From assembly GCA_026396065.1 (NCBI GenBank), contig JAPLXO010000011.1:10748-74747 (forward strand): 64,000 nt of DNA. The letters run 5' to 3'. This DNA is from Candidatus Nomurabacteria bacterium. GTDB lineage: Bacteria; Patescibacteriota; Minisyncoccia; Phycocordibacterales; UBA9973. Positions within the stretch are counted from its first letter, which is position 1. Each line of letters opens with the position of its first letter. A program made the position numbers and the translations under genes. This document shows positions 1 to 64,000 of this stretch, piece after piece. The notes under the pieces are model-generated. The model worked only from the letters and a program-made list of their open reading frames with translations, was not told the DNA's origin and searched no databases.

Positions 1-66
1 GAAGAGTTCTTTTCCTGAAAAAATAAAAGATATACATATAAATACTAATTACCCTAAGTAATTTTT

Positions 67-94
67 TGACTTAAAAATTTATATTTGTTAATAT
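67..94 (+). promoter_or_regulatory. Putative sigma70-type promoter (TTGACT -16nt- TGtTAATAT extended -10) upstream of infA
   Basis: Hexamers read directly at 67-72 and 86-94; ~14 nt upstream of infA ATG at 108. Confidence 0.35.
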
Positions 95-107
95 TAGAGT
101 ACATCCA

Positions 108-329
108 ATGAGTGATTCAAAAAATGATAAAATTTTGACAGCAAAAGGTCAGGTGACTGAAGCGTTACCTAGTACTCTTTTTAGAGTAATGATGGATGAT
201 GAAAAAGAAATTCTTGCTTATTTAGGTGGCAAGATGAGAATGAATAGAATTAAAGTTTTGATAGGTGATCATGTTGAAGTCGTCCTCGATCCTTATGGAG
301 GAAAGGGTAGGATAACAAAAAGGTTGTAA
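108..329 (+). CDS. infA: Translation initiation factor IF-1
   Basis: 73 aa; S1-like OB fold; GKMRMNRIKVLIGDHVEVVLDPYGGKGRITKRL typical of IF-1. Confidence 0.9.
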   Translation: MSDSKNDKILTAKGQVTEALPSTLFRVMMDDEKEILAYLGGKMRMNRIKVLIGDHVEVVLDPYGGKGRITKRL

Positions 330-430
330 TTTTTTTTGCAATAGTGTATAATGGATTTATCAAAGTTTAAATAGTAAAAAAGACCATGGAATAAGGGTTA
401 TTTCCCTTATTTTTGTCTTGTATCGAAAAT

Positions 431-541
431 ATGAAATTAAAATCAGCAGTACAAAAAATTTGTGATAATTGTAAAATCGTAAGACGTCAAAGACATCTAC
501 GAGTTATTTGTACAAACCCTAAACATAAACAAAAACAATAA
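431..541 (+). CDS. rpmJ: 50S ribosomal protein L36
   Basis: 36-aa [39 protein letters not shown] read manually (below the ORF-track size cut-off); classic L36 CxxC..C..H zinc ribbon; sits before rpsM. Confidence 0.85.
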
Positions 542-545
542 TTAT

Positions 546-926
546 ATGAGAATATTAGGTATCACAGTTCCAAATGAAAAGAGATTAGAAATTGGTTTAA
601 CATGCCTATTTGGTATTGGTATTCCAATGGCTCGTAGAATTTTAAAACAAGTTAAAATTGATGCAGGAGTTAAAGCAAAAGATCTTACTCCAGAAGAAGA
701 AAATAAAATTCGTGCAGTTATTGAAGCAATGACTATCGAAGGTAATCTAAAAAGAGAGGTTTCATCAAATATAAAAAGATTAAAAGATATAAAAAGCTAT
801 CGAGGAACTCGTCACATGAAACGCCTTCCAGTTCGCGGACAACGAACAAAGACAAATTCTAGAACAGTACGAGGTAATGTCAGAAAGACAATGGCATCAG
901 GAAGAAGAAAGGAAAGTAAGACATAA
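546..926 (+). CDS. rpsM: 30S ribosomal protein S13
   Basis: 126 aa; MRILGI..P..KR.EIGLT.IFGIG...A..IL; basic C-terminus; conserved rpmJ-rpsM-rpsK-rpsD-rpoA-rplQ order. Confidence 0.92.
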   Translation: MRILGITVPNEKRLEIGLTCLFGIGIPMARRILKQVKIDAGVKAKDLTPEEENKIRAVIEAMTIEGNLKREVSSNIKRLKDIKSYRGTRHMKRLPVRGQRTKTNSRTVRGNVRKTMASGRRKESKT

Positions 927-933
927 AATAAAA

Positions 934-1365
934 ATGGCTAAAACAACAAAAACAACAGAAGAAAAAGTAGAGACTCCAGCTGAAGTAAAATCAGCTCCTT
1001 CAAAGATTCCAAAAAAGAAATTAACTTCTGGTATTTTATACATTGATGCAACTTTTAATAACACAAAAGTAATGTTTGCAGATAAATCAGGCAATGCAAT
1101 TTTCTGGTCATCAACTGGGGCTTTAGGTTTTAAGGGTGCAAAGAAAGGTACTCCATTTGCTGCTTCAAAAGCAGGTGATGTTGTTGGAGATAAAGCACAA
1201 ACACTCGGTATAAAAGAAGCAGATGTTGTTGTCCGTGGAGTAGGTAGTGGACGTGAACCAGCAATTCGTGCATTTATGGCTCATAATATAGAAATTACTT
1301 CAATTAAAGATGCCACACCTGTTCCGCATAATGGTCCAAAAGCAAAGAAACCACGAAGAGTTTAG
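934..1365 (+). CDS. rpsK: 30S ribosomal protein S11
   Basis: ORF-track ORF 877 overlaps rpsM; first ATG after the rpsM stop is 934 (MAKTTKTT...). ...TFNNT.V...D..GNA..WSS.GALGFKG.KK.TPFAA... and VPHNG..P.K.RRV are the S11 signature. Confidence 0.9.
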   Translation: MAKTTKTTEEKVETPAEVKSAPSKIPKKKLTSGILYIDATFNNTKVMFADKSGNAIFWSSTGALGFKGAKKGTPFAASKAGDVVGDKAQTLGIKEADVVVRGVGSGREPAIRAFMAHNIEITSIKDATPVPHNGPKAKKPRRV

Positions 1366-1395
1366 AAGATAAAAGTTAGAAAGTTAAAAAATATT

Positions 1396-1992
1396 ATGAT
1401 TTCAAAACCAAAATTTAAGATTTGTAAAAGATTAGGAGCAGGAGTTTATGACAAGTGTCAGACTTCTAAATTTGTTACTGCACCAAAAGGTAAAAAAGGT
1501 GCTCGTCCAAAAGCTCTTTCTGAATTCGGTTCTCAGCTTATTGAAAAACAAAAAATTCGTTTTTCTTATGGTATATCAGAACGTCAACTTTCTAATTATG
1601 TAGAGAATGCAATGAAAACAAAAGGTCAAGGTACTGCCGATAAACTATACGAGAGACTTGAAGCTCGCCTAGATAATGTAGTTTACCGTATGGGTCTTGC
1701 AAATTCTAGAGCATTCGCTCGTCAGATGGTCTCCCACGGACACTTTGTAGTTAATGGACACAAAGTAACTATTCCATCCTATGAAACAAAAATAGGAGAT
1801 GCTATAAGTATCAGAGAGGGTAGTAAGGGAAAAAAATTATTTGAAGGTTTAACTGAAAGACTAAAAGAATATAACGCTCCAAAATGGGTAGCATTCTCTC
1901 CAGAAAAAGCAGAAGGAAAAGTTTTAGACAAGCCAAAAAATACTGAAACATTCCTCGATATAAACGCCGTTTTAGAATTCTACAGTCGTTAA
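1396..1992 (+). CDS. rpsD: 30S ribosomal protein S4
   Basis: 198 aa; S4 N-terminal domain plus S4 RNA-binding domain (LE.RLDNVVYRMGLA.SR..ARQ.VSHGH..VNG..V.IPSY). Confidence 0.9.
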   Translation: MISKPKFKICKRLGAGVYDKCQTSKFVTAPKGKKGARPKALSEFGSQLIEKQKIRFSYGISERQLSNYVENAMKTKGQGTADKLYERLEARLDNVVYRMGLANSRAFARQMVSHGHFVVNGHKVTIPSYETKIGDAISIREGSKGKKLFEGLTERLKEYNAPKWVAFSPEKAEGKVLDKPKNTETFLDINAVLEFYSR

Positions 1993-2064
1993 TTAAATTA
2001 TTTCGTTAGCCGTTTAGTTTTACATTATTAAGTTTTAAATTTAAAAGTAATTTTTATAAAAAAC

Positions 2065-3051
2065 ATGCTTGAATACAATATAATCTTACCTTCTAAGCCA
2101 AGAGTTGTCTCAGAAGAAAATAATAAAGGAGTATATGAAATCGACGGTTTTTATCCAGGATATGGCCATACACTTGGCAATAGTCTTCGCAGGATAATTC
2201 TTTCCTCTCTTCCAGGTGCAGCTATAACATCTATTAAAATAGATGGTGTAAGTCATGAATTTTCCACAATTGATGGTATCAAAGAAGATGTTATTGTAAT
2301 GATTCTAAATTTAAAAAAGACTCGTTTTAAAATATCTTCCGATGAAGCTCAAACTGTAACTCTTTCTGTAAAAGGTCCTAAAATAGTAACAGCAGCAGAT
2401 ATCTCTACTGGTGGACAAGTCGAAATTTTAAATCCAGAACAACAAATTTGTGAAATTACCGGTAAAGTTAATTTAAATATTGAATTACATATTGAGAAAG
2501 GTCTTGGTTTTGTTCCAAAAGAAGTTATTCAAAAAGAAAAAGTAGAGATTGGCACTATAGCTGTAGATGCTATTTTTACACCTATTCGTCGTATTTCTTA
2601 TGAAGTAGAAAATATGCGCGTAGGAGATAAAACAAACCACAACCGTCTACGAATTGCAATTGAAACAAACGGTACACTTACTCCTCGTGAAGCACTTACT
2701 CGTTCTATTGAAATAATGATTGAACAATTAAAAGCAATTGTTGATTTTAAAGATCCAGTAGAAGAAGTAAAGGTTGAAAAGAAATCTGCTAAAGCTGCAG
2801 AAGAAAAGTCTACATCTTCCGAAGAAGAAAAAGGTGGTGAAGATTTTAGTGATGTATTAAAGACTCGTACAGACAACCTTGATCTTTCTACAAGAACTTT
2901 GAATGCTCTTACAAATGCAAATGTTCGCACATTAGGTGGTCTTGCACGTAAGAGAAAAGAAGATTTATTAGAAATAGAAGGTATGGGTGAAAAAGGTATT
3001 ACTGAAATAAAGAAAGTATTAAGTAAATTCGGTTTAAATTTGAAAGACTAA
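2065..3051 (+). CDS. rpoA: DNA-directed RNA polymerase alpha subunit
   Basis: 328 aa; G.TLGN.LRR.LLSS.PG.A.. N-terminal domain; C-terminal HhH domain (LS.R..N.L....I.T...L); position after rpsD. Confidence 0.92.
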   Translation: MLEYNIILPSKPRVVSEENNKGVYEIDGFYPGYGHTLGNSLRRIILSSLPGAAITSIKIDGVSHEFSTIDGIKEDVIVMILNLKKTRFKISSDEAQTVTLSVKGPKIVTAADISTGGQVEILNPEQQICEITGKVNLNIELHIEKGLGFVPKEVIQKEKVEIGTIAVDAIFTPIRRISYEVENMRVGDKTNHNRLRIAIETNGTLTPREALTRSIEIMIEQLKAIVDFKDPVEEVKVEKKSAKAAEEKSTSSEEEKGGEDFSDVLKTRTDNLDLSTRTLNALTNANVRTLGGLARKRKEDLLEIEGMGEKGITEIKKVLSKFGLNLKD

Positions 3052-3070
3052 AATAATATTATAAATTTTT

Positions 3071-3424
3071 ATGAGACACTCTAATAAAACAAAAAAATTC
3101 GGAAGAGAAAAAACACAACGTCATGCATTGATGCATTCTTTGGCATTAAATTTAATTGTTCGTGAAAAAATAAAGACAACAGAACCAAAAGCAAAAGCTC
3201 TTCGCCCATTTATTGAAAAATTAGTTACTCTAGCAAAAAAAGGAGATCTTGCTTCACGCCGTGTTGTTATTTCTCGTCTTACAAACCGAAGCAAAGAAGT
3301 TAAAAAACTTTTTGAAGTTATTGCACCAAAATACACTGATAAAAAAGGTGGATATACAAGAATTATAAAATTAGGAGCACGAAAGAGTGATGCCGCACCA
3401 ATGGCTGTCATTGAATTTGTATAA
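3071..3424 (+). CDS. rplQ: 50S ribosomal protein L17
   Basis: 117 aa; MRH...K.LGR....R.A....L...L.....I.TT..KAK.LR. pattern; follows rpoA. Confidence 0.9.
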   Translation: MRHSNKTKKFGREKTQRHALMHSLALNLIVREKIKTTEPKAKALRPFIEKLVTLAKKGDLASRRVVISRLTNRSKEVKKLFEVIAPKYTDKKGGYTRIIKLGARKSDAAPMAVIEFV

Positions 3425-3430
3425 AAATAT

Positions 3431-3799
3431 ATGGAAACAAAAATTACAAAAACAGAAGAAAAGACAATAGATGCATCAGGTAGAACACTCGGTAGAGTTG
3501 CTAGTGAGGCAGCTATGCATTTGATGGGTAAGACATCAGCTAAATTCCAGAGGCATGTTTTTTCTGGTCTTCCTGTAAAAGTGATAAATGCTTCAAAAAT
3601 AAAAATTACAGCAAAGAAACTTCAGGAAATTCAACATACAAGATATTCTGGATATCCAGGAGGATTAACAATTATAAAAGGTAAAGAAACTCTAGAAAAA
3701 AAAGGAATGAAAGAATTAGTGAAGCTTGCAATATACCAAATGCTTCCAGACAATAAATTACGAAGAAAAATGATGTTAGGTTTAAAGATAATAGATTAA
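3431..3799 (+). CDS. rplM: 50S ribosomal protein L13
   Basis: 122 aa; L13-like (LGR.AS..A..L.GK........VIN..KI..TG.K); rplM-rpsI pair. Confidence 0.85.
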   Translation: METKITKTEEKTIDASGRTLGRVASEAAMHLMGKTSAKFQRHVFSGLPVKVINASKIKITAKKLQEIQHTRYSGYPGGLTIIKGKETLEKKGMKELVKLAIYQMLPDNKLRRKMMLGLKIID

Positions 3800-3818
3800 T
3801 TTTAATAAGAATAAAGAA

Positions 3819-4217
3819 ATGACAAAAGAAAGATACATAGAAGCTATAGGACGAAGAAAAACATCTACTGCTAGAGTACGTATTTTTGAATCTGCAAAAC
3901 CAACTTTCATTATCAATGGTAAAGATGCAAAAGACTATTTTAAGACAGAAGTAGAAAAAGGTATCGTTATGGATGCTATTGTAAAAGGTAAACCAGCAAA
4001 GAAATTTTCTTTTGAAGTAAAAGTTTCAGGTGGAGGTACTCATTCTCAAGCTGAAGCTATCCGTCATGGTCTTACTCGTGCCCTTGTCTCTGATCAGCCA
4101 GATCTTCGTGTTTCTGTAAAGAAGCTCGGTTTCTTAAAACGTGATCCTAGAGCAAAAGAACGCCGTAAATTCGGACTCAAGAAAGCTCGTAAGGCTCCAC
4201 AGTGGAGTAAGCGTTAA
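3819..4217 (+). CDS. rpsI: 30S ribosomal protein S9
   Basis: 132 aa; GRRK...ARV......G...ING; C-terminal RR.FGLKKARKAPQWSKR is the S9 signature. Confidence 0.92.
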   Translation: MTKERYIEAIGRRKTSTARVRIFESAKPTFIINGKDAKDYFKTEVEKGIVMDAIVKGKPAKKFSFEVKVSGGGTHSQAEAIRHGLTRALVSDQPDLRVSVKKLGFLKRDPRAKERRKFGLKKARKAPQWSKR

Positions 4218-4224
4218 TTATTCA

Positions 4225-4255
4225 AAAATCCCCTTATATGGGGATTTTTGTTTGA
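4225..4255 (+). terminator. Rho-independent terminator after rpsI
   Basis: Hairpin aaaatcccc-ttatat-ggggatttt followed by a T-run. Confidence 0.75.
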
Positions 4256-4308
4256 CTTTATTCTTTTAATATGTTAAATTTTCTTTAATTAATTTTGGTT
4301 CTTGGAGA

Positions 4309-4367
4309 GTAGTTTTGTTAGTTTTCACAGGAGATTTATATCTTTTGTGAAAACTAACAAAAACTAC
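4309..4367 (+). promoter_or_regulatory. Perfect 21-bp inverted repeat (16-nt loop) ending 1 nt before the ATG of ORF 4369
   Basis: gtagttttgttagttttcaca ... tgtgaaaactaacaaaaactac read directly; would sequester the translation-initiation region. Confidence 0.5.
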
Positions 4368-4368
4368 G

Positions 4369-4713
4369 ATGAAAAAAAGAAAAAGAAAAACAAAAACAAA
4401 AAAAGAAAAATTTGAATTGTTGGAAAAACAATTTCAAAAAGATTTCAAAGAAAAAGGCAATCCTTTTTCCTGTAAAGTAATTTTTAAAAAACCAGGAGCA
4501 GTGGAATATGTATCCAAGACTTGTCTTGAAGATGCAATTCTATTTACCCAGAGTTCTAATCAACTGAACCTATGGGAAACCCTTTTAAAAAGAAGTGATT
4601 TATCAGGAGAGCAAAGAATCAAAATTTCAAAATCTTTTGAGTCTTTGAAAGAAAACGGCAATCTTTTTAATTTAAAAGCTGTTTTTACAGGTAAGTTACT
4701 TATCTACCAATGA
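4369..4713 (+). CDS. Hypothetical protein, highly basic Lys-rich N-terminus
   Basis: 114-aa ORF, MKKRKRKTKTKKEK...; no recognisable domain; followed by a hairpin terminator. Confidence 0.5.
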   Translation: MKKRKRKTKTKKEKFELLEKQFQKDFKEKGNPFSCKVIFKKPGAVEYVSKTCLEDAILFTQSSNQLNLWETLLKRSDLSGEQRIKISKSFESLKENGNLFNLKAVFTGKLLIYQ

Positions 4714-4745
4714 AAGTCCTTAATAATATAGGACTTTTTTTGTTG
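4713..4745 (+). terminator. Rho-independent terminator
   Basis: aagtcct-taataatat-aggactt plus T8. Confidence 0.7.
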
Positions 4746-4769
4746 CTTTTTTTATGCTAAAATGACTTT

Positions 4770-5378
4770 ATGAGTGAAGAAAATGAAGAGATAGTACAAC
4801 AAAATACTCAAATTCCAGCAAAATTTCCTGATGAAGTTACAGACGATAGTGAAGTCGTCGAATTTGAATTCAATGAAGACGGGGAAGAAGATTTAAAGAA
4901 AACATTAAAGAAACTCCGAGCGGATTTGAAGCAGGCGAAGGCCGAAAAGGAAGAATACCTCACTGGCTGGCAGAAAGAGCGAGCGGGTTTTGTGAATTAT
5001 AGAAAAGAAGAGGAGGATAGAAATACTAATTTTAAAAATATTATTCAAGAAAGAATGATGGATAAGTTTCTCTCTGTAATGGATAGCTTTGATATGGCTT
5101 TTGCAAATAAAACTGCTTGGGAGAAAGTAGATGCGAATTGGCGCACTGGTGTGGAATATATTTATAATCAAATGAACAGTGTGTTCGAAGAGTACGGCGT
5201 ACAAGCCATAGGCAAAGTCGGCGAAAAGTTTAATCCAGAACTTCATCAATCAGTGGAGCATGTAGTTACTGACGATCAATCAAAAGATGACACCATCGCC
5301 ATAGTTCTACAAAAAGGCTACAAATTAAAAGATAAAGTTCTCCGCCCAGCACGAGTGAATGTGTTTGGGTTTAAATAA
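4770..5378 (+). CDS. grpE: Nucleotide exchange factor GrpE
   Basis: 202 aa; acidic N-terminus, coiled coil, ..GFVNYRKEEED.. (cf. FENYRKR) and C-terminal GY.L.DKVLRPARV.VFG beta-domain. Confidence 0.88.
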   Translation: MSEENEEIVQQNTQIPAKFPDEVTDDSEVVEFEFNEDGEEDLKKTLKKLRADLKQAKAEKEEYLTGWQKERAGFVNYRKEEEDRNTNFKNIIQERMMDKFLSVMDSFDMAFANKTAWEKVDANWRTGVEYIYNQMNSVFEEYGVQAIGKVGEKFNPELHQSVEHVVTDDQSKDDTIAIVLQKGYKLKDKVLRPARVNVFGFK

Positions 5379-5439
5379 TTGCTTTTTTATTTAAAAATGT
5401 TATTATCTGTTTTAGATAAAGCAACATCGTGAAGTACGG

Positions 5440-5490
5440 TGCTTGCTGTTGCAAAACAGTGACGGTTCGATTCCGTCTCCTCGGTACATA
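5440..5490 (+). other. tRNA-like 3' fragment (T-arm GACGG-TTCGATT-CCGTC plus 7-nt acceptor-like 3' strand); no complete cloverleaf found
   Basis: GGTTCGATTCC T-loop consensus read directly. The complementary 5' acceptor strand (ccgagga) is absent upstream, so it is not a whole tRNA. Possible att-site remnant. Confidence 0.35.
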
Positions 5491-5665
5491 ATAAAAGTAT
5501 AGTTAATAGTATGGAGTCTAGGTGGGAGATTATGATGTGGCTTTCTGACAATAAGTTTGCTGAATCGTGTTTTGAGAAACCACCCTCTTTCAAGAAATTA
5601 TTGTGTATGCTTTATCGCTTTTCGTCACTGTTTAATTACAGTGACGATTTTTTATTTCTCAAAAC

Positions 5666-5780
5666 CCCCACCCCTGACCCCTCCCCATTTTTTATAAAAA
5701 TAGAGAGGGGAATTTGGATTTCTCCCTTCTCTAAAATCTTCAAATTTTAGAGAAGGGTTGGGGATGAGGATGGGTGAGGT
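5666..5780. repeat. Intergenic repeat element A: C4-5 tract block (G-quadruplex-capable on minus strand), hairpins, and GGGTTGGGGATGAGGATGGGTGAGGT box
   Basis: cccccacccctgacccctcccc at 5666-5687; gggttggggatgaggatgggtgaggt at 5755-5780; related boxes recur at 20326-20425 and 23776-23816. Confidence 0.6.
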
Positions 5781-5786
5781 TATTAA

Positions 5787-5840
5787 AATAAAAATTGTTA
5801 ACAAACTCAGCGATAGCAGAAAATGTTAACAATTTTTATT
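5787..5840. terminator. Perfect 17-bp inverted repeat (aataaaaattgttaaca / tgttaacaatttttatt) overlapping the stop of the minus-strand PaaX-like gene; likely bidirectional terminator
   Basis: Read directly; arms are exact reverse complements with a 20-nt loop. Confidence 0.55.
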
Positions 5841-6342
5841 TTCCGAATGTTTCAAATAAAACTTTTTTAGTTTCGTCATCCACAAATTGTGTGACGATAA
5901 TCATCATCTCTGTCGTGAGGCCGAGGTCTTTTTTAATATTTATAAATAAGTGTTCGAAAGGGTAGGGAGAAATCCATGCAGAATTTTTCAGACAGACGAA
6001 TCCAGCTTTTTTGAGGAGGTATCGCAAACTCTCGCGCTCGCTTTTGCGAGCTTCAGGAAGATCGAGTAAAATAATTCTCCAAAATCCATCCCAAGAAGAT
6101 GATACGAGAGTGGTATCGCTATCGAGCTTCAAACTGTGCATTTTCTTTTTTCCTTCTTTCGTCAGGCGAGCGTAGTCATTCTGCCCACTAGAAATATGCT
6201 CCACCAGCCCTGCTTCACGTAGATTTTTTAGTGAGCGGGTGAGTGCGTATTTTTCATTTATTGGGCCGTCTACGAGGGAATTGACCGCTACAGCGCTCTT
6301 TTCGCCTAGTATTTTAATGATTTTTTTAGTATGGCTTGACAT
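5836..6342 (-). CDS. PaaX-family-like transcriptional regulator (winged helix), short form
   Basis: 168 aa; SWDGFWRIILLDLPE.RK.ERE.LR..L...GF..L..SAWISPYP resembles the PaaX core (WDG.W....YD.PE...R..LR..L...GF..L...VW.SP). Shorter than canonical PaaX. Confidence 0.45.
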   Translation of the reverse strand: MSSHTKKIIKILGEKSAVAVNSLVDGPINEKYALTRSLKNLREAGLVEHISSGQNDYARLTKEGKKKMHSLKLDSDTTLVSSSWDGFWRIILLDLPEARKSERESLRYLLKKAGFVCLKNSAWISPYPFEHLFINIKKDLGLTTEMMIIVTQFVDDETKKVLFETFGK

Positions 6343-6460
6343 GCTTATAGGTTATCATATATACTCTTTTTTGCAACTATTCCGCGACCACGAAATACTT
6401 GCAAAATTATTAAGGCTTGTATATAATAGGTTTATTAGTAGTAAAAATTTTAAAAATTAT

Positions 6461-6703
6461 ATGTCAAAAGAACAAATAAAAACTACTCCTGAAAAAAAGA
6501 TTTCCAATGAAATAAAAGAAATGTTTGAAAATATAAATGAAACTCATTTTAATCAAGTTAAGACTGCATTGAAAGGAAAACCTAAACCAAATTTAGATTA
6601 TTATGATAACAGAAGAGACGAAGACGGTCAGTATGAGGCTAAATATGGAATAGATTACAAAAATGAAGATATAGAAAAAAAAGATGAAGGTTTGCTAAAT
6701 TAA
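6461..6703 (+). CDS. Small hypothetical protein (possible)
   Basis: ORF-track ORF 6239-6703 overlaps the minus-strand regulator. Only the part from the internal Met at 6461 (MSKEQIKTTPEKK...) is non-overlapping. No homology recognised. Confidence 0.25.
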   Translation: MSKEQIKTTPEKKISNEIKEMFENINETHFNQVKTALKGKPKPNLDYYDNRRDEDGQYEAKYGIDYKNEDIEKKDEGLLN

Positions 6704-6741
6704 AATTATTAATCATTAACAATTAATCAAATAAAAAATAT

Positions 6742-8637
6742 ATGTCAAAAATAATAGGAATAGATTTGGGTACTACAAATAGTGCGGTTGCGATTATCGA
6801 AGGAGGACAACCAAAAATAATAGAAAATATCGAAGGAGCGAGAACAACTCCGAGTATTGTTTCTGTTGCAAAAAACGGAGATCGTCTCGTCGGCCTTCTT
6901 GCGAAGCGTCAGGCGGTGACGAATCCAGAAAATACCGTCTACGGTATCAAGCGTTTTATGGGTCACAATTTTGAAGATCCAGAAGTGCAAAAGGACTTGA
7001 AGAATGCTTCATTTAAATTGCAAAAAGGAAAAGACGGCGGAGTAGAAGTAATGATTGGCGACAAATGGATGCGCCCAGAAGAAATCTCTGCGATGATTTT
7101 AACTAAAATAAAAACAGACGTCGAAGCAAAGATCGGAGAAAAAATCACTGAAGCTGTTATTACAGTTCCAGCATATTTCAACGATGCACAAAGAAAAGCT
7201 ACAAAGGATGCAGGTATGATCGCAGGACTCGATGTAAAAAGAATCATCAACGAGCCGACAGCGGCAGCCCTCGCTTATGGTTTCAATAAAAAGAAAAATG
7301 AAAAGATCGTCGTGTATGACTTTGGAGGAGGAACTTTCGATGTATCAGTTCTCGAAATCGGTGACGATGTTATCGAAGTAAAATCAACAGATGGCGACAG
7401 TCACCTCGGAGGTCGTGATATAGATCACAAGATTATTGCTTGGATCGCAGAAGAATATAAAAAGACTTCTGGCGTAGATGTTCGTAACGACAAATTGGCC
7501 TTGCAACGCCTCGATGAAGCTGCTGAAAAGGCTAAAATCGAGCTTTCTACTGCTATTGAAAGTGAAATCAACATTCCTTTCATCACTTCTACTGCAGAAG
7601 GTCCACAGCACTTATTGCTCAAAATGACTCGTGCACAACTCGAATCAATTGCCGATGAATATATCACTCGTTCTATCGAAATCACAAAAAGAGCAATGAC
7701 TGCTTCTGGTTTCAAAATGGAAGACATGAATGAAATCATAATGGTCGGAGGACAAACAAGAATGCCAAAGATTGTCGAAGAAGTGAAAAAAGTTTTTGGA
7801 AAAATGCCAAACCTCTCTATCAATCCAGATGAAGTCGTCGCCCTCGGTGCTGCAGTGCAAGCCGGAGTATTGCAAGGTGATGTGCGTGATGTTTTACTCC
7901 TCGATGTTATTCCACTTTCACTAGGTATCGAGACACTCGGAGGTGTGGCTACAAAATTAGTCGAGAGAAATACTACTATTCCATCTAGTAAATCACAGAC
8001 ATTTTCTACGGCAGCTGACAATCAAACAAGTGTAGAAATTCACATCGTGCAGGGTGAGAGACCAATGGCTTCAGATAATAAAAGTTTAGGACGATTTATT
8101 TTGGACGGAATTCCACCAGCACCGCGTGGTATGCCACAAGTCGAAGTTTCTTTTGATGTTGATGCAAACGGAATTCTAAATGTCACTGCAAAAGATAAAG
8201 CTTCAGGTAAAACTCAAACAATTAAAATCGAAGCAAGTTCAGGATTGAAAGATGAAGACATAAAGAAGATGCAAGCTGATGCAGAAATGCATGCTGAAGA
8301 AGATGCAAAGAAAAAAGAATTGGCAGAAATTAAAAATTCTTGTGAAATGACTATTTACTCTGCAGAAAAAGCTTTGAAGGACAATGAAGCGAAAATTCCT
8401 GCAGATGTAAAAGATGGTGTGAATGCAAAAATTACAGCACTTCGCGGGTTGAAAGACGGTACAGATATGGAAGCTATCAAAAAAGCCCTCGAAGAACTTT
8501 CAGCCGAAATGTCCAAGATCGGTGAAGCTATGAGTAAAGCCGGCGAGCAAGCTCCAGCCGGAGGTGCACCCGAAGAACAAGCTACCGAAGTCAAGGGCGA
8601 AGAAGTAAAGCCAGAAGGTGAAGAGCCTAAAGCATAA
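6742..8637 (+). CDS. dnaK: Molecular chaperone DnaK (Hsp70)
   Basis: 631 aa; [12 protein letters not shown]; DLGGGTFD; substrate-binding domain; acidic C-terminal tail. Confidence 0.97.
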
Positions 8638-8644
8638 AAACTAA

Positions 8645-8676
8645 CAAAAAAAAGCTCAAAAGAGCTTTTTTTTGTT
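8645..8676 (+). terminator. Rho-independent terminator after dnaK
   Basis: aaagctc-aaa-agagcttt plus T8. Confidence 0.7.
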
Positions 8677-8701
8677 TTTAGTAACTGATATAATAAAACC
8701 T

Positions 8702-10978
8702 ATGGAAGATATTGTAATACCTGAAAATAAAGACATGACCTATCTTGGTCAGACTACTTTTCGTAACAAAAATGTTTTATTTGGAATAAAACGCAAAGAT
8801 CGTCGTCAGCACTGTTATTTGCTCGGAAAATCAGGTACTGGTAAATCTGCTCTCATGACAAATATGGTTTTGCAAAACATCATTAATGGTGATGGTGTTT
8901 GTGTTGTCGATCCACACGGAGAACTTGTAGAAAGTATTGTATCAGCTATTCCAGCTCATCGTTTAAAAGATGTTATTTATTTTAATCCTGCTGACACTGA
9001 TTATCATATTGGTTTTAACGTTTTAGAGTTATTAGATCCTCGTTACAAACATCTTGTCGCCTCAGGATTGATGGGAATTTTCACAAAAATTTGGGCGAAT
9101 GCATGGAGTGCTAGAATGGAATACATTTTAAATAATTGTATTTTGGCTTTACTCGATACACCAGGTACTACACTTCTTGGAATTCCTAGAATGCTCGTCG
9201 ACAAAGATTATCGTCAGAAAATAATTACAAATTTGAAAGATCCAGTCATTAAAGCTTTTTGGATTCATGAATATGAAGCTTGGCAAGATAAATTTCGAAA
9301 TGAAGCTATTGCTCCGATTCAAAATAAAGTCGGACAATTTCTTTCTACTTCCATTATTCGTAATGTCGTAGGGCAATCAAAAAGTACAATTGATCTTTTT
9401 CAAGTAATGAATGAAGGAAAGATTTTTTTGGTGAATGTTTCCAAGGGACGTATCGGTGAAGATAACTCTGCACTTCTCGGAGGTATGCTTATTACAAAAA
9501 TTCAGCTCGCTGCAATGGAGCGTGTGCGTATTCCAGAAGAAGAACGTAAAGACTTTTACCTGTATGTCGACGAATTCCAAAATTTCGTAACAGATGCTTT
9601 TGCTAGTATTCTTTCAGAAGCTCGTAAATATCGTTTAAATCTTACTATAGCTCACCAGTACACAGCTCAGCTTGTCACTGCCAATGGTTCCGCTGTGCGT
9701 GATGCTGTATTCGGCAACGTAGGGACTATGATTATTTTCCGTGTAGGTGCTGACGATGCTGAATTCTTAGAAAAAGAATTTGAACCAGAATTCATGGCTA
9801 CAGATATTGTGAACTTGCCAAACTATCGAATTTATTTAAAATTGATGATTGATGGTATTACGAGTAGACCTTTTTCTGCTAAGACACTTGCACCGATGAA
9901 TAAAAACAGTAAGGTAAATACTGAGGAAGAAGTGATAAAGTCTTCAAGAACTCTGTATGGAAGATCGAAAGAAGTCGTTGAATCAGAAATAAATTCTTGG
10001 AGTGGAATGTCTTTGGGAGACATAGTACCTCCAGGTGGCAATGCTGGTGCAGATGTAGAAAAATTCCCTGTAATTTGTTCAAATTGTATGAAAGAAACTA
10101 CCGTGCCATTCAAGCCAGAAGAAGGACGCGCTGTATATTGTAAAGAGTGTATTGCTAAAATGAAGACAGGCGAGTTGAAGCCTACAAAAGGATCAGCACG
10201 TCAAATAAAATACGATGAAGAAACATTTTTCAAACCTCTTGCCGATCTAGGTATTGAATTTACTTCAAAAGAAGCTCCACCAAAAGTAATACCAAAGCCA
10301 TACATGCCACCAGTATCAAAACCAGGAATTTTTGGGACTGTTAAAAAAGTCTTTCAAAATACTGTTGGAGCAAAACCTCCATCTCCAATTTCAAATATAC
10401 CAAAACCAATTTCTCCAATTACTACTACTAATGTTAATGTTCCAGTTCCACCAAAACCTCCTATAAATATTTTTAAACCACCAACTCCTTCTCTTAATAT
10501 TCCAACACCGGTAATACCAACACCTACTCCACCAGTTAAACCTATTATTTCTACTACTCCAATTGAGTCACAAAAACCTCAAACTGTAGTTGAAAAACCA
10601 AAAGAAAATACAGCACTTAAAGATTTGTTAAATAAAGCCTTGGCACCAAAGCCAATTACACCAGTAGTACCACCTATACAGCCAGTTGTTCCAGAAATAA
10701 AAAAAGTTGAACCAGAACCAATTTCTTTAGCTTCTTTAAAAAATCCAACAATTGCAACTCCTATTTCACAAAATAAAGATAGATCTGCGAGTGCTGAAAA
10801 TATGAATAAGTTAAAAGAATTTGTAGCAAAAATTGCAGAACCTCTTAAAGCAGAAGAAATAAAAAAAGAGGAACAAATTCCTACACAACCTCCAGTCACA
10901 CCTGCACCTACTCCGACGATACAAAAAACAACAAAAGAAGTTCCAGAAGATGTATTAAGGAAAATTTTAGAAGAATAA
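8702..10978 (+). CDS. VirD4/TraG/TraD-like (FtsK-HerA superfamily) P-loop ATPase with C-terminal CxxC-CxxC zinc ribbon and ~250-aa Pro/Thr-rich low-complexity tail
   Basis: Walker A LLGKSGTGKS; Walker B FYLYVDEFQNF; EARKYRLNLTIAHQYTAQL resembles the TraG-D_C/VirD4 motif (...RGYGI.L.LI.Q...QL). Zinc ribbon CSNC...x...YCKEC. No N-terminal TM helices. The ORF track starts at a TTG (8672) inside the dnaK terminator, so the first ATG (8702) is preferred. Paralog of 20448-21920. Confidence 0.6.
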   Translation: MEDIVIPENKDMTYLGQTTFRNKNVLFGIKRKDRRQHCYLLGKSGTGKSALMTNMVLQNIINGDGVCVVDPHGELVESIVSAIPAHRLKDVIYFNPADTDYHIGFNVLELLDPRYKHLVASGLMGIFTKIWANAWSARMEYILNNCILALLDTPGTTLLGIPRMLVDKDYRQKIITNLKDPVIKAFWIHEYEAWQDKFRNEAIAPIQNKVGQFLSTSIIRNVVGQSKSTIDLFQVMNEGKIFLVNVSKGRIGEDNSALLGGMLITKIQLAAMERVRIPEEERKDFYLYVDEFQNFVTDAFASILSEARKYRLNLTIAHQYTAQLVTANGSAVRDAVFGNVGTMIIFRVGADDAEFLEKEFEPEFMATDIVNLPNYRIYLKLMIDGITSRPFSAKTLAPMNKNSKVNTEEEVIKSSRTLYGRSKEVVESEINSWSGMSLGDIVPPGGNAGADVEKFPVICSNCMKETTVPFKPEEGRAVYCKECIAKMKTGELKPTKGSARQIKYDEETFFKPLADLGIEFTSKEAPPKVIPKPYMPPVSKPGIFGTVKKVFQNTVGAKPPSPISNIPKPISPITTTNVNVPVPPKPPINIFKPPTPSLNIPTPVIPTPTPPVKPIISTTPIESQKPQTVVEKPKENTALKDLLNKALAPKPITPVVPPIQPVVPEIKKVEPEPISLASLKNPTIATPISQNKDRSASAENMNKLKEFVAKIAEPLKAEEIKKEEQIPTQPPVTPAPTPTIQKTTKEVPEDVLRKILEE

Positions 10979-11021
10979 TAAATTAAAGAATGTCGCGCTA
11001 AAAGGACTTACGCGACCTCAT

Positions 11022-11336
11022 TTGCAAAATCACATGTTTTGGAATAAAAATACAAATATACATACAGAAAGTACAGAAGAATTTTTTGACGACGAAAGTT
11101 TTAAAGAAATAAAGATGACCTTTATTGGTCGCGTGGTTACTATTATTATTGCTTCACTTTCATTGATCGCCGCACTTGCTTGGGAGGAAACACTTCACGA
11201 TTTATTCAGAGAATTTTTCACTAGTAGTGAATCAATACAAGGTAAACTACTTTATGCAATATTGGTGACTCTGCTTACTGTCATTGTTTCTGTTTTCGTC
11301 GGCCGAAGATTCCTTAAAAAAGCACGAAGGAAATAA
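11022..11336 (+). CDS. Small hypothetical membrane protein (two predicted TM helices)
   Basis: 104-aa ORF; hydrophobic stretches IGRVVTIIIASLSLIAALA and LLYAILVTLLTVIVSVFVG; between ATPase and paralog array. Confidence 0.4.
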   Translation: MQNHMFWNKNTNIHTESTEEFFDDESFKEIKMTFIGRVVTIIIASLSLIAALAWEETLHDLFREFFTSSESIQGKLLYAILVTLLTVIVSVFVGRRFLKKARRK

Positions 11337-11380
11337 ATACTTTTGCTGTATCAGTGTACTAGTACGATAGTATAAAAAAT

Positions 11381-13135
11381 ATGAATCCAGAAATTAAAAA
11401 TTGTCAGAACTGTAAAAAAGAATTTACGATAGAAACGGAAGATTTTTCTTTTTATAAAAAAATGAAAGTTCCACCACCGACATTTTGTCCAGAGTGTAGA
11501 ATGCAAAGAAGATTGGCTTGGAGAAATGAGCGTGGACTATATCGTAGAAATAGTGATGTTCCAGGGAAAGAAAACGAACAGATAATTTCTACTTATCCAC
11601 CTACTATAAATGTAAAAGTATACGACAATGATTATTGGTGGAGTGATAATTGGGAACCTACTGATTATGCTATGGAGTATGATTTTTCACGACCTTTTTT
11701 TGAACAATTTCGGGAACTTTTGTCTAAAGTGCCATTAATAAGTTTTGCTGATAGTAAAGGAGTAAATAATCAATATTGTAATTATATTACTGAAGGTAAG
11801 AATTGTTATATGCTTTCTGCTGCATGGAGTTGTGAAGATTGTTTACTTGGAAATAGAAATTCTTTTTGCAAGGAAACTGTTGATTCTTATGTGTGTCATA
11901 AAACGGAATTTTCTTATGGAAATATTTATTGTGGAGAATCATATAAATTATTTTATAGTGAACATTCGTACAATTGTACTGATTCATATTTTCTTTACGA
12001 CTGCCGAAACTGTATTGATTGTTTTATGTGTTATGGTTTGAGAAATAAATCTTACTGTATTGAAAATGTTCAATACACACAAGAAGAATATAGAGAAAAA
12101 ATGAAAGATATAAATTTGGGTAATTATGAAACTGTTGAAAATAATAAAACTTATTTTAATAAATTTAAACAAAATGCAGTTCGTAAGTACGCCAATAATA
12201 CAAAATGTATAAATGTGACGGGAGATAATGTCGAAAATGCAAAAGATGCACAATATTGTTTTGATTTACCAGGAGGAATTGAAAATATTAAATACTGTAA
12301 TTGGGGTACGTATGGATTAAAAGATTCTTATGATACAGGGCCGGGGACAGGTGGTAAATCAGAAATGACCTATGAAGGAGTTAGTATTGGTGTAGCAAAT
12401 GCTAATTGTTCTTTTGGTGCAATTGTTTGGAATTCTAGTAATGTACAATATGCTTTTAATTGTTACTCTACGAATAATTGTTTTGGTGTCGTCAGTTTGA
12501 AAAGTAAATCTTACTGTATTTTAAATAAGCAGTATACCAAAGAAGAATATAATGAATTGCTACCGAAAGTCATTCAACATATGAATGATATGCCTTATGT
12601 AGATAAAAAAGGACGTGTGTATAAATATGGGGAGCTTTTTCCAATAGAACTTTCTCCTTATGCATACAATGGTGCAACGGTACAAGATTTTTTCCCTCTA
12701 GATAAAGCCACTGCAGTAGGAGAGGGTTTTAATTGGCAAGATGAAACGGAGAGGAATTATGAGGTTACTTTACCAGCCTCAAGTATTCCTTTAAATATTG
12801 AAGAAGTTAAAAATGATATACTGTCGCAAACTTTAGGTTGCATAAACGCTTCAGGAGATGTACAGGGTTGCACGAAGGCATTTAGGTTAGTTTCAAAAGA
12901 ATTAGATTTTTATAAAAGATTTAATATTCCTATTCCACATTTTTGTCCAAATTGTAGACACGCGGAGCGTGTCAGTAGACGCAACCCTATGAAACTTTGG
13001 CACAGACAATGCATGTGTGATAAAACAAATCATGGTCATGCAGCTAAGTGTGAAGTTGAATTTGAGACTGCATATGCTCCAGATAGACCAGAGATCGTCT
13101 ATTGTGAAAAGTGTTACCAACAGGAGATTTATTAG
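11381..13135 (+). CDS. Cysteine-rich zinc-ribbon protein, paralog 1 of unrecognised family (584 aa)
   Basis: N-terminal CQNC...FY.K.KVPPPTFCPECR zinc ribbon; two internal copies of C..C.DCF.C..LRN..YCI.N.QY..EEY; C-terminal FY.R.N.P.P.FCP.CRH.ER...NP.KLW.RQC.C...RPEIVYCEKCYQQEIY. Confidence 0.7.
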   Translation: MNPEIKNCQNCKKEFTIETEDFSFYKKMKVPPPTFCPECRMQRRLAWRNERGLYRRNSDVPGKENEQIISTYPPTINVKVYDNDYWWSDNWEPTDYAMEYDFSRPFFEQFRELLSKVPLISFADSKGVNNQYCNYITEGKNCYMLSAAWSCEDCLLGNRNSFCKETVDSYVCHKTEFSYGNIYCGESYKLFYSEHSYNCTDSYFLYDCRNCIDCFMCYGLRNKSYCIENVQYTQEEYREKMKDINLGNYETVENNKTYFNKFKQNAVRKYANNTKCINVTGDNVENAKDAQYCFDLPGGIENIKYCNWGTYGLKDSYDTGPGTGGKSEMTYEGVSIGVANANCSFGAIVWNSSNVQYAFNCYSTNNCFGVVSLKSKSYCILNKQYTKEEYNELLPKVIQHMNDMPYVDKKGRVYKYGELFPIELSPYAYNGATVQDFFPLDKATAVGEGFNWQDETERNYEVTLPASSIPLNIEEVKNDILSQTLGCINASGDVQGCTKAFRLVSKELDFYKRFNIPIPHFCPNCRHAERVSRRNPMKLWHRQCMCDKTNHGHAAKCEVEFETAYAPDRPEIVYCEKCYQQEIY

Positions 13136-13137
13136 TT

Positions 13138-14886
13138 ATGGAATCAAAAACACCAAAATCAGACGTACTTATAGATGAAATCCTTGCAGGGCTTGTTCCA
13201 CATACACGTATATGTAAATGGAAAGGCGAGCATCAGCATTGTGAAGGCAAATTTGAAATTACGAATGAAGATATTTCGTTTCTTAAAATGCTTCGAGTTC
13301 CTGCTCCAAATTTCTGTCCTACTTGTAGAAGAATTAAAAGACAATCTTTTATGGGTTTCGCGCAACTTTTTAAGAGGAAATGTGATGTAGTTGGACACGA
13401 TGAATCTATCATCTCTGTTTTTTCTAAAGAATGCCCTTTCCCAGTTGTTGATTATAAGTATTTTGCTTCTGATGAATTTGATTCTTTTTTATATCGTAAA
13501 AATTATGAAGAGAATACAAGTCCAATGGAACAACTTTTTTCTCTAAGGAAAATTTTTCCAATGCCTTCATTTTTAAATCGTGATTCTTCGAGTATAAATA
13601 GTGATTATTCAAATGGAGGTAGAGATAATAAAAACTGTTATTACACTAGTGGTTGCTATACGGTAGAAAATGCTTGGTATTCAAATATGCTCGTGAAGAG
13701 CAAAGAAATAATGGATTGCCGAACTGTAAAACATTCAGATCATGTATATTCGAGTCTTTATTCAGACCATCTATATAAATCTTATTTTACTTATTTTTCC
13801 AATAGCTGTACAGATAGTATGTTTCTTTTTGATTGTAGAAATTGTATAAACTGTTTTGGTTGTGTAAATTTGCGTAATGCTAAATATTGTATTTGGAATG
13901 AACAATATAGTAAAGAAGATTATGAACAATTTATAAAATCAAATCTACCATTCTCTAGAGATTTTTTAGAAGAAAATAAGCAAAAATTTTGGCAACTTGT
14001 AAAATCACTTCCAATAAATGCTTCTAGAAATATGACTGTAAAAAACAATGTAAATGGTGTGATGAATGTGAATTCGAATAATTTATATGATGTCACAGAA
14101 TCTAGTAAAGCAGAAAATGTACGTCATGCAGATGGCGCTCTTACACATCAAAATTCTATGGATTTACTATACTCGGGCGGATCTAGTTTGCTTTACGGTA
14201 CTATAAATATCGGTTCTCAATCGAGCAACGTTCGATTTTCAGTTTCATGTAAATTTTCTACTAACTCAGAATTTATTTTTAATTCAAATAATCTAGATAA
14301 TTGTTTTATGTGTTTTGGTTTGCAGCATAAATCTTATTGTATTTTAAACAAACAATATAGCCCAGATGAATATTTTAAAATAATAGATGAAATAAAATCT
14401 GACATGATAAAAAGGGGAGAATACGACGACGGACTAAGTTTTGAATTTTCTGCCCAAGCATATAATTTTTCATTAGCCCAGATTTCTTTTCCTCTTACAG
14501 AACAAGAAATAATAAAATTAGGTGGTTATATGGCTGAAGAGCCAGAAAGTAATGCCGGAGATATGAAAATTTTATCAAAAGAAGAAGTGCCACAAACAAT
14601 AGATGAAGTATCAGATGACATTGTAGATTATGCAATTAAATGTGAGGTTACTGCTAGGCCTTTCAGGATTACTCCTTCAGAATTACAATTTTATAGAATA
14701 ATGAAATTACCACTTCCTACTATACATCCGATAGTCAGAATGAGAAAATATTATGAACTGGCACCAATCGGTAAAAGCTACCCTGCTGTTTGTTCTAAAT
14801 GTGGTAAATCATTTCGATCATTATTTGATCCTAAAGACGGTTATAAGCTATACTGTGAAGATTGTTATAAACAAGAAGTATATTAA
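13138..14886 (+). CDS. Cysteine-rich zinc-ribbon protein, paralog 2 (583 aa)
   Basis: Same architecture; starts 2 nt after the paralog 1 stop; ends ...YCEDCYKQEVY. Confidence 0.7.
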   Translation: MESKTPKSDVLIDEILAGLVPHTRICKWKGEHQHCEGKFEITNEDISFLKMLRVPAPNFCPTCRRIKRQSFMGFAQLFKRKCDVVGHDESIISVFSKECPFPVVDYKYFASDEFDSFLYRKNYEENTSPMEQLFSLRKIFPMPSFLNRDSSSINSDYSNGGRDNKNCYYTSGCYTVENAWYSNMLVKSKEIMDCRTVKHSDHVYSSLYSDHLYKSYFTYFSNSCTDSMFLFDCRNCINCFGCVNLRNAKYCIWNEQYSKEDYEQFIKSNLPFSRDFLEENKQKFWQLVKSLPINASRNMTVKNNVNGVMNVNSNNLYDVTESSKAENVRHADGALTHQNSMDLLYSGGSSLLYGTINIGSQSSNVRFSVSCKFSTNSEFIFNSNNLDNCFMCFGLQHKSYCILNKQYSPDEYFKIIDEIKSDMIKRGEYDDGLSFEFSAQAYNFSLAQISFPLTEQEIIKLGGYMAEEPESNAGDMKILSKEEVPQTIDEVSDDIVDYAIKCEVTARPFRITPSELQFYRIMKLPLPTIHPIVRMRKYYELAPIGKSYPAVCSKCGKSFRSLFDPKDGYKLYCEDCYKQEVY

Positions 14887-14888
14887 TT

Positions 14889-14951
14889 ATGGAAACAAAA
14901 AACTGTCAAAATTGTCCCGATTTTTTAAAAATCGAGGATCCACGATTCTAA
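14889..14951 (+). pseudogene. Truncated ancestral N-terminal leader of paralog 3 (METKNCQNCPDFLKIEDPRF*), interrupted by a ~100-nt palindromic insert
   Basis: 20-codon ORF begins like the other paralogs (METKNCQNC). It then runs into the inserted element and a stop. ATGA overlap with the restart codon at 14951. Confidence 0.5.
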
Positions 14952-16684
14952 TGAATTATAATCGGGATAAAAAAGATATGGAACATCAATCAGAAAGTAA
15001 AATATGTCAGAATTGTAAGACTTCGTTTATTATAAAAGAAGAAGATTTTAATTTTTATGAAAAAATCAAAGTTCCTCCACCGACATTTTGCCCGGAGTGT
15101 AGAAACATACAACGTTTTGCTACTAGAAATTCAAAATCTTTATATAAACGTGCTTGTGATGGCTGTAAAAAAGAAGTTATATCACGATTTTCACCGCATA
15201 ATCCAGCAGTTATGTATTGCCGAGATTGTTGGTGGAGTGATAATTGGGACGCACTTTCTTTTGCAAAAGATTACGATTTTTCTAAAACTTTTTTTGAACA
15301 ATTTAAAGAACTTCTTTTCTCTGTACCACATGTATCACTTTTAAATAATAATATGCATGAAAGTGATTACTCAAACATGGAATCAGATGATAAAAGATGC
15401 TATCTAACCTTTGGAGGACATTATAATGAAGATTGTGCTTTTACTGAATATAGTCTTTGGGGACGTGAAGTATATGATTCTTATTGGTCATTAAAATCGG
15501 AACAATGTCATGGATGTTCTCTTGTTGAGCGTTGCTATCGCACTTATGGATCTGAACAATGTTATGACTGTCTCGATACACTTTTTTCTTTTGATTGTAC
15601 AAATTGTTCAAATATTATTGGTTGTATAGGGTTGAGAAATAAATCATATTGTATTTTTAATCAACAGTATTCTAAAGAAGAATTTTTTGAAATTAAAGAA
15701 AATTTAAATATTGGTTCATATAGAGCTCGAAAAGAACTAGAAGAGAAATCAAAAACATTTTGGCTTAGTTTCCCACATAAAGAGAGTTTGATAACTCATT
15801 CAAATGATTGTACTGGAAATAGTATAGTTAATTCAAAAAACTCAAAAAACATTTGGCAGGCAGATAGTGTTGAGGATTCCAAATATAGTTATATCGCAGC
15901 TTGGAATAAAAACTGTTATGACGAAACATCGGCTGGTAATGACGAGCTTTGTTATCTGTGCGCAAATGGTGGTGGTTTATATAATTCTATCGCTATATTA
16001 TATTCTTTTGGTTCAAATGTAGATAAGAAAAAACAAAGTTTTAATTGTGGTTATTCTTATACTGTTCTCAACTGCACTGATTGTTTTGGTTGTGTAGGAA
16101 TTCGTAATAAACAATATTGTATTTTGAACAAACAATATACCAAAGAAGAGTATTTTGAACTTTTAGAAAAAATTAAAAAAAGTATGTTGGAAAATCCTTT
16201 CCAATCACAAAAGACAGGACAAGTATTTAGCTATGGGGATTTCTTTCCATCAGAGCATTCACTTTTTGCTTACAATGAGACAGTAGCACAAGATTTATAT
16301 CCAAAAGATAAAGATTCTGCAGAGGCTCAAGGTTTTGTTTGGCGAGAAGAACCTGAACCACACTACGACTTTAATCATTATCAAATTCCTGATGATATAA
16401 AAGACGTAGATGATTCTATTTTGTCTCAAGTGTTAAAATGTGAAGAAAGTGGTAAGGGTTATAAAATAGCTCGATCTGAGTTAGCATTTTATCAAAAAAT
16501 GCAGATTCCAATACCTCGTATTTCGCCACTTATACGTATTCGAGACCGTGTACGTGCATTGTTACCATTTAAACTTTTTGATAGGCAATGTCAGAAATGT
16601 AATAAGGATATAAAAACTCCTTATTCTCCAGAACGCCCAGAAATTATCTACTGTGAAAAGTGTTACCAGCAGGAAGTATATTAA
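14951..16684 (+). CDS. Cysteine-rich zinc-ribbon protein, paralog 3 (577 aa from restart Met)
   Basis: MNYNRDKKDMEHQSESKICQNCKTSFII...; same family architecture; ends RPEIIYCEKCYQQEVY. Confidence 0.65.
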   Translation: MNYNRDKKDMEHQSESKICQNCKTSFIIKEEDFNFYEKIKVPPPTFCPECRNIQRFATRNSKSLYKRACDGCKKEVISRFSPHNPAVMYCRDCWWSDNWDALSFAKDYDFSKTFFEQFKELLFSVPHVSLLNNNMHESDYSNMESDDKRCYLTFGGHYNEDCAFTEYSLWGREVYDSYWSLKSEQCHGCSLVERCYRTYGSEQCYDCLDTLFSFDCTNCSNIIGCIGLRNKSYCIFNQQYSKEEFFEIKENLNIGSYRARKELEEKSKTFWLSFPHKESLITHSNDCTGNSIVNSKNSKNIWQADSVEDSKYSYIAAWNKNCYDETSAGNDELCYLCANGGGLYNSIAILYSFGSNVDKKKQSFNCGYSYTVLNCTDCFGCVGIRNKQYCILNKQYTKEEYFELLEKIKKSMLENPFQSQKTGQVFSYGDFFPSEHSLFAYNETVAQDLYPKDKDSAEAQGFVWREEPEPHYDFNHYQIPDDIKDVDDSILSQVLKCEESGKGYKIARSELAFYQKMQIPIPRISPLIRIRDRVRALLPFKLFDRQCQKCNKDIKTPYSPERPEIIYCEKCYQQEVY

Positions 16685-16686
16685 TT

Positions 16687-18459
16687 ATGGAAACACGAAA
16701 TTGTCAAAATTGTAAAAAAGATTTCACTATAGAGGTGGAGGATTTTAATTTTTATCAAAAGATAAAAGTTCCACCACCGACGTGGTGCCCAGAGTGTCGA
16801 CTTATTCGTCGTCTTGCTTATCGTGAAGAACGGTCTTTTTATAAAGATGAATGTGATAAATGCGGTCATGAAATAGTAAGTTTATTTGCACCAGAATCTG
16901 ATCTTCCTGTCTTTTGTTCTCCTTGTTGGTGGAGTGATAGTTGGGATGCTACATCTTATGGAAAAGACTACGATTTTTCTCGTCCATTTTTTGAGCAATT
17001 ATATCAATTAATGAAAGTCGTACCAAATCAGGCTACAAATACACGAAATTGTACTGATTGTAAATATTCTCATGGCAATATACGTTGTAAAAATTGTACT
17101 TTTGTTTTTGCTGGTATACAGTCTATTAATTGCTATTATTGTTCAACACCGATTTTCACAAAAGATTCTTTTGATTCAAGCTTTATTATAAATGCTGATC
17201 ATGTATATGAAGGTGTACATATAGGGGGAATATATAATTCAAAATTTATTTATTTTTCTGATGAATGCTTGGACTGTTCTTTTATTTTTAATTGTGTTGG
17301 ATGTTCAGATTGTTTTGGTTGTGTAAATTTAAGAAATCAAAAATATTGTATTTTTAATATTCAATATTCTAAAGAAGAATATAAAAAAGAAATTTTAAAA
17401 TGGGATCTAGGTAGTTATGAAAATTTACAAAAAGCACGAGAACTTTTTATGAAACTTTACCATAAAACACCAAGACGTTTTGCATTAATTTCAAATTCTA
17501 CAAATTGTATTGGTGATGATATTCAAAATACTAAAAATTGTAAAATATGTTTTTCTGCTACTCATGGAGTAGAAAATTCTAAATTTATTTTTCAATGTGG
17601 ATTATTGTTGAAAGATAGTTATGATGTGACACTAGGCGGAGATACTTCTGAGCTTGCATATGAAGTAAATGGTAGCACTCAATCACAAAAAAGTTTTTTT
17701 TGTAGGGGTAGTAATAACTTAAGAGATGTTGAATATTCAGATAATATATACAATGGATCCAATCTTTTTGGTTGCGTAAAATTGAGACATAAAAAATATT
17801 GTATTTTAAATAAACAATATACAAAAGAAGAATATGAAGATTTAATACCAAAAATAAAACAGCATATGATAGATATGCCATATGTTGATAAAAAAGGACG
17901 AGTCTATAAATATGGGGAATTTTTTCCAGTAGAAATAGCTTTATTTGCTTACAATGAAACCTGGGCACATCAATATTTTCCTATTACAAAAGAAAAAGCA
18001 ATAGAACAAGGTTACAATTGGCGTGATCCGATAGAAAGGGATTATAAAATAACTATTAACATTGGGAATTTGCATAATCATATTAAAGATGTGACTGATT
18101 CTATTTTAGATGAAGTGATAGAATGTGAACATAATGGAAAAAACTGTAATCAACAGTGCACTACTGCTTTTAGAATTTTACCAAATGAATTGGGTTTTTA
18201 TAGACAAATGAATTTGGCTTTGCCTAGAATATGCCCAAACTGTCGTCATTATGAAAGATTAAAAAAAACAAATCCACCAAAATTATGGCATGGAAAATGT
18301 ATGTGCGATGGTGTAGAATCAAGTAATAAAGAATATAGAAATACTATTAAGCATTTGCATGGAGAGGAGCCTTGCCAAAATGAATTTGAAACTTCTATAA
18401 GTAGTGAAAGAAAAGAAATAGTTTATTGTGAAAAATGTTATCAGGATGAATTTATATGA
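16687..18459 (+). CDS. Cysteine-rich zinc-ribbon protein, paralog 4 (590 aa)
   Basis: METRNCQNCKKDFTIEVEDFNFYQKIKVPPPTWCPECR...; ends KEIVYCEKCYQDEFI; first ATG is 16687 (the ORF-track start 16660 is an alternative codon). Confidence 0.7.
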   Translation: METRNCQNCKKDFTIEVEDFNFYQKIKVPPPTWCPECRLIRRLAYREERSFYKDECDKCGHEIVSLFAPESDLPVFCSPCWWSDSWDATSYGKDYDFSRPFFEQLYQLMKVVPNQATNTRNCTDCKYSHGNIRCKNCTFVFAGIQSINCYYCSTPIFTKDSFDSSFIINADHVYEGVHIGGIYNSKFIYFSDECLDCSFIFNCVGCSDCFGCVNLRNQKYCIFNIQYSKEEYKKEILKWDLGSYENLQKARELFMKLYHKTPRRFALISNSTNCIGDDIQNTKNCKICFSATHGVENSKFIFQCGLLLKDSYDVTLGGDTSELAYEVNGSTQSQKSFFCRGSNNLRDVEYSDNIYNGSNLFGCVKLRHKKYCILNKQYTKEEYEDLIPKIKQHMIDMPYVDKKGRVYKYGEFFPVEIALFAYNETWAHQYFPITKEKAIEQGYNWRDPIERDYKITINIGNLHNHIKDVTDSILDEVIECEHNGKNCNQQCTTAFRILPNELGFYRQMNLALPRICPNCRHYERLKKTNPPKLWHGKCMCDGVESSNKEYRNTIKHLHGEEPCQNEFETSISSERKEIVYCEKCYQDEFI

Positions 18460-18572
18460 ATAAAAAAACAAAATTAAAAATAGAATCTTTAAAATATTTA
18501 ATTCCAATCTTGTTAAAAACAATTAAATTTCGAATTAAAGTTTGGCGACGTAAAAACTTTTAAATAAGATAT

Positions 18573-20315
18573 ATGGAAACACGAAACTGTCAAAATTGTA
18601 AAAAAGATTTCACTATAGAGGTGGAGGATTTTAATTTTTATCAAAAGATAAAAGTTCCAGCGCCGACTTTTTGCCCAGATTGTAGAACAATACGTAGACT
18701 ATGTTGGAGAAATGAAATGTCTCTTTTTAAGAGAAAATGTGATGCTCCTGGACATGAAGAAATGCTCATTACATGTTTTCCTCCAGAAGAAAAACTCACT
18801 GTATATGATTCTACATCTTGGTGGGGTGATTCTTGGGATGCAATACAATATGGAAAAGAATATGATTTTTCCAAATCATTCTTTGAACAGTGGAGAGATT
18901 TAAGAAATAGTATTCCACTTCAGGCACTTTCAAACATAAAAGCGACTAACAGTGATTATTGTAATGTGGCAGAGGGCAGTAAAGATAGCTATATGTGTTC
19001 GGGTACTTGGAAAATAGAAAGAACTCTTTACTCTAATAGAGTTTCAGAAACAAAAGATTCCTCCGACTTGTATATAGTGTATCGTTCTGAGCTTTGTTAT
19101 GAAGATGTAATATGTTCTGATTGTTACCATTTAATGTACTCTTTAGATTGTAAAAGTTGTGTTGACTCATTTTTTCTCTATGATTGTGTGGGTTGCACAG
19201 ACTGTTTTGGTTGTAGTAATTTACGCAATAAATCATATTGCATGTGGAACGAGCAATTGTCTAGAGAAGAATATTTTCGTCATTTAGCAGAATATAATTT
19301 AAAAAATCATGAGACTATATCGATTTTAAAAAATAAATTTAAAGAAATTTGTTTGCAATCTTTACATCGTTTTTCACTTCAAATAAAATCAGTAAATTCT
19401 ACTGGTGACAATTTAGAAGGTACAAAAAATTGCAAAGTGTGTTTTGATGTTTCTGGAAAAATGGAAGATTTGAAATATGTGCATTGGACAGCTATTAGTG
19501 CAAAAGACGCTTATGATTCTGGCCCTGGTATTGGACAAGTTGAACTTGCATATGAATCCTTTGACACTGGAATAGGTAATTTCCGTAGTCTTTTTACGAG
19601 TGTTGTATATAGTTGTAACGATGTTGAATATTCATTTAATTGTCATGGTTCTTCGAATTTATTTGGTTGTATTGGAATTAGAAATAAAAAATACTGTATT
19701 TTAAATAAAGAATATACAAAAGGGGAATATGAAATATTATTGCCAAAAATTAAAGAGCAAATGATGCAAGTTCCATATATAGATAAAAAAGGAATTAATT
19801 ATAGATACGGTGAATTTTTTCCAGCAGAACTTTCTACTTTTTGTTATAACGAAACACAAGCACAAGATTATTTTCCAATAGATAAGGAATATGCATCTAA
19901 AATGGGATATCGTTGGCGTGATAAAAAGATAAGTGAATATCACATCACTATTGAATCAAAAGATCTTCCAGATTCTCTTGATGACGTTACAGATTCAATC
20001 ACTAATGAAATTATTGGATGTGAAAATAAAGATAAGATGAGTAATTATTGTAGAGGAGCATATAAAATAACTATCGATGAGCTGAATTTATATCGCAAGC
20101 TTGGAGTACCATTACCAAGACTTTGTTTTCTTTGTCGGCATGAAACTAGATTAAAAATGCGTAATCCAATGAAGCTTTGGAATAGACAGTGTATGTGTGA
20201 AAAAGAAAATCATCAACATAGTGGTAAATGTGAAATTACATTTGAAACATCATACGATCCTAATAGACCAGAAATAGTATATTGTGAAAAATGCTATCAA
20301 GCCGAGGTTTATTAG
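18573..20315 (+). CDS. Cysteine-rich zinc-ribbon protein, paralog 5 (580 aa)
   Basis: METRNCQNCKKDFTIEVEDFNFYQKIKVPAPTFCPDCR...; C-terminus NPMKLWNRQCMCEKENHQHSGKCEITFETSYDPNRPEIVYCEKCYQAEVY nearly identical to paralog 1. Confidence 0.7.
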   Translation: METRNCQNCKKDFTIEVEDFNFYQKIKVPAPTFCPDCRTIRRLCWRNEMSLFKRKCDAPGHEEMLITCFPPEEKLTVYDSTSWWGDSWDAIQYGKEYDFSKSFFEQWRDLRNSIPLQALSNIKATNSDYCNVAEGSKDSYMCSGTWKIERTLYSNRVSETKDSSDLYIVYRSELCYEDVICSDCYHLMYSLDCKSCVDSFFLYDCVGCTDCFGCSNLRNKSYCMWNEQLSREEYFRHLAEYNLKNHETISILKNKFKEICLQSLHRFSLQIKSVNSTGDNLEGTKNCKVCFDVSGKMEDLKYVHWTAISAKDAYDSGPGIGQVELAYESFDTGIGNFRSLFTSVVYSCNDVEYSFNCHGSSNLFGCIGIRNKKYCILNKEYTKGEYEILLPKIKEQMMQVPYIDKKGINYRYGEFFPAELSTFCYNETQAQDYFPIDKEYASKMGYRWRDKKISEYHITIESKDLPDSLDDVTDSITNEIIGCENKDKMSNYCRGAYKITIDELNLYRKLGVPLPRLCFLCRHETRLKMRNPMKLWNRQCMCEKENHQHSGKCEITFETSYDPNRPEIVYCEKCYQAEVY

Positions 20316-20325
20316 AATGAAGTCC

Positions 20326-20425
20326 ATGATAAGGGGTTTGGGTTGTATTTCTCCCTCTCCTTGATAAGGAGAGGCCGTCTACAGGTGTCCATCAACTACC
20401 GGTGGACTTTGGGTGAGGTGAATTA
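20326..20425. repeat. Intergenic repeat element B: hairpin ctccctctcctt-gata-aggagagg plus gggtgaggtgaat box
   Basis: Read directly; the same hairpin and box recur at 23776-23816; related G-box at 5755-5780. Confidence 0.65.
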
Positions 20426-20447
20426 TATGCTAAAATAATAATACATT

Positions 20448-21920
20448 ATGGGAAAGCCGAATCGAGTTCAGATAATCAAATATGGTCCACCACCACCAGA
20501 GCTTCCGGTGTTTGGAAAGGTGCCTCCTGAAGAGGTTTCTTTTATTGGACGTACGAATTACGTCGCAGCACTTGAAGAAAAGAAATTTATTTTCGGAATT
20601 AAGCGCGTTGACCGCCGAAGACATTTATATATCATTGGAAAGTCTGGGGTTGGAAAAACAAAGCTTCTAGAATTGATGCTTCGCCAAGATGTGACATATG
20701 GCCACGGTCTTTGTCTTATCGATCCACACGGTGACGTTATCGATGCAATGCTCGATTATATTCCAAAAGAGCGTGTTGAAGACGTTTGTATTATTGACCC
20801 TGCTGATATTGATTTCCCAGCATCTTTCAATCCTTTGGCAAATGTCGACCCAATGTTCAAATTTCAATTGACTCAAGGGTTAATCGAAGTTTTCCAAAAA
20901 CAATTCGGTGCAAACTGGACACCACGTCTCGAGCACGTTTTTCGTTTTACTTGTCTCGCATTACTCGATTATCCGTATGCTACGATGCGCGGAATGATCT
21001 CGATGTTGACAGATAGAAATTATCGTCAGAAAGTCGTGGAATATATTACAGACGACATGGTGAAAAGATTCTTCGCTATCGAATTCGCGGACTGGTCTGA
21101 AAAATTCGATACTGACGCTATTATTCCACTTGTTAATAAACTAGGTCAATTTCTTTCTGATCCCTTGCTTCGTAATATTTTCGGACAGAAGCAAAATAAA
21201 ATAGATATTAGTAAATTGATGAATGAACAAAAAATAATTTTTATTAATTTGTCTAAAGGGCGCCTCGGTGAAGAAAATTCGTCTTTCCTTGGTTCGATGT
21301 TTTTGACTAAAATTAAACAGGCCGGAATGGAGCGCGCTAGTATTGCCGAACGTGACCGTAAAGATTTTTATATTTATGTGGACGAGTTCCAAAACGTAGT
21401 GACACAAACTTTCGAAAACATTTTGTCGGAAGCTCGAAAATACGGTTTGAACCTTACTATGGCTCATCAGTATGTCGGTCAAATTATTCCAAAAGTTCAC
21501 CAAGCTGTACTTGGTAATACAGGTAGTGTCATTTGTTTTCGTGTAGGTGGAGAAGATGCTGTAAAATTGAAACCCGAATTTGAGCCATTATTCGGAGTGA
21601 AAGACATGATCAACCTCGCCGTAGCAGAATTTTATATCAAAATGACGATTGATGGAGAGTCTTACGATCCATTTTCTGCAGAGACACTTCGTGTATTACC
21701 TCCAAATCATCCTTCATATCGACAAGAAATTATAAATGCATCACGTAGAAAATATTCAATTCCAAAAGACGATGCGCAAAAATTGATTCAAGAGGAAGAA
21801 GCTACAATTATTCGAAGTGCAGAAGAAAAAGCTATTATTTCAGGAAAAGGCAAAAATGAAGTTGACGAAAATGAAAAGTCTGCAAAACCAGTCGCTAAAG
21901 AAGCTGAACCTATGATATAA
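20448..21920 (+). CDS. VirD4/TraG/TraD-like (FtsK-HerA superfamily) P-loop ATPase, paralog 2 (490 aa; no zinc ribbon or Pro-rich tail)
   Basis: Walker A IIGKSGVGKT; Walker B FYIYVDEFQNV; EARKYGLNLTMAHQYVGQI; collinear with 8702-10978 over ~450 aa. Confidence 0.6.
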   Translation: MGKPNRVQIIKYGPPPPELPVFGKVPPEEVSFIGRTNYVAALEEKKFIFGIKRVDRRRHLYIIGKSGVGKTKLLELMLRQDVTYGHGLCLIDPHGDVIDAMLDYIPKERVEDVCIIDPADIDFPASFNPLANVDPMFKFQLTQGLIEVFQKQFGANWTPRLEHVFRFTCLALLDYPYATMRGMISMLTDRNYRQKVVEYITDDMVKRFFAIEFADWSEKFDTDAIIPLVNKLGQFLSDPLLRNIFGQKQNKIDISKLMNEQKIIFINLSKGRLGEENSSFLGSMFLTKIKQAGMERASIAERDRKDFYIYVDEFQNVVTQTFENILSEARKYGLNLTMAHQYVGQIIPKVHQAVLGNTGSVICFRVGGEDAVKLKPEFEPLFGVKDMINLAVAEFYIKMTIDGESYDPFSAETLRVLPPNHPSYRQEIINASRRKYSIPKDDAQKLIQEEEATIIRSAEEKAIISGKGKNEVDENEKSAKPVAKEAEPMI

Positions 21921-21967
21921 ATTAAACAACATACTGACAAACTCCAGTATGTAAGGATGTTAAATTT

Positions 21968-22012
21968 ATGAATTCTGAAACAAAAAATTGCCAAAATTGT
22001 CCCGATTTTTAA
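21968..22012 (+). pseudogene. Truncated ancestral N-terminal leader of paralog 6 (MNSETKNCQNCPDF*), interrupted by the same insert as paralog 3
   Basis: Read directly; the same CQNC then cccgattttt... junction as at 14910. Confidence 0.5.
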
Positions 22013-22035
22013 AAAATCGAGGATCCACGATTCTA

Positions 22036-23775
22036 ATGAATTATAATCGGGATAAAAAAGATATGGAACATCAATCAGAAAGTAAAATATGTCAGAATTG
22101 TAAGACTTCGTTTATTATAGAACAAGAAGATTTTAATTTTTATGAAAAGATGAAAGTTCCTGCACCGACATGGTGTCCTGAATGTCGAATGGCACGTAGA
22201 TTCCTATTTATGAATACTTGGAATCTATATAGGCGAAATTGTGAAAAATGTGGGGAAAGTACACTTTCAATGTTTTCAGAAGATAAACCACATAAGGTTT
22301 TTTGTTTACCTTGTTGGTGGTCGGATGATTGGGATGGTACTGAGTATGCTATCAATTACGACCCCTCTCGTTCTTTTTTAGAACAGATGAAAGAGCTGGA
22401 ACTCAGAACACCTTGGATGGCTAATACTATGATGTATACAATGAATGTAAATAGCCCGTATTGTAATGCTACTGGTCCAGTAAAGAATTGCTACATGCTT
22501 TTTTGGGCAGATTATTGTGAAAATTCTTTTTACTCATCTTATTTGAATACTTTAAAAGATTCTATAGATTGTTATCGGGTAGCTCATAGTGAATTGTGCT
22601 ATGAAGGCACTGGTTTGAATAAATGTTACAGAACTTTCTTTTCGGAAGAGTGTGATTCTTGTACCGATACGTGGTTTTCAAGAGCTTGTTCTGGTTTAGT
22701 AAATTGTTTTGGTTGTATAAATTTAAGAAATAAAAATTATTGTATATTCAATGAACAATATTCTCAGGAAGATTATTTTAAAAAAGTAAAAGAATTTGAT
22801 CTAATATCTCATACGTCATTAGAAAAAATAAAAAAAGATGTTTTAGTGTTTTGGAGTAAATATCCAAGGCGATTTTATAACGGTAATGCGTTAAACAAAA
22901 ACGTTAGTGGTGATTATATTTATGAATCTAAAAATGCACAGAATTGTTTTATGGTTTCTGGGGCTGAAGATTGTAAATTTACTCAATTTGTAAGTATTCC
23001 AAAAGCCAAAGATTGTTATGATAATACTGGTTGGGGAGATGGTTCAGAAAGAATTTATGAGTCTACTGTTGTCGGCCTCGGAGCAAGTAATGTAAAATTT
23101 TCTAATGAATGCTGGCCTAATGCAATGAATACAGAATACTCTATCTATGCTATAGGTGGATGTAAGGATATTTTTGGATGTGTCAATTTAAAGAAAAAAC
23201 AATATTGTATTTTAAATAAACAGTATTCAAAGGAAGAATATGAAAAGTTAAAAGAAAAAATTATTAAAGATATGAATATAAATACTTTTATAGACTCAAA
23301 AAATAGAGTTTATAAATATGGTGATTCATTACCTATTGAATTGTCGCCATTTTCTTACAATGAATCAAATGCTGGTAAGTTTTTACCAATTACAAAAGAA
23401 AAAGCTTTAGAGCAAGGTTTCACTTGGTCAGAAGGAAAGGTGAATGAATATAAGATTACAGCCAAGGCGTCTGATTTACCAGATACAATCTCATATACTA
23501 CAGATGAGATACTAAACGACGTGTTTGAATGTGCTTCTTGTCAAAGAGCTTATAAATTTACTCTAGGTGAATTGAATTTAATGAGAAGACTTTCTTTACC
23601 ATTACCACATAAATGTTTTCATTGTCGTCAAGAATTTCGTTTTTCTAGATCTAATCAGGCTAGATTATACGATAGAAATTACATGAAATGCGGAGTAGAT
23701 TTAAAAACTTCTTATAATCCAGATAACACAGAAATAGTTTATTGTGAAAAATGCTATCAGCAGGAAGTATATTAG
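22036..23775 (+). CDS. Cysteine-rich zinc-ribbon protein, paralog 6 (579 aa from restart Met)
   Basis: MNYNRDKKDMEHQSESKICQNCKTSFII...; ends NTEIVYCEKCYQQEVY; the first 28 residues are encoded by nucleotides identical to paralog 3. Confidence 0.65.
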   Translation: MNYNRDKKDMEHQSESKICQNCKTSFIIEQEDFNFYEKMKVPAPTWCPECRMARRFLFMNTWNLYRRNCEKCGESTLSMFSEDKPHKVFCLPCWWSDDWDGTEYAINYDPSRSFLEQMKELELRTPWMANTMMYTMNVNSPYCNATGPVKNCYMLFWADYCENSFYSSYLNTLKDSIDCYRVAHSELCYEGTGLNKCYRTFFSEECDSCTDTWFSRACSGLVNCFGCINLRNKNYCIFNEQYSQEDYFKKVKEFDLISHTSLEKIKKDVLVFWSKYPRRFYNGNALNKNVSGDYIYESKNAQNCFMVSGAEDCKFTQFVSIPKAKDCYDNTGWGDGSERIYESTVVGLGASNVKFSNECWPNAMNTEYSIYAIGGCKDIFGCVNLKKKQYCILNKQYSKEEYEKLKEKIIKDMNINTFIDSKNRVYKYGDSLPIELSPFSYNESNAGKFLPITKEKALEQGFTWSEGKVNEYKITAKASDLPDTISYTTDEILNDVFECASCQRAYKFTLGELNLMRRLSLPLPHKCFHCRQEFRFSRSNQARLYDRNYMKCGVDLKTSYNPDNTEIVYCEKCYQQEVY

Positions 23776-23816
23776 CTCCCTCTCCTTAATAAGGAGAGGG
23801 TTGGGGTGAGGTGAAT
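23776..23816. repeat. Intergenic repeat element C: hairpin ctccctctcctt-aata-aggagagg plus gggttggggtgaggtgaat
   Basis: Immediately follows the paralog 6 stop codon; copy of element B. Confidence 0.65.
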
Positions 23817-23855
23817 TTTTGATTTTTAGATGATTTTTTGCTAATATAACACTCT

Positions 23856-24509
23856 ATGAGTAAAGATTACTATGAAGTTTTGGGAGTTAATAAAAGTGCT
23901 ACAAAAGACGAATTGAAAACGGCTTTTCGTAAGCTTGCGCACAAACATCATCCAGACAAGAATAAAGGGGATGATAAAAAATTTAAAGAAATAAATGAAG
24001 CGTATCAAACACTTTCAGATGACACAAAGCGTGCACAATACGATAGATTTGGTGCAGGTTATCAAAATATGGGTGGCGGACATCAACATGGTGGATTTTC
24101 TGGTGGAGGTTTTGAAGGATTTGACTTTTCTGGTTTTCAGCAAGGTGGACAAGAATTTGATTTTGGAAACTTGAATGATATATTTTCAGATTTTTTTACA
24201 GGAGGCAGAGGTGGTTTTCACACCAGAACTCCTCGTGGCCGAGACATGCAAACAGAAATTGAAATTTCTTTTATAGATGCTATTTTAGGTGTTGAAAAAA
24301 ATATTGTTATTACTGGGCATAAAGAAATAAAAATAAGTATTCCGTCTGGTATACGTGATGGCCAAACTTTAAAAATGACAGGAATGGGTGAAGTTATAAA
24401 AGATGGAAAAGCAGGAGATTTATATATAAATGTTCATGTTAAAGTTCCACACAAGATATCTAAAAAAGCTCGCGAACTTCTTGAAGAATTAAAAAAAGAG
24501 GGAATTTAG
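23856..24509 (+). CDS. dnaJ: DnaJ-like co-chaperone, minimal form (J-domain plus G/F region plus partial C-terminal domain; no CxxCxGxG zinc-finger domain)
   Basis: DYYEVLGV...HPDKN J-domain with HPD; Gly/Phe-rich linker; [13 protein letters not shown]-terminal segment; only 217 aa and no Cys repeats. Confidence 0.8.
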
Positions 24510-24544
24510 TGTATTTCTTTTTAGACTAGTGTTATAATAAAGGT

Positions 24545-25387
24545 ATGAAAAAGAGTAAAATAATTTTTGTATTTTTATTTATAATTTTATCTTTTGGAAT
24601 TAAATTAAATATTATTTATGGTGCTACAAATGCTGGTTTTGTTCAGGCAAATATTTGGTATTCCAAAGATCCATTTGAGGAAGGTGATCAGATAAGAATT
24701 CATACATTTGTTTTCAATCCAGACACAAGAGAACTTTCTGGAGTTATAGAATTTCTAGATAATGAAACTATTTTAGGTAAAAAAAGTTTTAAAGCACCTA
24801 CTAGTGGTATTGCTGAAGTTTCTATTCCTTGGACTGTTACAGCTGGAGATCATTTAATTTATGCAAAAATTGAAAGTGCTAAATTTACAATATCTACAGG
24901 TAAATATCAAGATGTTTTGTTGTCTGAAAATGAAACAGAAAAAAGTAAACGTTTTGTAGCTAAAAAAATTGTATTAAATACAAATATAGATTCTCAAAAT
25001 AACAAAACAGTAGCAACAAATACTGATACTAATATTGCTCTTACATCTAAAATAGATGATATTACAAATTCAATTACAGATAAAACTCCTACATCTATAA
25101 CCAAGCCAATATTATCTGTTACAAATGGGATTGAAGGTGTTCGAATAAAGACAGGAGACAGCTTGTCTAATATAGAAGATTCAGCTAAACAAGAATTACA
25201 AAAAGTGAATAAAGATATAATAAACAAGGGTGCAACGACAGATAAAATAAAAAAACCATTTATTTACGTAAAACTTTTTCTTAGTACCTTATTCTCAGCT
25301 ATTTTTAACAGCATGATACTATTTTATAGTCTTTTGTTTGTTATTATTTTCTTTTTTTCTAGATTTCTTTGGAGAAAATTCTTTTAA
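24545..25387 (+). CDS. Hypothetical exported/membrane-anchored protein
   Basis: 280 aa; N-terminal signal/TM helix and C-terminal TM helix; no recognisable domain. Confidence 0.45.
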   Translation: MKKSKIIFVFLFIILSFGIKLNIIYGATNAGFVQANIWYSKDPFEEGDQIRIHTFVFNPDTRELSGVIEFLDNETILGKKSFKAPTSGIAEVSIPWTVTAGDHLIYAKIESAKFTISTGKYQDVLLSENETEKSKRFVAKKIVLNTNIDSQNNKTVATNTDTNIALTSKIDDITNSITDKTPTSITKPILSVTNGIEGVRIKTGDSLSNIEDSAKQELQKVNKDIINKGATTDKIKKPFIYVKLFLSTLFSAIFNSMILFYSLLFVIIFFFSRFLWRKFF

Positions 25388-25424
25388 AGAAGATTGTTTT
25401 TTTACTGTAAAAGTGTAATATAAG

Positions 25425-25694
25425 ATGATGCAGTTTAGAATTTTAGCTTATTTTATATTGTTATTAGCTCTTCTTTTTACTCCTTTTTGGGTATTTTTGT
25501 TATTGTTAATAATTAGTATGGCAACATTTAATTTATTTTTTGAGGCTATTTTATTCTCGCTTTTATCTGATTTATTTTATAGTGCAAAAGAAATTAGGTT
25601 TTCAGAGCACTTATTTATATTTTTTTGTGCATCAATTATAGCTTTATTACTTATTGAATTTTTAAAAAAGAAGTTAAAGTTTTATCCTAAATAA
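25425..25694 (+). CDS. Small hypothetical membrane protein
   Basis: 89 aa; almost entirely hydrophobic (2-3 TM). Confidence 0.35.
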   Translation: MMQFRILAYFILLLALLFTPFWVFLLLLIISMATFNLFFEAILFSLLSDLFYSAKEIRFSEHLFIFFCASIIALLLIEFLKKKLKFYPK

Positions 25695-27392
25695 ATGATA
25701 AGAAGATTTTTAAATAAAAGAAAAATAAAAAATACTGATTTTTTCACTAGCCCTGATGAAATTTTTCTGGATTCAGAAAATATTGGAAACTTTGATGTCC
25801 AACAGTTTGAAGGAAGAATTGAAAAACCAGTGAGTAAAAAATCTATATATTTTTTAGTAATAGCCTTTTTATTTTGTGCTGTAATATTTTTAGGTAGATT
25901 AAGCTATCTTCAAATTAAAAAAGGCTATATTTATTTAAAAAGAAGTGAGAATAATTCTTTAAATAGAAGTATTCTTTTTGCTGATCGTGGAATTATTTAT
26001 GATCGAAATAAGATTCAATTGGCATGGAATACAAAAAATGGCGATGGAGATTTTGCTACTCGTTCATATTCTCCTGTAGGTTTTTCTCATATTTTAGGAT
26101 ATGTTAGCTATCCTGCGGTAGACAAATCAGGGCATTATTGGCAAGATAAATTTATTGGAAAAGATGGAATTGAAAAAGAATACGATGAAGCCCTTCAGGG
26201 CCAAAATGGTGTTAAAATTACTGAAACTGATGCACAAAAACATATTTATTCAGAAAATGTTGTAAATGCACCACAGAGAGGTTCCGATTTATTTTTAACT
26301 ATTGATTCTCGTATTCAATTAGAACTTTTTAATTTAATTAAAAGTTTGTCAGCTAGTGTGTCGTTCAAAGGTGGAGCAGGAATATTAATGGATGTAACAA
26401 GTGGAGAAATAATCGCAAGTGTTTCATATCCAGAATATAGTTCTGAAATTTTATCACAAGGAAAAGATAGAGAAAGTATAAAAAGTTATTTAACAGATAA
26501 AAGAAATGTTTTTATGGATAGGACACTTTCTGGTCTGTATACACCAGGATCAATTGTAAAACCATTTGTATCAATTGCAGCATTAACTGAACAAGTAATT
26601 GATCCATATAAAAAAATTCTTTCTACTGGTTCTATTTCAATCACGAATCCATATGATAAGACAAAAGAGACAGTGTTTAAAGACTGGAAAGCTCATGGCT
26701 GGGTAGATATGAGGCAAGCTATTGCAGTATCTTCCGACGTTTATTTTTATGAAGTTGGCGGAGGATTTCATGATCAAAAAGGTTTAGGGATAGCTAATAT
26801 CGAAAAATATTCAAAACTTTTTGGTATTGGTGAAAAAACAGGTGTAGACATGCCAGATGAAGTAGCAGGATTAATTCCTAGTCCTGAATGGAAGATAAAA
26901 ACTTTTCCAAAAGACCCAATATGGAGAATTGGAGACACATATCACACAGCTATTGGACAATATGGATATCAAGTTACTCCAATCCAGATGGCTCGAGCAG
27001 ATTCAGCTATTGCAAATAAAGGCACACTTATTACTCCACATTTTATTTTAGGTGATAAAGAAAAAGAATTACAAACATCTCAAATTAATTTAAGTAAAGA
27101 TTATTTTAATACTGTTCATGAAGGAATGCGACAAGGTGTTTTATCTGGAACATCTATATCCTTAAACGTACCTTATGTACAAGTAGCATCTAAGACTGGT
27201 ACTGCTCAGCTTGGTGTAGCTAAAAACAAAGTTAACTCTTGGGTTATGGGATTTTTCCCTTATAAAAATCCAAAATATGCGTTTACTATACTAATGGAAG
27301 CTGGTCCTTCTACAAATGGAGTGGGAGGTGCATTTATCATGCGTGGGCTTTTAGATTGGATGAGCGTGAATACTCCTGAATATTTTAATTAA
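25695..27392 (+). CDS. Penicillin-binding protein 2 / peptidoglycan D,D-transpeptidase
   Basis: 565 aa; N-terminal TM; SxxK (SIVKPF), SxD (SSDVYF), KTG (KTGTA) transpeptidase motifs; PBP dimerisation-like N-terminal domain. Confidence 0.8.
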   Translation: MIRRFLNKRKIKNTDFFTSPDEIFLDSENIGNFDVQQFEGRIEKPVSKKSIYFLVIAFLFCAVIFLGRLSYLQIKKGYIYLKRSENNSLNRSILFADRGIIYDRNKIQLAWNTKNGDGDFATRSYSPVGFSHILGYVSYPAVDKSGHYWQDKFIGKDGIEKEYDEALQGQNGVKITETDAQKHIYSENVVNAPQRGSDLFLTIDSRIQLELFNLIKSLSASVSFKGGAGILMDVTSGEIIASVSYPEYSSEILSQGKDRESIKSYLTDKRNVFMDRTLSGLYTPGSIVKPFVSIAALTEQVIDPYKKILSTGSISITNPYDKTKETVFKDWKAHGWVDMRQAIAVSSDVYFYEVGGGFHDQKGLGIANIEKYSKLFGIGEKTGVDMPDEVAGLIPSPEWKIKTFPKDPIWRIGDTYHTAIGQYGYQVTPIQMARADSAIANKGTLITPHFILGDKEKELQTSQINLSKDYFNTVHEGMRQGVLSGTSISLNVPYVQVASKTGTAQLGVAKNKVNSWVMGFFPYKNPKYAFTILMEAGPSTNGVGGAFIMRGLLDWMSVNTPEYFN

Positions 27393-27393
27393 T

Positions 27394-28266
27394 CTATTTT
27401 ACGAATTTATTTGTGAGCATTGTGTAGCATAGCTGCGCTGCGCCGTATTCTGTGAGGACTGTTTCTTTTTGTGGAGAAACTTCTACTATATCAGCACCGA
27501 CGAGAGTTTTTTTGTTGATTAATTTTTCAATTAAATCTATTCCATACCACCATTCGAGTCCACCTTGGACTGCTGTGCCTGTGCCAGGCATATGCGCGGG
27601 GTCGAAACCGTCGACATCGATAGTGATGTAAACATATTTTGTCTTAAAAGCTTTTAGGATTGTTTCTATTGTTGGAATTTTTCCACGGCCCCATTCAAAA
27701 GTGGTGACATTATTTTTTTTGTTTGAAAAAAATTTATATTCATCTGTAGAATAAGTGCGAATTCCTACTTGAACTAGAGGGAAACCTAGCTCACTAGCAC
27801 GGCGCATGACACAAGAGTGCGCATAATTGGTAGGATCATCACTATAATCACTATCATCATTTCGTAAATCACAATGTGCATCTATTTGTAAAATAGTCAC
27901 ATCTTTTGGATTATATTTTTTTGCTAATGCTTTGAATGCTCCTAGAGATACTGAATGCTCTCCACCTAAAAGAAAAACGAATTTATCTTTCAAAGATTCA
28001 CATTTATCTGAAATTTTTGTTAAAACTTTTTCTGGAGATAGAGCTGCCACATTGCCCAAATCTTGATAAGCGATTTTCATAAAATCAGTCGCTTCTTTCT
28101 TTAATTTACGATCAAAGAATTCTATTTGTTTTGATAATTGACCTACTACAGCTTTTGGCCCAGCTAGGGTGCCTTTGTGTGAAGAAGCTGTCTTTTCATA
28201 ACCTACTGATAAAATCACTGCGTCTGCATTGTTAATATTTTTTTCGTTTATTATTGAATTTGCCAT
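27394..28266 (-). CDS. Arginase/agmatinase/formiminoglutamase-family ureohydrolase
   Basis: 290 aa; GGEHSVSLG, DAHCDLR, ITIDVDGFDP metal-binding motifs of the arginase fold. Confidence 0.75.
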   Translation of the reverse strand: MANSIINEKNINNADAVILSVGYEKTASSHKGTLAGPKAVVGQLSKQIEFFDRKLKKEATDFMKIAYQDLGNVAALSPEKVLTKISDKCESLKDKFVFLLGGEHSVSLGAFKALAKKYNPKDVTILQIDAHCDLRNDDSDYSDDPTNYAHSCVMRRASELGFPLVQVGIRTYSTDEYKFFSNKKNNVTTFEWGRGKIPTIETILKAFKTKYVYITIDVDGFDPAHMPGTGTAVQGGLEWWYGIDLIEKLINKKTLVGADIVEVSPQKETVLTEYGAAQLCYTMLTNKFVK

Positions 28267-28286
28267 AGATACATCTTACAAGAATC

Positions 28287-28315
28287 GCCCCGCTTTTGCA
28301 AAAGCAAAAGCGGGG
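28287..28315. promoter_or_regulatory. Perfect GC-rich 13-bp palindrome (gccccgcttttgc-aaa-gcaaaagcggggc) between divergent genes
   Basis: Read directly; ~20 nt upstream of the minus-strand start at 28266 and just upstream of the TTGACA-N17-TAGACT promoter-like hexamers (28329-28356) of the Rhs gene. Confidence 0.45.
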
Positions 28316-28362
28316 CAGATATAGGTGCTTGACACCTTTTTCCAAAGTGCTAGACTTTTTGT

Positions 28363-31300
28363 ATGCAAACATTAATTAGGCATCTGTCTAGTATTTTGTT
28401 CAAAAAGCCAAATTGGCATTTTTCTTCTAAAAATTTTATATTGAAAATTAAAAAATCACTATGCATCACAGTGATTTTTTCTTTTATATTCACTCCGACT
28501 TTTTCTATTTTTGCACAAGAAATAAAAGAAATTCCAAAAATAGCTGAAGTCGCTGTAAAAGAGACAACAATTTCAAGGGAAGCATCAAGAATTTTTCCAG
28601 ATAAAGAAAACACTGATTTAATAAAACCAATTACAAATACAATTATTTCTGTTGCAGAAGATATAAAAACAGACCCTGCATTAGAAAAGTTACCACCAGA
28701 GCAAACAGCGGTCGATTCAAATTCTGATTCAAATACAGATGAAAATAGTTCACAAAATAAAACACTCGCTCCAATTCTTCCTGGTGCAATTCCAGAAAAA
28801 CCACAAGATCAAAAGAAAGATGCTATTCCACAAATGAATTCTAATACTGGTGCTTTGAGTTATTCTTATTCAATTAATTTACCAAAAGGAACTGGCGGAT
28901 ATACACCAACACTTTCTTTAAATTACAACTCACAGAATGATGATAATTTTGGAAATCTTGGTCATGGTTGGGAATTGTCTATTCCAAATATTTCACGAAA
29001 AAATACACATGGAACCCAAGAACTTTATAATAGGAAAGACTTCAATTCTTCATTGGATGGAAATTTAGTAAAAGTTGATATCCAAGGGAATTTAGAAAAA
29101 TATTTACCTGAATCACTTTCTACTGCTTATAATACTTATATTTTAGATACCTCTACAAACATTTGGACCCTTACAACAAAAGATGGACAAATTTTTATTT
29201 TTGGTGCCAATACCGATAGCCGTCAAGATGATCCAAATAATCTCGCACATATTTATAAATGGATGCTTTCGTCTCAAATGGATAATAATTCAAATACAAT
29301 CACTTATACATACACAAAAAACCAAAATGCTATTTACCCACTAAACATTCATTATGCTATTTTTGACATAAATTTTTTAACAGAATCTCGTAATGATGAT
29401 TTACAACAAAAAACAACTAGCTTTTCAGTAACGAATGCATTTAGAATTAAAAATATTCAAATTTTTGAAAATTCAATTTTGAGAAATGACTATTCCTTAG
29501 AATATATTTATAGTCCTACAAATAATAAATCGCTATTACATGGTATAAAAATAAATAATACCAATGAAACAAGCTTTGATTATCAAAATACAATAACTGG
29601 TTGGACTTACGATACACATTTATCAAATGTTTTTCCTATTCCTTTTTTAAATCCTAATAACTCTCAGCCGTATGGAATGCGAGTAGCTGATATAAATGGC
29701 GATGGACTGCTCGATGTACTTTGTAGTAATTACAATTTACCTTCAAGCGGTTGTTATAACAATACATCAAAAATTTTTTTGAATACTGGAGATGGTTGGC
29801 AAGATGTAAGTAGTACTTGGACTTTTCCAATAAAACATGATTCTGCTATTAATGGCGGTACAGAATTAGAAAGATTTGCAGACAGTTCTTATGGCTCTAA
29901 TTCTAGCTATAGTACAGGGTTACAACTTATGGATATAAATGGAGATGGTTTAAATGATTTAATTCGAGGAAATGGTCAATTAAATTATATTTATTTAAAT
30001 AATGGTTCTGGTTGGGTATACAATACACAACTATCAAATGCTTTTCCGATGAGTTTTTTTAATAATAACAATCAAGATTATGGTATGCGAGTAGCCGATA
30101 TAAATGGTGATGGACTACTCGATGTACTTTGTAGTAATGGTATTAATGGTTATGGTAGTGGTTGCGGACAAACCAATCCTAAAATTTTTTTGAATACTGG
30201 AGATGGTTGGCAAGATGTAAGTAGTACTTGGACTTTTCCATTAAATCAATACAATATTATATATAATAATTTTCCAGTAAATACTGAATCTTTTGTAGAT
30301 TATTATAATAATCCTACAGGTTTACAAATTTTAGATGTAAATGGAGACGGTTTAAATGATTTAATTCGTACTGGTAATCCATATAAATTTATTTATATAA
30401 ATAATGGTCATGGGTGGACATATGATGCTTATATATCAAACGTTTTTCCTTTGACCTTTTTAAGTGTTGCTAATAATCATTTTGATCAAGAATATGGTAT
30501 GCGAGTAGGTGATATAAATGGTGACGGGCTATCTGATATTCTTTGTCATAATACAATGACTTCTGGCGCCTTATGTAATGATACTAATCCAAAAATTTAT
30601 ATAAATAAAATTAGTTGGCAAGACGTAAGTAGTACTTGGACTTTTCCAATAAGTAATTATGATTTGATACATTCCTATGTTAGCGTAAAAGAAGCATTTG
30701 GTAGTAATTATGGAAATATTACAGGGTTACAACTTATGGATATAAATGGAGATGGTTTAAATGATTTAATTCGTAGTCGCTATGCTTTCAATGATGTTTA
30801 TTTAAATAATAATCAAACCAAAGTTAATGTTTTAACTAAAATTACATACCTAACAGGAGGAATTACAGATATTGCTTATAAATCTTCAACAAAATATTTA
30901 GATTCATCTGGTAATCTTTTAAATCCCAACTTACCTTATCCGGTTCAAGTTGTTCAAAATATAAAAAATACAGACCCAGTTCGTAATATTGCAAGTCGAC
31001 ATCAGTATGAATATTCTGGTGGAGATAAAAGATATGATGGAGCATTTGATCATAAATTTTCTGGTTTTGGAAAAGTAATAGATAAAGAAACTAATTTTGA
31101 CGGATCTACAGTATATTCACAAAAAAATATTTATTATCATCAAGGAAATGGCGATGATTTAGCTAGTGGTGAAGCTAGTGATGCTAAAGCAAAAATAGGT
31201 CAAGCATATCGTACTGATATTTTAGATAATTCTGGAAATATTTTAGATAGTTCATACTCTAATACTAGTATAGTGAATATTTATACAGAGACGGGTGCTG

Positions 31301-34300
31301 GGTGTAATTATCCAGAAGTTTGTGATAGCGTCGACATGGTAAAGAGAGACGATAATATCCATGAAGTTTTCAACCATACAACAGGTGAACAAAGTAGCTC
31401 TGCTCAAAGTTTTACTTATGATAGTAATGGAAATATGATTGAACAAATAGAATATGAAAATGTTTCAGTTGATTCTCTTTTCAATTTTACGAATATTGGT
31501 GAAACACGAAAAAATGAAATGACTTATGTGTGTGGCGCGCTGGCATATGCCAGCGCGCCTAGATGTGAAGTATCCTCTGAAACACTCAAAGATAATAATA
31601 ATCTTATAGTAAAAAACGCTCTCCATTACTATGACAATTTACCATTTGGACAAATATCTACTGGTAATGGTACAAAAGATCAAAATTTAAAAATTGGTTA
31701 TACATACTCAGAACACAATTTTACTTTTGATAATTACGGAAATCTTTTGAGTGATACAGACCCACTTGGAAATGTAACAAGTTATATCTATGATGTAAAT
31801 AATATTTTACCTATCACTGTGACAAACGCTCTGGGACAAAGTAAACATTTTAGTTATGATTTTACTTTTGATGTACCACTTACAATTATAGATGAAAATA
31901 ATTTTACTTCAGACTTTACATACGATATTTTTGGTAGAAATTTGACTAAATCAATAAACAGCATTCTTTTAGAATCTAATATTTATAATGATGTGCCAAA
32001 CAATACATCAATTATTAAAACTTTTTATCCCACCTCTAACTCCACAACTATTTCTATTTCGTATTTAGATGGGCTAGGCAGAAAAATTCAAAATAAAACC
32101 TTACGTGAAGATGGTCAGTATGATACGATAGATACGATTTATTCAGATAGGGGACTAACAGATTCAAATTCACTACCTTATATTTCGTTCAATTCTACAT
32201 TATCACCAGCCACGGTGACACAGGCATTACTCACAAATTCAAATTATGATGTCTTGGGACGAGTAATTTCTACTACAAATGCACTAGGAACTTCTACAAT
32301 GTCCTACGATTTAAATGAAATGACTACCACGGATGCAAATGGTAAACAAAAGAAAATTACCACAGATAATTTTGGCCGATTAATATCAGTTACTGAATAT
32401 TTATCTGGCATACCTTACACCACACATTATACTTATCGTGCAGATGATGTATTACTAAATATTACAGATGCACTAGGTAATGTACGTAATTTTATTTATG
32501 ATAATAAAGGCGAAAAAAATTTAGCCGAAGATTTACATAATCCTACAGACACAAACTTTGGTGTTTATAGATATGATTATGATTTAGCTGGAAATATTAC
32601 TAGATATACAAACCCTAGACATCAAATGATATATTATACTTACGACACTTTAAACCGTTTACTTACTGAAGATTCAAATTCTACTGCCACTACAGATATT
32701 TCTTACTATTATGATTCTTGCCAAAATGGAATTACAAAACTTTGTAATGTTATAAAAACAAATACCAATACAAGTTATAAATATGATAACTTTGGAAATA
32801 TTGTTACAGAAAATCAAATGATCAATACTATGGTTTTTGAAACAAACTACGCATATTATGCTTCTGGATTATTAAGAAAGATAACATATCCAGATTCTTC
32901 TATTTCAGAGGCAAATTATACTTCTATGGGACGACCAGACAATATCTTATTTCAAAGTGATATAACATCTACACCAAGTATGATAGCTAGAATTAGTAGC
33001 TATCATACTTCTGGAAAACCAGACTCAATAATTTATGGTAATGGAGTAATTACAGATTTTGTTTATGATTCTACTAAAATGTATTCTTTGCAAAATCAAA
33101 AAAGTACAGATTTAGCAGGAAATATTTTTGAAAATCGCACTTATTCTTATGATGCAGTTTTGAATCCTACAAACATTACTGATATTGGAAATAATATAAA
33201 TGCAGGAAGTTCTGTCTACACTTATGATGATTTATATAGACTAACAACTTCTGTATTTACACCATCTGCGGGTACACCTATTACTAATTCGTGGACTTAT
33301 AATATTCTAGGAAATATTTTAACTCATAATGCCAATGTGTATGCTTATACTGGTAATATTGGAACATTTTACGCAAATCCACATGCGGTGACGAGTATTG
33401 GGCATGATTATTTATCTTATGACAAGTCTGGAAATTTAGTTAATTATTTAAATAAAAATTTTAGTTACAATTATAAAAATGAAATGACAAGTTCAAACAC
33501 AGGCACAATTTCGAATTATCTTTACAACCAATTTGGTTCCAGGGTATTTTATCAAAATGGTACCCATACAATTTACACTCCAAATGATATTTATACCTTA
33601 GAAGGAGCAGATAAGATTAAACAAATTTCTCTTGGTTCATTTCATGTTGCTGATGTTAAAAATTCTCTTGTAAACGGAGGGTTTGGACATCAAGGTGCAA
33701 TTCCACAACATGTTGATACTTTAAATTTCTTCCACACTGATACACTCGGCTCCACTCGCTTCGTGACGGATGAAAATGGTATAATAGAGCAAAGCTTGGA
33801 TTACAATCCATTTGGAGATATTCGAGTAGACAATCATAGTACTTTTAATTCAAAAGAAAAATTTATCGGCGAGAGGTTTGACGATGACACAGGTTTGAAT
33901 TATCTTAATGCGAGATATTACAATTCCGCCAACGGTCAATTCGTCTCCGAAGATCCAATGTTCTGGTCTATGCCAAAAGAATACTTCACTGATCCACAAC
34001 AGTGGAATAGTTACAGCTACGCGAGAAATAATCCGATTTCTCTTAGTGATCCAAGCGGAAAGTTTTCAATTTCTGAATTAGGTAACCAAGCAAAAAGCAT
34101 CGGAAGCAAAATCGCCGATTCAGTAAAAAATTTGTTTGGAGGGAATAAGGCAACTCCTTCTATACCAAAATATCTTGAGGCACCGAAAAATAACCAAAGT
34201 AGTGTTGGACATATTAGAAGTACCTACCTTTCTGTTACGTTTACTAAAGGGGCTGATAACCTTGTAAATCCTAAAACAGTCAATGGCTATGATAAAATCT

Positions 34301-34614
34301 TTAAGGAATCGAGTAAACTTGGTGTAAATTCAGTTAATTTTTATGCAACAACGAATCACGCTTCTGATACTGGTGGTTTCTCTTGGCACGATTCTGGTTT
34401 AGCTGGTGATATTAATATGGTAAATGGAATTCATGTTTCTAAAGATAATTCCTATGCAAAGATTTTACAAGAAGTATCTAGCAATCTTTCTGAAGTTAGA
34501 GAAAACTTTGGACCCTTTATGATTACACATAGCGAAAAGACTTATACACCTGCACAGTATCTAAAATTAAGTGATGGTCACCAAGATCACATACATACTT
34601 CTTTTAATCAATAA
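28363..34614 (+). CDS. Tc-toxin BC-like / Rhs-family polymorphic toxin: signal peptide, SpvB domain, FG-GAP-like repeats, YD repeats, RHS core, unrecognised C-terminal domain
   Basis: SpvB-like (TGALSYSYSINLPKGTGGYTPTLSLNYNS...GHGWELSIPNISRK); five repeats of DINGDGL(L/N)D; many YD repeats (Y.YD..GN); RHS core end (YNPFGDIRV...GLNYLNARYYNSANGQFVSEDP), then a ~220-aa unrecognised tail. An alternative in-frame TTG start at 28441 gives a cleaner signal peptide. Confidence 0.8.
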   Translation: MQTLIRHLSSILFKKPNWHFSSKNFILKIKKSLCITVIFSFIFTPTFSIFAQEIKEIPKIAEVAVKETTISREASRIFPDKENTDLIKPITNTIISVAEDIKTDPALEKLPPEQTAVDSNSDSNTDENSSQNKTLAPILPGAIPEKPQDQKKDAIPQMNSNTGALSYSYSINLPKGTGGYTPTLSLNYNSQNDDNFGNLGHGWELSIPNISRKNTHGTQELYNRKDFNSSLDGNLVKVDIQGNLEKYLPESLSTAYNTYILDTSTNIWTLTTKDGQIFIFGANTDSRQDDPNNLAHIYKWMLSSQMDNNSNTITYTYTKNQNAIYPLNIHYAIFDINFLTESRNDDLQQKTTSFSVTNAFRIKNIQIFENSILRNDYSLEYIYSPTNNKSLLHGIKINNTNETSFDYQNTITGWTYDTHLSNVFPIPFLNPNNSQPYGMRVADINGDGLLDVLCSNYNLPSSGCYNNTSKIFLNTGDGWQDVSSTWTFPIKHDSAINGGTELERFADSSYGSNSSYSTGLQLMDINGDGLNDLIRGNGQLNYIYLNNGSGWVYNTQLSNAFPMSFFNNNNQDYGMRVADINGDGLLDVLCSNGINGYGSGCGQTNPKIFLNTGDGWQDVSSTWTFPLNQYNIIYNNFPVNTESFVDYYNNPTGLQILDVNGDGLNDLIRTGNPYKFIYINNGHGWTYDAYISNVFPLTFLSVANNHFDQEYGMRVGDINGDGLSDILCHNTMTSGALCNDTNPKIYINKISWQDVSSTWTFPISNYDLIHSYVSVKEAFGSNYGNITGLQLMDINGDGLNDLIRSRYAFNDVYLNNNQTKVNVLTKITYLTGGITDIAYKSSTKYLDSSGNLLNPNLPYPVQVVQNIKNTDPVRNIASRHQYEYSGGDKRYDGAFDHKFSGFGKVIDKETNFDGSTVYSQKNIYYHQGNGDDLASGEASDAKAKIGQAYRTDILDNSGNILDSSYSNTSIVNIYTETGAGCNYPEVCDSVDMVKRDDNIHEVFNHTTGEQSSSAQSFTYDSNGNMIEQIEYENVSVDSLFNFTNIGETRKNEMTYVCGALAYASAPRCEVSSETLKDNNNLIVKNALHYYDNLPFGQISTGNGTKDQNLKIGYTYSEHNFTFDNYGNLLSDTDPLGNVTSYIYDVNNILPITVTNALGQSKHFSYDFTFDVPLTIIDENNFTSDFTYDIFGRNLTKSINSILLESNIYNDVPNNTSIIKTFYPTSNSTTISISYLDGLGRKIQNKTLREDGQYDTIDTIYSDRGLTDSNSLPYISFNSTLSPATVTQALLTNSNYDVLGRVISTTNALGTSTMSYDLNEMTTTDANGKQKKITTDNFGRLISVTEYLSGIPYTTHYTYRADDVLLNITDALGNVRNFIYDNKGEKNLAEDLHNPTDTNFGVYRYDYDLAGNITRYTNPRHQMIYYTYDTLNRLLTEDSNSTATTDISYYYDSCQNGITKLCNVIKTNTNTSYKYDNFGNIVTENQMINTMVFETNYAYYASGLLRKITYPDSSISEANYTSMGRPDNILFQSDITSTPSMIARISSYHTSGKPDSIIYGNGVITDFVYDSTKMYSLQNQKSTDLAGNIFENRTYSYDAVLNPTNITDIGNNINAGSSVYTYDDLYRLTTSVFTPSAGTPITNSWTYNILGNILTHNANVYAYTGNIGTFYANPHAVTSIGHDYLSYDKSGNLVNYLNKNFSYNYKNEMTSSNTGTISNYLYNQFGSRVFYQNGTHTIYTPNDIYTLEGADKIKQISLGSFHVADVKNSLVNGGFGHQGAIPQHVDTLNFFHTDTLGSTRFVTDENGIIEQSLDYNPFGDIRVDNHSTFNSKEKFIGERFDDDTGLNYLNARYYNSANGQFVSEDPMFWSMPKEYFTDPQQWNSYSYARNNPISLSDPSGKFSISELGNQAKSIGSKIADSVKNLFGGNKATPSIPKYLEAPKNNQSSVGHIRSTYLSVTFTKGADNLVNPKTVNGYDKIFKESSKLGVNSVNFYATTNHASDTGGFSWHDSGLAGDINMVNGIHVSKDNSYAKILQEVSSNLSEVRENFGPFMITHSEKTYTPAQYLKLSDGHQDHIHTSFNQ

Positions 34615-34616
34615 CA

Positions 34617-35063
34617 ATGAAAGACAATATAAATAAAATAAATATAGTGGAAAAGATTTGTATTTTGGTACTTTTTATTTTAATTTTCTATTTTATAAAT
34701 ATTTATTTTTTTAAAAAACCTAAAATTACCTTGGGAACTTTCACTGAAATCCCCAAAGATTTAATGGACTCAGGATGTACTTTCTACTGGAATCAAAGTG
34801 ACTTGGATAAAAAAGAAATAGCATTAATTGACACGTTCGGTTCTGGTGCTTTAATAGTTATTAACGGTAATTCTGAAAAATTAAAAGAGGTTCGTAATGG
34901 GGATCTTCTAAATTTTTCAAATGATAAATTTGAGGTAAAAATAAATATTATTAAAAGTACCTTAAATAATAACGAAGGTACTTACGAAGAAGGTATTTTA
35001 ACTGTTATTGGCAAAGATGGTGAAAGTACTTCAAAAAATGTTTTGGGTTATTGTGGATCATGA
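34617..35063 (+). CDS. Hypothetical membrane-anchored protein, candidate immunity protein for the Rhs C-terminal toxin
   Basis: 148 aa; N-terminal TM; starts 3 nt after the Rhs stop. Assignment is positional inference only. Confidence 0.4.
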   Translation: MKDNINKINIVEKICILVLFILIFYFINIYFFKKPKITLGTFTEIPKDLMDSGCTFYWNQSDLDKKEIALIDTFGSGALIVINGNSEKLKEVRNGDLLNFSNDKFEVKINIIKSTLNNNEGTYEEGILTVIGKDGESTSKNVLGYCGS

Positions 35064-35131
35064 TAATACATTGCTTTTATTACGAATAGTTGTATCATTA
35101 AAGTATTATTATTATTAAATACACTTTATAT

Positions 35132-35377
35132 ATGAAAAAATTAGTTATCTCGTCTTTTTTAGTTTTATCTTTGTTTGGTTTCATGGCTATTAGCTTAAAT
35201 ACAGCTGACGCTTCTGTCCGTGTACGTGGTTATACTACAAAACGTGGTACATATGTTGCTCCTTCATATCGTTCAAATCCAGATAGTTCTAGATATAATA
35301 ACTATTCAACAAAAGGCAATTACAATCCTTATACTGGTAAAAAAGGTTACACAGACCCTTACAAATATAATTGGTAA
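35132..35377 (+). CDS. Small secreted Tyr-rich hypothetical protein
   Basis: 81 aa; signal peptide ...NTADA/SV; repeated (R/K)GYT..(K/R)G.Y.PY units. Confidence 0.4.
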   Translation: MKKLVISSFLVLSLFGFMAISLNTADASVRVRGYTTKRGTYVAPSYRSNPDSSRYNNYSTKGNYNPYTGKKGYTDPYKYNW

Positions 35378-35382
35378 AAATT

Positions 35383-35757
35383 ATGGACAAAATAAATAAA
35401 TTATCTTTGCCCGCATCGATTTTAATAGCTAGTATTGTATTTGGTGGTTTTTATTACTTTAGCCAACTTAATAAACAAAAATCTATAGAACGAATGCAGG
35501 AAACTGCATTAGCCCAAGAAAAAAAATCAGAAAATAGTAGTGTTGAAAAACAAATTCAAGATGAATATAGAAAAGAATGTGAGGCATCACAAAATAAAAC
35601 AATAGAACAGCTAAATGATTTTTTAGATACTTGTTCAAAGTACAACTCAGAAAGTTATTGTTTAAACTCTGAAGCTGGTAAATTGTATCAAGGGGAACTA
35701 ACTCCAGAATCTATTCAAGCGTGTATTAACAATAAAAAGCTTAAGTATTCTCAATAG
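35383..35757 (+). CDS. Hypothetical membrane-anchored protein
   Basis: 124 aa from MDKINKL; one TM; four Cys in the exported part. Confidence 0.35.
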   Translation: MDKINKLSLPASILIASIVFGGFYYFSQLNKQKSIERMQETALAQEKKSENSSVEKQIQDEYRKECEASQNKTIEQLNDFLDTCSKYNSESYCLNSEAGKLYQGELTPESIQACINNKKLKYSQ

Positions 35758-35796
35758 GTTAAGTTGTGGAAATACTTTTAATAGAATTATATTAAT

Positions 35797-36030
35797 ATGG
35801 ATAATCTCAACTTTGGTAAACCACTACAAGATCATTCTCAAGAAGAATTGTTCTTTTTAATGAATAATAGTAGTTCAGAATTTGGTCTTCAAGCCCAATA
35901 CGAGCTTATGCGTAAATTATCGCTAGAAGATTCAAGGTCATCTAAGAGGTTCGGAAGATGGTCTCTTTTTATAGCCACCATTTCAATTTTTATTTCTATA
36001 ACTCTTAGCATTATTCAAATTTACCACTGA
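35797..36030 (+). CDS. Small hypothetical protein with C-terminal TM helix
   Basis: 77-aa ORF; tail-anchored topology. Confidence 0.3.
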   Translation: MDNLNFGKPLQDHSQEELFFLMNNSSSEFGLQAQYELMRKLSLEDSRSSKRFGRWSLFIATISIFISITLSIIQIYH

Positions 36031-36108
36031 ACTTTTCACTTGAACTCACAAGAGTGGAGTGATTTTAAACTTTACCCAACTAAAGTTTAATTGTTTAAAA
36101 TTCTAAAC

Positions 36109-36585
36109 TTAAAAATTCAAAAATTTAGGGTAGTTTTTGGAGATTGAGAGGAGGGAATTGGACTTGAAGTTGGAGAGGATTTGGGGTGGGAGAAGTTTTA
36201 TGTCATCGTGGAGATTTATCCAGCGGATTTCGGAAAGTTCGTGGCTGTGCGTACCTTTTAATTTTTTAATATCTAGATAATCTCGTGAATTTGTAATTTC
36301 GAAAAAGAATTCGATGGATTGCTTGGTTTCTTTTTCGATAAAATTATGAATATAAAGGAGCCTGCCAATTTGTGGCTCGATGCCAAATTCTTCAAAAATT
36401 TCTCTTTTCATCGCATCTTCGATATTTTCACCCCATTCCATATGCCCACCCGGCAAAGCATAAAAATCTAAACCGTGATTGTGCTTCACCACCAAAAGTT
36501 TACCTTCGTGTACTATCACAGCCCTGCACCGTACCGCAAATTTTTTTTCTTCTGTATTTTTCATATTTAGATTATAGCATTTCAT
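36109..36585 (-). CDS. NUDIX hydrolase
   Basis: NUDIX box GGHMEWGENIEDAMKREIFEEFGI (G.5E.7REUXEEXGU). Confidence 0.8.
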   Translation of the reverse strand: MKCYNLNMKNTEEKKFAVRCRAVIVHEGKLLVVKHNHGLDFYALPGGHMEWGENIEDAMKREIFEEFGIEPQIGRLLYIHNFIEKETKQSIEFFFEITNSRDYLDIKKLKGTHSHELSEIRWINLHDDIKLLPPQILSNFKSNSLLSISKNYPKFLNF

Positions 36586-36602
36586 GTTATAATAAAACCA
36601 TT

Positions 36603-37505
36603 ATGCACTGGCTTTTAATTGCAATATGGGCGCCGTTACTTTGGGCATTATCGAATCATATCGATAAATATTTGATTACGCGTTTTGGAGAAGGCATTGG
36701 CATACGAGGGTTGATTACTTTTTCTGCACTCATGTCTGGGCTTATCATTATTATTTCATATGTTGTCGATCCGAATGTTTTTTCTATTCTTTCAGCTGAT
36801 CGATTTATTTTAATGATTTCGGGAGTTTTATATACACTGGCAATTTTGCTATATCTCTATGCGCTTTCGCATGATGAAGCTTCCGTAGTGACGCCTACAT
36901 TTCAGCTAATTCCTGTATTTGCATTTTTCCTCGGTTTTATTTTCTTAAATGAAATGATGACAGGCAGGCAAATGCTAGGTGGGCTAGTGGTAATCCTGGG
37001 AGCGATAATAATTTCGACAAATTTTACTACTTTCAAATTTCGTAAAAAAGTTTTTTGGTTGATGATTTCTTCATCTCTGGCTTTTGCTATTTATAATATT
37101 TTATTTAAAGTCGGAGCAGGTGAGACTTTTTGGACTGCAATTTTTTGGCAATCAATAGGTACTTTTATTTCAGGAATTTTTATGTTCTGCTTGCCTAGCT
37201 TCCGCAGAGACTTTCTATCAATCTTTAAAAAAGATTCCGTCGCAATCGTAGGCTTCTCGTCACTCGTCGAGATTACCACTGTGGCAGGGAATATGCTCAT
37301 CTCAAAGGCTGTGATATTGGCCCCTGTGGTGGCTATGGTGCTGATGGTGGAGTCTTTTCAACCAATATTCGTATTTGTGTTAGGAATCATAATAACAGTC
37401 TTTATACCAGTATTTGGTAAAGAAGATTTGAGTCGTAAAATGATCATCCAAAAAATCTGCGCTATCGCCATAATCCTCGCCGGTAGCTTTTTGTTATATT
37501 TTTAA
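36603..37505 (+). CDS. EamA/DMT-superfamily transporter
   Basis: 300 aa from MHWLLIAIWAPLLWALSN; ~10 TM helices in two EamA-like halves. The ORF-track 5' extension overlaps the NUDIX gene and is rejected. Confidence 0.65.
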   Translation: MHWLLIAIWAPLLWALSNHIDKYLITRFGEGIGIRGLITFSALMSGLIIIISYVVDPNVFSILSADRFILMISGVLYTLAILLYLYALSHDEASVVTPTFQLIPVFAFFLGFIFLNEMMTGRQMLGGLVVILGAIIISTNFTTFKFRKKVFWLMISSSLAFAIYNILFKVGAGETFWTAIFWQSIGTFISGIFMFCLPSFRRDFLSIFKKDSVAIVGFSSLVEITTVAGNMLISKAVILAPVVAMVLMVESFQPIFVFVLGIIITVFIPVFGKEDLSRKMIIQKICAIAIILAGSFLLYF

Positions 37506-37528
37506 TGTTTTTATGCTAAAATATCCCT

Positions 37529-37918
37529 ATGCCTGAAGATATAAAAAAACCATACAATATATTTTTATACACATTACTCACTAGTTGCGCTGTCGTAATT
37601 ATAATTTCTTTTTACAGCTTTTTCTTTCAAAAAAATTACGATTTTATTGTAGAAACAAAATGTGACAATACTATGGAGACTTGTTTTTATCGTGATTGTT
37701 CTGTGGAAGGCGACTGCCCGCCAAATAATCTTTCTTATTACAAAGTGTACACACTAAAAGCTAGAGATTTTTCAAAATGTACGAATGAAGATTGTACCGA
37801 TTTTTGTAATCAAAATAACGGAATCTGTATACAAACAGAATGCACTGATTCTGATATAACAGATGGCACTTGTGTCGTGTCTACACCTATGAGTGACGTT
37901 CCTAATACTACAAACTAA
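37529..37918 (+). CDS. Small Cys-rich membrane-anchored hypothetical protein
   Basis: 129 aa; N-terminal TM; 12 Cys in the C-terminal 90 aa. Confidence 0.35.
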   Translation: MPEDIKKPYNIFLYTLLTSCAVVIIISFYSFFFQKNYDFIVETKCDNTMETCFYRDCSVEGDCPPNNLSYYKVYTLKARDFSKCTNEDCTDFCNQNNGICIQTECTDSDITDGTCVVSTPMSDVPNTTN

Positions 37919-37919
37919 A

Positions 37920-38732
37920 ATGACAATTTCAATCGGGGATTACAATACAATAATGGATGATAGAAATATTTTTAATCAGATTGTGTATACACCACTTTCC
38001 GAAGCTCTTCGTTTACTCGAAGAACGACAAAAAGATCCCGTTCTTATGGCAAAAGTAAACGAATTATTGAAAGGAGATATTCCAGAGGTTTTGAAAAATA
38101 AAAAATGTGGAGTTTTGTGTAGACAAATTGCAACTCCAAATAATGAAACAAGAATGTTTCTATCTATAGCTAAAGACAATAACTTTTCTCCTGTGTTATT
38201 AGAATTCCAAGATGACAAATTTACTTCTAACAACAAGTATAAACATTCTTTAGGGAAACTTTTTATAAAAAATGACGATAACCTAGGATTAGATTCTTTT
38301 ATAGATGAAATAAATATAATAGATTTTACTAAACATGATGGAAAAAAATTACGTGACATAGTAACATTATGGGAGGAACCTTTAGTTGATTTTCATAGAA
38401 GATTATTTGTTTTGCATGATTATAATACTACTGACTTTGATTTTCACGATGTTTCTTTATGGTTAAAAAATAATGGAGATACTGCTTTAAATTATTACAC
38501 TAATTTACTTACTTTATTCACTTGTTATGGAATTTTGTTTGAAAATTTTTTAATATCTAAAGATTCTGAAGGTGATTTTACAGAAAAAATAGTATTACCA
38601 GCAATTGAAAAAGTAATTAATCTAACAGGAGTAAAACCATTAATAGTTCCAATAGAACCCATGGATTTAGAAACAGAAAATTTTTGGCTACATCATTTAT
38701 CAAAAGTAAAAACCTTAATTCCTAAAAAATAA
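37920..38732 (+). CDS. Hypothetical protein
   Basis: 271 aa from MTISIGDY; no recognisable motif. Confidence 0.4.
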   Translation: MTISIGDYNTIMDDRNIFNQIVYTPLSEALRLLEERQKDPVLMAKVNELLKGDIPEVLKNKKCGVLCRQIATPNNETRMFLSIAKDNNFSPVLLEFQDDKFTSNNKYKHSLGKLFIKNDDNLGLDSFIDEINIIDFTKHDGKKLRDIVTLWEEPLVDFHRRLFVLHDYNTTDFDFHDVSLWLKNNGDTALNYYTNLLTLFTCYGILFENFLISKDSEGDFTEKIVLPAIEKVINLTGVKPLIVPIEPMDLETENFWLHHLSKVKTLIPKK

Positions 38733-38734
38733 CT

Positions 38735-40429
38735 ATGGTTGATATAAATACAATAATAAAAACATGTGACCAGTCAACAAATACAGTGAGAACCATTGTT
38801 TTTTACTCACATTTAATACCTATATTTTTGTCATTGACATTAGGTATTTTTGTATTTATTAAGGCAAAATTTAACCTTTACTCTAAAATATTTTTAGCTT
38901 TTGTTATTTCTTTTTGTATTTGGCTTGTTTGTGATTTGATGGCTTGGAATGCAAATGATTATCGTCTTATATACACAATGTGGGGTTTTCTTGATTTCAT
39001 TGAAATCGTATTTTATATTCTAGGTTTATATTTTATTATAACATTCGTTCAAGAACGAGATACAAAATGGTATACAAAATTATTTTTTACAAGTTTACTG
39101 GTAATTCCTTTTTATATCACTATTACAGGTCAATCTGTGACAGGATTTAATCAATCAGTTTGTGAGGCTAATAATAATGGTTTTATTTCAGATTATAAAC
39201 TTGTCGTAGAATCTTTTATTGGTATCGCTATTATATTCTATATTGTCCGAGCATTTATAGTAGAAAAAAATAAGCAACGCCGAAAAGCTGACATTATAGT
39301 GCTCGGTTCGATTCTTTCCTTTTTGGCAGTTTTTGGGATTACAGAATACTACGCTTCCATAACAGGGATTTATGAATACAATCTTTATAGTTTGTTTATT
39401 TTGCCGATATTTCTAGTAGCGATTATTTACGCAGTTTTTGAGCTCGATATTTTTAATTTTCATATACTCGGAACGCATTATATCGTGGCTGGGCTCGTGA
39501 TATTGATGGGTGGCCAACTTTTCTTCGTAAACGGTGCCGCCGATCAATTGCTTACTGTTATTACAGTTGTTCTTTCTATAGCTTTGAGTATTATTTTGTA
39601 TAGAAACTTGAAACGTGAATCATATCAGCGTATGCGCATTGAGAAGCTTTCTGTAGACTTGAACGAATCAAAGATGCGACTTGAAGATACAAATATGAAG
39701 CTCGAAGGTGCGAATGATAAATTGAAGTCACTCGATAAACTGAAAACAGAGTTCCTTTCACTCGCTTCACATCAACTTCGCAGTCCACTCACTGCTATCA
39801 AGGGATATACTTCGATGTTGCTCGAAGGAGATTATGGAGCATTGAATGCCAAAGCTCGCGAAGCGGTGGATCGTGTATTCCAATCTAGTAATTCACTCGT
39901 GCTCGTGGTGGAAGATTTACTCAACGTGACAAAAATAGAAAGTGGTGGAATGGTTTACACAATGACAAAATTCGACATTGCTGAAACTGCAAAAAGTATG
40001 GAAAAAAATCTTTCGATTGTCGCTGAGAAGAAAGGTTTGAAATTAACTTTTGAGAACGATAAGAAACCACCATATATGGTAAATGGTGATATCGAAAAGA
40101 TAAAACAAGTAATGCTAAACTTTATAGACAACTCTATCAAATATACACCGGACGGGAGCATTAAGGTTATTATTTCTAAAGATGACACTACAAAGAAGAT
40201 CCGTCTTTCAATAAAAGATACAGGAATGGGAATGACACCAGAAATCAAAGCTGGATTATTCAAAAAATTCGCTCGTGGTGAAGGAGCAAAAGTAAATGCT
40301 GGAGGTTCTGGGCTCGGCTTATATCTCGCTAAAAAGATTATTGAAGAAGGGCACCATGGCCTCGTCGGTGTCGATTCTGAAGGTACAGGAAAAGGTTCTA
40401 CATTTTGGATGGAGCTAGACTCTATTTAA
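38735..40429 (+). CDS. Sensor histidine kinase with polytopic N-terminal membrane domain (orphan)
   Basis: ~7 TM; coiled coil; H-box LASHQLRSPLTAIKGY; N/G boxes (IKDTGMGM, GGSGLGL) of HATPase_c; no response regulator adjacent. Confidence 0.8.
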   Translation: MVDINTIIKTCDQSTNTVRTIVFYSHLIPIFLSLTLGIFVFIKAKFNLYSKIFLAFVISFCIWLVCDLMAWNANDYRLIYTMWGFLDFIEIVFYILGLYFIITFVQERDTKWYTKLFFTSLLVIPFYITITGQSVTGFNQSVCEANNNGFISDYKLVVESFIGIAIIFYIVRAFIVEKNKQRRKADIIVLGSILSFLAVFGITEYYASITGIYEYNLYSLFILPIFLVAIIYAVFELDIFNFHILGTHYIVAGLVILMGGQLFFVNGAADQLLTVITVVLSIALSIILYRNLKRESYQRMRIEKLSVDLNESKMRLEDTNMKLEGANDKLKSLDKLKTEFLSLASHQLRSPLTAIKGYTSMLLEGDYGALNAKAREAVDRVFQSSNSLVLVVEDLLNVTKIESGGMVYTMTKFDIAETAKSMEKNLSIVAEKKGLKLTFENDKKPPYMVNGDIEKIKQVMLNFIDNSIKYTPDGSIKVIISKDDTTKKIRLSIKDTGMGMTPEIKAGLFKKFARGEGAKVNAGGSGLGLYLAKKIIEEGHHGLVGVDSEGTGKGSTFWMELDSI

Positions 40430-41812
40430 TTAAAGTTTTGAGATTTTAAAACCATTTGGTAGATCTTTTACTTCATAACCTAATGAGTTTATTTCTGCAC
40501 GCAATTCATCTGATTTTCTGAATTCTTTATTATCACGTGCGAGTTTTCTTTCTTCTGCTATAGCCAAGACTTGCTCTGGGATTATTTCATCAGAAAGTTT
40601 TTTTACTTTATCTAAACCAAAACCAAATACTTTATCAAAATCTAAAAGAGTAGATTTTTTTTCAGAATCAGATACAGAAACATCAGCAATTAACTGCCAA
40701 AGAAGGGCAATAGCTTTTGGAGTATTTAGATCATCATCCATACATTCTATAAATTCCTTTTTATATTCTTGGTTAATGATTCCATTTGTTACATCCATTA
40801 ACGGCATAAATGCTTTTATTAGACGTTCCAAGGCTATTTGAGCACCTTTCACAGACTCGAGAGTAAAATTTACCTTTGTTCTATAATGCCCAGTATAAAG
40901 CCAATAACGGAATGCAATTGGATTTATACCTTTTTCAATAAGATCACGAAGTGTGTAGAAATTACCAGCAGATTTTGACATTTTTTTCCCATTAACCATG
41001 AGATGCTCGTTGTGCAACCAATATTTAACAAATTTTTTACCAGTAGCACATTCGGATTGCGCAATTTCATTTTCATGATGAGGAAAAATAAGATCTACTC
41101 CACCAGTATGAATATCAAATGTTTCCCCGAGATTTTTAATACTCATAGCAGAGCATTCTATATGCCAACCAGGGCGTCCTTTGCCCAAGCTTGTATCCCA
41201 AAATACATCACCATCGTTTGCATCCCAAGCTTTCCATAAAGCAAAATCTTGAGCATTTTCTTTTTCGTATTCATCATTTTTTAGACGACCCTGTGCATTA
41301 TTTTTTAAATCTTCAAGTTTAAAATGTGATAATTTTCCATAATTTGGATCTTTTTTTATATTAAAATAAATAGAGCCATCATCACCTTTATAGGCATAAC
41401 CTTTATCTAAAAGAATTTCTATCATTTGTACCATTTCTTCTATATGATTTGTGGCTTTTGTATAAATATCTGCCTGTTCTATATTTAAGCTCTCTCTATC
41501 TTTAAAAAATTCTAATGTATAAAACTCAGTAAATTCTTTTAAAGATTTTTTTTGTGCAATAGAGTCACGAATCGTTTTATCATCAACATCGGTAATGTTC
41601 ATTACATGCTTCACATTATAATCAGAATATTTTAAATAACGTTTTAGTATATCTGTAAAAATATAAGCTCTATAATTACCGATATGTGGATAATTATAAA
41701 CAGTCGGTCCGCAGGTATACATGCGGACTTCTTCCAAATGCATTGGTAAAAAATCTTCTTTTTCCCTAGATAGAGTGTTATATAACTTTATTTTTTTATC
41801 ATTTAAAGCCAT
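40430..41812 (-). CDS. cysS: Cysteinyl-tRNA synthetase
   Basis: 460 aa; HIGN (class I HIGH variant); KMSKS (KMSKSAGN); CGPTVYNYPHIGN. Confidence 0.9.
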   Translation of the reverse strand: MALNDKKIKLYNTLSREKEDFLPMHLEEVRMYTCGPTVYNYPHIGNYRAYIFTDILKRYLKYSDYNVKHVMNITDVDDKTIRDSIAQKKSLKEFTEFYTLEFFKDRESLNIEQADIYTKATNHIEEMVQMIEILLDKGYAYKGDDGSIYFNIKKDPNYGKLSHFKLEDLKNNAQGRLKNDEYEKENAQDFALWKAWDANDGDVFWDTSLGKGRPGWHIECSAMSIKNLGETFDIHTGGVDLIFPHHENEIAQSECATGKKFVKYWLHNEHLMVNGKKMSKSAGNFYTLRDLIEKGINPIAFRYWLYTGHYRTKVNFTLESVKGAQIALERLIKAFMPLMDVTNGIINQEYKKEFIECMDDDLNTPKAIALLWQLIADVSVSDSEKKSTLLDFDKVFGFGLDKVKKLSDEIIPEQVLAIAEERKLARDNKEFRKSDELRAEINSLGYEVKDLPNGFKISKL

Positions 41813-42714
41813 TTTTTATGTTTAAAGAAAAGGAAAGTAATTAAACCTGTTAAAAACATTGCTACTACTACTAAGTAAAAATCAAATGGGCCATGAAGAA
41901 CTGCAAAATCTGAATTCATCATAAAAATCAAGGGAATAATTGATGCCGGTGAAATCATGAAAGTAAACATGGTTAAAATTTTCATTGTTTCGTTTGTCTT
42001 ACTAGAAAGTAATGAATCATTTGTATCACGTAAGTCCGTCACTGTTTCTTTATGAGCATCGAGAGCATTTTTTATTTTATTATATTCACCAATAATAGCT
42101 TCTAGGAAAAAAGAAAATTCAGGACCAAAAAATTTTTTACCAGCTGATTCAAAAGACTTCAATGCTTCAAAATGAAAACGCATTGCTTGTTTAAAATTAA
42201 GTAATTTTCTATTAACATCTGAAATAATTTTAACAGTTTCTTTTTCTTTTCCTTCAAAGATACCACGATCAATTTTCTTTATCTCTGGATTAATCATCTC
42301 CAAATCAGTCATCACATTTTTATAAAGTTCTTTTATGACATGGTAGAATAAATATCCGGCGTGTTCATTTTTGTCTTTCTTTTCTAGTAGAGCATGTACT
42401 TCAAATTTTTTAAAAAATTCATGTAGTGGATTTACTAATTCATAGTGAATAGTAATAAGAAAATTTTTACCAACAACAAAATCCACTTCTTGTTCGGCTT
42501 TTTTCTCTTTATTTTGATGACTGACAGGGAAGTGCAGAACTAAATAAATTAAATTATCATAAAGATCGACTTTTGAACGCACTGTCTCAGTAATAAATTC
42601 TTCAGCTACTAGTGGTGGTATATTAAACTCTTCAACCAAACTAAAAACTTCTTCAGTGGTCGGAGATTGTAAATCTACCCAAACGACACCATTATATGTA
42701 TATTTTGAAATCAT
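41803..42714 (-). CDS. CorA-like divalent cation transporter (possible)
   Basis: 303 aa; cytoplasmic N-domain then two C-terminal TM helices; degenerate MMNS in place of GMN. Confidence 0.5.
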   Translation of the reverse strand: MISKYTYNGVVWVDLQSPTTEEVFSLVEEFNIPPLVAEEFITETVRSKVDLYDNLIYLVLHFPVSHQNKEKKAEQEVDFVVGKNFLITIHYELVNPLHEFFKKFEVHALLEKKDKNEHAGYLFYHVIKELYKNVMTDLEMINPEIKKIDRGIFEGKEKETVKIISDVNRKLLNFKQAMRFHFEALKSFESAGKKFFGPEFSFFLEAIIGEYNKIKNALDAHKETVTDLRDTNDSLLSSKTNETMKILTMFTFMISPASIIPLIFMMNSDFAVLHGPFDFYLVVVAMFLTGLITFLFFKHKKWL

Positions 42715-42787
42715 GCTTATATTATATCAGAGCATTATTTTATATCCAACTTGCTTTTTTCTTAATATTCATATAATATAGAGCCAT

Positions 42788-43114
42788 ATGAGTAAAGACG
42801 AATTTGCAGTAATATTTACAGGTGGAAAACAATACAAAGTTGCCGTTGGCGAGGTTGTTTCTATTGAGAAAATAAAAGGGGAATACATAAAGGGCGACAA
42901 GCTTTCTTTTGACAAGGTTTTATTGGTTGATAATGGAAAGGATACGACTATCGGAATGCCTTTTATTGAAGGAGCAAAAGTAGATGCTGAAATTGTTGAA
43001 ATAGGCCGTGCACGCAAGGTTATGGTCATAAAATACAAGCAAAAGTCCCGCTATCTTAAGAGAAATGGTCACCGTCAACCATTCTTCAAAGTTAAAATAA
43101 CTTCTATAAAATAG
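42788..43114 (+). CDS. rplU: 50S ribosomal protein L21
   Basis: 108 aa; FAVI.TGGKQYKV..G...V.EK; C-terminal basic KQKSRYLKRNGHRQPF. Confidence 0.85.
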   Translation: MSKDEFAVIFTGGKQYKVAVGEVVSIEKIKGEYIKGDKLSFDKVLLVDNGKDTTIGMPFIEGAKVDAEIVEIGRARKVMVIKYKQKSRYLKRNGHRQPFFKVKITSIK

Positions 43115-43122
43115 TCTTTTGA

Positions 43123-43152
43123 AAAAATCCCTCAATGTGAGGGATTTTTTAT
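43123..43152. terminator. Bidirectional rho-independent terminator between convergent rplU and recR
   Basis: aaaaaatccctca-atgt-gagggatttttt; U-runs on both sides. Confidence 0.75.
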
Positions 43153-43760
43153 TGTCTATTTTTTAATGCGTTTTTGATGGTTTCATTGTCTGAATATTCC
43201 AGCTCTGTACCAGTAGAAAGTCCACGGCCGAGAGATGATACTTTTATTTTTAAAGATTCTGCTAACTCAGTAAGCTGACCTTTTAAATACATATCAGTAT
43301 GATCACCTTGTGGAGAAAGAGAAAAAGCTAAAATAATTTCTTTTAGATTTTTTTTATTTTTTATTTTATCTTTTAGCTCGTTTAGACGAATTCTACTCGG
43401 TGTACTTTTTTCTACTATTGGTACTAGTCCTCCTAGGACAAAATATTTTCCATTATAAAAACGACTTTTCTTTACACTTTCTAAATCAGAATCTTTTTCT
43501 ACAATCATCAACATCGATTCATCAAATCGTGAATCAGAACAAATATCACAAGTATTTTCTTTTCTCATTCCAATATTAAAAAATCTAAAACATTCTTTGC
43601 ACTGCGAAATTTCTTTCTTTAAATCTAAAATTAGCTTTGCAAGATTTTCTGAATAATTTGGATTTTTTGCCATTAAAAAATACACAAATCTTTTTGCTTG
43701 TCTTTCACCAATACCAGGGAATTCTTTAAAATGTTCTGTTAATTTTTCTATGCTATCCAT
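43149..43760 (-). CDS. recR: Recombination protein RecR
   Basis: 203 aa; HhH (FPGIGERQAKRF); C4 zinc finger (CKEC...C.IC); Toprim. Confidence 0.88.
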   Translation of the reverse strand: MDSIEKLTEHFKEFPGIGERQAKRFVYFLMAKNPNYSENLAKLILDLKKEISQCKECFRFFNIGMRKENTCDICSDSRFDESMLMIVEKDSDLESVKKSRFYNGKYFVLGGLVPIVEKSTPSRIRLNELKDKIKNKKNLKEIILAFSLSPQGDHTDMYLKGQLTELAESLKIKVSSLGRGLSTGTELEYSDNETIKNALKNRQ

Positions 43761-43766
43761 ATTATT

Positions 43767-45158
43767 TTAAAATTCATCTAAACCGTCACTAATTTTATTT
43801 GATGAAAATTCACTGAGATTACTCTTTTCAAGATTAAGGAATGAGGTAGTCTTTTCATCAAAATATAAATCAATTTTTCCGACTGGGCCATTTCTATGTT
43901 TTTCAACTAATATTTCAACTATATTTGTCTTTTCTGATTCATCTTTACCTCTATCCTCACGATGAATAAACATTACGACATCGGCATCCTGTTCGATAGA
44001 TCCAGAGTCGCGCAAGTCAGAAAGGCGAGGTCTACCACCACGAGACTCGACTGCACGAGAAAGCTGTGAAAGTGCAAGCACAGGAACATCTAGCTCTTTA
44101 GCCAAGCTTTTTAATGAACGAGAAATTTCTGTTACTTGATTTACCATATTGTCATAATTTTTACTAGTAGACATAAGCTGTAAGTAATCAACAATAATTA
44201 AATCCAAGCCTTTTTCAGCCTTTAACCGGCGAGAAATAGCTTTCATGCGAACAATTGAGTTACCAGCCTGATCATCAATATAGATAGGTGCCTTAGAAAG
44301 CTTATCTAAAGAATCACGAAGTAAAGAAAAATCTCTATCTGTATTGAGTTGACCTGTGCGAAGTTTCCATGCATTCACTTTTGATTCAGCAGAAAGCATT
44401 CTATCTACAAGTTGCTGTGAAGACATTTCCAAAGAAAATATTGCGACAGCTTTATTGTGCATTGTTGCTGTTATGCGAGCTATATCAAGAGCAAATGTTG
44501 TCTTACCCATACTTGGTCGCGCTGCAAGGATTATCAAGTCTGATCTTTGCAATCCTGAAAGTAAATTATCTAAATCTTTAAAACCAGTTGGAAGTCCACG
44601 AAGTGCACCTTTTGTTTCACTTAATTTAGAAAGTCTTTCAAAAGCTTCTGGAAGTGCATCTTTCATGCTCACAATTTTTTGGTTTTTTGGAGAAGAGACT
44701 ACACCAAAAATTCTTTTTTCAGCTAAATCTAAAATATCATCCATACGATCATCACCCTCTTCAAAAGCTAATTCTGAAACGTAATCAGCTGCATCTATCA
44801 AAGATCTTAAAACATATTTTTTCTGTACAATATCTGCATAATGTCTAACATTTGTAGAAGATGGAACAACGTTTACAATTTCTGCAAGATATTGATTTCC
44901 ACCGATTGCTTCTAGTAGCTTTTGTTCTTTTAATTTAGTAGAAAGCGAAAGCATATCGATCGGTTCATTTTTTAAAAACAAATCCATCATTGCTTGAAAA
45001 ATTATTTTATGTTTTTCAACATAAAAAGAATCCGCATTTACAACATCTTCAATTTCATGTAATGCGTCTTTGCGAAGCATTATTGACCCTAGAACAGCTT
45101 TTTCTGAATCAATACTTTGTGGTGGAATTCTAATTTCATTTTTTCTTTTTATTACCAT
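43767..45158 (-). CDS. dnaB: Replicative DNA helicase DnaB
   Basis: 463 aa; N-terminal DnaB domain (PPQSIDSEKAVLGSIM); Walker A ARPSMGKTTFALDIA; RecA-like core. Confidence 0.9.
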   Translation of the reverse strand: MVIKRKNEIRIPPQSIDSEKAVLGSIMLRKDALHEIEDVVNADSFYVEKHKIIFQAMMDLFLKNEPIDMLSLSTKLKEQKLLEAIGGNQYLAEIVNVVPSSTNVRHYADIVQKKYVLRSLIDAADYVSELAFEEGDDRMDDILDLAEKRIFGVVSSPKNQKIVSMKDALPEAFERLSKLSETKGALRGLPTGFKDLDNLLSGLQRSDLIILAARPSMGKTTFALDIARITATMHNKAVAIFSLEMSSQQLVDRMLSAESKVNAWKLRTGQLNTDRDFSLLRDSLDKLSKAPIYIDDQAGNSIVRMKAISRRLKAEKGLDLIIVDYLQLMSTSKNYDNMVNQVTEISRSLKSLAKELDVPVLALSQLSRAVESRGGRPRLSDLRDSGSIEQDADVVMFIHREDRGKDESEKTNIVEILVEKHRNGPVGKIDLYFDEKTTSFLNLEKSNLSEFSSNKISDGLDEF

Positions 45159-45251
45159 GAGTCCATTCTATGAGAGTTCGCGAAAAAAGTACATAGTGCC
45201 AAATGTAGATAACCTGTTATTAAACAGGAAAAAATATGATATTATAAGAAT

Positions 45252-46265
45252 ATGGAAAAAAATAATATAAAAAAGACAGTTTTAACAGGTGATAGACCTA
45301 CTGGCAAGCTCCATCTTGGGCATTTTGTAGGTTCTATACAAAATAGATTAAAACTTCAAAATGAAGCGGAAAAATCATTTTATATGGTTGCAGATATGCA
45401 AGCACTCACTGATAATGCTGAAAATCCAGAAAAAATTCGTATAAACACACTCGAAGTGGCTATCGACAATCTTGCTTGTGGTCTAGACCCACAAAAAACC
45501 ACAATGTTTATCCAATCTCAAATTCCTGAAATTGCTGAACTAGCACTATTGTTTATGAATTTGGTGACACTTGCACGTTTAAAAAGAAATCCCACAGTTA
45601 AATCTGAAATGAAACAAAAAGGTTTTGGTGAAGATGTCCCTGCTGGATTTTTAATATATCCAGTTTCTCAAGCTGCGGATATTTTGTTTGCAAAAGCAAA
45701 TTTGATTCCAGTTGGTGAAGACCAGAAGCCAATGATTGAGCAAACGAATGAAATCGTGGATAGTTTTAATCGTATTTATGGAGAAACTTTTGGACACGTA
45801 TCACACCTAGTCGGTGAAACACCTCGCCTCGTCGGCACAGATGGTAATTCAAAAATGTCTAAATCTTTAAATAATGGTATTTATCTTTCCGACTCTGATG
45901 AGGTTATAGAAAAAAAAGTAATGGAAATGTACACTGATCCAAATCATATACATGTAGAAGATTCAGGAAAAGTAGAAGGTAACGTAGTGTTTATGTATCT
46001 AGATATTTTTGATTCTAATAAAGAAGAAATTATAGAATTAAAAAAGCAATATCAAAAAGGTGGGCTCGGCGATGTCGTTCTTAAAAAACGTTTAGCGAAA
46101 GTTCTTTCTGAATTAATTACCCCAATCCGTGAGAGACGAGAAAAAATTGCCGAAAATCCAAAAGCCGTAATGGATATTTTACAAGAAGGTACAAAAAAGG
46201 CTCGTGAAGAAGCTATTAAAACATTAAATGAGGTTCGCCAAGCAATGAAGATAGATTTCTTTTAA
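45252..46265 (+). CDS. trpS: Tryptophanyl-tRNA synthetase
   Basis: 337 aa; TGDRPTGKLHLGHF (HIGH-type); KMSKS (NSKMSKSLNN). Confidence 0.9.
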   Translation: MEKNNIKKTVLTGDRPTGKLHLGHFVGSIQNRLKLQNEAEKSFYMVADMQALTDNAENPEKIRINTLEVAIDNLACGLDPQKTTMFIQSQIPEIAELALLFMNLVTLARLKRNPTVKSEMKQKGFGEDVPAGFLIYPVSQAADILFAKANLIPVGEDQKPMIEQTNEIVDSFNRIYGETFGHVSHLVGETPRLVGTDGNSKMSKSLNNGIYLSDSDEVIEKKVMEMYTDPNHIHVEDSGKVEGNVVFMYLDIFDSNKEEIIELKKQYQKGGLGDVVLKKRLAKVLSELITPIRERREKIAENPKAVMDILQEGTKKAREEAIKTLNEVRQAMKIDFF

Positions 46266-46282
46266 TAATTAATTATGAATAT

Positions 46283-46573
46283 ATGAAAAATAATTCAGAA
46301 CAATACAAAAAGGAAGTATTAGATATTATTTATAAAATAGCAAAAGATAAAAATTTACTAGAATCTTTTATGCAGGATATTCTCACGCCAAAAGAATATG
46401 ATAATGTAGGTGTCCGCTGGCAAATAGTGAAGAAGCTAGCAAAAGGGGAGAAGCATGAATATATTGCGAGTGATCTCAAGCTGGGTGTAGCTACAGTAAC
46501 CCGCGGATCTCGAGAAATGCGTAATAAAGACGGTGGTTTTCAGAAAGTACTAAAGTTTCTTAAACTCAAATAA
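46283..46573 (+). CDS. TrpR/YerC-family DNA-binding protein
   Basis: 96 aa; LTPKEYDNVGVRWQIVKKLAKGE..YIASDLKLGVATVTRGSREMRN matches the TrpR-like HTH (..GIATITRGS..L); adjacent to trpS. Confidence 0.65.
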   Translation: MKNNSEQYKKEVLDIIYKIAKDKNLLESFMQDILTPKEYDNVGVRWQIVKKLAKGEKHEYIASDLKLGVATVTRGSREMRNKDGGFQKVLKFLKLK

Positions 46574-46749
46574 ATAACTAGTAAAATTTATTTTTTAAAC
46601 CTACATATTAGAAAAGGTTCTTTACTTATATGTTATCCACAGCTCAATTTATTTGAGTGCTTGTTTTTTACATACTAGTATACTAGTATGATAGTATAAA
46701 GAAAAATTAGTTATTTAATAAATTGTAAAAACAATAAAAAAAGATAAGT

Positions 46750-46989
46750 ATGCTATTAGATTCAGAAAAAAACAAAATGGAGGAGCTCCCTTCATTACCA
46801 AAAGAGCCAAAATTTTGTAAGTTAATTAAACAAGACCGTGAGAAAATGGTTATCACTGTACTTTTTTACAAAGAACAGCAACCTATTACATATCACGTAA
46901 AAAAGTTTAATGAAACAGAAAATTACACCGTAGGTAATGAATATTACCTAATGAGCTACGAAAACGATGTGGTGACGTTATCACCATAA
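46750..46989 (+). CDS. Small hypothetical protein
   Basis: 79-aa ORF; preceded by the ACTAGTA(T/C)GATAGTATAAA motif. Confidence 0.3.
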   Translation: MLLDSEKNKMEELPSLPKEPKFCKLIKQDREKMVITVLFYKEQQPITYHVKKFNETENYTVGNEYYLMSYENDVVTLSP

Positions 46990-47064
46990 AAAACCAGTGG
47001 GCAAAGTATTTTTTACTTAGTCCACTGTTTTGTTTTTAATTCTTTTTTATGTTAAATTTATATT

Positions 47065-48480
47065 ATGCAAAATAGAACATATATAAAGGATTTAAATAGT
47101 AAAAAAGGGGAAGAAGCTATCATCGCTGGGTGGGTAGATATTCGTCGCGACCAAGGTAAAATGGTCTTTTTCGATATGCGTGATATGACTGGAAAAATAC
47201 AATGTGTGGTGCTTCCTCAAAAGGCAGAAGTCCCGACTGAAAGTCGTGGATCCTCGGCAATAGAAATTGCCGGGAAAATTCGCCCTGAATGGGTTTTGAA
47301 AATTACTGGAAAAGTAAATGCTCGCCCAGAAAAAAATGTAAATAAAGATCAACAAAATGGTGATGTGGAACTCGAAGTATTAACTATCGAAGTTTTAAAC
47401 GAAGCAAAGACTCCGCCATTTCAAGTAAATGAAAATACAAGTGGGATTAATGAAGATTTAAGAATGAAATACAAATATTTAGATTTGCGTACAGAAAGAA
47501 TGCAAAAAAATATTCGTATGCGTGACAAGATCGTGACTTTCTTCCGCCAATATATGCATGACAATGGTTTTCTAGATGTAGAAACTCCAATAATGACAAA
47601 AGGAACACCAGAGGGAAGTCGTGAATATCTCGTGCCATCTCGATTGGAACCGGGCAATTTTTATGTGCTTCCACAATCACCACAACAATTCAAACAGCTT
47701 TGTATGGTAGGAGGAGTTGAAAAATATTTCCAAATTGCAAAATGTATGCGTGATGAGGACACTCGTGGTGACCGTCAGCCAGAATTTACTCAGCTTGATT
47801 ACGAAATGTCTTTTGTGACACAAGAAGAAATTATTACTTATACAGAAGATATGTTTATTAAAATGGTGCAAACTGTTTACCCTGAGAAAAAAATCCAACA
47901 AATTCCATTTCCAAGACTTACATATGCAGAATCAATGGAAAAATATAGCAATGATAAACCAGACCTTCGTGAAAATAAAGAAGATCCAAACTTGCTCGCA
48001 TTTTGCTGGGTAGTAGATTTTCCAATGTTTGAAAAAGATTCTGAAGGCGGAGTGCAAGCTGTGCACCATCCATTTACTTCACCAAAAACTGAAGACGCAC
48101 ACCTGCTCGACACTGATCCTCTTTCTGCTCGCGCAAATGCATATGATATCGTGCTCAACGGCTATGAACTCGGTGGAGGAAGTATTCGTATTCACAAAAG
48201 AGAATTACAAAATAAAATTTTCGAATTACTTGGCCTTTCAAAAGAACTCATCGAAGCTCGTTTCGGACATATGCTCGAAGCTTTTGAATATGGTGCTCCG
48301 CCACACGGAGGTTGTGCGCAAGGTATCGACCGTATCGTAATGCTAATGCAAAATGAGCCAAACATCCGCGAAGTTATTGCTTTTCCAAAAACTGGTGAAG
48401 GCAAAGATCTGATGATGGGCGCTCCTTCGACAGCTTCTGATAAACAACTAAAAGAACTCGGTATTCAACTGAAAAAATAA
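47065..48480 (+). CDS. aspS: Aspartyl-tRNA synthetase, short form without GAD insertion domain
   Basis: 471 aa; OB anticodon-binding N-domain; class II motifs; [23 protein letters not shown] and HHPFTSPK...[19 protein letters not shown] match the bacterial AspRS signatures. Confidence 0.85.
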
Positions 48481-48837
48481 ATGATTATCTCGGGCAAAGT
48501 GATAAAAGGTGACAAGTATGGTAGGGAACTAGGATTTCCTACGGTTAATTTGGACAGAAAAAACTTTTTAAATTTAGAAAAGAAACCGAAATTTGGAATT
48601 TGGAAGGGAGTTGCTATACTTAATCGCAAGTCTTACAAAGCAGGAATAGTTATCGGTCCACTTGATAAAAAAGGTTTACCAAAAATCGAAGCATACTTAT
48701 TAGATTTTTCTAAAAATATTTATGGCGAGAAATTGATTATAGAATTAGAAAAATTTATCAGACCATTTAAAAAATTTAAAATTGAAGCTGACCTTATCAA
48801 TCAAATTAAAAAAGATATAGAAATATGCAAGAAATAA
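48481..48837 (+). CDS. Riboflavin kinase domain protein (stand-alone RibF C-terminal-like)
   Basis: 118 aa; G.VIKGDKYGRELGFPTVNL is the riboflavin kinase signature. Confidence 0.7.
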   Translation: MIISGKVIKGDKYGRELGFPTVNLDRKNFLNLEKKPKFGIWKGVAILNRKSYKAGIVIGPLDKKGLPKIEAYLLDFSKNIYGEKLIIELEKFIRPFKKFKIEADLINQIKKDIEICKK

Positions 48838-49751
48838 AAGTAGAAGAAAAAAAGTCATATGTTGGGCCAGTGCTGATAATTATTGCAGCATTACTTTGGG
48901 CTGTGGACGGAGTAATTCGTCGCAATCTTTATACCTTGCCACCAATTACAATAATATTTTTTGAACACTTAATCGGTTTTGGAATCTTGCTTCCTTTCGC
49001 TTGGAAATATGTCGTCAAAGCAGAGCTCACAAAAAGAGAATGGATTCTAACTATCGTAGTAGCGACATTGAGTGGACTGCTAGGAACACTTTGGTTCACG
49101 ACTGCGCTCCTGAAAGTGCATTTTATTTCTTTCTCTGTAGTTTTTTTATTACAAAAATTACAACCACTTTTCGCTATTGGAACTGCTTCAATTTTCTTGA
49201 AAGAAAAAATGGATAAAAGATATATTATCTGGGCATTGCTTGCCATTGCTTCTGCATATTTCGTCACATTTCCAAATGGCGTCGTGAATTTTTCGACAGG
49301 TGAGGGTACGATCATCGCCGCAGTTTACGCTCTCGGTGCAGCTATTGCATGGGGAAGCTCTACTACATTTTCTAAAATGCTCCTAGGCAAAGTCCGTGCT
49401 GAAGTCAGCACTTTTTATCGTTTTCTTTTTACAATGTGTTTAGCTTTTCCTATTATTTTAATCACTGGAAATAAAGCCTCGCTAACTGCTATAAATATCA
49501 ATCAATTAGGCTTATTTGCGCTTATAGCGGTGTCTACTGGTATGGTAGCACTCCTCATCTATTACAAAGGCCTCGCGAAAACTCCTGTGCATATTTCTAC
49601 AATCCTTGAACTCACATTTCCATTTATCGCAATTTTCATCGATATGAAGCTCTATCACACAGTCCTCACTCCAATGCAATGGATTATGTCCCTCGTTCTC
49701 GTATTTAGTATCTACAAAATCGCCCGGTTGAGAGAAAGTATTGTAGCCTAA
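48825..49751 (+). CDS. EamA/DMT-superfamily transporter
   Basis: 308 aa; 10 TM in two EamA repeats. Confidence 0.65.
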   Translation: MQEIKVEEKKSYVGPVLIIIAALLWAVDGVIRRNLYTLPPITIIFFEHLIGFGILLPFAWKYVVKAELTKREWILTIVVATLSGLLGTLWFTTALLKVHFISFSVVFLLQKLQPLFAIGTASIFLKEKMDKRYIIWALLAIASAYFVTFPNGVVNFSTGEGTIIAAVYALGAAIAWGSSTTFSKMLLGKVRAEVSTFYRFLFTMCLAFPIILITGNKASLTAININQLGLFALIAVSTGMVALLIYYKGLAKTPVHISTILELTFPFIAIFIDMKLYHTVLTPMQWIMSLVLVFSIYKIARLRESIVA

Positions 49752-49909
49752 TAGCTGTTGACTTCTTCTAATTAAATATGGTAATGTAAAACTAATTTCG
49801 TACTTTGAAAATAGGTTTTTTGTTATAGATTTTTGTGTTCTCCCTGTTTCTTTATGGAGATGGAGAGAACATTAAAATAATAATAATCTATCTTAAATAA
49901 AAATTCAAA

Positions 49910-50167
49910 ATGAAAAAATTAAAACAAAACAAAAAAGAAACCACGGACGTTGTTTCTTTAAAAAACCAAATTACAGCTACTGCTTCTTTTGGACCAACTG
50001 AAGGTGGGAAAGGTACCACAATAAGTTTAGAATTTACTTTCCCCGAAAAGTGGTCTAATAAAAAAATAGAGAAAGAGACTAAAAAAATAAATTCTAGACT
50101 TCGGAGTTTAATAGGAGAAACTATTAATGGAAGTAAGATTTTAGACGTAATAACACCTTTAAACTAA
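49910..50167 (+). CDS. Small hypothetical protein
   Basis: 85-aa ORF with an upstream TTGACT-containing promoter-like region; no homology recognised. Confidence 0.3.
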   Translation: MKKLKQNKKETTDVVSLKNQITATASFGPTEGGKGTTISLEFTFPEKWSNKKIEKETKKINSRLRSLIGETINGSKILDVITPLN

Positions 50168-50250
50168 TTTTTTTATTTTATAATTCTTCTTAAAACCCGG
50201 TATTCAATTACAGGGTTTTAAATTTACCATTTTTCTGTTAAAATGCACTA

Positions 50251-52827
50251 ATGCAAAAGAAAACAACTAAGAAAATAAATGTTCGATTGGCGACACATAT
50301 AATGCCTATTCATTATGAAATAACCTTGAGGCCAGATCTCGAAGCGCATGTTTTCAGTGGTGAAGAAATAATTACGATAAGTACAGACAAGGCTGTGAGT
50401 GAAATAACTCTACACTCAAAAGAATTACATATAGAAAGTGCAGAAGTGGTACTCGGTAAAGAAAAAATTCAAACTAAAAAAATTACTTATAATGAAAAAT
50501 TAGAAACTGCGACTTTTATTTTTCCAAAACAAATTAAAAAAGGGAAACTGAAACTCCATATTATTTTCCGTGGAATTTTGGCCGATAATATGCGAGGATT
50601 TTACAAGAGTAAATATGTCGTTGATGGAAAAGAGAGATTTATGGCGACAACGCAATTTGAAGCCACAGATGCCCGCCGATGTATTCCATGTTTTGATGAG
50701 CCGACACATAAAGCGGTTTTCCTAGTGCACTTGATAATACCAAGTGACAAGACTGCAATTTCAAATACTTTGCCAGCAATAGTAAAAGAGCATAGCGCTG
50801 GTTTCAAAATTGTTTCTTTTGATGAAACTCCAAAAATGTCTACATACCTCCTCGCTTTTATCGTCGGAGATTTCGAATGGTTAGAAAAGAAAACAAGGAC
50901 AGGAGTAAAAGTTCGAGTAATGACTGTCCCTGGTAAAAAAGAACAAGGGACTTTTGCATTAGATGTGACAGTGAAATGTCTCGAATTTTATGAAAAATAT
51001 TTTGATATAAAATATCCACTCGATACTTTGGACATGCTCGCAATTCCAGACTTTGCTTCCGGTGCGATGGAAAACTGGGGCGCAGTGACTTTCCGAGAAA
51101 CTTGCCTACTCGTAGATGAGAAAAATACTTCAACAGCTACAAAAGAATATGTGGCTATCGTCGTGGCGCACGAGCTCGCACACCAATGGTTCGGCAACCT
51201 CGTCACGATGGAATGGTGGACACATTTATGGCTCAACGAAGGCTTTGCTTCTTATATTCCATATCTTGCTATCGATGAATTTTTCCCTAGCTGGAAAATA
51301 TGGGATAAATTTGCGACAGACGACCTAGCAATAGCACTGAAGCTCGACGCACTCAGCAATACACATCCGATAGAAGTAGATGTTCACAATCCAAATCAAA
51401 TCGGAGAAATTTTTGATGCAGTGTCATATAGTAAAGGTGCGACAGTCATCCGCATGCTCGCAGAATATATCGGCGAGAAAAATTTCCGTGACGGACTAAG
51501 ATATTATTTAAAGAAACATAGCTATAAAAATGCTTCGACGATACACCTCTGGGATGCATTTGAAAAAGTCTCAAAAAAACCTATTAAAAAAATGATGGCT
51601 ATTTGGACAGGGAAGTCTGGCTACCCAGTAATTTCAATAAAAGAAAAAGGTAACAAATTGGAAATTTCTCAACAGAGACATTATTCTAGTGAGACGAGTA
51701 GGAAAGAAAATAAAGATAAAACCGTGTGGCCAATACCACTTTCTTTTATTACAAAAAGAGATACAAATAAGTTTCCATTAATGACTTCAAAGAAAATCTC
51801 TATTATGAAGCCAGCCGATACATGGTTTAAAGCTAATTCAAATGAGACAGGATTATATAGAACAAATTACGATAAAAAATTCTTGATAGATTTGATCACA
51901 CCCATAGAAAATAAAGCTCTATCATCAGTAGATCGTTTAGGAATAATCCGTGATCAATTCTCTCTTTCTGAATCAGGAATAATTTCTACGACAGATGCAC
52001 TGGAAACTTGTTTACTGTATAAAAAAGAAGATACTTTGATCGTTTGGACTGAAGTAATCTCTGGACTTCGTTATATTGCAAATATTTTAGCCGGCACAAA
52101 AGCTGAAGAAAATTTTAGAGTGTATGCCAGAGAAATTTTAAAAGAAATTGTTTTAGAAGTTGGCTTTGAAAGTATTGAAAGTGAAGGGCACAATGAGTCA
52201 TTGCTTCGTCCGCTCGTACTAGGCGCATCATCATATTTTGGTGATACTGACACTATTTCAAAAATGAAAATAATTTTTGAAAATAGAAAAAATAAAATTA
52301 TCAATCCAGATATTCGTAGTATTATTTATGGCACAATAGTGCGTGAAGGTGGCGAAAAAGAATACAACGAAATTCTAGAAATGTTTAATACTGAAACAAT
52401 GCACGAGGAGAAGAATCGTTTGCTCGGTGCACTGGGAGCAACACGTAATAAAAAATTGTTACAAAAAACATTAGACTTCATAATGACAGACAAAGTGCGC
52501 TTGCAAGACAGAAATAGTGCTTTTGCTAGTGTCCTAGTAAATACTCATGGACGAGAAATCGGCTGGGAATTCTTGAAAAGGAATTGGGATAAAATAGGAA
52601 AAGCATATGGTGATGGAAATCATTTACTGGCTAGACTCGTATCAGTCTTAAATCGTAATACCACAAAAGAGGCTTTGAATGATATCAAAAAATTCTTTAA
52701 AACCCACAGTGCACCTTCTGCAGAAAGAACAATACTCCAAACCCTTGAACATATCGATTCAAATATAAAATGGCTAAAAAGAGATGAAAAAAATATTGAA
52801 AACTGGTTAATGAATATTAAATATTAA
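50251..52827 (+). CDS. pepN: Aminopeptidase N (M1 family zinc metallopeptidase)
   Basis: 858 aa; GAMENWG exopeptidase motif; HELAHQWFGNLVT...WLNEGFASY (HExxH-x18-E). Confidence 0.92.
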   Translation: MQKKTTKKINVRLATHIMPIHYEITLRPDLEAHVFSGEEIITISTDKAVSEITLHSKELHIESAEVVLGKEKIQTKKITYNEKLETATFIFPKQIKKGKLKLHIIFRGILADNMRGFYKSKYVVDGKERFMATTQFEATDARRCIPCFDEPTHKAVFLVHLIIPSDKTAISNTLPAIVKEHSAGFKIVSFDETPKMSTYLLAFIVGDFEWLEKKTRTGVKVRVMTVPGKKEQGTFALDVTVKCLEFYEKYFDIKYPLDTLDMLAIPDFASGAMENWGAVTFRETCLLVDEKNTSTATKEYVAIVVAHELAHQWFGNLVTMEWWTHLWLNEGFASYIPYLAIDEFFPSWKIWDKFATDDLAIALKLDALSNTHPIEVDVHNPNQIGEIFDAVSYSKGATVIRMLAEYIGEKNFRDGLRYYLKKHSYKNASTIHLWDAFEKVSKKPIKKMMAIWTGKSGYPVISIKEKGNKLEISQQRHYSSETSRKENKDKTVWPIPLSFITKRDTNKFPLMTSKKISIMKPADTWFKANSNETGLYRTNYDKKFLIDLITPIENKALSSVDRLGIIRDQFSLSESGIISTTDALETCLLYKKEDTLIVWTEVISGLRYIANILAGTKAEENFRVYAREILKEIVLEVGFESIESEGHNESLLRPLVLGASSYFGDTDTISKMKIIFENRKNKIINPDIRSIIYGTIVREGGEKEYNEILEMFNTETMHEEKNRLLGALGATRNKKLLQKTLDFIMTDKVRLQDRNSAFASVLVNTHGREIGWEFLKRNWDKIGKAYGDGNHLLARLVSVLNRNTTKEALNDIKKFFKTHSAPSAERTILQTLEHIDSNIKWLKRDEKNIENWLMNIKY

Positions 52828-52831
52828 TTTT

Positions 52832-53686
52832 ATGTGGCTACCTTTTGCAATTCTTGCAGCAATTATTTCAGGATCAAGAAGAGTTTACGATAAGCATTTA
52901 ACAAAAAGCTTTGGTAATTTTTCTGTTGGTTTTATTGTTCAAGCTTTTTCACTTTTACCAACACTAATATTATTTTTATTTTTTCCAATTCCAAAAGATA
53001 TCTTACATTTACCTTGGCAATTTTGGTGGCCACTTTTAATTATCTGGTTGATTCTTTATCCTGTTCAGACATATTTTATGTATCGTTCAATGAGAGAAGG
53101 GGAGCTTTCTTCTGTAACACCTATCCTGGCTTTAATTCCAGCATTTAATATAATTTCTTCATTCTTTTTAATTCATGAAATACCTTCAATTTTAGGTATT
53201 TTAGGTATTATTCTTATAATAGCTGGTGTCTATCTTTTACTAAAAAAGAGGGGTGAACATATGAAAAGCAAACCAGAATTATGGATGATAATCACGACTA
53301 TTGGTATTGCGATTGGATCTACTTTAGATAAAATTTCTGTCTCGGCTTCCACACCAGTTTTTTATAGTTTTATGAATACCTTAGGTGCAAGTATCGTATT
53401 TATAATACTAATGAGAATATACAAACAACACGGTGAACTAAAAAAAATGAAAGGGAACTTATTTTGGCAATTTATGCTTGTCGGAATCTTCCAAGCTATT
53501 TCTTATACAGCCAGCATGTTCGCTTTTGCTAAAGGCCCGACTTCTTATGTCTTAGCAATTAGAGGTGGAGGATATATAATAGCTGCTTTATGGGGTCTGA
53601 TTGTTTTAAGAGAGAATTTTTCTAATCGTAAACGTTTTGCCTTTTTATTTTTTTTATTAGGTGTAATTTTATTAGCATTCTCATAA
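52832..53686 (+). CDS. EamA-like/DMT membrane transporter
   Basis: 284 aa; ~9-10 TM. Confidence 0.55.
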   Translation: MWLPFAILAAIISGSRRVYDKHLTKSFGNFSVGFIVQAFSLLPTLILFLFFPIPKDILHLPWQFWWPLLIIWLILYPVQTYFMYRSMREGELSSVTPILALIPAFNIISSFFLIHEIPSILGILGIILIIAGVYLLLKKRGEHMKSKPELWMIITTIGIAIGSTLDKISVSASTPVFYSFMNTLGASIVFIILMRIYKQHGELKKMKGNLFWQFMLVGIFQAISYTASMFAFAKGPTSYVLAIRGGGYIIAALWGLIVLRENFSNRKRFAFLFFLLGVILLAFS

Positions 53687-53718
53687 CGTTTTAATTAAGT
53701 TTTAAAAATGTTAAACTA

Positions 53719-54489
53719 TTGAATAATATGGAAAATGACACTTTAGAAAATTCATATAAGGTCAAAACCGTCAATTTTGAAGGACCTTTTGGTTTGCTTT
53801 TAAATTTAATAGAAGCTAGAAAACTTTTCATAAATGAAATCTCTTTGGCACAAGTGACAGAGGATTATATAAATTATGTAAATAATTTAGGAGGGTTGAG
53901 CTCGGCGGAAATTTCTAGTTTTATTGTCGTCGCAGCGACGCTGATTTTAATTAAATCAAAATCTTTACTTCCAAATTTAAATCTGACAAATGAAGAAGAA
54001 GGGGAGATTGTAAATCTTGAAGAACGCTTAAAACTTTTTGAATTATATTCAAAACTTGGATTAAACATAAAAAGAGATTTTGGTAAGAAAATAATTTTTG
54101 CACCACTAGAACGAAAAAATGATACTTTGATTTTCTTGCCTGATGATCAAATAACTCGAGAGAGTATGATGACTTTTGCAAATGATGTTATAAATAAAAT
54201 TCCTAAAAAAATAATATTACCGGAAGTAGAAGTGAGAAAAGTGATCAGTATCGAAGAAATGATAGATAAACTCGCAGAGAGAATGCAAACAGCTATAAAA
54301 ATGAATTTTAAAGAATTTACAGGTAAAGGTGTGACGAAAGAAGAGCGTGTAGTTGTAATTGTTGGATTTCTTGCTATGCTAGAGTTAGTCCGCCAAGGTA
54401 TAGTGAACGTTGTTCAAGAAAACAATTTTCAAGATATAATTATAGAACAACATTCTTCAGATGAAGTAGTGTCATTAGCCATAGAATAA
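53719..54489 (+). CDS. scpA: Segregation and condensation protein A
   Basis: 256 aa; FEGPFGLLLNLIEARKL kleisin N-terminal motif; followed by scpB. Confidence 0.8.
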   Translation: MNNMENDTLENSYKVKTVNFEGPFGLLLNLIEARKLFINEISLAQVTEDYINYVNNLGGLSSAEISSFIVVAATLILIKSKSLLPNLNLTNEEEGEIVNLEERLKLFELYSKLGLNIKRDFGKKIIFAPLERKNDTLIFLPDDQITRESMMTFANDVINKIPKKIILPEVEVRKVISIEEMIDKLAERMQTAIKMNFKEFTGKGVTKEERVVVIVGFLAMLELVRQGIVNVVQENNFQDIIIEQHSSDEVVSLAIE

Positions 54490-54490
54490 T

Positions 54491-55051
54491 ATGAATTTAG
54501 AACAAAAAATAGAATCAGTCTTATTTTGGAAAGGGGAACCAGTCTCGATGAGAAAATTGCGAGATATTTTAAAAGTGGAAGAAAATGAAATTACTGAAGG
54601 TGTAATTCGACTTAAGGAAAATTTGGCTAATAGAGGGATAGTTTTAGTTGAAAAGAATGATGAGATAATGCTCGGCACTGCACCAGAACTTTCAAAACTT
54701 TTTGAAGACTTACAAAAAGAAGAATTAAATAAAGAGCTTTCAAAATCAAGCCTCGAAACACTTTCTATTGTACTTTACAAAAATGGCGTTGCCCGTTCTG
54801 AAATTGATTATATTCGTGGAGTAAATTCTAGTTTTATTCTTCGTGCACTATCTATACGTGGACTAGTAGAAAAAATCACTGACCCAGAAGATTCACGTAG
54901 ATATATCTACAAACCAACTTTTGAATTACTTTCATTTATGGGAATAAAAAATGTAGAAGAATTACCTGATTATGCTGAAGTAAATAATTCTATTAAAACA
55001 GAAATTGTAAGACTAAATGAAGAAATAAAGAAAGAAAATGAAGGCAACTAA
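54491..55051 (+). CDS. scpB: Segregation and condensation protein B
   Basis: 186 aa; tandem winged-helix ScpB pattern (IESVLFWKGEPVSMRKLRDIL). Confidence 0.78.
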   Translation: MNLEQKIESVLFWKGEPVSMRKLRDILKVEENEITEGVIRLKENLANRGIVLVEKNDEIMLGTAPELSKLFEDLQKEELNKELSKSSLETLSIVLYKNGVARSEIDYIRGVNSSFILRALSIRGLVEKITDPEDSRRYIYKPTFELLSFMGIKNVEELPDYAEVNNSIKTEIVRLNEEIKKENEGN

Positions 55052-55925
55052 AGAACAAAAATTATTACTTTTTGTTCTTATTCTCCTTCTTTTGGAAGGA
55101 GTTTTCTTTAGTTTAAGTAAATATCAAATAAATAAAAAAGAAGAAATTGAAAATGAAATTATTCTGAATGAAAAAAAACTAATAAATCAAAAATTATCAA
55201 ATTTACAAATGGAAGCAAAAGCTGTATCTATTTACGACTTAGATAAAAATGAATTTATTTACGGGAAAAATGATACTATTCCAATGCCTCTGGCTTCATT
55301 GGTAAAAACAATGACAGTATTGATCGCCACACAAAACAACTTTGATAAAATCATAATTTCAAAAGAATCAATAAATCAAGCAGAGGATAATGGTCTTTAT
55401 GCAGGTGAAATATGGAATATTAATGATTTGGCAAAGTTTAGTTTAATTGCTTCTTCAAATGATGGAGCTTATGCTTTGAGTGAAGGAATAGATAATTTTA
55501 TTTTTAAAATGAATGAGGAAGCAAAAAAAATTGGTATGGAACACACAATTTTTTATAACCAAACAGGATTAGATATTGACGACAAAAATGCTGGAGCCTA
55601 TGGAAATGCAAACGACATGAACACTCTAGCTGTATTTGCATATCGTTTTAATAAAAGTTTATTTGAAGCCACACAAAATAAAGAATTAAATTTTAACATA
55701 ACTAGTGGCAACAAAATTTTCTCACATACAGCACAAAATACTAACAATTTAATAGGAAAAATACCAAATATTCTTTTTTCAAAAACTGGTCATACAGAAC
55801 TCGCAGGAGGAAATTTGACTATAATTTGGGAAAACAACAAAGGTAAACAGTATGCTATCACAGTACTAGGTTCGTCTGTAGATGGACGTTTTTCTGATAT
55901 GGAAAAGATTATAAGTGTATTATAA
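55038..55925 (+). CDS. D-alanyl-D-alanine carboxypeptidase (S11 family, PBP5/6-like)
   Basis: 295 aa; N-terminal TM; SxxK (ASLVK), SxN (SSNDG), KTG (KTGHT). Confidence 0.7.
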   Translation: MKATKEQKLLLFVLILLLLEGVFFSLSKYQINKKEEIENEIILNEKKLINQKLSNLQMEAKAVSIYDLDKNEFIYGKNDTIPMPLASLVKTMTVLIATQNNFDKIIISKESINQAEDNGLYAGEIWNINDLAKFSLIASSNDGAYALSEGIDNFIFKMNEEAKKIGMEHTIFYNQTGLDIDDKNAGAYGNANDMNTLAVFAYRFNKSLFEATQNKELNFNITSGNKIFSHTAQNTNNLIGKIPNILFSKTGHTELAGGNLTIIWENNKGKQYAITVLGSSVDGRFSDMEKIISVL

Positions 55926-55933
55926 TTAAGCTT

Positions 55934-57691
55934 ATGGAAGCTGAGACAAGAAATTGCCAAAATTGTAAAAAAAACTTCTTAATAGAAGCAGAAGATTTTG
56001 ACTTCTACCAAAAAATGAAAGTTCCTCCTCCGACTTTTTGTCCAGATTGTAGATATAAACGTAGAGCTATATGGCGCAACGCCCGCCATTTATTTCGAGG
56101 TAAAGATTATATTACGGGCAAAGAATTATTTACCGGAATCCCTCCACAATCTGGATTATCTATATATGAACAAGAATACTGGAACAGTGATAAATGGGAT
56201 TCTTTAGAATATGGTATAGAGTATGATTTTTCTACTGCATTCTTTAAGCAGTTTAATCAACTTTTCCGTTCAGTCCCATATCCTGCAAAATCAATGCAGC
56301 GTTGTATAAATTGTGATTATTCAAACATGTGTGATGATATGAAAAATTGCTATTTGTGTTTCAACGCAACTTTTATGGAAGATTCTGCTTATTGTTGTAA
56401 TGGAAGTGTTTTAAAAAATTGTTTTGATTTAACTAGTTGCTATAATAGTGAATTTTGTTACGACAATGTTCGTGTAGATAAAAGCTATCACACTATTGGC
56501 TCAGTAAATTCAGAAAGTTGTGTTGACGTGTGGTTTTCAAAAAATTGTGTTGGTTGCACCGATTGTTTTGGTTGTGTAAATTTACGCAATGCTAAGTATT
56601 TCATTTTTAACAAACAATTTTCAAAAGAAGAATATTTTAATGCACTCAAATTAATGAATCTTGGTACATGGGATGGTTTTTATAAAGCTAAAATAGAGTC
56701 ACAAAATTTTTGGGAAAAATTCCCTATCAAATATATGCTAGGGTTTAGAAATCATGATGTACTAGGTGAAGATATAAAAGATAGTAAAAATGTAAAATAT
56801 AGTTATATCGTTCAACAAGGAGAAAATTTAAAGTATGTGCAAGATGTTCCGTTTGGCGGTGCTAGTAACTCATACGATTACACCTGTTGGGGAGTTAGTG
56901 CTTCACAAATATATGAATGTATGATTGTTGGAGAACAAGTGGACAATATGAAATTTTGTTTTGAATGCTGGCCGGTGTGTCAGGAATTAGAATATTGTAT
57001 AAATATGAGACGTTCAAAAAACTGCTTTGGATGTGTCGGCATGAAGGACGCTCAATATTGCATTTTAAATAAAAAATACTCAAAAGAAGATTATTTTGAA
57101 CTTGTAGAAAAAATCAAAAAGCATATGGATGAAATGCCTTATATAGATAAAAGAGGAAATTTATATAAATATGGTGAATTTTTTCCTGTGGAATTATCCC
57201 ATTTAGCATATAACGAAACATTACTTAATGATCAGTTTCCTTTAGATAAGGAAACTGTCGAAAAGTTAGGTTTTATTTGGCATGATATAAATAGAAAAGA
57301 ATACGAGGTCACTATACTTACGAAGGATTTACCTCAAATCATTTCAGAAACTCACGAAGCTGTAACTAAAGAAATAATCGAATGTATTGATTGTAAAAAA
57401 GCTTATAGAATTATTTTAAATGAATTTAATTTTTTAAAGAATTTTAACTTACCACTACCTAGAAATTGTGTTGATTGTAGATTCTCTCAAAGACAAAGGT
57501 TTATGGTACCGCCAGTTTTAAAATTTATTGAGTGTATGTGTTCTGGTTATAAATCTTCAAATTCAATTTATAAGAATAATCAAAAACACACTTCACACGA
57601 AGGTAAATGCCAAAATACTTTTCAAACTGCATACAATATAGAAAAAGAAATTATCTATTGTGAGAAGTGCTATCAATCAGAAGTTTATTAA
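55934..57691 (+). CDS. Cysteine-rich zinc-ribbon protein, paralog 7 (585 aa), isolated copy inside the cell-wall gene cluster
   Basis: MEAETRNCQNCKKNFLIEAEDFDFYQKMKVPPPTFCPDCR...; internal C.DCFGCVNLRN..Y.I.N.Q.SKEEYF twice; ends KEIIYCEKCYQSEVY. Confidence 0.7.
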   Translation: MEAETRNCQNCKKNFLIEAEDFDFYQKMKVPPPTFCPDCRYKRRAIWRNARHLFRGKDYITGKELFTGIPPQSGLSIYEQEYWNSDKWDSLEYGIEYDFSTAFFKQFNQLFRSVPYPAKSMQRCINCDYSNMCDDMKNCYLCFNATFMEDSAYCCNGSVLKNCFDLTSCYNSEFCYDNVRVDKSYHTIGSVNSESCVDVWFSKNCVGCTDCFGCVNLRNAKYFIFNKQFSKEEYFNALKLMNLGTWDGFYKAKIESQNFWEKFPIKYMLGFRNHDVLGEDIKDSKNVKYSYIVQQGENLKYVQDVPFGGASNSYDYTCWGVSASQIYECMIVGEQVDNMKFCFECWPVCQELEYCINMRRSKNCFGCVGMKDAQYCILNKKYSKEDYFELVEKIKKHMDEMPYIDKRGNLYKYGEFFPVELSHLAYNETLLNDQFPLDKETVEKLGFIWHDINRKEYEVTILTKDLPQIISETHEAVTKEIIECIDCKKAYRIILNEFNFLKNFNLPLPRNCVDCRFSQRQRFMVPPVLKFIECMCSGYKSSNSIYKNNQKHTSHEGKCQNTFQTAYNIEKEIIYCEKCYQSEVY

Positions 57692-57736
57692 TCTAAAACC
57701 GAGACATACTAACAAAAAACTGATATAATATCGTCT

Positions 57737-58786
57737 ATGCTTATAAATTTGATTAAAATATTCTTACCAGCCACAGTTGCTTTCTTTTTAGGTATTTTAA
57801 TAACCCCTATTGCTACACATTTTTTTTATAAACATAAAATGTGGAAGAAATATGTACGAACTGAGGATTCTAAAAATGAAGACTTCAAAAAAATACACAA
57901 CACGACCGGGGAATTGGGGACACCTAGAGTAGGAGGAATAATTGTTTGGGTTTCTGTCTTAGGAACAACACTTATTTTTTATTTACTATCTATTTTATTT
58001 CCTTCTGATACTACTACAAAAATGAATTTTTTAAGTAGAAATCAAACTATTATCCCTTTTTTTACTTTATTATTTGGGTCATTACTTGGACTTATTGATG
58101 ATCTTATTCAAATATATGGTAAAGGAAAGATAGCTCACGACGATAAATCTTGGGGTAAAATAAAAGTATTTCTTATTGGGGGAATTTCTCTTTTAGTTGG
58201 AATTTGGTTTTTTTATAAACTTGGTATGCACTCTATTCACATCCCATTTGATGGTTCATGGGAACTGGGTCTTTTATTTATACCATTTTTTGTAATAATT
58301 TCTTTAGCTACATTTTCTGGTGGGGTTATAGATGGTATTGATGGTCTTTCTGGTGGGGTACTCACAGCTATTTTCGCATCTTACTCAATAATAGCGTTTA
58401 CACAAAACAAAATAGATATTTCAGCATTTTGTGCTGTTTTGACTGGAGGAACATTGGCCTTCCTTTGGTTTAATATACCTCCAGCAAGATTTTACATGGG
58501 GGAGACAGGTATGATGGGTTTAACAATAACTCTCGCCACAATAGCATTTATTACAGATACTGTTTTAATTTTACCAATAATTGCTTTTATATTAGTTATT
58601 TCTTCTTTATCAAGTATTATACAAATGTCATCAAAAAGATTTTTTAATAAGAAGATTTTTTTAGTTGCTCCATTACACCACCATTTACAAGCTCTTGGTT
58701 GGCCGAGCTATAAAATTACAATGCGTTTTTGGATTTTATCTGTAATCTTTGCAATTATTGGAGCAATCTTAGCTATAGTAAGTTAA
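57737..58786 (+). CDS. mraY: Phospho-N-acetylmuramoyl-pentapeptide transferase
   Basis: 349 aa; 10 TM; ELGTPRVGG (cf. KxGTPTMGG); GLIDDL; MGETG (MGDTG variant); followed by ftsW-murG. Confidence 0.8.
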   Translation: MLINLIKIFLPATVAFFLGILITPIATHFFYKHKMWKKYVRTEDSKNEDFKKIHNTTGELGTPRVGGIIVWVSVLGTTLIFYLLSILFPSDTTTKMNFLSRNQTIIPFFTLLFGSLLGLIDDLIQIYGKGKIAHDDKSWGKIKVFLIGGISLLVGIWFFYKLGMHSIHIPFDGSWELGLLFIPFFVIISLATFSGGVIDGIDGLSGGVLTAIFASYSIIAFTQNKIDISAFCAVLTGGTLAFLWFNIPPARFYMGETGMMGLTITLATIAFITDTVLILPIIAFILVISSLSSIIQMSSKRFFNKKIFLVAPLHHHLQALGWPSYKITMRFWILSVIFAIIGAILAIVS

Positions 58787-58801
58787 TAAATTTCTAATTT
58801 A

Positions 58802-59914
58802 ATGAAAGAAAAAAAAATAGATAAATTTTTTTTAGGTATAATTATTTTCCTCTTAGGAATAGGTGTAGCTATGTTTGTTTCAGCATCTTTGGGTATTTTA
58901 GTAAGAAGCGAGAAAACTTTTTATTCTGTATTGATAAGTCAATTAATTTTAGGTCTTGGTTTTGGTATTTTAGGTATGATTTTTTGCTTAAAAGTTAATT
59001 ATAAATTTTGGCGTAAACATGCATTTTTTATTTTTATTGGTTCAATCCTTTTAACTGCTGCAGTATTTATTCCTCACTTGGGTTTTACTCATGGTGGAGC
59101 AAGAAGATGGATAACACTTGGCTTTGTTTCTTTTCAACCTAGTGAAATTTTAAAATTTGGTTTTGTTATTTATTTTGCAGCATGGCTTTCTTGGGCAAAA
59201 AATAAAGTACGTAACTTTAAATTTGGAATATTACCGCTAGCTGTTATGTTAGCAATAATTGCTGGAATTCTTTTTAAACAACCAGATACAAAAAGTTTTA
59301 TTTTAATAACATTAACAGGTATTGCAATGCTTTTTATTTCTGGTGTACCTATCAAATATATTATAGGAATAGGACTATCTTTAGTTTTAGTTTTAGGAAT
59401 ATTGGTAACTTTCACCCCCTATTTAAAAGCTAGGGTAAATACTTTTATACATCCAGCAGAAGATTCTCAAGGTTCCTCTTATCAACTTCAACAATCATTG
59501 ATAGCCATGGGTTCAGGTGGAATTTTTGGAAGAGGATATGGGCAAAGTATACAAAAATTTAGCTATTTGCCAGAACCACAAGGAGATTCAATTTTTGCTG
59601 TTATAGGGGAAGAATTAGGATTTATTGGTTGTATATCAATAATATTTTTATATGTATTATTTGCTTTAAGAGGTCTAAGAATAGCAAACCGTTCCCCAGA
59701 TTTATTTAGTAGACTTCTTGTTTCCGGAATTGTTATACTAGTTACAGCACAATCATTTATGAATATTGCATCAATTACTGGGGTTTTTCCTTTAACCGGT
59801 GTACCACTTGTTTTTATGAGTCAGGGAGGCACATCGTTTATGATAGACTTAATGGTAATAGGTATTGTGCTTCAAATATCAAAATTCCAAAGGGAGAATT
59901 CGCAATTAACATAA
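58802..59914 (+). CDS. ftsW: SEDS-family peptidoglycan glycosyltransferase FtsW/RodA
   Basis: 370 aa; 10 TM; PSEILKFGFVIYFA and GDSIFAVIGEELGF SEDS motifs; between mraY and murG. Confidence 0.8.
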   Translation: MKEKKIDKFFLGIIIFLLGIGVAMFVSASLGILVRSEKTFYSVLISQLILGLGFGILGMIFCLKVNYKFWRKHAFFIFIGSILLTAAVFIPHLGFTHGGARRWITLGFVSFQPSEILKFGFVIYFAAWLSWAKNKVRNFKFGILPLAVMLAIIAGILFKQPDTKSFILITLTGIAMLFISGVPIKYIIGIGLSLVLVLGILVTFTPYLKARVNTFIHPAEDSQGSSYQLQQSLIAMGSGGIFGRGYGQSIQKFSYLPEPQGDSIFAVIGEELGFIGCISIIFLYVLFALRGLRIANRSPDLFSRLLVSGIVILVTAQSFMNIASITGVFPLTGVPLVFMSQGGTSFMIDLMVIGIVLQISKFQRENSQLT

Positions 59915-59932
59915 TTAAAATAAAAAAATAAA

Positions 59933-61063
59933 ATGAAAATTGTTTTTACTGGTGGTGGTACAGGTGGACACTTTTATCCAATCATCGCAATAGCACAAAG
60001 AGTCAACCAAATAGTAAGTAAAGAAAAAATACTACAAGTAAAATTGTATTATATTTCAGATAGCCCTTATGATAAGGCTGCACTTTTTGAAAATTCTTTA
60101 ATATATGAAGAAGTAAATGCTGGAAAATTAAGAACTTATTTTTCAATAAAAAATTTTTTTGATGTTTTTAAAACAATACTAGGAATATTGAAGGCGATTA
60201 TCAAACTTTATTTAATTTATCCAGATGTAGTTTTTGGTAAAGGTGGTTATGCATCTTTTCCTACACTTTTTGCAGCAAGACTTTTAAGAATACCTGTAAT
60301 TATTCATGATTCTGATTCTGCTCCAGGAAGAGTAAATCAATGGGCTGGAAAATTTGCAAAAAAAATAGCAATTTCTTTTCCTGAAGCAGGAAGTTATTTT
60401 CCAAAAGAAAAAACAGCATGGACTGGCCAACCAATTCGTTTAGAAATAGAAAAACCAGCACCTAAAGATGAATCATTGCGATATTGGAAATTAGAATCAA
60501 GCCTTCCTGTTATTTTTATAATTGGTGGATCTCAAGGAGCAGAGTTAATAAACAGTGTTATTCTAGATGCATTGCCAAGATTATTAGAAAACTTTCAAAT
60601 AATTCACCAAACTGGTGTATTAAATTTTAAAATGGTTTCAGAAAGAGCTAGTATTGTTTTAGCTAATAATCCAAATAAATCTAGATACCAAACAATAGAT
60701 TTTCTTAATCCTCTGCAATTAAAAACAGCTGCTGGTGCTGCTAGTATTATTATCTCTAGGGCTGGGTCTGGATTATTTGAAATTGCTGGATGGGGAGTAC
60801 CATCAATCTTAATTCCTTTTACAAATTCAAACGAAGATCACGCAAAGAAAAATGCATTTAATTATGCTCGAGCAGGGGCTTGCAGTGTAATAGAAGAAAT
60901 GAACATGACTGCAAATATTATGATTGCTGAAATAGATAGAATAATGGAAGACAAAATGACTTATGCTAGAATGTCTCAAAGTGCTAAAAATTTTAATAAA
61001 ATAGGTGCAGCTGAAAAAATAGCTCAAGCTTTAATTGATATTGCCCTTGGGCATGAAGAATAA
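59933..61063 (+). CDS. murG: UDP-N-acetylglucosamine--N-acetylmuramyl-(pentapeptide) pyrophosphoryl-undecaprenol N-acetylglucosamine transferase
   Basis: 376 aa; FTGGGTGGHFYPIIA N-terminal motif; GT-B fold. Confidence 0.88.
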   Translation: MKIVFTGGGTGGHFYPIIAIAQRVNQIVSKEKILQVKLYYISDSPYDKAALFENSLIYEEVNAGKLRTYFSIKNFFDVFKTILGILKAIIKLYLIYPDVVFGKGGYASFPTLFAARLLRIPVIIHDSDSAPGRVNQWAGKFAKKIAISFPEAGSYFPKEKTAWTGQPIRLEIEKPAPKDESLRYWKLESSLPVIFIIGGSQGAELINSVILDALPRLLENFQIIHQTGVLNFKMVSERASIVLANNPNKSRYQTIDFLNPLQLKTAAGAASIIISRAGSGLFEIAGWGVPSILIPFTNSNEDHAKKNAFNYARAGACSVIEEMNMTANIMIAEIDRIMEDKMTYARMSQSAKNFNKIGAAEKIAQALIDIALGHEE

Positions 61064-61129
61064 AGGTATTTTCAACTGATATTGACTTTTTATCAAAAAG
61101 GGTATATAATATAATACGGATTAGCTCAT

Positions 61130-61426
61130 ATGCGTCCGATATGTATTTTGATAACAGAAGAAGATTATATTGAAAGCATACTTTCAATAATTAAACCTGA
61201 AGAAAATCTTTTACAAGCAGTGTTTGAATCTGCTAAGAAGAAAAAAGTTGTTTTTTTATTTGATGAAAGAGTATCAACTACTCCTAGTAAAATAAAAAAA
61301 GGTGTTACAAAAGTTTCTAAAGATATCAATTTATCAGAGGAAACAATTTATGACTTAATTACAGACATGGTATTGAGAGTAAAAAATTACACTCAATCCA
61401 CCATAGTACCTGGTAATTTTGATTAA
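61130..61426 (+). CDS. Small hypothetical protein
   Basis: 98-aa ORF; followed by a strong terminator. Confidence 0.3.
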   Translation: MRPICILITEEDYIESILSIIKPEENLLQAVFESAKKKKVVFLFDERVSTTPSKIKKGVTKVSKDINLSEETIYDLITDMVLRVKNYTQSTIVPGNFD

Positions 61427-61473
61427 AAAATCCATGGCGGATTGAATCATCTAGATTCACAAAAGATTAACAC

Positions 61474-61515
61474 AAGCCCCATCAGAAATACTGAAGGGGC
61501 TTTGTTTATTTTTAT
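61474..61515 (+). terminator. Rho-independent terminator
   Basis: agcccc-atcagaaatactga-aggggct plus T-rich run. Confidence 0.7.
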
Positions 61516-61552
61516 GCCTTTTAAAAAATTAGAAAAATGATATAATAGAAAA

Positions 61553-62971
61553 ATGTCTGATAAAAAAGTAATTACAAGATTTGCGCCAAGTCCTACAGGT
61601 TTTATGCATGTTGGTGGTGTTCGCACTGCACTCTATGCGTGGCTTTGGGCAAAAAAAAATAATGGGGCTTTTATTTTAAGAATTGAAGACACAGATAAAG
61701 AACGAGAGGTTGAAGGTTCAATTGCACACATTATGGAGTCATTAAAATGGCTCGGTATACAATGGGATCAGGGACCTGATATAGGTGGCCCATATGGATC
61801 ATATATTCAATCAGAAAGATTAGAACTTTATAAAAAATATGCATTAAAACTTATTGAAAAAGGAGATGCTTACCCTGATCCATATACAAAAGAACAGCTT
61901 GATGAATTTAGGAAAAAAGCTGACGATGAAAAAAGACCATTCTTATATAGAGAACATAGGCCAGAGAATTTTGGTATATGGGATGGTACACAAGCTCTTC
62001 GTTTTAAAACTCCAGAAATAAAAAGTTATAAATGGCATGATGCTGTACGCGGAGATTTGAGTGCAGGAGAAGAAGCACTAGATGATTTTATTTTAATAAA
62101 AACTGATGGTTACCCTACATATAATTTTGCACACATTATTGATGACTTACAAATGGAAGTGACACATATAATGAGAGCTGATGAATTTATTTCGTCTACT
62201 CCGAAGTTTCTATCATTATATGATGCACTTGGAATAACACCACCAATTTTTGCAACGTTACCTCCGATTCTAGTAGAAGGAGGACATAAAAAACTGGGCA
62301 AACGTGATGGAGCAAAAGATATTTTAGAATACAAAAAAGAAGGGTACCTAAAAGAAACTATGATAAATTTCTTAGCACTTTTGGGCTGGAATCCAGGAGG
62401 AGAAAAAGAAATATATACAGTAGATGAATTAATAGAAGCTTTTACTCTAGAGAGAATTCAAATTTCTGGTGCACAAATGAACCTAGAGAAGCTTGATTGG
62501 ATGAATAAAGAACATATAAAAAAAATGAATCTGGAAGATTTAAAAAATAAAATTTTTGGATTTTTACCCAAAGAATATCAAAACGAAAAAATTATTCCTG
62601 TGATAGCTGAAAGAATTGCAAAATTTTCTGACATAACAGAAATGCTAGAGAAGGCTGAATTAAATTTCTTTTTTAAAGAACCAATTTATGATAAAACCAA
62701 ACTTATTTATAAAACTTCTACAAAAGAACAAACCGATATAAATATAAATAATGCCATAAAATCTTTGGAAGATTTAAACGAAAGTCAGTTTACAAAAGAA
62801 AATGTAAAAGAAGCTTTAATGCAACTTGCAAATGCTCTACCTAGCCGTGGAGAAATTTTGCATCCAATTCGTTTTGCTCTATCTGGACTAGACAAATCAC
62901 CAGATCCTTTTATTATTGCTGAAATTTTAGGAAAAAATGAAACTATTTCAAGATTACAAAAAGCGCTTTAA
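61553..62971 (+). CDS. gltX: Glutamyl-tRNA synthetase
   Basis: 472 aa; RFAPSPTGFMHVGGVRTAL (HIGH region); KLGKRDG (KMSKS-like). Confidence 0.9.
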   Translation: MSDKKVITRFAPSPTGFMHVGGVRTALYAWLWAKKNNGAFILRIEDTDKEREVEGSIAHIMESLKWLGIQWDQGPDIGGPYGSYIQSERLELYKKYALKLIEKGDAYPDPYTKEQLDEFRKKADDEKRPFLYREHRPENFGIWDGTQALRFKTPEIKSYKWHDAVRGDLSAGEEALDDFILIKTDGYPTYNFAHIIDDLQMEVTHIMRADEFISSTPKFLSLYDALGITPPIFATLPPILVEGGHKKLGKRDGAKDILEYKKEGYLKETMINFLALLGWNPGGEKEIYTVDELIEAFTLERIQISGAQMNLEKLDWMNKEHIKKMNLEDLKNKIFGFLPKEYQNEKIIPVIAERIAKFSDITEMLEKAELNFFFKEPIYDKTKLIYKTSTKEQTDININNAIKSLEDLNESQFTKENVKEALMQLANALPSRGEILHPIRFALSGLDKSPDPFIIAEILGKNETISRLQKAL

Positions 62972-64000
62972 TTTAATAACTTTTATAGTTTTAGGATTTG
63001 TAATAATAACTCCTATATATTTTTTACATGCACAAAGTGCAGAAGAAATTAACCAAAAGATATCACAGAGAAATTTAGATATAGATTATTTAGAAAAAGA
63101 AATTGCTCAATATCAAAACCAGCTAGACGATATTGGAAAACAAAAAAATTCTTTAAATAGTTCACTAAAGGAATTGGATATAAATAGTAAAAAATTAAAT
63201 GCAAACATAAAAGTAACTGAGCGTAAAATTGAAAACAAAAATTCTGAAATAAAAGATCTTGGTTTACAAATAAATGAAAAAGTTAATACAATAGACAACA
63301 ATAAGAATGCTATAGCTTTGGAAATAAAACAAACCAATGAATTTGAAAATAATACGATTTTAGAAAGTATTTTAAGTAAAAATAAAATTTCAAATATTTG
63401 GAAAGATATAGACACAATGTCTACCGTGCAAAATCAGATTAGGGAAAAAATTATTGAAATAAAAAATATCAAAACTAAATTAGAAAATACAAAAAATATC
63501 ACAGAGAAAGCAAGAAGTGAATTGATTTCTTTAAAATCAGATTTAGCAGATCAAAAAAAAATAGTTGACCAGAATACAAAAGATAAAAAAAAGTTATTGG
63601 CTCAAACAAAAAACAACGAAGCCTCTTATCAAAAACTTCTAAAAGATAAATTAGCAAAAAAAGAAGCATTTGAAAATGAGTTGCGAAATTATGAGTCACA
63701 ATTAAAATTTATTCTTGATCCTTCAAAACTACCAAATGGTGGAGTTCTTTCTTGGCCACTTGATAAAATTTATATGACTCAACTTTTTGGTAAAACAGAA
63801 GCAGGGAAGCGTTTATATGCAAATGGTACACATAATGGGGTAGACTTTCGTGCATCAGTCGGTACACCAGTAAAAGCTATGGCAAATGGAACAGTGATGG
63901 GTACAGGTGATACAGATCTTACTTGTTCTAGTGCTTCTTTTGGACGTTTTGTGTTTATTAAATATGATAATGGACTTTCTAGTACTTATGGTCATCTTTC
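62937..64000 (+). CDS. M23-family peptidoglycan metalloendopeptidase with N-terminal signal anchor and coiled coil (EnvC-like); 3' end beyond window
   Basis: Frame traced manually from ATG 62937 (MKLFQDYKKRFNLITFIVLGFVIITPIYFLHAQSAEE...). Long coiled coil, then HNGVDF...GTGDTD...STYGHLS (M23 LytM motifs). No stop within the window. Overlaps the gltX 3' end by ~35 nt. Confidence 0.7.
   Translation, partial: MKLFQDYKKRFNLITFIVLGFVIITPIYFLHAQSAEEINQKISQRNLDIDYLEKEIAQYQNQLDDIGKQKNSLNSSLKELDINSKKLNANIKVTERKIENKNSEIKDLGLQINEKVNTIDNNKNAIALEIKQTNEFENNTILESILSKNKISNIWKDIDTMSTVQNQIREKIIEIKNIKTKLENTKNITEKARSELISLKSDLADQKKIVDQNTKDKKKLLAQTKNNEASYQKLLKDKLAKKEAFENELRNYESQLKFILDPSKLPNGGVLSWPLDKIYMTQLFGKTEAGKRLYANGTHNGVDFRASVGTPVKAMANGTVMGTGDTDLTCSSASFGRFVFIKYDNGLSSTYGHL

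Follow-up and report, generated by a model that had tools for sequence, protein, structure and literature searches.

The question raised by this locus is what the hairpins with an accompanying G-rich box are that lie between genes at three places of the window (the whole 64-kb stretch of Candidatus Nomurabacteria DNA analysed here), and whether they mark the boundaries of gene modules, act on transcripts or are inserts of another kind.

The elements and their gene surroundings

Four elements in which a G-box mirrors one arm of a hairpin were located at three sites of the window (Table 1). Copy C is canonical, copy B carries a hairpin in its second loop, and region A holds a head-to-head pair, A(+) and A(-). 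The box strings are GGGTTGGGGATGAGGATGGGTGAGGT at 5755-5780, GGGTGAGGTGAAT at 20411-20423 and GGGTTGGGGTGAGGTGAAT at 23798-23816, and the hairpin CTCCCTCTCCTT-(G/A)ATA-AGGAGAGG precedes the box at 20351-20374 (copy B) and 23776-23799 (copy C), as a preliminary description of this DNA had reported. All strings quoted there were found in place, except that the G tract GGGGAGGGGTCAGGGGTGGGGG, with its four G-runs, is the minus strand of 5665-5686 and thus lies one base to the left of 5666-5687. The tract is the sole cluster of G or C runs of at least four in the window, in keeping with the earlier remark that such runs are unusual at about 32% GC (window GC 0.322).

Table 1. Genes near the elements, and the parts of the four elements, in the window.
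Feature	Position	Strand	Remarks
grpE	4770-5378		
Composite region A	5665-5780		two elements head-to-head
Copy A(-)	5665-5710	-	inverted; 9 triads
Copy A(-) pyrimidine arm, CCCCTCTCT	5710-5702	-	
Copy A(-) A/T extension and loop	5701-5687	-	3-nt loop inside 15-nt A/T stretch
Copy A(-) purine arm, GGGGAGGGG	5686-5678	-	
Copy A(-) second loop, TCA	5677-5675	-	
Copy A(-) third arm, GGGGTGGGG(G)	5674-5665	-	
Copy A(+)	5724-5768	+	8 triads
Copy A(+) hairpin, CCCTTCTCTAAAAT / ATTTTAGAGAAGGG	5724-5737 / 5744-5757	+	6-nt loop CTTCAA
Copy A(+) pyrimidine arm, CCCTTCTC...		+	
Copy A(+) purine arm, GAGAAGGG	5750-5757	+	
Copy A(+) second loop, TTG	5758-5760	+	
Copy A(+) third arm, GGGATGAG	5761-5768	+	altered in step with hairpin
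Extra G-box, GATGGGTGAGGT	5769-5780	+	second third-arm-like copy, canonical type (GGGTGAGGT, 5772-5780)
PaaX-like gene	5836-6342	-	
dnaK	6742-8637		
VirD4/TraG-like coupling-protein homologue (T4CP-like)	8672-10978		
DUF5654	11022-11336		
Five overlapping Cys-rich paralogs	11381-20315		
Copy B	20354-20419	+	8 triads; same hairpin as C, 9 bp
Copy B pyrimidine arm, CCTCTCCTT	20354-20362	+	followed by loop GAT
Copy B purine arm, AAGGAGAGG	20366-20374	+	
Copy B second loop	20375-20411	+	37 nt, with own small hairpin
Copy B third arm, GGTGAGGT	20412-20419	+	
Copy B tail, GAAT	20420-20423	+	
Second T4CP-like gene	20448-21920		
Paralog 6	21988-23775		
Copy C	23778-23812	+	canonical element; 9 triads (6 G*G:C, 2 T*A:T, 1 A*A:T)
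Copy C pyrimidine arm, CCCTCTCCTT	23778-23787	+	
Copy C first loop, AAT	23788-23790	+	
Copy C purine arm, AAGGAGAGGG	23791-23800	+	
Copy C second loop, TTG	23801-23803	+	
Copy C third arm, GGGTGAGGT	23804-23812	+	
Copy C tail, GAAT	23813-23816	+	conserved in lineage
dnaJ	23856-24509		
7th paralog	55934-57691		without element

Region A occupies the convergent gap that separates an intrinsic terminator (5622-5647, plus strand) from the 3' end of the PaaX-like gene. The earlier placement of this copy, together with a tRNA-like fragment, between grpE and dnaK was confirmed; ARAGORN found no tRNA in the window, and the fragment corresponds to a 3' part only. The two later sites had both been described as following directly upon a stop codon. 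That holds for copy C, where the stop codon of paralog 6 occupies 23773-23775, the hairpin runs from 23776 and the element starts about one base past the stop, but not for copy B, the hairpin of which starts 35 nt past the stop of paralog 5 (20313-20315). Directly 3' of copy B comes the extended -10 sequence TG-C-TAAAAT (20428-20436) of the T4CP-like gene. The remaining genes of the window have housekeeping functions (aminoacyl-tRNA synthetases, DnaB, RecR, PBP2, FtsW, MraY), and no transposase, RAYT or integrase was encoded among the proteins scanned in the 64-kb window.

The DNA hairpin of copy C folds at -10.4 kcal/mol (z -5.2) and leaves the third arm unpaired. In copy B, the hairpin within the second loop reaches -11.6 kcal/mol against a mean of -5.1 kcal/mol, and 1 of 200 shuffles was as good; the whole copy recurs without a single difference in an independent public assembly (L127, Logan SRR20698644) and is therefore no assembly artefact. 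In region A, a left C-box and the right G-box are complementary and enclose both hairpins, giving one long imperfect palindrome whose minus-strand RNA fold has -61.2 kcal/mol (z -5.4), with z values of -3.4 and -4.3 for the DNA folds. The extra G-box at its right end does not match the adjacent hairpin and pairs with the left C-box in the whole-region folds. Membership in an Rfam family was considered and rejected: the window searched at gathering thresholds, 5380-5840 searched permissively and the second palindromic family all gave nothing but sub-threshold microRNA-like hairpin matches.

The third arm is coupled to the hairpin

In each copy the G-box repeats the purine arm of the hairpin in mirror order, such that a G faces each G and an A or T faces each A. 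A scan of the window for this motif (purine arm at least 50% G, at least 8 perfect triads, first loop up to 30 nt, second loop up to 45 nt) yielded exactly three loci and nothing further, and there were no matches in 300 dinucleotide-preserving shuffles. With the scan relaxed to 7 triads and one mismatch, the same three loci were found only, compared with a shuffle mean of 0.07; copy A(-), which has two G.T mismatches in its hairpin, is found when one hairpin mismatch is allowed. The 9-mer GGGTGAGGT alone is within chance in the window (4 matches, 3.2 expected). The 24-nt hairpin is beyond chance, with two forward-strand copies against none expected (the program counts three matches, one of them a reverse-strand self-match). 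The preliminary description had missed the rule that unifies the copies, namely that the G-box is a mirror of the purine arm.

Copies B and C follow homologous gene ends and have the hairpin and a 13-nt tail in common, and recent gene conversion between the paralogs is visible, the stretches 14892-15104 and 21977-22189 being 93% identical. This could be taken to mean that there is no family at all, that B and C are a duplicated 3' flank of the paralogs and that A resembles them by chance. We consider this extremely improbable, given that copy A obeys the mirror rule with other arm sequences and on both strands, that the shuffles gave nothing comparable at the strict setting and the low mean cited above at the relaxed one, that the 7th paralog has no element and that the same element stands beside unrelated genes in many phyla.

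Within the window the third arm tracks the hairpin: GGAGAGGG is accompanied by GGGTGAGG, GAGAAGGG by GGGATGAG and GGGGAGGGG by GGGGTGGGG. Related metagenome loci provide the further arm pairs AGGAGGGG with GGGGTGGT, AGGGGGAG with GAGGGGGT, AAGGAGGGG with GGGGTGGTA, and GGAGAGGGG with GGGGTGAGG or GGGGAGAGG. In a non-circular version of the test, hairpins were first located blind to any third arm; a mirror arm within 45 nt was then present in 19 of 34 strand-readings of G-rich homopurine hairpins, where permuted arms predict 1.75. Among the matches listed from other genomes are 112 unique elements from many phyla, and in 66% of them the G-run extension is the same in third arm and purine arm, where permutation gives 28% on average and at most 42%; the Spearman coefficient of G-run extension between third arm and purine arm is 0.73 (0.86 for the two Watson-Crick arms). 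Hence the elements are non-random, and their third arm is coupled to the hairpin.

Class membership and the quadruplex question

A mirror arrangement of this kind is known from E. coli. The element was first listed there as BoxC by Bachellier et al. in the 1990s (PMC4666352), with a length of 56 bp and about 32 copies (PMC4666352, PMC2267715). It was re-described by Hoyne and Maher (2000, 2002) as 'potential intrastrand triplex' (PIT) and later named TM-ECO (PMC4666352). TM-ECO is a class II purine-motif triplex that forms in vitro as judged by CD and NMR (Holder et al. 2015, PMC4666352), while in vivo DMS footprinting in E. coli did not detect a stable triplex (PMC4666352). The E. coli motif is always intergenic, has no strand bias and occurs at times in inverted pairs; PIT elements block DNA polymerase in vitro and have neither promoter nor terminator activity, and comparison of E. 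coli strains shows motif-bearing loci to be more rearranged than controls (PMC4666352).

It is the mirror relation between G-box and purine arm that identifies the elements of the window with BoxC / PIT / triplex motifs. Judged from sequence, they are probably class II purine-motif intrastrand triplex motifs of the BoxC / PIT type. Most likely they are dispensable structure-prone intergenic inserts without a sequence-specific regulatory task. All four elements have the block order pyrimidine arm, purine arm and third arm on one strand. Watson-Crick pairing of the first two arms is perfect in C, B and A(+); A(-) is borderline, with two G.T pairs over 9 positions and one over the best 8, where the ITxF criterion admits at most 1 mismatch. 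The mirror third arm provides at least 8 triads throughout (9 in C, 8 in B, 8 in A(+), 9 in A(-)). The loop limits of the literature are 1-6 nt for ITxF and 0-10 nt for Hoyne and Maher, and only copy C, with loops of 3-5 and 3 nt, is within them. In A(+) and A(-), 17-18 nt lie between the triad-forming parts, the actual hairpin loop having 3-6 nt, and the second loop of B is longer still; on loop length we class A(+), A(-) and B as relaxed variants.

The strict TM-ECO / BoxC consensus, CCCTCNCCC N3-6 GGGNGAGGG N3 GGGNGAGGG, has no match in the window. Copy C agrees with the E. coli consensus at 8 of 9 positions per arm, and the three differences together are one triad, changed from C:G*G to T:A*T. 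The likeness extends to the sequence of parts on one strand (C-rich arm, loop, G-rich arm, short loop, mirror G-rich arm), to nearly equal arms (CCCTCTCC / GGAGAGGG / GGGTGAGG), to the second loop TTG, which resembles TTA of E. coli type A, and to the intergenic position, the possibility of inverted pairs and a presence that varies among relatives. The window elements differ from those of E. coli in several respects. At the ninth triad they have T:A*T where E. coli has C:G*G, and the set of four G3 runs is lost. The host has 32% GC and is of the Patescibacteria type, whereas that of BoxC/PIT/TM-ECO is a proteobacterium. The hairpins of copy A are extended by A/T pairs, unlike E. coli BoxC, and the second loop of copy B, 37 nt with its own hairpin, is beyond the limits published for E. 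coli-type motifs. Finally, the pair of region A is head-to-head with the third arms outward, whereas in the E. coli pairs listed in PMC4666352 the third arms point towards one another.

The same E. coli sequence has been read as a 'G-quadruplex-hairpin-duplex switch', HPG1/HPG2 (Kaplan et al. 2016, PMC5100583), and CD evidence is reported for quadruplex and hairpin forms of it (PMC5100583). There the same sequence family is read as a quadruplex former, and a quadruplex/hairpin switch would suit the tract at 5665-5686, the minus strand of which has four runs of at least four G and conforms to the pattern (G3+ N1-7)x4. By quadruplex-aware folding it is predicted to form a four-layer quadruplex of -40.8 kcal/mol (with RNA parameters as a proxy) that beats the hairpin in context. 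Copy A(-) being an inverted element, this tract is its purine arm plus third arm. The quadruplex-capable tract of the preliminary description is real, and a quadruplex prediction, which had been proposed as a check, supports it at this one place, but it is not general to the copies: the runs of at least 3 G number only two in each of A(+), B and C, which do not conform to the pattern and give no predicted quadruplex even when the G-rich part is taken in isolation. According to these predictions, three of the four window copies could not form a three-layer quadruplex. Compared with E. coli, the changes of GGG to AGG and of GGG to GGT destroy two of the four G3 runs and keep all triads, so that with the T:A*T variant the triplex and quadruplex readings can be told apart; among the matches listed this variant is the widespread form outside Proteobacteria. 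That the elements are a quadruplex/hairpin switch is thus highly improbable.

The earlier notion of a small REP-like family of intergenic palindromic repeats was borne out, and the family also exists outside the window. Like REP / BIME (PU) sequences, the elements are short imperfect palindromes, intergenic, multi-copy, often in inverted pairs and strain-variable. They differ from REP / BIME with RAYT in having no GTAG-type tetranucleotide or RAYT (none of the former was visible by eye in the window copies and no Y1 transposase was found among the window proteins scanned), and REPs have no mirror third arm. The C-box and G-box ends of region A, and of double-sided copies elsewhere, are complementary, as the terminal inverted repeats of a MITE would be; no target-site duplication is recognisable in the AT-rich flanks, and single-sided copies have no left repeat. 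An integron attC site was rejected, the RYYYAAC/GTTRRRY pair being absent.

Turnover, spread and possible effects of the elements

Relatives of the locus were compared in 80 metagenome loci encoding a close homologue of the second T4CP-like gene (791 kb in all). They contain 13 strict elements at 9 loci, every one class II. Among 43 unique junctions between paralog and T4CP-like gene, 20 are bare, measuring 22-48 nt and holding little beyond the extended -10 promoter TGnTAAAAT 8-14 nt 5' of the ATG. The other 23 are expanded by an insert that sits between the stop codon and the promoter. At 5 of the 43 junctions (window, L159, L187, L199, L207) the insert is a triplex motif; at least 5 carry an unrelated palindromic element of 75-95 nt, and others assorted hairpins. 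L177, L178 and L180 have the motif upstream of the same T4CP-like gene in a divergent gap, and a Nomurabacteria bin (L060, L108) has a double-sided motif that directly adjoins the stop of a Cys-rich paralog homologue, starting with the next base. Composite or nested forms are region A and L207. The tail GGTGAAT, which ends several copies in this lineage, is beyond the triplex part and is not explained by a triplex. With 20 of 43 junctions bare and the rest holding triplex or unrelated inserts, the element is dispensable, and it turns over at an orthologous site.

The position of many copies invites a reading at the level of transcription. Copies B and C and those of L060, L108, L187, L199 and L207 start 0-35 nt past the stop of a Cys-rich paralog in sense orientation, each a stable G+C-rich hairpin just past a stop codon in the case of B and C; unrelated strong hairpins occupy the same gap in other relatives, for example L155, L192 and the L135 type, as expected from selection for any hairpin at this place, and T-rich sequence follows copy C. 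The hairpin would then be a factor-independent terminator or 3'-end stabiliser of the upstream paralog operon that insulates it from the downstream promoter, with the G-box as accessory or irrelevant. A terminator scan flags no copy, yet it flags 5622-5647 adjoining copy A. The stem has no adjoining U-tract, the T-runs in C beginning 17 nt past it, the 20 bare junctions have no hairpin at all, and in the divergent promoter gaps of L177, L178 and L180 there is nothing to terminate. Across phyla, the orientation relative to flanking genes (crude, ORF-based gene contexts) has no consistent bias and no sense-strand preference, with (+,+) 19 vs (-,-) 35, 31 vs 25, 17 vs 31 and 28 vs 28. Co-change of the third arm with the hairpin is left unexplained, RNA does not form triplexes of the purine motif, and PIT has no terminator activity in E. 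coli (PMC4666352). The suggestion of the preliminary description that the repeats act as terminators or mRNA stabilisers is thus unsupported by the terminator scan, the orientation statistics and the E. coli tests, and we regard it as unlikely, although it keeps some weight in this lineage: the five single-sided post-paralog copies, directly behind the stop, carry the G-box on the sense strand without exception, which speaks against the triplex-insert reading and which an RNA-level role would also fit.

Two further roles of the G-box in expression were rejected. GAGGTGA complements the usual 16S 3' end in the manner of a Shine-Dalgarno sequence, but the extended -10 promoter lies between G-box and start codon and most members elsewhere have no GA after GGTGAGGT. 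A function as -35 box has the right spacing in copy B only, and the promoters are of the extended -10 type.

Outside this lineage, one genome per species was scanned with the T-variant pattern CCTCTCCT N3-9 AGGAGAGG N0-30 GGTGAGGT. At least 120 genome stretches, belonging to many phyla, contain it. The matches listed include Patescibacteria (Nomura-, Gottesman-, Moran-, Portnoy-, Ames-, Uhr-, Zambryski- and Falkowbacteria, Paceibacterota, Saccharibacteria, Gracilibacteria, Peregrinibacteria), Cyanobacteria, Chloroflexota, Bacteroidota, Ignavibacteria, Armatimonadota and Cloacimonadota, as well as a few Proteobacteria and one Bathyarchaeia bin. Long second loops fold significantly into a small hairpin in 28 of 40 cases among the matches listed; the looped architecture of copy B hence recurs elsewhere and marks a recurrent subtype, not a disrupted copy. 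Also among the matches listed, the third arm is present on both strands in 20 of 135 hairpins and on one side in 115. Since single-sided elements are the norm, the G-box is not accounted for by pairing with a C-box upstream of it, and a three-way-junction RNA built by C-box and G-box pairing was rejected, as it applies only to region A and those 20 hairpins.

The same pattern was found in 105 viral contig stretches. This occurrence, together with a near-identical sequence across many phyla, would be expected of a mobilisable element with a dedicated protein, an ssDNA transposase or nuclease as in REP/RAYT, that takes the hairpin and mirror arm as recognition structure and GGTGAAT as the end. 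All copies within a multi-copy viral contig are on one strand, and the G-rich strand falls on the C-skewed strand in 71 of 90 viral loci (71 vs 19), a strong bias among loci that may not be independent of one another. The composite or nested forms, the variable presence at orthologous junctions and the right end GGTGAAT conserved in the lineage point the same way. Genome loci have no such skew bias (30 vs 31), however, neither target-site duplication nor terminal inverted repeat is evident at B and C, the window lacks any transposase, RAYT or integrase, and no dedicated protein is known for BoxC, described since the 1990s. Taken together, a mobilisable element of this type seems improbable. 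Improbable as well is a horizontally spreading ssDNA element, inserted strand-specifically and carried by phages across phyla including Patescibacteria, whose triplex-capable fold would be recognised by a protein or a replication-linked process and which would prefer the gap between stop codon and promoter; if this were true, BoxC-type repeats would gain a mechanism.

Under the favoured reading as BoxC / PIT-type inserts, the relevant form would be transiently single-stranded DNA, in which the third arm would fold back into the major groove of the hairpin with the G*G:C, T*A:T and A*A:T triads of the class II purine motif. The elements may be selfish or neutral inserts, for which the short stretch from a stop codon to an extended -10 promoter is probably the only tolerated site, and they would be gained and lost fast between relatives. 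Any effect would be exerted through DNA secondary structure, by replication pausing or local rearrangement, as suggested for the E. coli elements. As to the marking of module boundaries put forward previously, B and C do lie in the gaps that close two paralog arrays, but the marking is largely a by-product, since these are the sole sizeable array gaps and were created by the elements, the insert-free orthologous junctions being as short as given above. The placement at boundaries thus appears to reflect mostly where inserts survive in a compact genome.

BoxC / PIT / triplex motifs have been without an assigned function since their description in E. coli in the 1990s. Whole-triad substitutions, at least five arm sequences each with its mirror arm and the agreement of G-runs across phyla lend comparative support to a third arm that is kept matched. 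Such sites call for caution in annotation and should not be labelled terminators, tRNA-linked attachment sites or quadruplex regulators. Given the viral occurrence and the presence or absence of the element at one orthologous junction, its spread and instability can be tested by comparison, and a known repeat class is now extended to a tiny AT-rich genome of the Patescibacteria type, where G-rich sequence is costly.

Sequences flanking copy A and other genes of the window

The coordinates of the features described here are collected in the table. Copy A, a head-to-head pair of triplex motifs (pyrimidine arm, purine arm and mirror third arm) between grpE and dnaK, has a terminator of textbook form beside it, and no convincing gene was found upstream of this terminator in window 5491-5660. 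An ORF at 5511-5750 spans both the terminator and the left C-box of copy A. A short rightward transcript, specifying a small RNA or a small protein, may lie between grpE and the repeat. Further to the left, the tRNA-like 3' part carries the T arm GACGG-TTCGATT-CCGTC (5461-5477) and an anticodon-like stem of GCA type with a 6-nt loop and is devoid of a 5' acceptor strand. ARAGORN gave no match for this element, and its score with the Rfam tRNA-Sec model was just 18.9 bits. Most likely this is a pseudogene or a piece of a tRNA; the 64 kb contain no intact tRNA.

The Cys-rich paralogs contain many Cys repeats and end in C-E-K-C-Y-Q-x-E-V-Y. Paralog 5 (18573-20315), the sole one scanned, had no Pfam match. 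The paralog array adjoins two genes for VirD4/TraG-like ATPases, all lying between dnaK and dnaJ, and the pairing of paralog and ATPase gene is kept across many groundwater metagenome contigs. Within the array, 14892-15104 and 21977-22189 share 93% identity, a sign that paralogs 3 and 6 have recently undergone gene conversion. Elsewhere in the window, a toxin-complex/RHS-type protein is encoded that is large for this kind of genome.

Features in the window and in related loci (L-numbers)
Feature	Location	Description
Tract resembling a tRNA 3' part	window 5426-5490	T arm, 3' acceptor strand and anticodon-like stem
Intrinsic terminator	stem 5622-5647 plus T-run	textbook form; directly left of copy A
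Seven Cys-rich paralogs	window 11381-23775 and 55934-57691	about 580-640 aa each
Extended -10 promoters	window 20428-20436 and 23839-23847	before T4CP-like gene and dnaJ, respectively
2083-aa protein	window 28363-34614	SpvB, TcdB-middle/N, FG-GAP, RHS repeats
Second palindromic insert	L135 5900-5985; also L143, L151, L179, L186	unrelated to triplex motif; same gap, upstream of T4CP-like gene
Triplex motif inside coding sequence	L181 3659-3696 and L196 1134-1171	arms CTCCCCCT/AGGGGGAG/GAGGGGGT
Upstream hairpin GGGGCGAAGCCCCT	L009, L015, L022, L028, L030, L032, L033, L046, L067, L090, L095, L101, L113, L117	

Promoters and inserts upstream of the T4CP-like gene

The T4CP-like (coupling-protein) gene and dnaJ have extended -10 promoters 8-14 nt ahead of their start codons (TGnTAAAAT or TGnTAATAT, in the window and at 43 paralog-to-T4CP-like-gene junctions in L128-L207) and lack a Shine-Dalgarno sequence. 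Transcripts from these promoters would be nearly leaderless, and where the junction is shortest, a -35 region, if present, would have to lie within the gene before it.

The second palindromic insert (75-95 nt, TTCTCCTCTTGAGGAG...CCCCTCAAGAGGGGAA) begins 0-6 nt past the paralog stop codon and folds into a closing stem of ~16 bp with three inner hairpins; it contains two compensatory pairs and had no Rfam match. In L181 and L196, the triplex motif itself sits in the 3' part of an ORF that lies upstream of the T4CP-like gene and ends in ...KDPLASGTPPSQGEKVKEVPEDVLKKILE before the stop.

Triplex motifs in viral contigs and in Chloroflexota

The triplex-motif pattern was present in 105 viral contig stretches (IMG/VR; L208-L312), one of which (L212) holds five motifs in 7.3 kb, and every copy in multi-copy contigs is on the same strand. 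The G-rich strand was the locally C-skewed one in 71 of 90 viral loci (p about 3e-8, although loci may be non-independent); the same comparison gave 30 vs 31 for genome loci. In the loci of Chloroflexota/Dehalococcoidia and others listed in the table, the conserved small hairpin GGGGCGAAGCCCCT lies ~25 nt upstream of the triplex motif, which suggests that in that lineage the two belong to a composite repeat of greater size.

Follow-up and report, generated by a model that had tools for sequence, protein, structure and literature searches.

Type IV coupling proteins (T4CPs; VirD4, TraD, TrwB, PcfC) and the HerA/DndH(DptH)/VirB4 clade of the FtsK-HerA superfamily are the closest described counterparts of two ATPases, here called A and B, encoded between dnaK and dnaJ in Candidatus Nomurabacteria (64,000 nt of contig JAPLXO010000011.1 were analysed, hereafter the window). 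As stated in the VirD4/T4CP passages of a survey of Patescibacteria (Microb Genom 2025, PMC12102498), T4SS are widespread in these bacteria and 5,713 VirD4-like homologues occur in 2,918 genomes, about two per genome; only 148 are near virB4, and nearly all are distant from it. These orphan homologues are very probably the same genes as A and B, and the same passages mention neither a division into A and B nor a lost membrane domain, neither bracketed arrays of cysteine-rich (Cys-rich) genes nor the link with dnaK and dnaJ. Compared with T4CPs, the ATPases lack the N-terminal transmembrane domain, the neighbouring VirB4/MPF genes and the relaxase, form an obligate-looking pair in which A carries a zinc finger, and are chromosomal, vertically inherited and conserved to the level of Hsp70. 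Unlike members of the HerA/DndH/VirB4 clade, they are not accompanied by NurA, Sir2, Dnd or other known partners, but by a zinc/solenoid family and Hsp70 genes. Finally, the locus shares with the canonical hrcA-grpE-dnaK-dnaJ heat-shock operon grpE, dnaK and dnaJ on one strand, as the sequence-only reading had noted, and in the usual order, but neither hrcA nor a CIRCE element was found in the window, a PaaX_M-type regulator lies between grpE and dnaK, about 15 kb splits dnaK from dnaJ, the DnaJ is devoid of the zinc-finger domain, and the promoters are apparently separate (Table 1).

Table 1. Coordinates of the chaperone genes, the ATPases, the Cys-rich paralogs (P1–P7) and the repeats in the window
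Feature	Coordinates	Strand	Evidence or remark
grpE	4770..5378	+	phmmer labelling; GrpE Pfam match in syntenic L081
PaaX_M / winged-helix-like regulator	5836..6342	-	PF20803, E 5e-19
dnaK (Hsp70)	6742..8637	+	translation; 80-89% identity to dnaK of related loci
ATPase A	8702..10978	+	PF10412 49.5 bits, PF23477 48.9 bits, TIGR04272 52.7 bits
DUF5654 small membrane protein	11022..11336	+	PF18898, E 5e-15
Cys-rich paralog P1	11381..13135	+	zinc-ribbon/beta-solenoid family; AF2 model pLDDT 83.7
Cys-rich paralog P2	13138..14886	+	most divergent copy, 24 Cys; PF23477 28.1 bits at C-terminus
Cys-rich paralog P3	14978..16684	+	paralog comparison; repeat D8 shared with P6
Cys-rich paralog P4	16687..18459	+	paralog comparison
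Cys-rich paralog P5	18573..20315	+	72-79% identical orthologues in L005, L069, L053, L032
Palindromic repeat, copy 1	20350..20425	.	hairpin CCCTCTCCTT/AAGGAGAGG + GGGTGAGGTGAA box, extra hairpin inserted
ATPase B	20448..21920	+	short paralog of A; C-terminal peptide EP[MLI][IV]
Cys-rich paralog P6	22063..23775	+	between ATPase B and dnaJ
Palindromic repeat, copy 2	23776..23816	.	followed by extended -10 TGCTAATAT at 23839-23847
Short dnaJ	23856..24509	+	PF00226 + PF01556 only
Cys-rich paralog P7	55934..57691	+	outside block, dispersed among cell-wall genes

The dnaK-dnaJ interval contains, all on one strand, the two ATPase genes, a DUF5654 gene and six Cys-rich paralogs; the six had been correctly recognized within the block, but they do not represent the complete set, since P7 lies elsewhere in the window. 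Tight packing was borne out in part: P1/P2 and P3/P4 are spaced by 2 nt, as is the 3' end of P2 from a remnant ATG at 14889, but with the likely ATG starts no ATGA overlap was found inside it. For P3 and P6 these starts (MEHQSESKICQNCK) are most likely at 14978 and 22063, rather than at the ORF starts farther upstream. The 5' end of P3 together with the upstream ~190 nt is 93% identical to its P6 counterpart (repeat D8), and the position of P6 between B and dnaJ differs from most relatives, where B directly precedes dnaJ. The DUF5654 gene, previously counted as part of the module as a 2-TM gene, is a genome-specific passenger outside the conserved module: all 80 related loci lack a homologue, even at a threshold of E<=10.

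Both ATPases exceed the Pfam cut-offs for TrwB_AAD_bind, T4SS-DNA_transf, TraG-D_C and DUF87, in agreement with their earlier assignment to the VirD4/HerA type, and share 45% identity over 414 aa, whereas all NCBIfam T4CP models stay at about 50 bits against cut-offs of 250-650. ATPase A consists of a VirD4/TrwB/HerA-type P-loop domain (aa ~30-420), a bona fide treble-clef zinc finger of the CxxC-x17-CxxC / zf_Tbcl_2 kind (TIGR04272, PF23477; aa 454-488, nt ~10061-10165) and a Pro-rich tail of ~270 aa. The finger is present in 17 of the 19 complete A-type relatives among those listed, and the A-type orthologous group shows 69-86% identity. ATPase B lacks the finger, and the membrane anchor is missing from both proteins: neither has the N-terminal hydrophobic segment, whereas a canonical T4CP in one of the related loci (L044) does. 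Relatives retain the peptides at the very C-termini, EVPEDVLRKILE in A and EP[MLI][IV] in B. Between loci, B is 84-92% identical and dnaK 80-89%, compared to ~42-50% for the Cys-rich proteins. A homologous T4CP (29% identity, E 3e-52) is encoded in a PrgI/VirB4/relaxase cluster of an Embleya plasmid, and the nearest folds are DndH-C, TrwB, HerA, TdpA and FtsK, all DNA motors. It is well supported that A and B are ancient paralogous ring-type P-loop ATPases derived from T4CPs or from the VirB4/HerA clade, and that the membrane anchor and T4SS gene linkage of their ancestors have since been lost.

The six Cys-rich proteins of the block (570-590 aa) share 32-46% pairwise identity and, as had been proposed, make up a single paralogous family. 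This family comprises 4,912 clusters at 50% identity, corresponds to no Pfam family and has no relative in the PDB; in phage and viral collections it is essentially absent. The domain order is pseudo-symmetric: a Zn module forms either end, and between the two ends a pair of beta-solenoids is followed by a middle domain. The terminal modules are homologous to each other (E 9e-24), and so is one solenoid to the other (E 3e-38). Zn modules and solenoid caps are conserved, solenoid cores variable, and the conserved cysteines form CxxC tetrads typical of intracellular zinc ribbons. The C-termini (...YCEKCYQQEVY) resemble the CxxC-x17-CxxC / zf_Tbcl_2 fingers, although most copies score below the family cut-offs and sit in a ~580-aa architecture without a described relative. 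CxxC-x17-CxxC domains bind zinc, as shown for small Methanosarcina proteins built of this domain (PMC12704099). For the AF2 model, which is of moderate confidence, the closest structures are curlin (CsgA) and insect/plant antifreeze beta-solenoids. At 6-10% identity the likeness is only at the level of predicted fold; unlike those proteins, the Cys-rich proteins have zinc-ribbon ends and, as read from their sequences, no signal peptide.

The locus was compared with the 80 loci fetched via the Cys-rich family. An ATPase lies within 10 kb in 31 of them, bearing out the expected co-occurrence, and in 19 one A-type and one B-type gene bracket or flank a Cys-rich array. In each of these 19 loci, as in the window, there is a single A and a single B; the combinations A+A and B+B do not occur. 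In 40 of the 80, both ATPase and chaperone genes are missing from the fetched flanks. The order dnaK-A-(CYS)n-B-dnaJ, where CYS is a Cys-rich gene, recurs in many Paceibacteria (L003, L013, L016, L053, L069, L081 and others). Eight dnaK->A pairs were found among related loci, and all 13 B->dnaJ pairs have a gap of 7-81 nt. Within the chaperone cluster, Cys-rich genes occupy three different junctions: between grpE and dnaK, between dnaK and dnaJ, and downstream of dnaJ. Translational overlaps occur there; in four loci a paralog overlaps the 3' end of grpE by 17-32 nt. The copy number of the Cys-rich genes is lowest in L081, with 1, and reaches at least 12 in L066. Loci with both dnaK and dnaJ come from fairly close relatives, and their synteny may partly reflect shared ancestry; in the more distant L006, L015, L020, L039, L051 and L068 the A/(CYS)n/B bracket occurs without dnaK or dnaJ, and it is found in both orders, A...B and B...A. 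It is well supported that this is an ancient module, inherited vertically and peculiar to the ultrasmall Paceibacteria (Patescibacteria) lineage, in which a tandem array of cytoplasmic-looking zinc-ribbon/beta-solenoid proteins lies between the ATPases, and which in the Nomurabacteria-like clade, including the window, is interleaved with grpE, dnaK and dnaJ. An inserted island or accessory module is rejected: GC of the block (0.28-0.37) equals that of the rest of the window and the flanks, integrase, relaxase and VirB4 genes are missing, gene order is kept by descent across many Paceibacteria, B is as conserved as DnaK, and there are essentially no viral copies.

Co-transcription with dnaK and heat-shock control, both suggested earlier, are doubtful, because no CIRCE element was found, dnaK is directly followed by a terminator-like hairpin (8643-8676; A-run, GCTC/GAGC stem, T-run) and A, B and dnaJ each have an extended -10 motif of their own. 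That of A (TGATATAAT, 8686-8694) is 7 nt upstream of the start codon, and its transcript would be near-leaderless. The pattern TGnTAnnnT also precedes the ATG by 15-20 nt in grpE (TGCTAAAAT, 15 nt), B (TGCTAAAAT, 20428-20436, after repeat copy 1), dnaJ, the gene at 24545 and an Rhs gene. These motifs and the terminator are consensus matches, and read-through is possible. The PaaX_M-type protein is a candidate regulator of the chaperone genes; besides L081, 10 related loci encode a member of its family. The 217-aa dnaJ product has a J domain, a G/F region and an incomplete C-terminal domain, with no CXXCXGXG zinc finger; relatives have either a ~220-aa or a ~365-aa form.

The earlier suggestion that the ATPases may act on the Cys-rich proteins by translocating, remodeling or loading them is plausible. 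We tentatively favor, with low confidence, a scenario where A and B constitute a cytoplasmic ring motor of coupling-protein descent that would work jointly with Hsp70 on the Cys-rich proteins, these being its clients or cargo. A and B would assemble into a hexamer, possibly a mixed one, and might recognize the Cys-rich proteins via their conserved terminal zinc modules; a CxxC-x17-CxxC finger of this type is also present in ATPase A. In conjugation, TraD uses its C-terminal tail to dock TraM; by analogy, the conserved peptides ending the flexible tails of the ATPases may be docking sites. Curlin-type proteins are kept from aggregating prematurely by DnaK, and DnaK/DnaJ/GrpE might similarly hold the presumably aggregation-prone solenoid proteins soluble, while the motor would unfold, thread or hand them over. 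Variable solenoid cores would carry paralog specificity, and the destination could be a cytoplasmic assembly or an envelope conduit such as a patescibacterial T4SS encoded elsewhere. Against this scenario stand the putative dnaK terminator and separate promoter-like motifs of conserved genes in the window, the 40 loci without a nearby ATPase or chaperone, dispersed copies (P7, L085), the fact that FtsK/HerA/VirD4-type motors are mainly known as DNA translocases, the awkwardness of stable zinc modules as threading substrates, and the possible contribution of ancestry to synteny.

An unlikely alternative is export, whereby A and B, still functioning as coupling proteins, would bring the Cys-rich proteins to the patescibacterial T4SS or to a different channel in the envelope. 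The Cys-rich proteins would then be variable effectors or adhesins, DnaK/DnaJ would maintain their unfolded state, and disulfides would brace the beta-solenoids outside the cell. It overlaps with the motor-and-client scenario and differs by committing to secretion. Homology to genuine T4CPs, such as that of Embleya, and the prevalence of patescibacterial T4SS with most T4CP homologues far from virB4 (as given in the survey passages cited above) agree with export. A conserved motor accompanied by paralogs that evolve fast and vary in copy number is what machine-plus-effector systems usually show. N-termini without a visible signal peptide would fit a Sec-independent route, and the modeled solenoids resemble the disulfide-braced antifreeze beta-helix 1m8n. 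However, the domain that anchors T4CPs in the membrane is missing from both ATPases, and no MPF genes were found within the 64 kb or in the 80 loci. Moreover, the cysteines are arranged in intracellular style, the extreme C-terminus is a folded, acidic or neutral zinc finger rather than a disordered basic T4SS signal, and conservation as strong as that of B points to housekeeping.

It is rather improbable that A/B is a DNA (or RNA) translocase like HerA, FtsK, DndH or TrwB, targeted or gated by the zinc-ribbon proteins as DNA-binding adaptors, regulators or acidic DNA-mimicking solenoids. Such a machine could serve DNA uptake or processing, nucleoid organization or repair, its chaperone link being incidental. 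The nearest folds point in this direction, nucleic-acid binding is common among treble-clef/zinc-ribbon modules, DNA mimicry is a property of beta-helical pentapeptide-repeat proteins, and the C-terminal module, with a pI of ~8, is mildly basic as opposed to the acidic solenoid part (~5). Nevertheless, the Cys-rich proteins as a whole are acidic (pI 5.6-6.4), the recurrent neighbors of the module do not include a nuclease, methylase, NurA or other DNA-processing partner, and the repeated interleaving with grpE, dnaK and dnaJ is left unexplained.

It seems more improbable still that the ATPase, Cys-rich and chaperone genes have no joint function and are adjacent only because shared ancestry and tandem duplication left them so in small genomes that seldom rearrange. 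The window and L081 do share long-range synteny (rpoA-L17-L13-S9-grpE ... dnaJ ... arginase), many Cys-rich copies lie elsewhere beside unrelated genes, and promoters appear separate; yet the bracket persists amid different neighbors, in both orders and where dnaK/dnaJ are absent, and Cys-rich genes have entered three chaperone junctions with translational overlaps. Least probable is a role in conflict or defense, with a HerA/DndH/mad8-like ATPase pair and diversifying sensors or effectors directed against phages or competing cells: PADLOC returns mad8 (E 4e-15 and 8e-14) along with weak matches to HerA and DndH, and the Cys-rich genes diverge rapidly and vary in copy number, but other mads, Dnd and Sir2/NurA partner genes are missing, no enzymatic effector domain was detected in the Cys-rich proteins, and the conserved position and order within a core operon, with B as slow as DnaK, contrast with defense genes, which as a rule are patchy and fast-evolving. 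Consistently with the sequence-only reading, no described defense system matches as a whole, and no integrase, relaxase, VirB4 or other T4SS part was found either in the window or among the recurrent neighbors in related loci.

The hairpin/G-box repeats, thought to close the block, are indeed present twice (CTCTCCTT-N-ATAAGGAGAGG + GGGTGAGGTGAA box; exactly two in the window, at 20355 and 23780, against a chance expectation of 0). Their role as an island boundary is rejected: they belong to a dispersed palindromic repeat that is present in relatives too, with one copy within a coding region.

Most of the gene anatomy described in the sequence-only reading stands. Two paralogous VirD4/TrwB/HerA-type ATPases, A and B, and six paralogs of a Cys-rich, probably zinc-ribbon/β-solenoid family (P1–P6) lie between dnaK and dnaJ in the order reported. 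As for the tight packing, P1 is separated from P2, and P3 from P4, by 2 nt; the ATGA overlap was not found. Cys-rich and ATPase genes (~12.2 kb and ~3.7 kb) take up ~20% of the 64-kb window, and the upstream (S11, S4, rpoA, L17, L13, S9) and downstream (PBP2, arginase, tRNA synthetases, dnaB, recR, scpAB, ftsW, murG) parts carry ordinary core genes.

Features of the ATPase/Cys-rich module and its surroundings (window positions unless a related locus is named)
Feature	Position	Strand	Remark
grpE	4770–5378	+	start of ordered gene run
dnaK	6742–8637	+	directly before ATPase A
ATPase A	8702–10978	+	VirD4/TrwB-type P-loop NTPase domain
DUF5654 membrane protein	11022–11336	+	between ATPase A and P1
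P1, Cys-rich paralog	11381–13135	+	
P2, Cys-rich paralog	13138–14886	+	
P3, Cys-rich paralog	14978–16684	+	
P4, Cys-rich paralog	16687–18459	+	
P5, Cys-rich paralog	18573–20315	+	
ATPase B	20448–21920	+	between P5 and P6
P6, Cys-rich paralog	22063–23775	+	sixth paralog, after ATPase B
Short DnaJ, 217 aa	23856–24509	+	J domain, G/F region and partial C-terminal domain; no CXXCXGXG zinc finger
P7, seventh Cys-rich paralog	55934–57691		surrounded by cell-wall genes
Extended −10 motifs	4755–4763, 8686–8694, 20428–20436, 23839–23847, 24530–24538, 28348–28356		upstream of six genes
Palindromic repeat, window copies	20350–20425, 23776–23816		
Palindromic repeat, copies in related loci	L053 1330–1385 and 5415–5445; L022 1750–1785; L041 12615–12633		

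To place this arrangement in a wider context, a profile of the six paralogs was run against sequence databases. It retrieved more than 7,900 proteins, and 80 genomic loci (L numbers below) were taken with 10-kb flanks, their ORFs being labelled by comparison with the window proteins. All named proteins retrieved are "hypothetical" and come from Patescibacteria (Nomurabacteria, Paceibacterota, Minisyncoccia etc.), and none has a Pfam domain. The expected co-occurrence was borne out, with an ATPase adjoining Cys-rich genes in 31 of the 80 loci. The full order dnaK–A–(Cys-rich)n–B–dnaJ is found in L003, L013, L016, L053 and L069, and partial versions of it in L005, L010, L025, L026, L028, L032, L033 and L049. 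ATPase B is followed by dnaJ at a distance of 7–81 nt in all 13 pairs, a Cys-rich gene overlaps the 3′ end of grpE by 17–32 nt in four loci, and a further Cys-rich gene often lies 29–43 nt past dnaJ. On the 529-kb contig of L081 the order is the same as in the window: rpoA-L17-L13-S9-grpE-(PaaX-like, minus strand)-dnaK-A-Cys-rich-...-B-dnaJ-...-arginase, with a single Cys-rich gene between A and B. DnaJ itself varies among relatives, being short in L003, L034 and L053 and full-length (~365 aa) in L081 and others.

In a few relatives (L024, L030) dnaK adjoins dnaJ. In more distant loci, Cys-rich genes bracketed by A and B in either order occur without dnaK or dnaJ nearby (L006, L015 from Kaiserbacteria, L020, L039, L051, L068 from Staskawiczbacteria), and the tandem array of L066 runs to 12 or more Cys-rich genes. 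Since the brackets persist without the chaperone genes, the durable unit is the array of Cys-rich genes together with the ATPase pair, and its placement among the chaperone genes is characteristic of the Nomurabacteria-like clade. Some records carry unexpected taxonomic labels. L032 (JAMPXW010000002.1), labelled Burkholderiales, bears a Paceibacteria-type module whose ATPase B is 89% identical to that of the window, and many other loci with such a module are labelled 'Candidatus Saccharibacteria'; these labels are probably wrong.

The interpretation of the block as a ~15-kb accessory island had to be abandoned. GC content of the window is low (~0.32) and composition is unbroken across 8.7–23.8 kb, the arrangement is conserved in many genomes, and the 64-kb window has no integrase, relaxase, VirB4 or tRNA, the lack of the first three, noted earlier, being confirmed by searches of all 64 kb. 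Given native composition, conserved synteny and the absence of integrase, relaxase and tRNA, a mobile element was rejected. A phage origin of the Cys-rich family was likewise rejected: tblastn against 50,697 phage records gave no copies, and a scan of IMG/VR gave one marginal fragment match. The hairpin/G-box repeats thought to close the island are real, with two copies in the window. The unit consists of the hairpin CCCTCTCCTT-loop-AAGGAGAGGG with flanking ACCTCACCCC / GGGGTGAGGTGAA arms, and is a small dispersed palindromic element of the lineage, which is why it was rejected as a boundary. One copy in L053 lies in frame within the Pro-rich tail of ATPase A, resembling Rickettsia palindromic elements. 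We conclude that the module is vertically inherited in Paceibacteria and combines a slow-evolving A+B motor with a set of zinc/solenoid proteins that evolves fast and can expand, its genes being interspersed time and again with those of Hsp70; this is a solid result. The association of A/B with the Cys-rich family is genuine and apparently undescribed, although built on a known kind of ATPase: a search of the literature on chaperone, VirD4 and Cys-rich genes of Patescibacteria/Parcubacteria returned no account of the module.

ATPases A and B share 45% identity across 414 aa and define two clean orthologous groups. A-type ATPase domains are 69–86% identical to that of the window. They have a long Pro-rich tail; 17 of the 19 complete A-type relatives listed have a CxxC-x17-CxxC finger, and those of the Nomurabacteria-like clade carry the C-terminal peptide EVPEDVLRKILE. 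In the window's A this finger (aa 453–488) passes the curated cut-offs of both TIGR04272 (52.7 bits, cut-off 36) and PF23477 zf_Tbcl_2 (48.9 bits, cut-off 27). B-type proteins are about 490 aa long, 68–94% identical to the window's B, which matches its best 120 database hits at 83–93%, and always end in EP[MLI][IV]. The window and 19 loci each have one A and one B, never two of the same type. Compared within the same loci, identity is 84–92% for B, 80–89% for dnaK, 45–68% for dnaJ and ~45% for the Cys-rich proteins. As read from the sequence, both ATPases have intact Walker A (GKSGxGKS/T) and Walker B (YVDEFQN) motifs, Walker A beginning at ~aa 45–65, past a polar N-terminus. No N-terminal transmembrane anchor was detected in either by a crude hydrophobicity measure rather than a dedicated predictor (top 19-aa value in the first 120 aa 0.63–0.68, versus 0.95 in a canonical T4CP-like ORF of L044). 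The DUF5654 membrane protein was considered as an anchor for the ATPases but dismissed, since it occurs in this genome alone and none of the 80 related loci searched has it.

The Cys-rich family is very large: exhaustive profile search yielded 4,912 clusters at 50% identity (E ≤ 1e−3), 2,182 of them at E ≤ 1e−30, nearly all being 550–600 aa long and matching over the full length. The AF2 model of P1 has good confidence as a whole (pLDDT 83.7, pTM 0.85), with lower values of 58–75 in the two repeat regions. The layout is pseudo-symmetric, with a zinc module, two predicted solenoids, a middle domain and a second zinc module. Homology links the N-terminal zinc module (aa 1–118) with its C-terminal counterpart (hhalign E = 9e−24) and repeat region 1 with repeat region 2 (E = 3e−38). 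The median protein has 34 Cys, and conservation reaches 80% or more in twenty Cys columns; these form CxxC tetrads at either end and cap the repeats, and C544, C557, C575 and C578 are conserved at 97–98%. Variability is greatest in the repeat cores. The zf_Tbcl_2/TIGR04272 models score 28.1 bits on P2, above the Pfam cut-off of 27, and 18–24 bits on P3, P4 and P6, and give no score on P1 and P5 at the default threshold. The proteins have a pI of 5.6–6.4 and no signal peptide visible in their N-terminal sequences.

P1–P6 are 32–46% identical to each other, and the nearest relative of each window paralog is a protein of another genome (50–79%) rather than a neighbor, which indicates that the subfamilies are old. 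A gene at a given array position has no fixed orthologue: in L081, whose B is 86% identical, the lone Cys-rich gene reaches only ~42% identity with any paralog of the window. Nor was a single slow-evolving "core" orthologue found to follow ATPase A, the subfamily at that position differing among genomes. P3 and P6, otherwise ~40% identical as proteins, share 93% identity over their 5′ ends and ~190 nt upstream (14892–15104 and 21977–22189). Within this segment lie a small inverted repeat (CCCGAT...ATCGGG) and a partly duplicated start (METKNCQNC remnant, then MEHQSESKICQNCK); it looks like a recent gene conversion or a small insertion creating a new start.

The proposed co-transcription with dnaK under heat-shock control is made doubtful by several sequence-level indications. 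A GC-core, terminator-like hairpin between A and T runs follows dnaK (8643–8676). Six genes (grpE, ATPase A, ATPase B, dnaJ and two downstream) have an extended −10 motif (TGnTAnnnT) 15–20 nt ahead of their ATG, with no evident Shine-Dalgarno motif in the interval up to the start codon. This suggests that they are separate, near-leaderless units and that leaderless or near-leaderless transcripts are frequent in this organism. No CIRCE operator matched in the window with up to 3 mismatches, and hrcA is missing from its annotated ORFs. Unlike canonical hrcA/CIRCE-controlled dnaK operons, the window has a PaaX_M/winged-helix regulator between grpE and dnaK (5836–6342, minus strand). It is found at this site in L081 and in 10 or more other related loci, and the chaperone genes may be under its control in place of HrcA/CIRCE. 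In L069 (15027–15053), L013 and L016, the end of ATPase B, CCT ATG ATA TAA (...PMI-stop), forms together with the next base TGATATAAT, an extended −10 just upstream of dnaJ; protein- and promoter-level constraints may overlap at this junction.

Our preferred, tentative reading of what the module does is that the Cys-rich proteins are the cargo or clients of an A/B ring. The ring would identify them by their conserved terminal zinc modules, its own tail peptides would dock by analogy with TraD–TraM, and Hsp70 would maintain the solubility of the aggregation-prone solenoids. A bolder version, which we consider doubtful, is that A/B is a new cytoplasmic protein-handling ring motor, exapted from conjugative coupling proteins and serving the Hsp70 system as a dedicated partner, with the multi-zinc β-solenoid family as clients or adaptors. 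Such a motor would act somewhat like ClpB of other bacteria and, if real, would be an unrecognised core machine of Paceibacteria, and the solenoid family would be lineage-defining and bear an organism-specific function, e.g. host interaction in episymbionts.

True export through a T4SS is an unlikely alternative. A and B share the VirD4/TrwB-type P-loop NTPase domain with type IV coupling proteins (VirD4/TraD/TrwB), and their best homologs from cultured organisms are plasmid genes, e.g. an Embleya T4CP within a PrgI/VirB4/relaxase cluster. However, they differ from coupling proteins in having no N-terminal anchor, and VirB4/MPF or relaxase partners were found neither in the window nor among the 10 most recurrent neighbor families of the 80 loci. 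Curated T4CP equivalogs of NCBIfam stay below cut-off (SXT_TraD 53 bits vs 366, conju_CD1115 40–53 vs 250, TraD models 28–38 vs 521–648). A DNA motor with zinc-ribbon adaptors appears quite improbable. The ATPases are of a kind shared with HerA; the cognate nuclease or effector of HerA–NurA, HerA–Sir2 or HerA–DUF systems was not found beside A/B. It is very unlikely that A, B, the Cys-rich and the chaperone genes have no joint function. Lone Cys-rich genes do have mostly housekeeping neighbors (AI-2E transporter, ABC transporter, CysRS, arginase, L9, RecR, CtpA protease, PaaX-like regulator and two families without Pfam match, annotation having covered the 10 most recurrent families), and the A/B brackets recur across lineages. 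A defense system, highly improbable, was set aside: PADLOC gave lone ATPase matches (mad8 at 4e−15 and 8e−14, weak HerA and DndH), no complete mads, Dnd/Dpt or Nezha gene set and nothing for the Cys-rich and DUF5654 proteins.

Few bacteria are as abundant and as poorly understood as the Paceibacteria, whose lineage-specific genes mostly lack an assigned function. A published survey counts about two VirD4-like "orphan" genes per Patescibacteria genome and leaves exaptation open (PMC12102498); A and B are very probably the same genes. Our results give this pair a concrete context: two ancient orthologous groups without a membrane anchor, evolving as slowly as Hsp70 and linked with an uncharacterised zinc/solenoid family of very many proteins and, within one major clade, with the Hsp70 genes. 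The question of coupling-protein exaptation thereby becomes directly testable, and annotators should not take A/B-type genes as a sign of conjugation or a mobile island.

Two minor features of the window deserve mention. The sequence GACGGAATCGAACCGTC at 5461–5477 (minus strand) resembles a tRNA T-arm, but ARAGORN called no tRNA anywhere in the 64 kb and Rfam gave nothing significant; it could be a relic or a fortuitous resemblance. Further downstream, a 2083-aa protein (28363–34614, plus strand) with SpvB, TcdB_toxin_midN, FG-GAP and RHS-repeat domains is a candidate Rhs/Tc-type polymorphic toxin in a tiny genome.

Follow-up and report, generated by a model that had tools for sequence, protein, structure and literature searches.

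This locus raises the question of what the C-terminal appendage of an ATPase, here called ATPase A, is for, and whether the zinc ribbon in that appendage ties the enzyme specifically to the Cys-rich proteins encoded beside it. The window (the whole stretch of 64,000 nucleotides that was analysed) contains ATPase A, five tandem Cys-rich paralogs (P1 to P5, 11381..20315, forward strand), a second ATPase and a sixth paralog among the following genes:

4770-5378: grpE
6742..8637, forward strand: dnaK, directly upstream of ATPase A
8702..10978, forward strand: ATPase A gene, coding for 758 aa when read from ATG 8702; the mechanical ORF opens at TTG 8672
11381-13135, forward strand: paralog P1
13111-14886, forward strand: paralog P2, exact CxxC-x17-CxxC at its C-terminus (14791-14865)
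14753-16684, forward strand: paralog P3, exact ribbons internally (15155-15229) and at the C-terminus (16589-16663)
16660-18459, forward strand: paralog P4, exact internal ribbon (16852-16926)
18573-20315, forward strand: paralog P5
20448..21920, forward strand: ATPase B, a paralog of A with 45% identity over the core and no ribbon
21988..23775, forward strand: paralog P6, the sixth clustered, with an internal ribbon (22240-22314) and a C-terminal ribbon that keeps the last CxxC only
23856..24509, forward strand: dnaJ, directly downstream of the block of A, paralogs (PAR) and B

The NCBI-annotated product is likewise the 758 aa from ATG 8702, and MAG protein P0001 is 100% identical to ATPase A; the TTG at 8672 lies inside the T-run of the hairpin that follows dnaK. 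Across related loci, A, PAR and B occur in two gene orders, dnaK-A-PARn-B-dnaJ and B-PARn-A.

With respect to the enzyme itself, the following features were recognised:

8759..10021, forward strand: T4CP/VirD4/TraD-like NTPase core, from Pfam matches and Walker motifs
8825-8848, forward strand: Walker A, GKSGTGKS
9554-9577, forward strand: Walker B, FYLYVDEF

The core scores above the Pfam cut-offs for TrwB_AAD_bind (49.4 bits), T4SS-DNA_transf (35.6) and TraG-D_C (32.6), with PF10412 (49.4 bits) covering residues 42-359 and Walker A starting at residue 42; GKSGTGKS and YVDEF are invariant in the homologue alignment of A-type proteins. TrwB and Cagbeta come out as the best PDB matches by both sequence profile and fold, although the AF2 model used for the fold is poor (mean pLDDT 55.7), and this low-confidence model matches TrwB (1e9s) in Foldseek with E = 6.6e-4 and TM 0.36. 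The NCBIfam TraD/VirD4 cut-offs are not reached, the best model, TIGR03743, giving 53.2 bits where 366 are required. No transmembrane segment is found in ATPase A or B (maximum Kyte-Doolittle(19) 1.13 and 1.00, respectively). These matches place ATPase A, as a soluble protein with both Walker motifs intact, in the type IV coupling protein (T4CP; VirD4/TraD/TrwB-like) branch of FtsK/HerA-type ATPases. The protein retains neither the membrane anchor nor any tie to a type IV secretion system (T4SS). A place in an anti-phage defence system was rejected: PADLOC returned only generic similarity to the mad8/HerA ATPase (54 bits), and paralog P4 had no match.

The T4CP fold and family membership of A and B could also mean that both are true coupling proteins, delivering the paralogs as effector-like cargo to a channel encoded elsewhere; the paralogs would then be recognised by their invariant C-termini, and the ribbon and tail of A would serve, as in DotL and TraD, to receive cargo or adaptors. 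Paralogs that stand in tandem and diversify around a fixed C-terminus do resemble effector arrays, and in many Patescibacteria a T4SS of the virB4 type is encoded at another place in the genome (PMC12102498). We nevertheless find such a role quite unlikely, as the anchor is absent from both ATPases, no virB4, relaxase or other T4SS gene occurs in the 64-kb window, and only 148 of the 5,713 VirD4-like T4CP homologues in 2,918 Patescibacteria genomes lie near virB4 (PMC12102498). Furthermore, the paralogs are multi-zinc folded proteins without a signal peptide and therefore awkward secretion cargo, and the t4cp homologue of Ca. Southlakia epibionticum is non-essential for epibiotic growth, whereas other T4SS genes are essential. 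That t4cp is encoded far from virB4 and may not be an orthologue of A or B.

Behind the core, the appendage of ATPase A divides by sequence into three parts, namely a four-Cys ribbon, a predicted helical segment of ~35 aa that ends in LGIEF, and a disordered linker bearing motifs:

10061..10165, forward strand: zinc ribbon, PF23477 zf_Tbcl_2 / TIGR04272 CxxC-x17-CxxC, four Cys codons in 10076-10150
10154..10261, forward strand: conserved post-ribbon segment AKMKTGELKP...FFKPLADLGIEF, consensus IAKIKSGExKPxKGSxxQIKxDExKFFKPLADLGIEF
10262..10936, forward strand: disordered Pro/Lys/Thr/Ile-rich linker, from composition, entropy and low pLDDT
10331-10369, forward strand: conserved linker island FGTVKKVF (alignment A1)
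10601-10642, forward strand: conserved linker island KENTALKDLLNKAL (alignment A1)
10718-10744, forward strand: conserved linker island PISLASLKN (alignment A1)
10775-10834, forward strand: conserved linker island KDRSASAENMNKLKEFVAKI (alignment A1)
10937..10975, forward strand: C-terminal peptide EVPEDVLRKILEE, a near-invariant, predicted amphipathic helix with invariant columns E746, E749, L752, L756 and E757

The preliminary description had noticed a CxxC-x17-CxxC zinc ribbon on ATPase A, and it is indeed present (FPVICSNCMKETTVPFKPEEGRAVYCKECIAKMK), with two CxxC knuckles and 17 residues between them (CSNCMKETTVPFKPEEGRAVYCKEC, 10076-10150) and with scores above the cut-offs of both PF23477 (E = 5e-13, 48.9 bits, cut-off 27; model positions 3-37 of 37) and TIGR04272 (52.6 bits, cut-off 36; model positions 2-37 of 37). 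All 120 of the 120 closest homologues carry it, with VPFKPxxGRxVYCKxC nearly fixed, and the non-Cys residues VPFKP, GR, VY and K are near-invariant across A-type proteins. Its AF2 pLDDT is 77-85, and the net charge of the A-type ribbon is +3 to +6 family-wide. A profile of the ribbon plus post-ribbon segment matched 4532 clusters (50% identity) at E<=1e-3, archaeal stand-alone ribbon proteins among them, and many ATPase A orthologues already bear the NCBI/JGI name "CxxC-x17-CxxC domain-containing protein". These matches indicate that the ribbon is an already catalogued standard domain in its generic consensus form. [quoted passage not shown] When solved structures were searched by sequence, neither the tail nor the profiles of ribbon and paralogs returned more than chance-level matches of LIM/ZZ type, and we found nothing in the literature on PF23477/PF13451 or on a link between T4CPs and dnaK in Patescibacteria. 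Stand-alone ribbon-plus-tail proteins were rejected as a class, since four of the five short top matches inspected (P0241 being the fifth) are without the ATPase N-terminal part and look like partial A-type proteins.

A few lineages have a three-Cys or lost ribbon (L064, L069, L073), and the ribbon is therefore not strictly indispensable. Ribbon-less orthologues beside persisting paralogs, which the preliminary description had named as evidence against a link between the two, are rare: L069 has lost the fourth Cys (Cys to Asp) and keeps the order B-PAR-PAR-A, and L073 has lost the ribbon entirely, with tail islands and terminal peptide still conserved.

The C-terminal tail of ATPase A comprises ~275 aa rich in Pro, Lys, Thr and Ile. 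Its post-ribbon segment has invariant columns K488, G490, E491, K493, L513, G517, I518 and E519 and predicted helices at 481-488 and 498-515 (AF2). The low-complexity extension described earlier as Pro/Thr/Ile-rich was confirmed at 10262-10936 and is Lys-rich too (P 22%, K 13%, T 10%, I 10%), with Shannon entropy down to 2.8-3.4 bits compared with ~3.8 in the core; an origin by DNA tandem repetition was rejected, as the region is not a DNA tandem repeat. In relatives the linker spans 160-430 aa and carries three to four short, predicted amphipathic helical motifs and the near-invariant terminal peptide KEVPEDVLRKILE. About five Leu/Lys-rich amphipathic islands are conserved in the tail; in the linker, pLDDT stays under 50 outside three helices (637-647, 676-680 and 698-711; AF2), and these sole predicted helices of the low-pLDDT linker coincide with conserved islands. 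At the extreme end, 74 A-type proteins from the window and related loci finish in [VI]P[EA]x[VIL]L[RKQLN], compared with 0 non-A ORFs.

The earlier term "flexible spacer" thus captures the predicted disorder and variable length of the tail but not its conserved helical islands or its near-invariant C-terminal peptide. In its strongest form, that reading would make the tail nothing but low-complexity spacer or junk and the ribbon a structural staple without ligand. It would agree with a tail that varies freely in length (164-312 aa in 120/120 closest homologues, 160-431 aa after the ribbon across relatives) and composition (rich in Pro/Thr here, of a Glu/Lys coiled-coil type in L059, L064 and L069), and with the single complete loss of the ribbon (L073). 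We regard it as very improbable, because both synteny classes, and even ribbon-less L073, have kept the islands and terminal peptide, and the non-Cys ribbon residues listed above hardly vary.

The preliminary description had also likened the ATPase A ribbon to an invariant tail of the paralogs. When an HMM of 109 ATPase-A ribbons was compared with paralog segments and with 2000 shuffles in which Cys positions were fixed, this likeness held for the C-termini of P2 (24.6 bits, 0/2000 shuffles as good) and P3 (19.4 bits, 3/2000), was weak for those of P1, P5 and P6 (10-63/2000) and failed for that of P4, which was not significant. The internal ribbons of P3 (19.8 bits, 1/2000) and P4 (15.1 bits, 3/2000) beat the shuffles as well, and that of P6 was not significant. 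Against PF23477 (cut-off 27 bits), P2 scores above (28.1) and P3 (23.8), the internal ribbon of P4 (22.2) and P6 (17.9) below, with no match for P1 and P5; the paralog internal ribbon is the best profile-profile match in hhalign (E = 6.6e-5). Homology between the ribbons of ATPase A and the paralogs at the level of the domain family (PF23477/TIGR04272) is supported by these sequence comparisons. Invariance applies to the last YCEKCY knuckle, the rest of the C-terminal ribbon being non-canonical in four of the six clustered paralogs. The paralog family has thousands of homologues, all named hypothetical, and its AF2 model (pTM 0.85) has no PDB neighbour.

Does this homology amount to a link? 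In a model that builds on the preliminary description, the ribbon would be a dedicated protein-protein module through which A recognises or co-assembles with the paralogs by ribbon-ribbon or ribbon-tail contacts. One domain family common to both partners and tight gene linkage in two different arrangements would fit, as would the basic A ribbon facing neutral-to-acidic paralog ribbons and WWSDxWD segments after them, the near-invariant paralog C-terminus YCEKCYQQEVY and, by analogy, the ClpX zinc-binding domain with its recognition of adaptor and substrate peptides. As stated, however, the idea of a specific module that links A to the paralogs is not supported, because the domain is generic, being present in thousands of unrelated clusters (the 4532 above, including archaeal stand-alone ribbons), because the A ribbon is closer to those archaeal ribbons (8-13/21 non-Cys identities) than to the ribbons of its neighbours (3-6/21), because ribbon-less ATPase B is linked to the paralogs as tightly as A, and because A keeps its ribbon in 7/43 well-flanked loci without a paralog within 10 kb. 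In addition, paralog ribbons are often degenerate (four Cys in 49 C-terminal and 35 internal ribbons among 117 paralogs), whereas the A ribbon is almost invariant. Family-level homology and the expected metal binding are what stands of the earlier proposal; common possession of a catalogued domain is no evidence of a specific A-paralog link, and we consider the docking role unlikely. With respect to ATPase B, said earlier to lack both ribbon and extension, the ribbon is indeed absent (0/40 B-type proteins), but the protein has a charged tail of its own, ~55 aa long, with the conserved end EAEPMI (21900-21917).

Gene content across related loci establishes A-(paralog)n-B as a recurring conserved unit, often wedged between dnaK and dnaJ. 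No further conserved gene beyond A, B and the paralogs was found inside the clusters of 80 related loci; the DUF5654 membrane ORF (11022-11336), absent from these 80 loci, was rejected as a component, and ftsZ occurs neither in the window nor in the related loci. The block sits within a grpE-dnaK-...-dnaJ operon here and in 22/43 well-flanked loci, the gene right after dnaK is A in 25 of 60 related loci, and in class-1 loci B has dnaJ behind it. Together with the Leu/Lys-rich amphipathic islands of the tail, this would be in line with A and B being ring ATPases that remodel proteins in concert with DnaK/DnaJ/GrpE; the tail motifs would then serve as docking sites for chaperones or clients and the zinc-rich paralogs as clients or as redox- or zinc-sensing co-factors. 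Against this, the B-PARn-A order is found away from dnaK, so that chaperone adjacency is lineage-specific, and between dnaK and ATPase A lie a hairpin that resembles a terminator and a site that resembles a promoter. Remodelling of proteins jointly with Hsp70 is not known for any T4CP-type ATPase, and we give a remodelling role a low probability.

We favour instead, tentatively and at somewhat less than even chances, the reading that the C-terminal appendage of A is a ligand-capture device on an exapted ring ATPase and that the functional unit is A-(paralog)n-B. The ribbon would bind one Zn2+. Solved T4CPs form rings, and if ATPase A does likewise, each subunit would contribute one long tether, whose motifs and terminal peptide may dock onto partner proteins; in F-plasmid TraD, it is the end of the disordered C-terminal extension that docks onto TraM. 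The basic ribbon, sitting near the motor, would bind substrate. Its partner is a matter of pure inference, and we lean towards nucleic acid because the same ribbon occurs in tandem with Arg/Gly-rich linkers in archaeal small proteins (two to five ribbons each), because the A ribbon shares the 8-13/21 identities with archaeal ribbons, because its charge is positive family-wide, and because T4CPs are DNA-binding translocases by Pfam family definitions. The adjacent paralogs would handle the same ligand class or be clients, which, rather than ribbon-ribbon binding, may be why they carry divergent ribbon copies. ATPase B would be a ribbon-less sister with a terminal peptide of its own, and a mixed A/B ring is possible.

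Some observations weaken the case for a nucleic-acid ligand. The neutral-to-acidic paralog ribbons would equally suit electrostatic docking to the basic A ribbon, the conserved grpE-dnaK-dnaJ operon position could point to a protein client, and the Arg/Gly-linker context stems from archaeal proteins of no known function.

A broader and more doubtful possibility is that A-(paralog)n-B represents a cytoplasmic machine, undescribed so far and present throughout the Paceibacteria, that accounts for most orphan T4CPs, about two per Patescibacterial genome. Such a machine would comprise two exapted ATPases of coupling-protein origin, both soluble, which differ in their tethered docking peptides and have one zinc ribbon between them. 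It would work on, or together with, arrays of multi-zinc proteins of ~590 aa without a solved structural neighbour, and in many lineages it would be wired into the heat-shock operon. The role of the orphan T4CPs is acknowledged as an open point, and exaptation of Patescibacterial T4CP homologues to other functions has been raised as a possibility (PMC12102498). The present locus gives these proteins a concrete anatomy, namely a soluble A/B pair with a ribbon and a motif-bearing tether on A and a different terminal peptide on B, both locked to arrays of an uncharacterised multi-zinc family. The ribbon-and-tail design of A is conserved across thousands of relatives, and a vague annotation becomes a set of testable interactions, those of the two terminal peptides and the ribbon with their partners.

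Among known systems, the N-terminal zinc-binding domain of ClpX offers an analogy, as a C4 zinc module on a ring ATPase that captures adaptors and substrates. It differs in being N-terminal and on an AAA+ unfoldase, and no sequence relationship to the ATPase A ribbon was found. The tail may likewise be compared with the C-terminal linker and peptide of FtsZ and the Pro/Gln-rich linker of FtsK, in which a variable, Pro-rich and disordered linker leads into a short amphipathic docking peptide that is conserved; EVPEDVLRK is loosely reminiscent of FtsZ DIPxFLRK, a likeness that needs a one-residue gap and that we take to be no more than an analogy. Many other TIGR04272/PF23477 members are small proteins, either with 2-5 tandem ribbons and Arg/Gly-rich linkers or from Methanosarcina, whereas ATPase A has a single ribbon, fused behind an ATPase core, with a conserved helix and then a long tail after it.

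The closest relatives are the type IV coupling proteins (TrwB of R388, VirD4, F-plasmid TraD and H. pylori Cagbeta), with which ATPase A has Pfam families and Walker A/B in common and, in the case of TraD, a disordered C-terminal extension with a conserved extreme end. Unlike them, it is without an N-terminal transmembrane anchor, stays far below the NCBIfam TraD/VirD4 cut-offs (53 versus 366 bits), lies in a housekeeping chromosomal context apart from T4SS genes within the window, carries a zinc ribbon, and is accompanied by a sister ATPase and by arrays of Cys-rich proteins.

With respect to gene and domain boundaries, ATPase A, a T4CP/VirD4-like protein, most likely starts at ATG 8702, from which it is 100% identical to P0001, an NCBI-annotated protein of a Candidatus Nomurabacteria MAG, while the alternative start, TTG 8672, falls in the T-run of the terminator-like hairpin that closely follows dnaK. 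Residues are numbered along the 758-aa protein.

8672-10978, + strand: ATPase A ORF (758 aa from ATG 8702)
Residues ~20-440: core; TrwB_AAD_bind, T4SS-DNA_transf and TraG-D_C, all above Pfam cut-offs
Residues 454-488: zinc ribbon; PF23477 zf_Tbcl_2, 48.9 bits (cut-off 27), and TIGR04272, 52.6 bits (cut-off 36)
10076-10150, + strand: span of the four ribbon Cys codons
Residues 521-745 (nt 10262-10936): tail; 22% Pro, 13% Lys, 10% Thr, 10% Ile, reduced entropy

The PF23477 and TIGR04272 matches, together with composition and entropy, bear out the preliminary description of a ribbon followed by a low-complexity tail. We found no DNA tandem repeat in the tail region (nt 10262-10936) and no transmembrane segment in ATPase A or ATPase B. 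The dnaK stop is followed by the terminator-like hairpin, A8-GCTC-AAAA-GAGC-T8 (8643-8676), and an extended -10-like site, TGaTATAAT, lies 5 nt upstream of ATG 8702; judging from consensus matches only, ATPase A may be transcribed from a promoter of its own into a near-leaderless mRNA.

The ribbon-plus-tail architecture is real and conserved. At least 8000 candidates were scored in a protein search with ATPase A, all of them matching, and the 120 best of these at least 8000 matches all have PF23477 listed (120/120) and all carry CSxCxxxxxVPFKPxxGRxVYCKxC, after which the tail runs for 164-312 aa (120/120). Many homologues already bear the NCBI/JGI name "CxxC-x17-CxxC domain-containing protein", and since automatic annotation already covers both domain and fusion, the ribbon-plus-tail finding itself is not new biology. 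The ribbon is intact in all but a few of the complete A-type genes from 80 related genome loci: L064 and L069 have Asp in place of the fourth Cys, the first knuckle of L080 is CxxxxC, and L073 has a Ser-rich stretch in the ribbon's place and keeps the downstream motifs. L059, L064 and L069 form a divergent clade with tails of 390-430 aa, in which long Glu/Lys-rich, coiled-coil-like stretches stand instead of Pro-rich sequence and KEVPEDxLRxIL is still the tail end.

The tail had been taken for a flexible spacer. Disorder is indeed predicted (AF2 pLDDT <50, with 77-85 in the ribbon region), save for short helices at 637-647, 676-680, 698-711 and 749-757 that coincide with conserved islands, but to call the tail a spacer falls short: the alignment of 63 homologues places the following invariant or near-invariant islands within its variable sequence.

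Residues 485-520: IAKIKSGExKPxKGSxxQIKxDExKFFKPLADLGIEF
Residues ~544-551: GIFxxIKKVF
Residues 636-647: ENxALKEILNKTL
Residues 675-680: PISLxxLK
Residues 693-708: KDRSASxEDMNKLKxLI
C-terminus: KEVPEDVLRKILE

In the window and related loci, 74 A-type proteins but no non-A ORF end in the terminal motif, which is kept in the divergent Glu/Lys-linker clade and in the ribbon-less L073. ATPase B (20448-21920), described earlier as ending shortly after its core without ribbon or tail, does lack the ribbon in 40/40 cases, yet it is not bare: after a conserved IRSAEEKAII segment and a short acidic/Lys linker, 37 of 40 proteins end in EAEPMI, which a second clade replaces by EPLI (21900-21917 in the window; B-type genes of L001-L077). 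The end of ATPase B is a second, distinct terminal peptide of the system.

The Cys-rich paralogs (P1-P5, in tandem at 11381-20315, and P6, 21988-23775) were scored with an HMM trained on 109 distinct ribbons of ATPase A; as control, of the kind the preliminary description had called for, each paralog segment was shuffled 2000 times with Cys positions fixed.

Paralog segments against the A-ribbon HMM (bits; shuffles scoring as well)
P2 C-terminus: 24.6; 0/2000
P3 C-terminus: 19.4; 3/2000
P3 internal: 19.8; 1/2000
P4 internal: 15.1; 3/2000
P1, P5, P6 C-termini: 7.2-9.8; 10-63/2000
P4 C-terminus, P6 internal: 4.6; 221-264/2000, not significant

The likeness thus withstood the control for P2, P3 and the internal P4 ribbon, less cleanly for the P1, P5 and P6 C-termini, and not for the last two segments. 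Independently, Pfam's own model places the P2 C-terminus in PF23477 (28.1 bits), with P3, P4 and P6 just under cut-off, and profile-profile comparison of the A ribbon with the paralog alignment favoured the internal ribbon at P4 residues 52-82 over the C-terminus (E 6.6e-5, probability 64%). Taken together, the shuffles, Pfam scores and profile match show the homology of the two ribbons to be real at the domain-family level. In 117 paralogs of related loci, a four-Cys ribbon is C-terminal in 49 and internal in 35, and 67 keep the last YCxxCY knuckle alone, so the supposedly invariant RPEIVYCEKCY tail does belong to the same domain family but represents only the last half of an often remodelled ribbon.

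The proposal that the ribbon specifically links ATPase A to the paralogs fares worse. The domain is generic: a search profile covering ribbon plus post-ribbon region retrieves, at E<=1e-3, 4532 clusters (50% identity), among them small proteins with 2-5 tandem ribbons and Arg/Gly-rich linkers, several named from Thermoplasmatota archaea. The A ribbon is the consensus form of the domain: of 21 non-Cys residues it has 8-13 in common with these archaeal ribbons, against 3-6 with those of the neighbouring paralogs. ATPase B, 45% identical to the ATPase A core, is linked to the paralogs as tightly as ATPase A. Among 43 loci flanked by 5 kb or more at each end, 7 have dnaK-A-dnaJ with no paralog or B within 10 kb, and A keeps ribbon and tail there. 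The evidence leans against a specific link, the shared domain is in itself no evidence for docking, and we consider ribbon-to-paralog docking unlikely, although the charges would suit it: the A ribbon is basic family-wide (+3 to +6 over 40 aa), the paralog ribbons neutral to acidic.

The gene neighbourhood is that of an ordinary chromosome (rpsK, rpsD, rpoA, grpE, dnaK, dnaJ, PBP, tRNA synthetases, dnaB, recR, scpAB, and mraY-like, ftsW and murG genes). Two orders recur across the 80 loci, grpE-(PAR)-paaX-like-dnaK-A-PARn-B-dnaJ (PAR, paralog), also found in the window, and B-PARn-A apart from dnaK; of the 43 well-flanked loci, 28 have paralogs, 29 have B and 22 have dnaK. Since no further conserved gene was found inside the clusters of the 80 loci, ATPase A, paralogs and ATPase B are the stable unit. 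The position beside dnaK and dnaJ suggests a chaperone-linked role for the two ATPases, which we nonetheless judge improbable. Neither virB4 nor a relaxase nor any other T4SS gene lies in the 64-kb window, and a coupling of the paralogs to secretion seems quite doubtful. According to a 2025 survey, 2,918 Patescibacteria genomes contain 5,713 VirD4-like T4CP homologues, of which just 148 lie near virB4, and its authors raised possible exaptation (PMC12102498); roughly two per genome would fit the A/B pair. Our literature search found no description of the motif-bearing A tail, the terminal peptide of B, the A-PARn-B unit or its heat-shock operon insertion.

Two further ORFs were considered.

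11022-11336: DUF5654 small membrane protein, after ATPase A and ahead of P1
55934-57691: seventh paralog copy, among cell-wall genes

The former was rejected as a component, being unique to the window (0/80 related loci at this position). At 217 aa, the window DnaJ (23856-24509) is short: it has a J domain and part of DnaJ_C but gives no match to the CXXCXGXG zinc-finger domain; in many related loci DnaJ has ~360 aa. A 2083-aa protein of this CPR genome (28363-34614), with SpvB, TcdB_toxin_midN, FG-GAP and RHS-repeat domains, is built like a Tc/Rhs toxin.

The paralog family, very large in Patescibacteria, has thousands of members, every one named "hypothetical". Its ~590-aa layout is zf_Tbcl plus ribbon, two internal Cys-rich repeat modules, and zf_Tbcl plus ribbon again; AF2 models the fold with confidence (pLDDT 82, pTM 0.85), with no PDB neighbour by fold or sequence, and arrays in related loci reach 7 copies. 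Along 213 nt of 5' end and upstream region (14892-15104 versus 21977-22189), P3 matches P6 at 93% identity, whereas paralog bodies are 60-79% identical, which points to a recent event of gene conversion or partial duplication.

Domain identities, conservation, predicted disorder, motif positions and synteny are shown here; the mechanism is a proposal. We propose that ATPase A, possibly with ATPase B, would act as a soluble ring NTPase whose ribbon would bind zinc, as two proteins of the ribbon family do experimentally (PMC12704099). The ribbon would form a ligand-binding knob beside the motor, and we lean, with modest confidence, towards nucleic acid as its ligand, because it is basic, Arg/Gly-rich linkers occur in its family and the ATPase family binds DNA. 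The tether would display docking helices and the terminal peptide to partners. A comparable arrangement is known from TraD, whose C-terminal extension docks on TraM (Pfam PF12696 is named for this docking).
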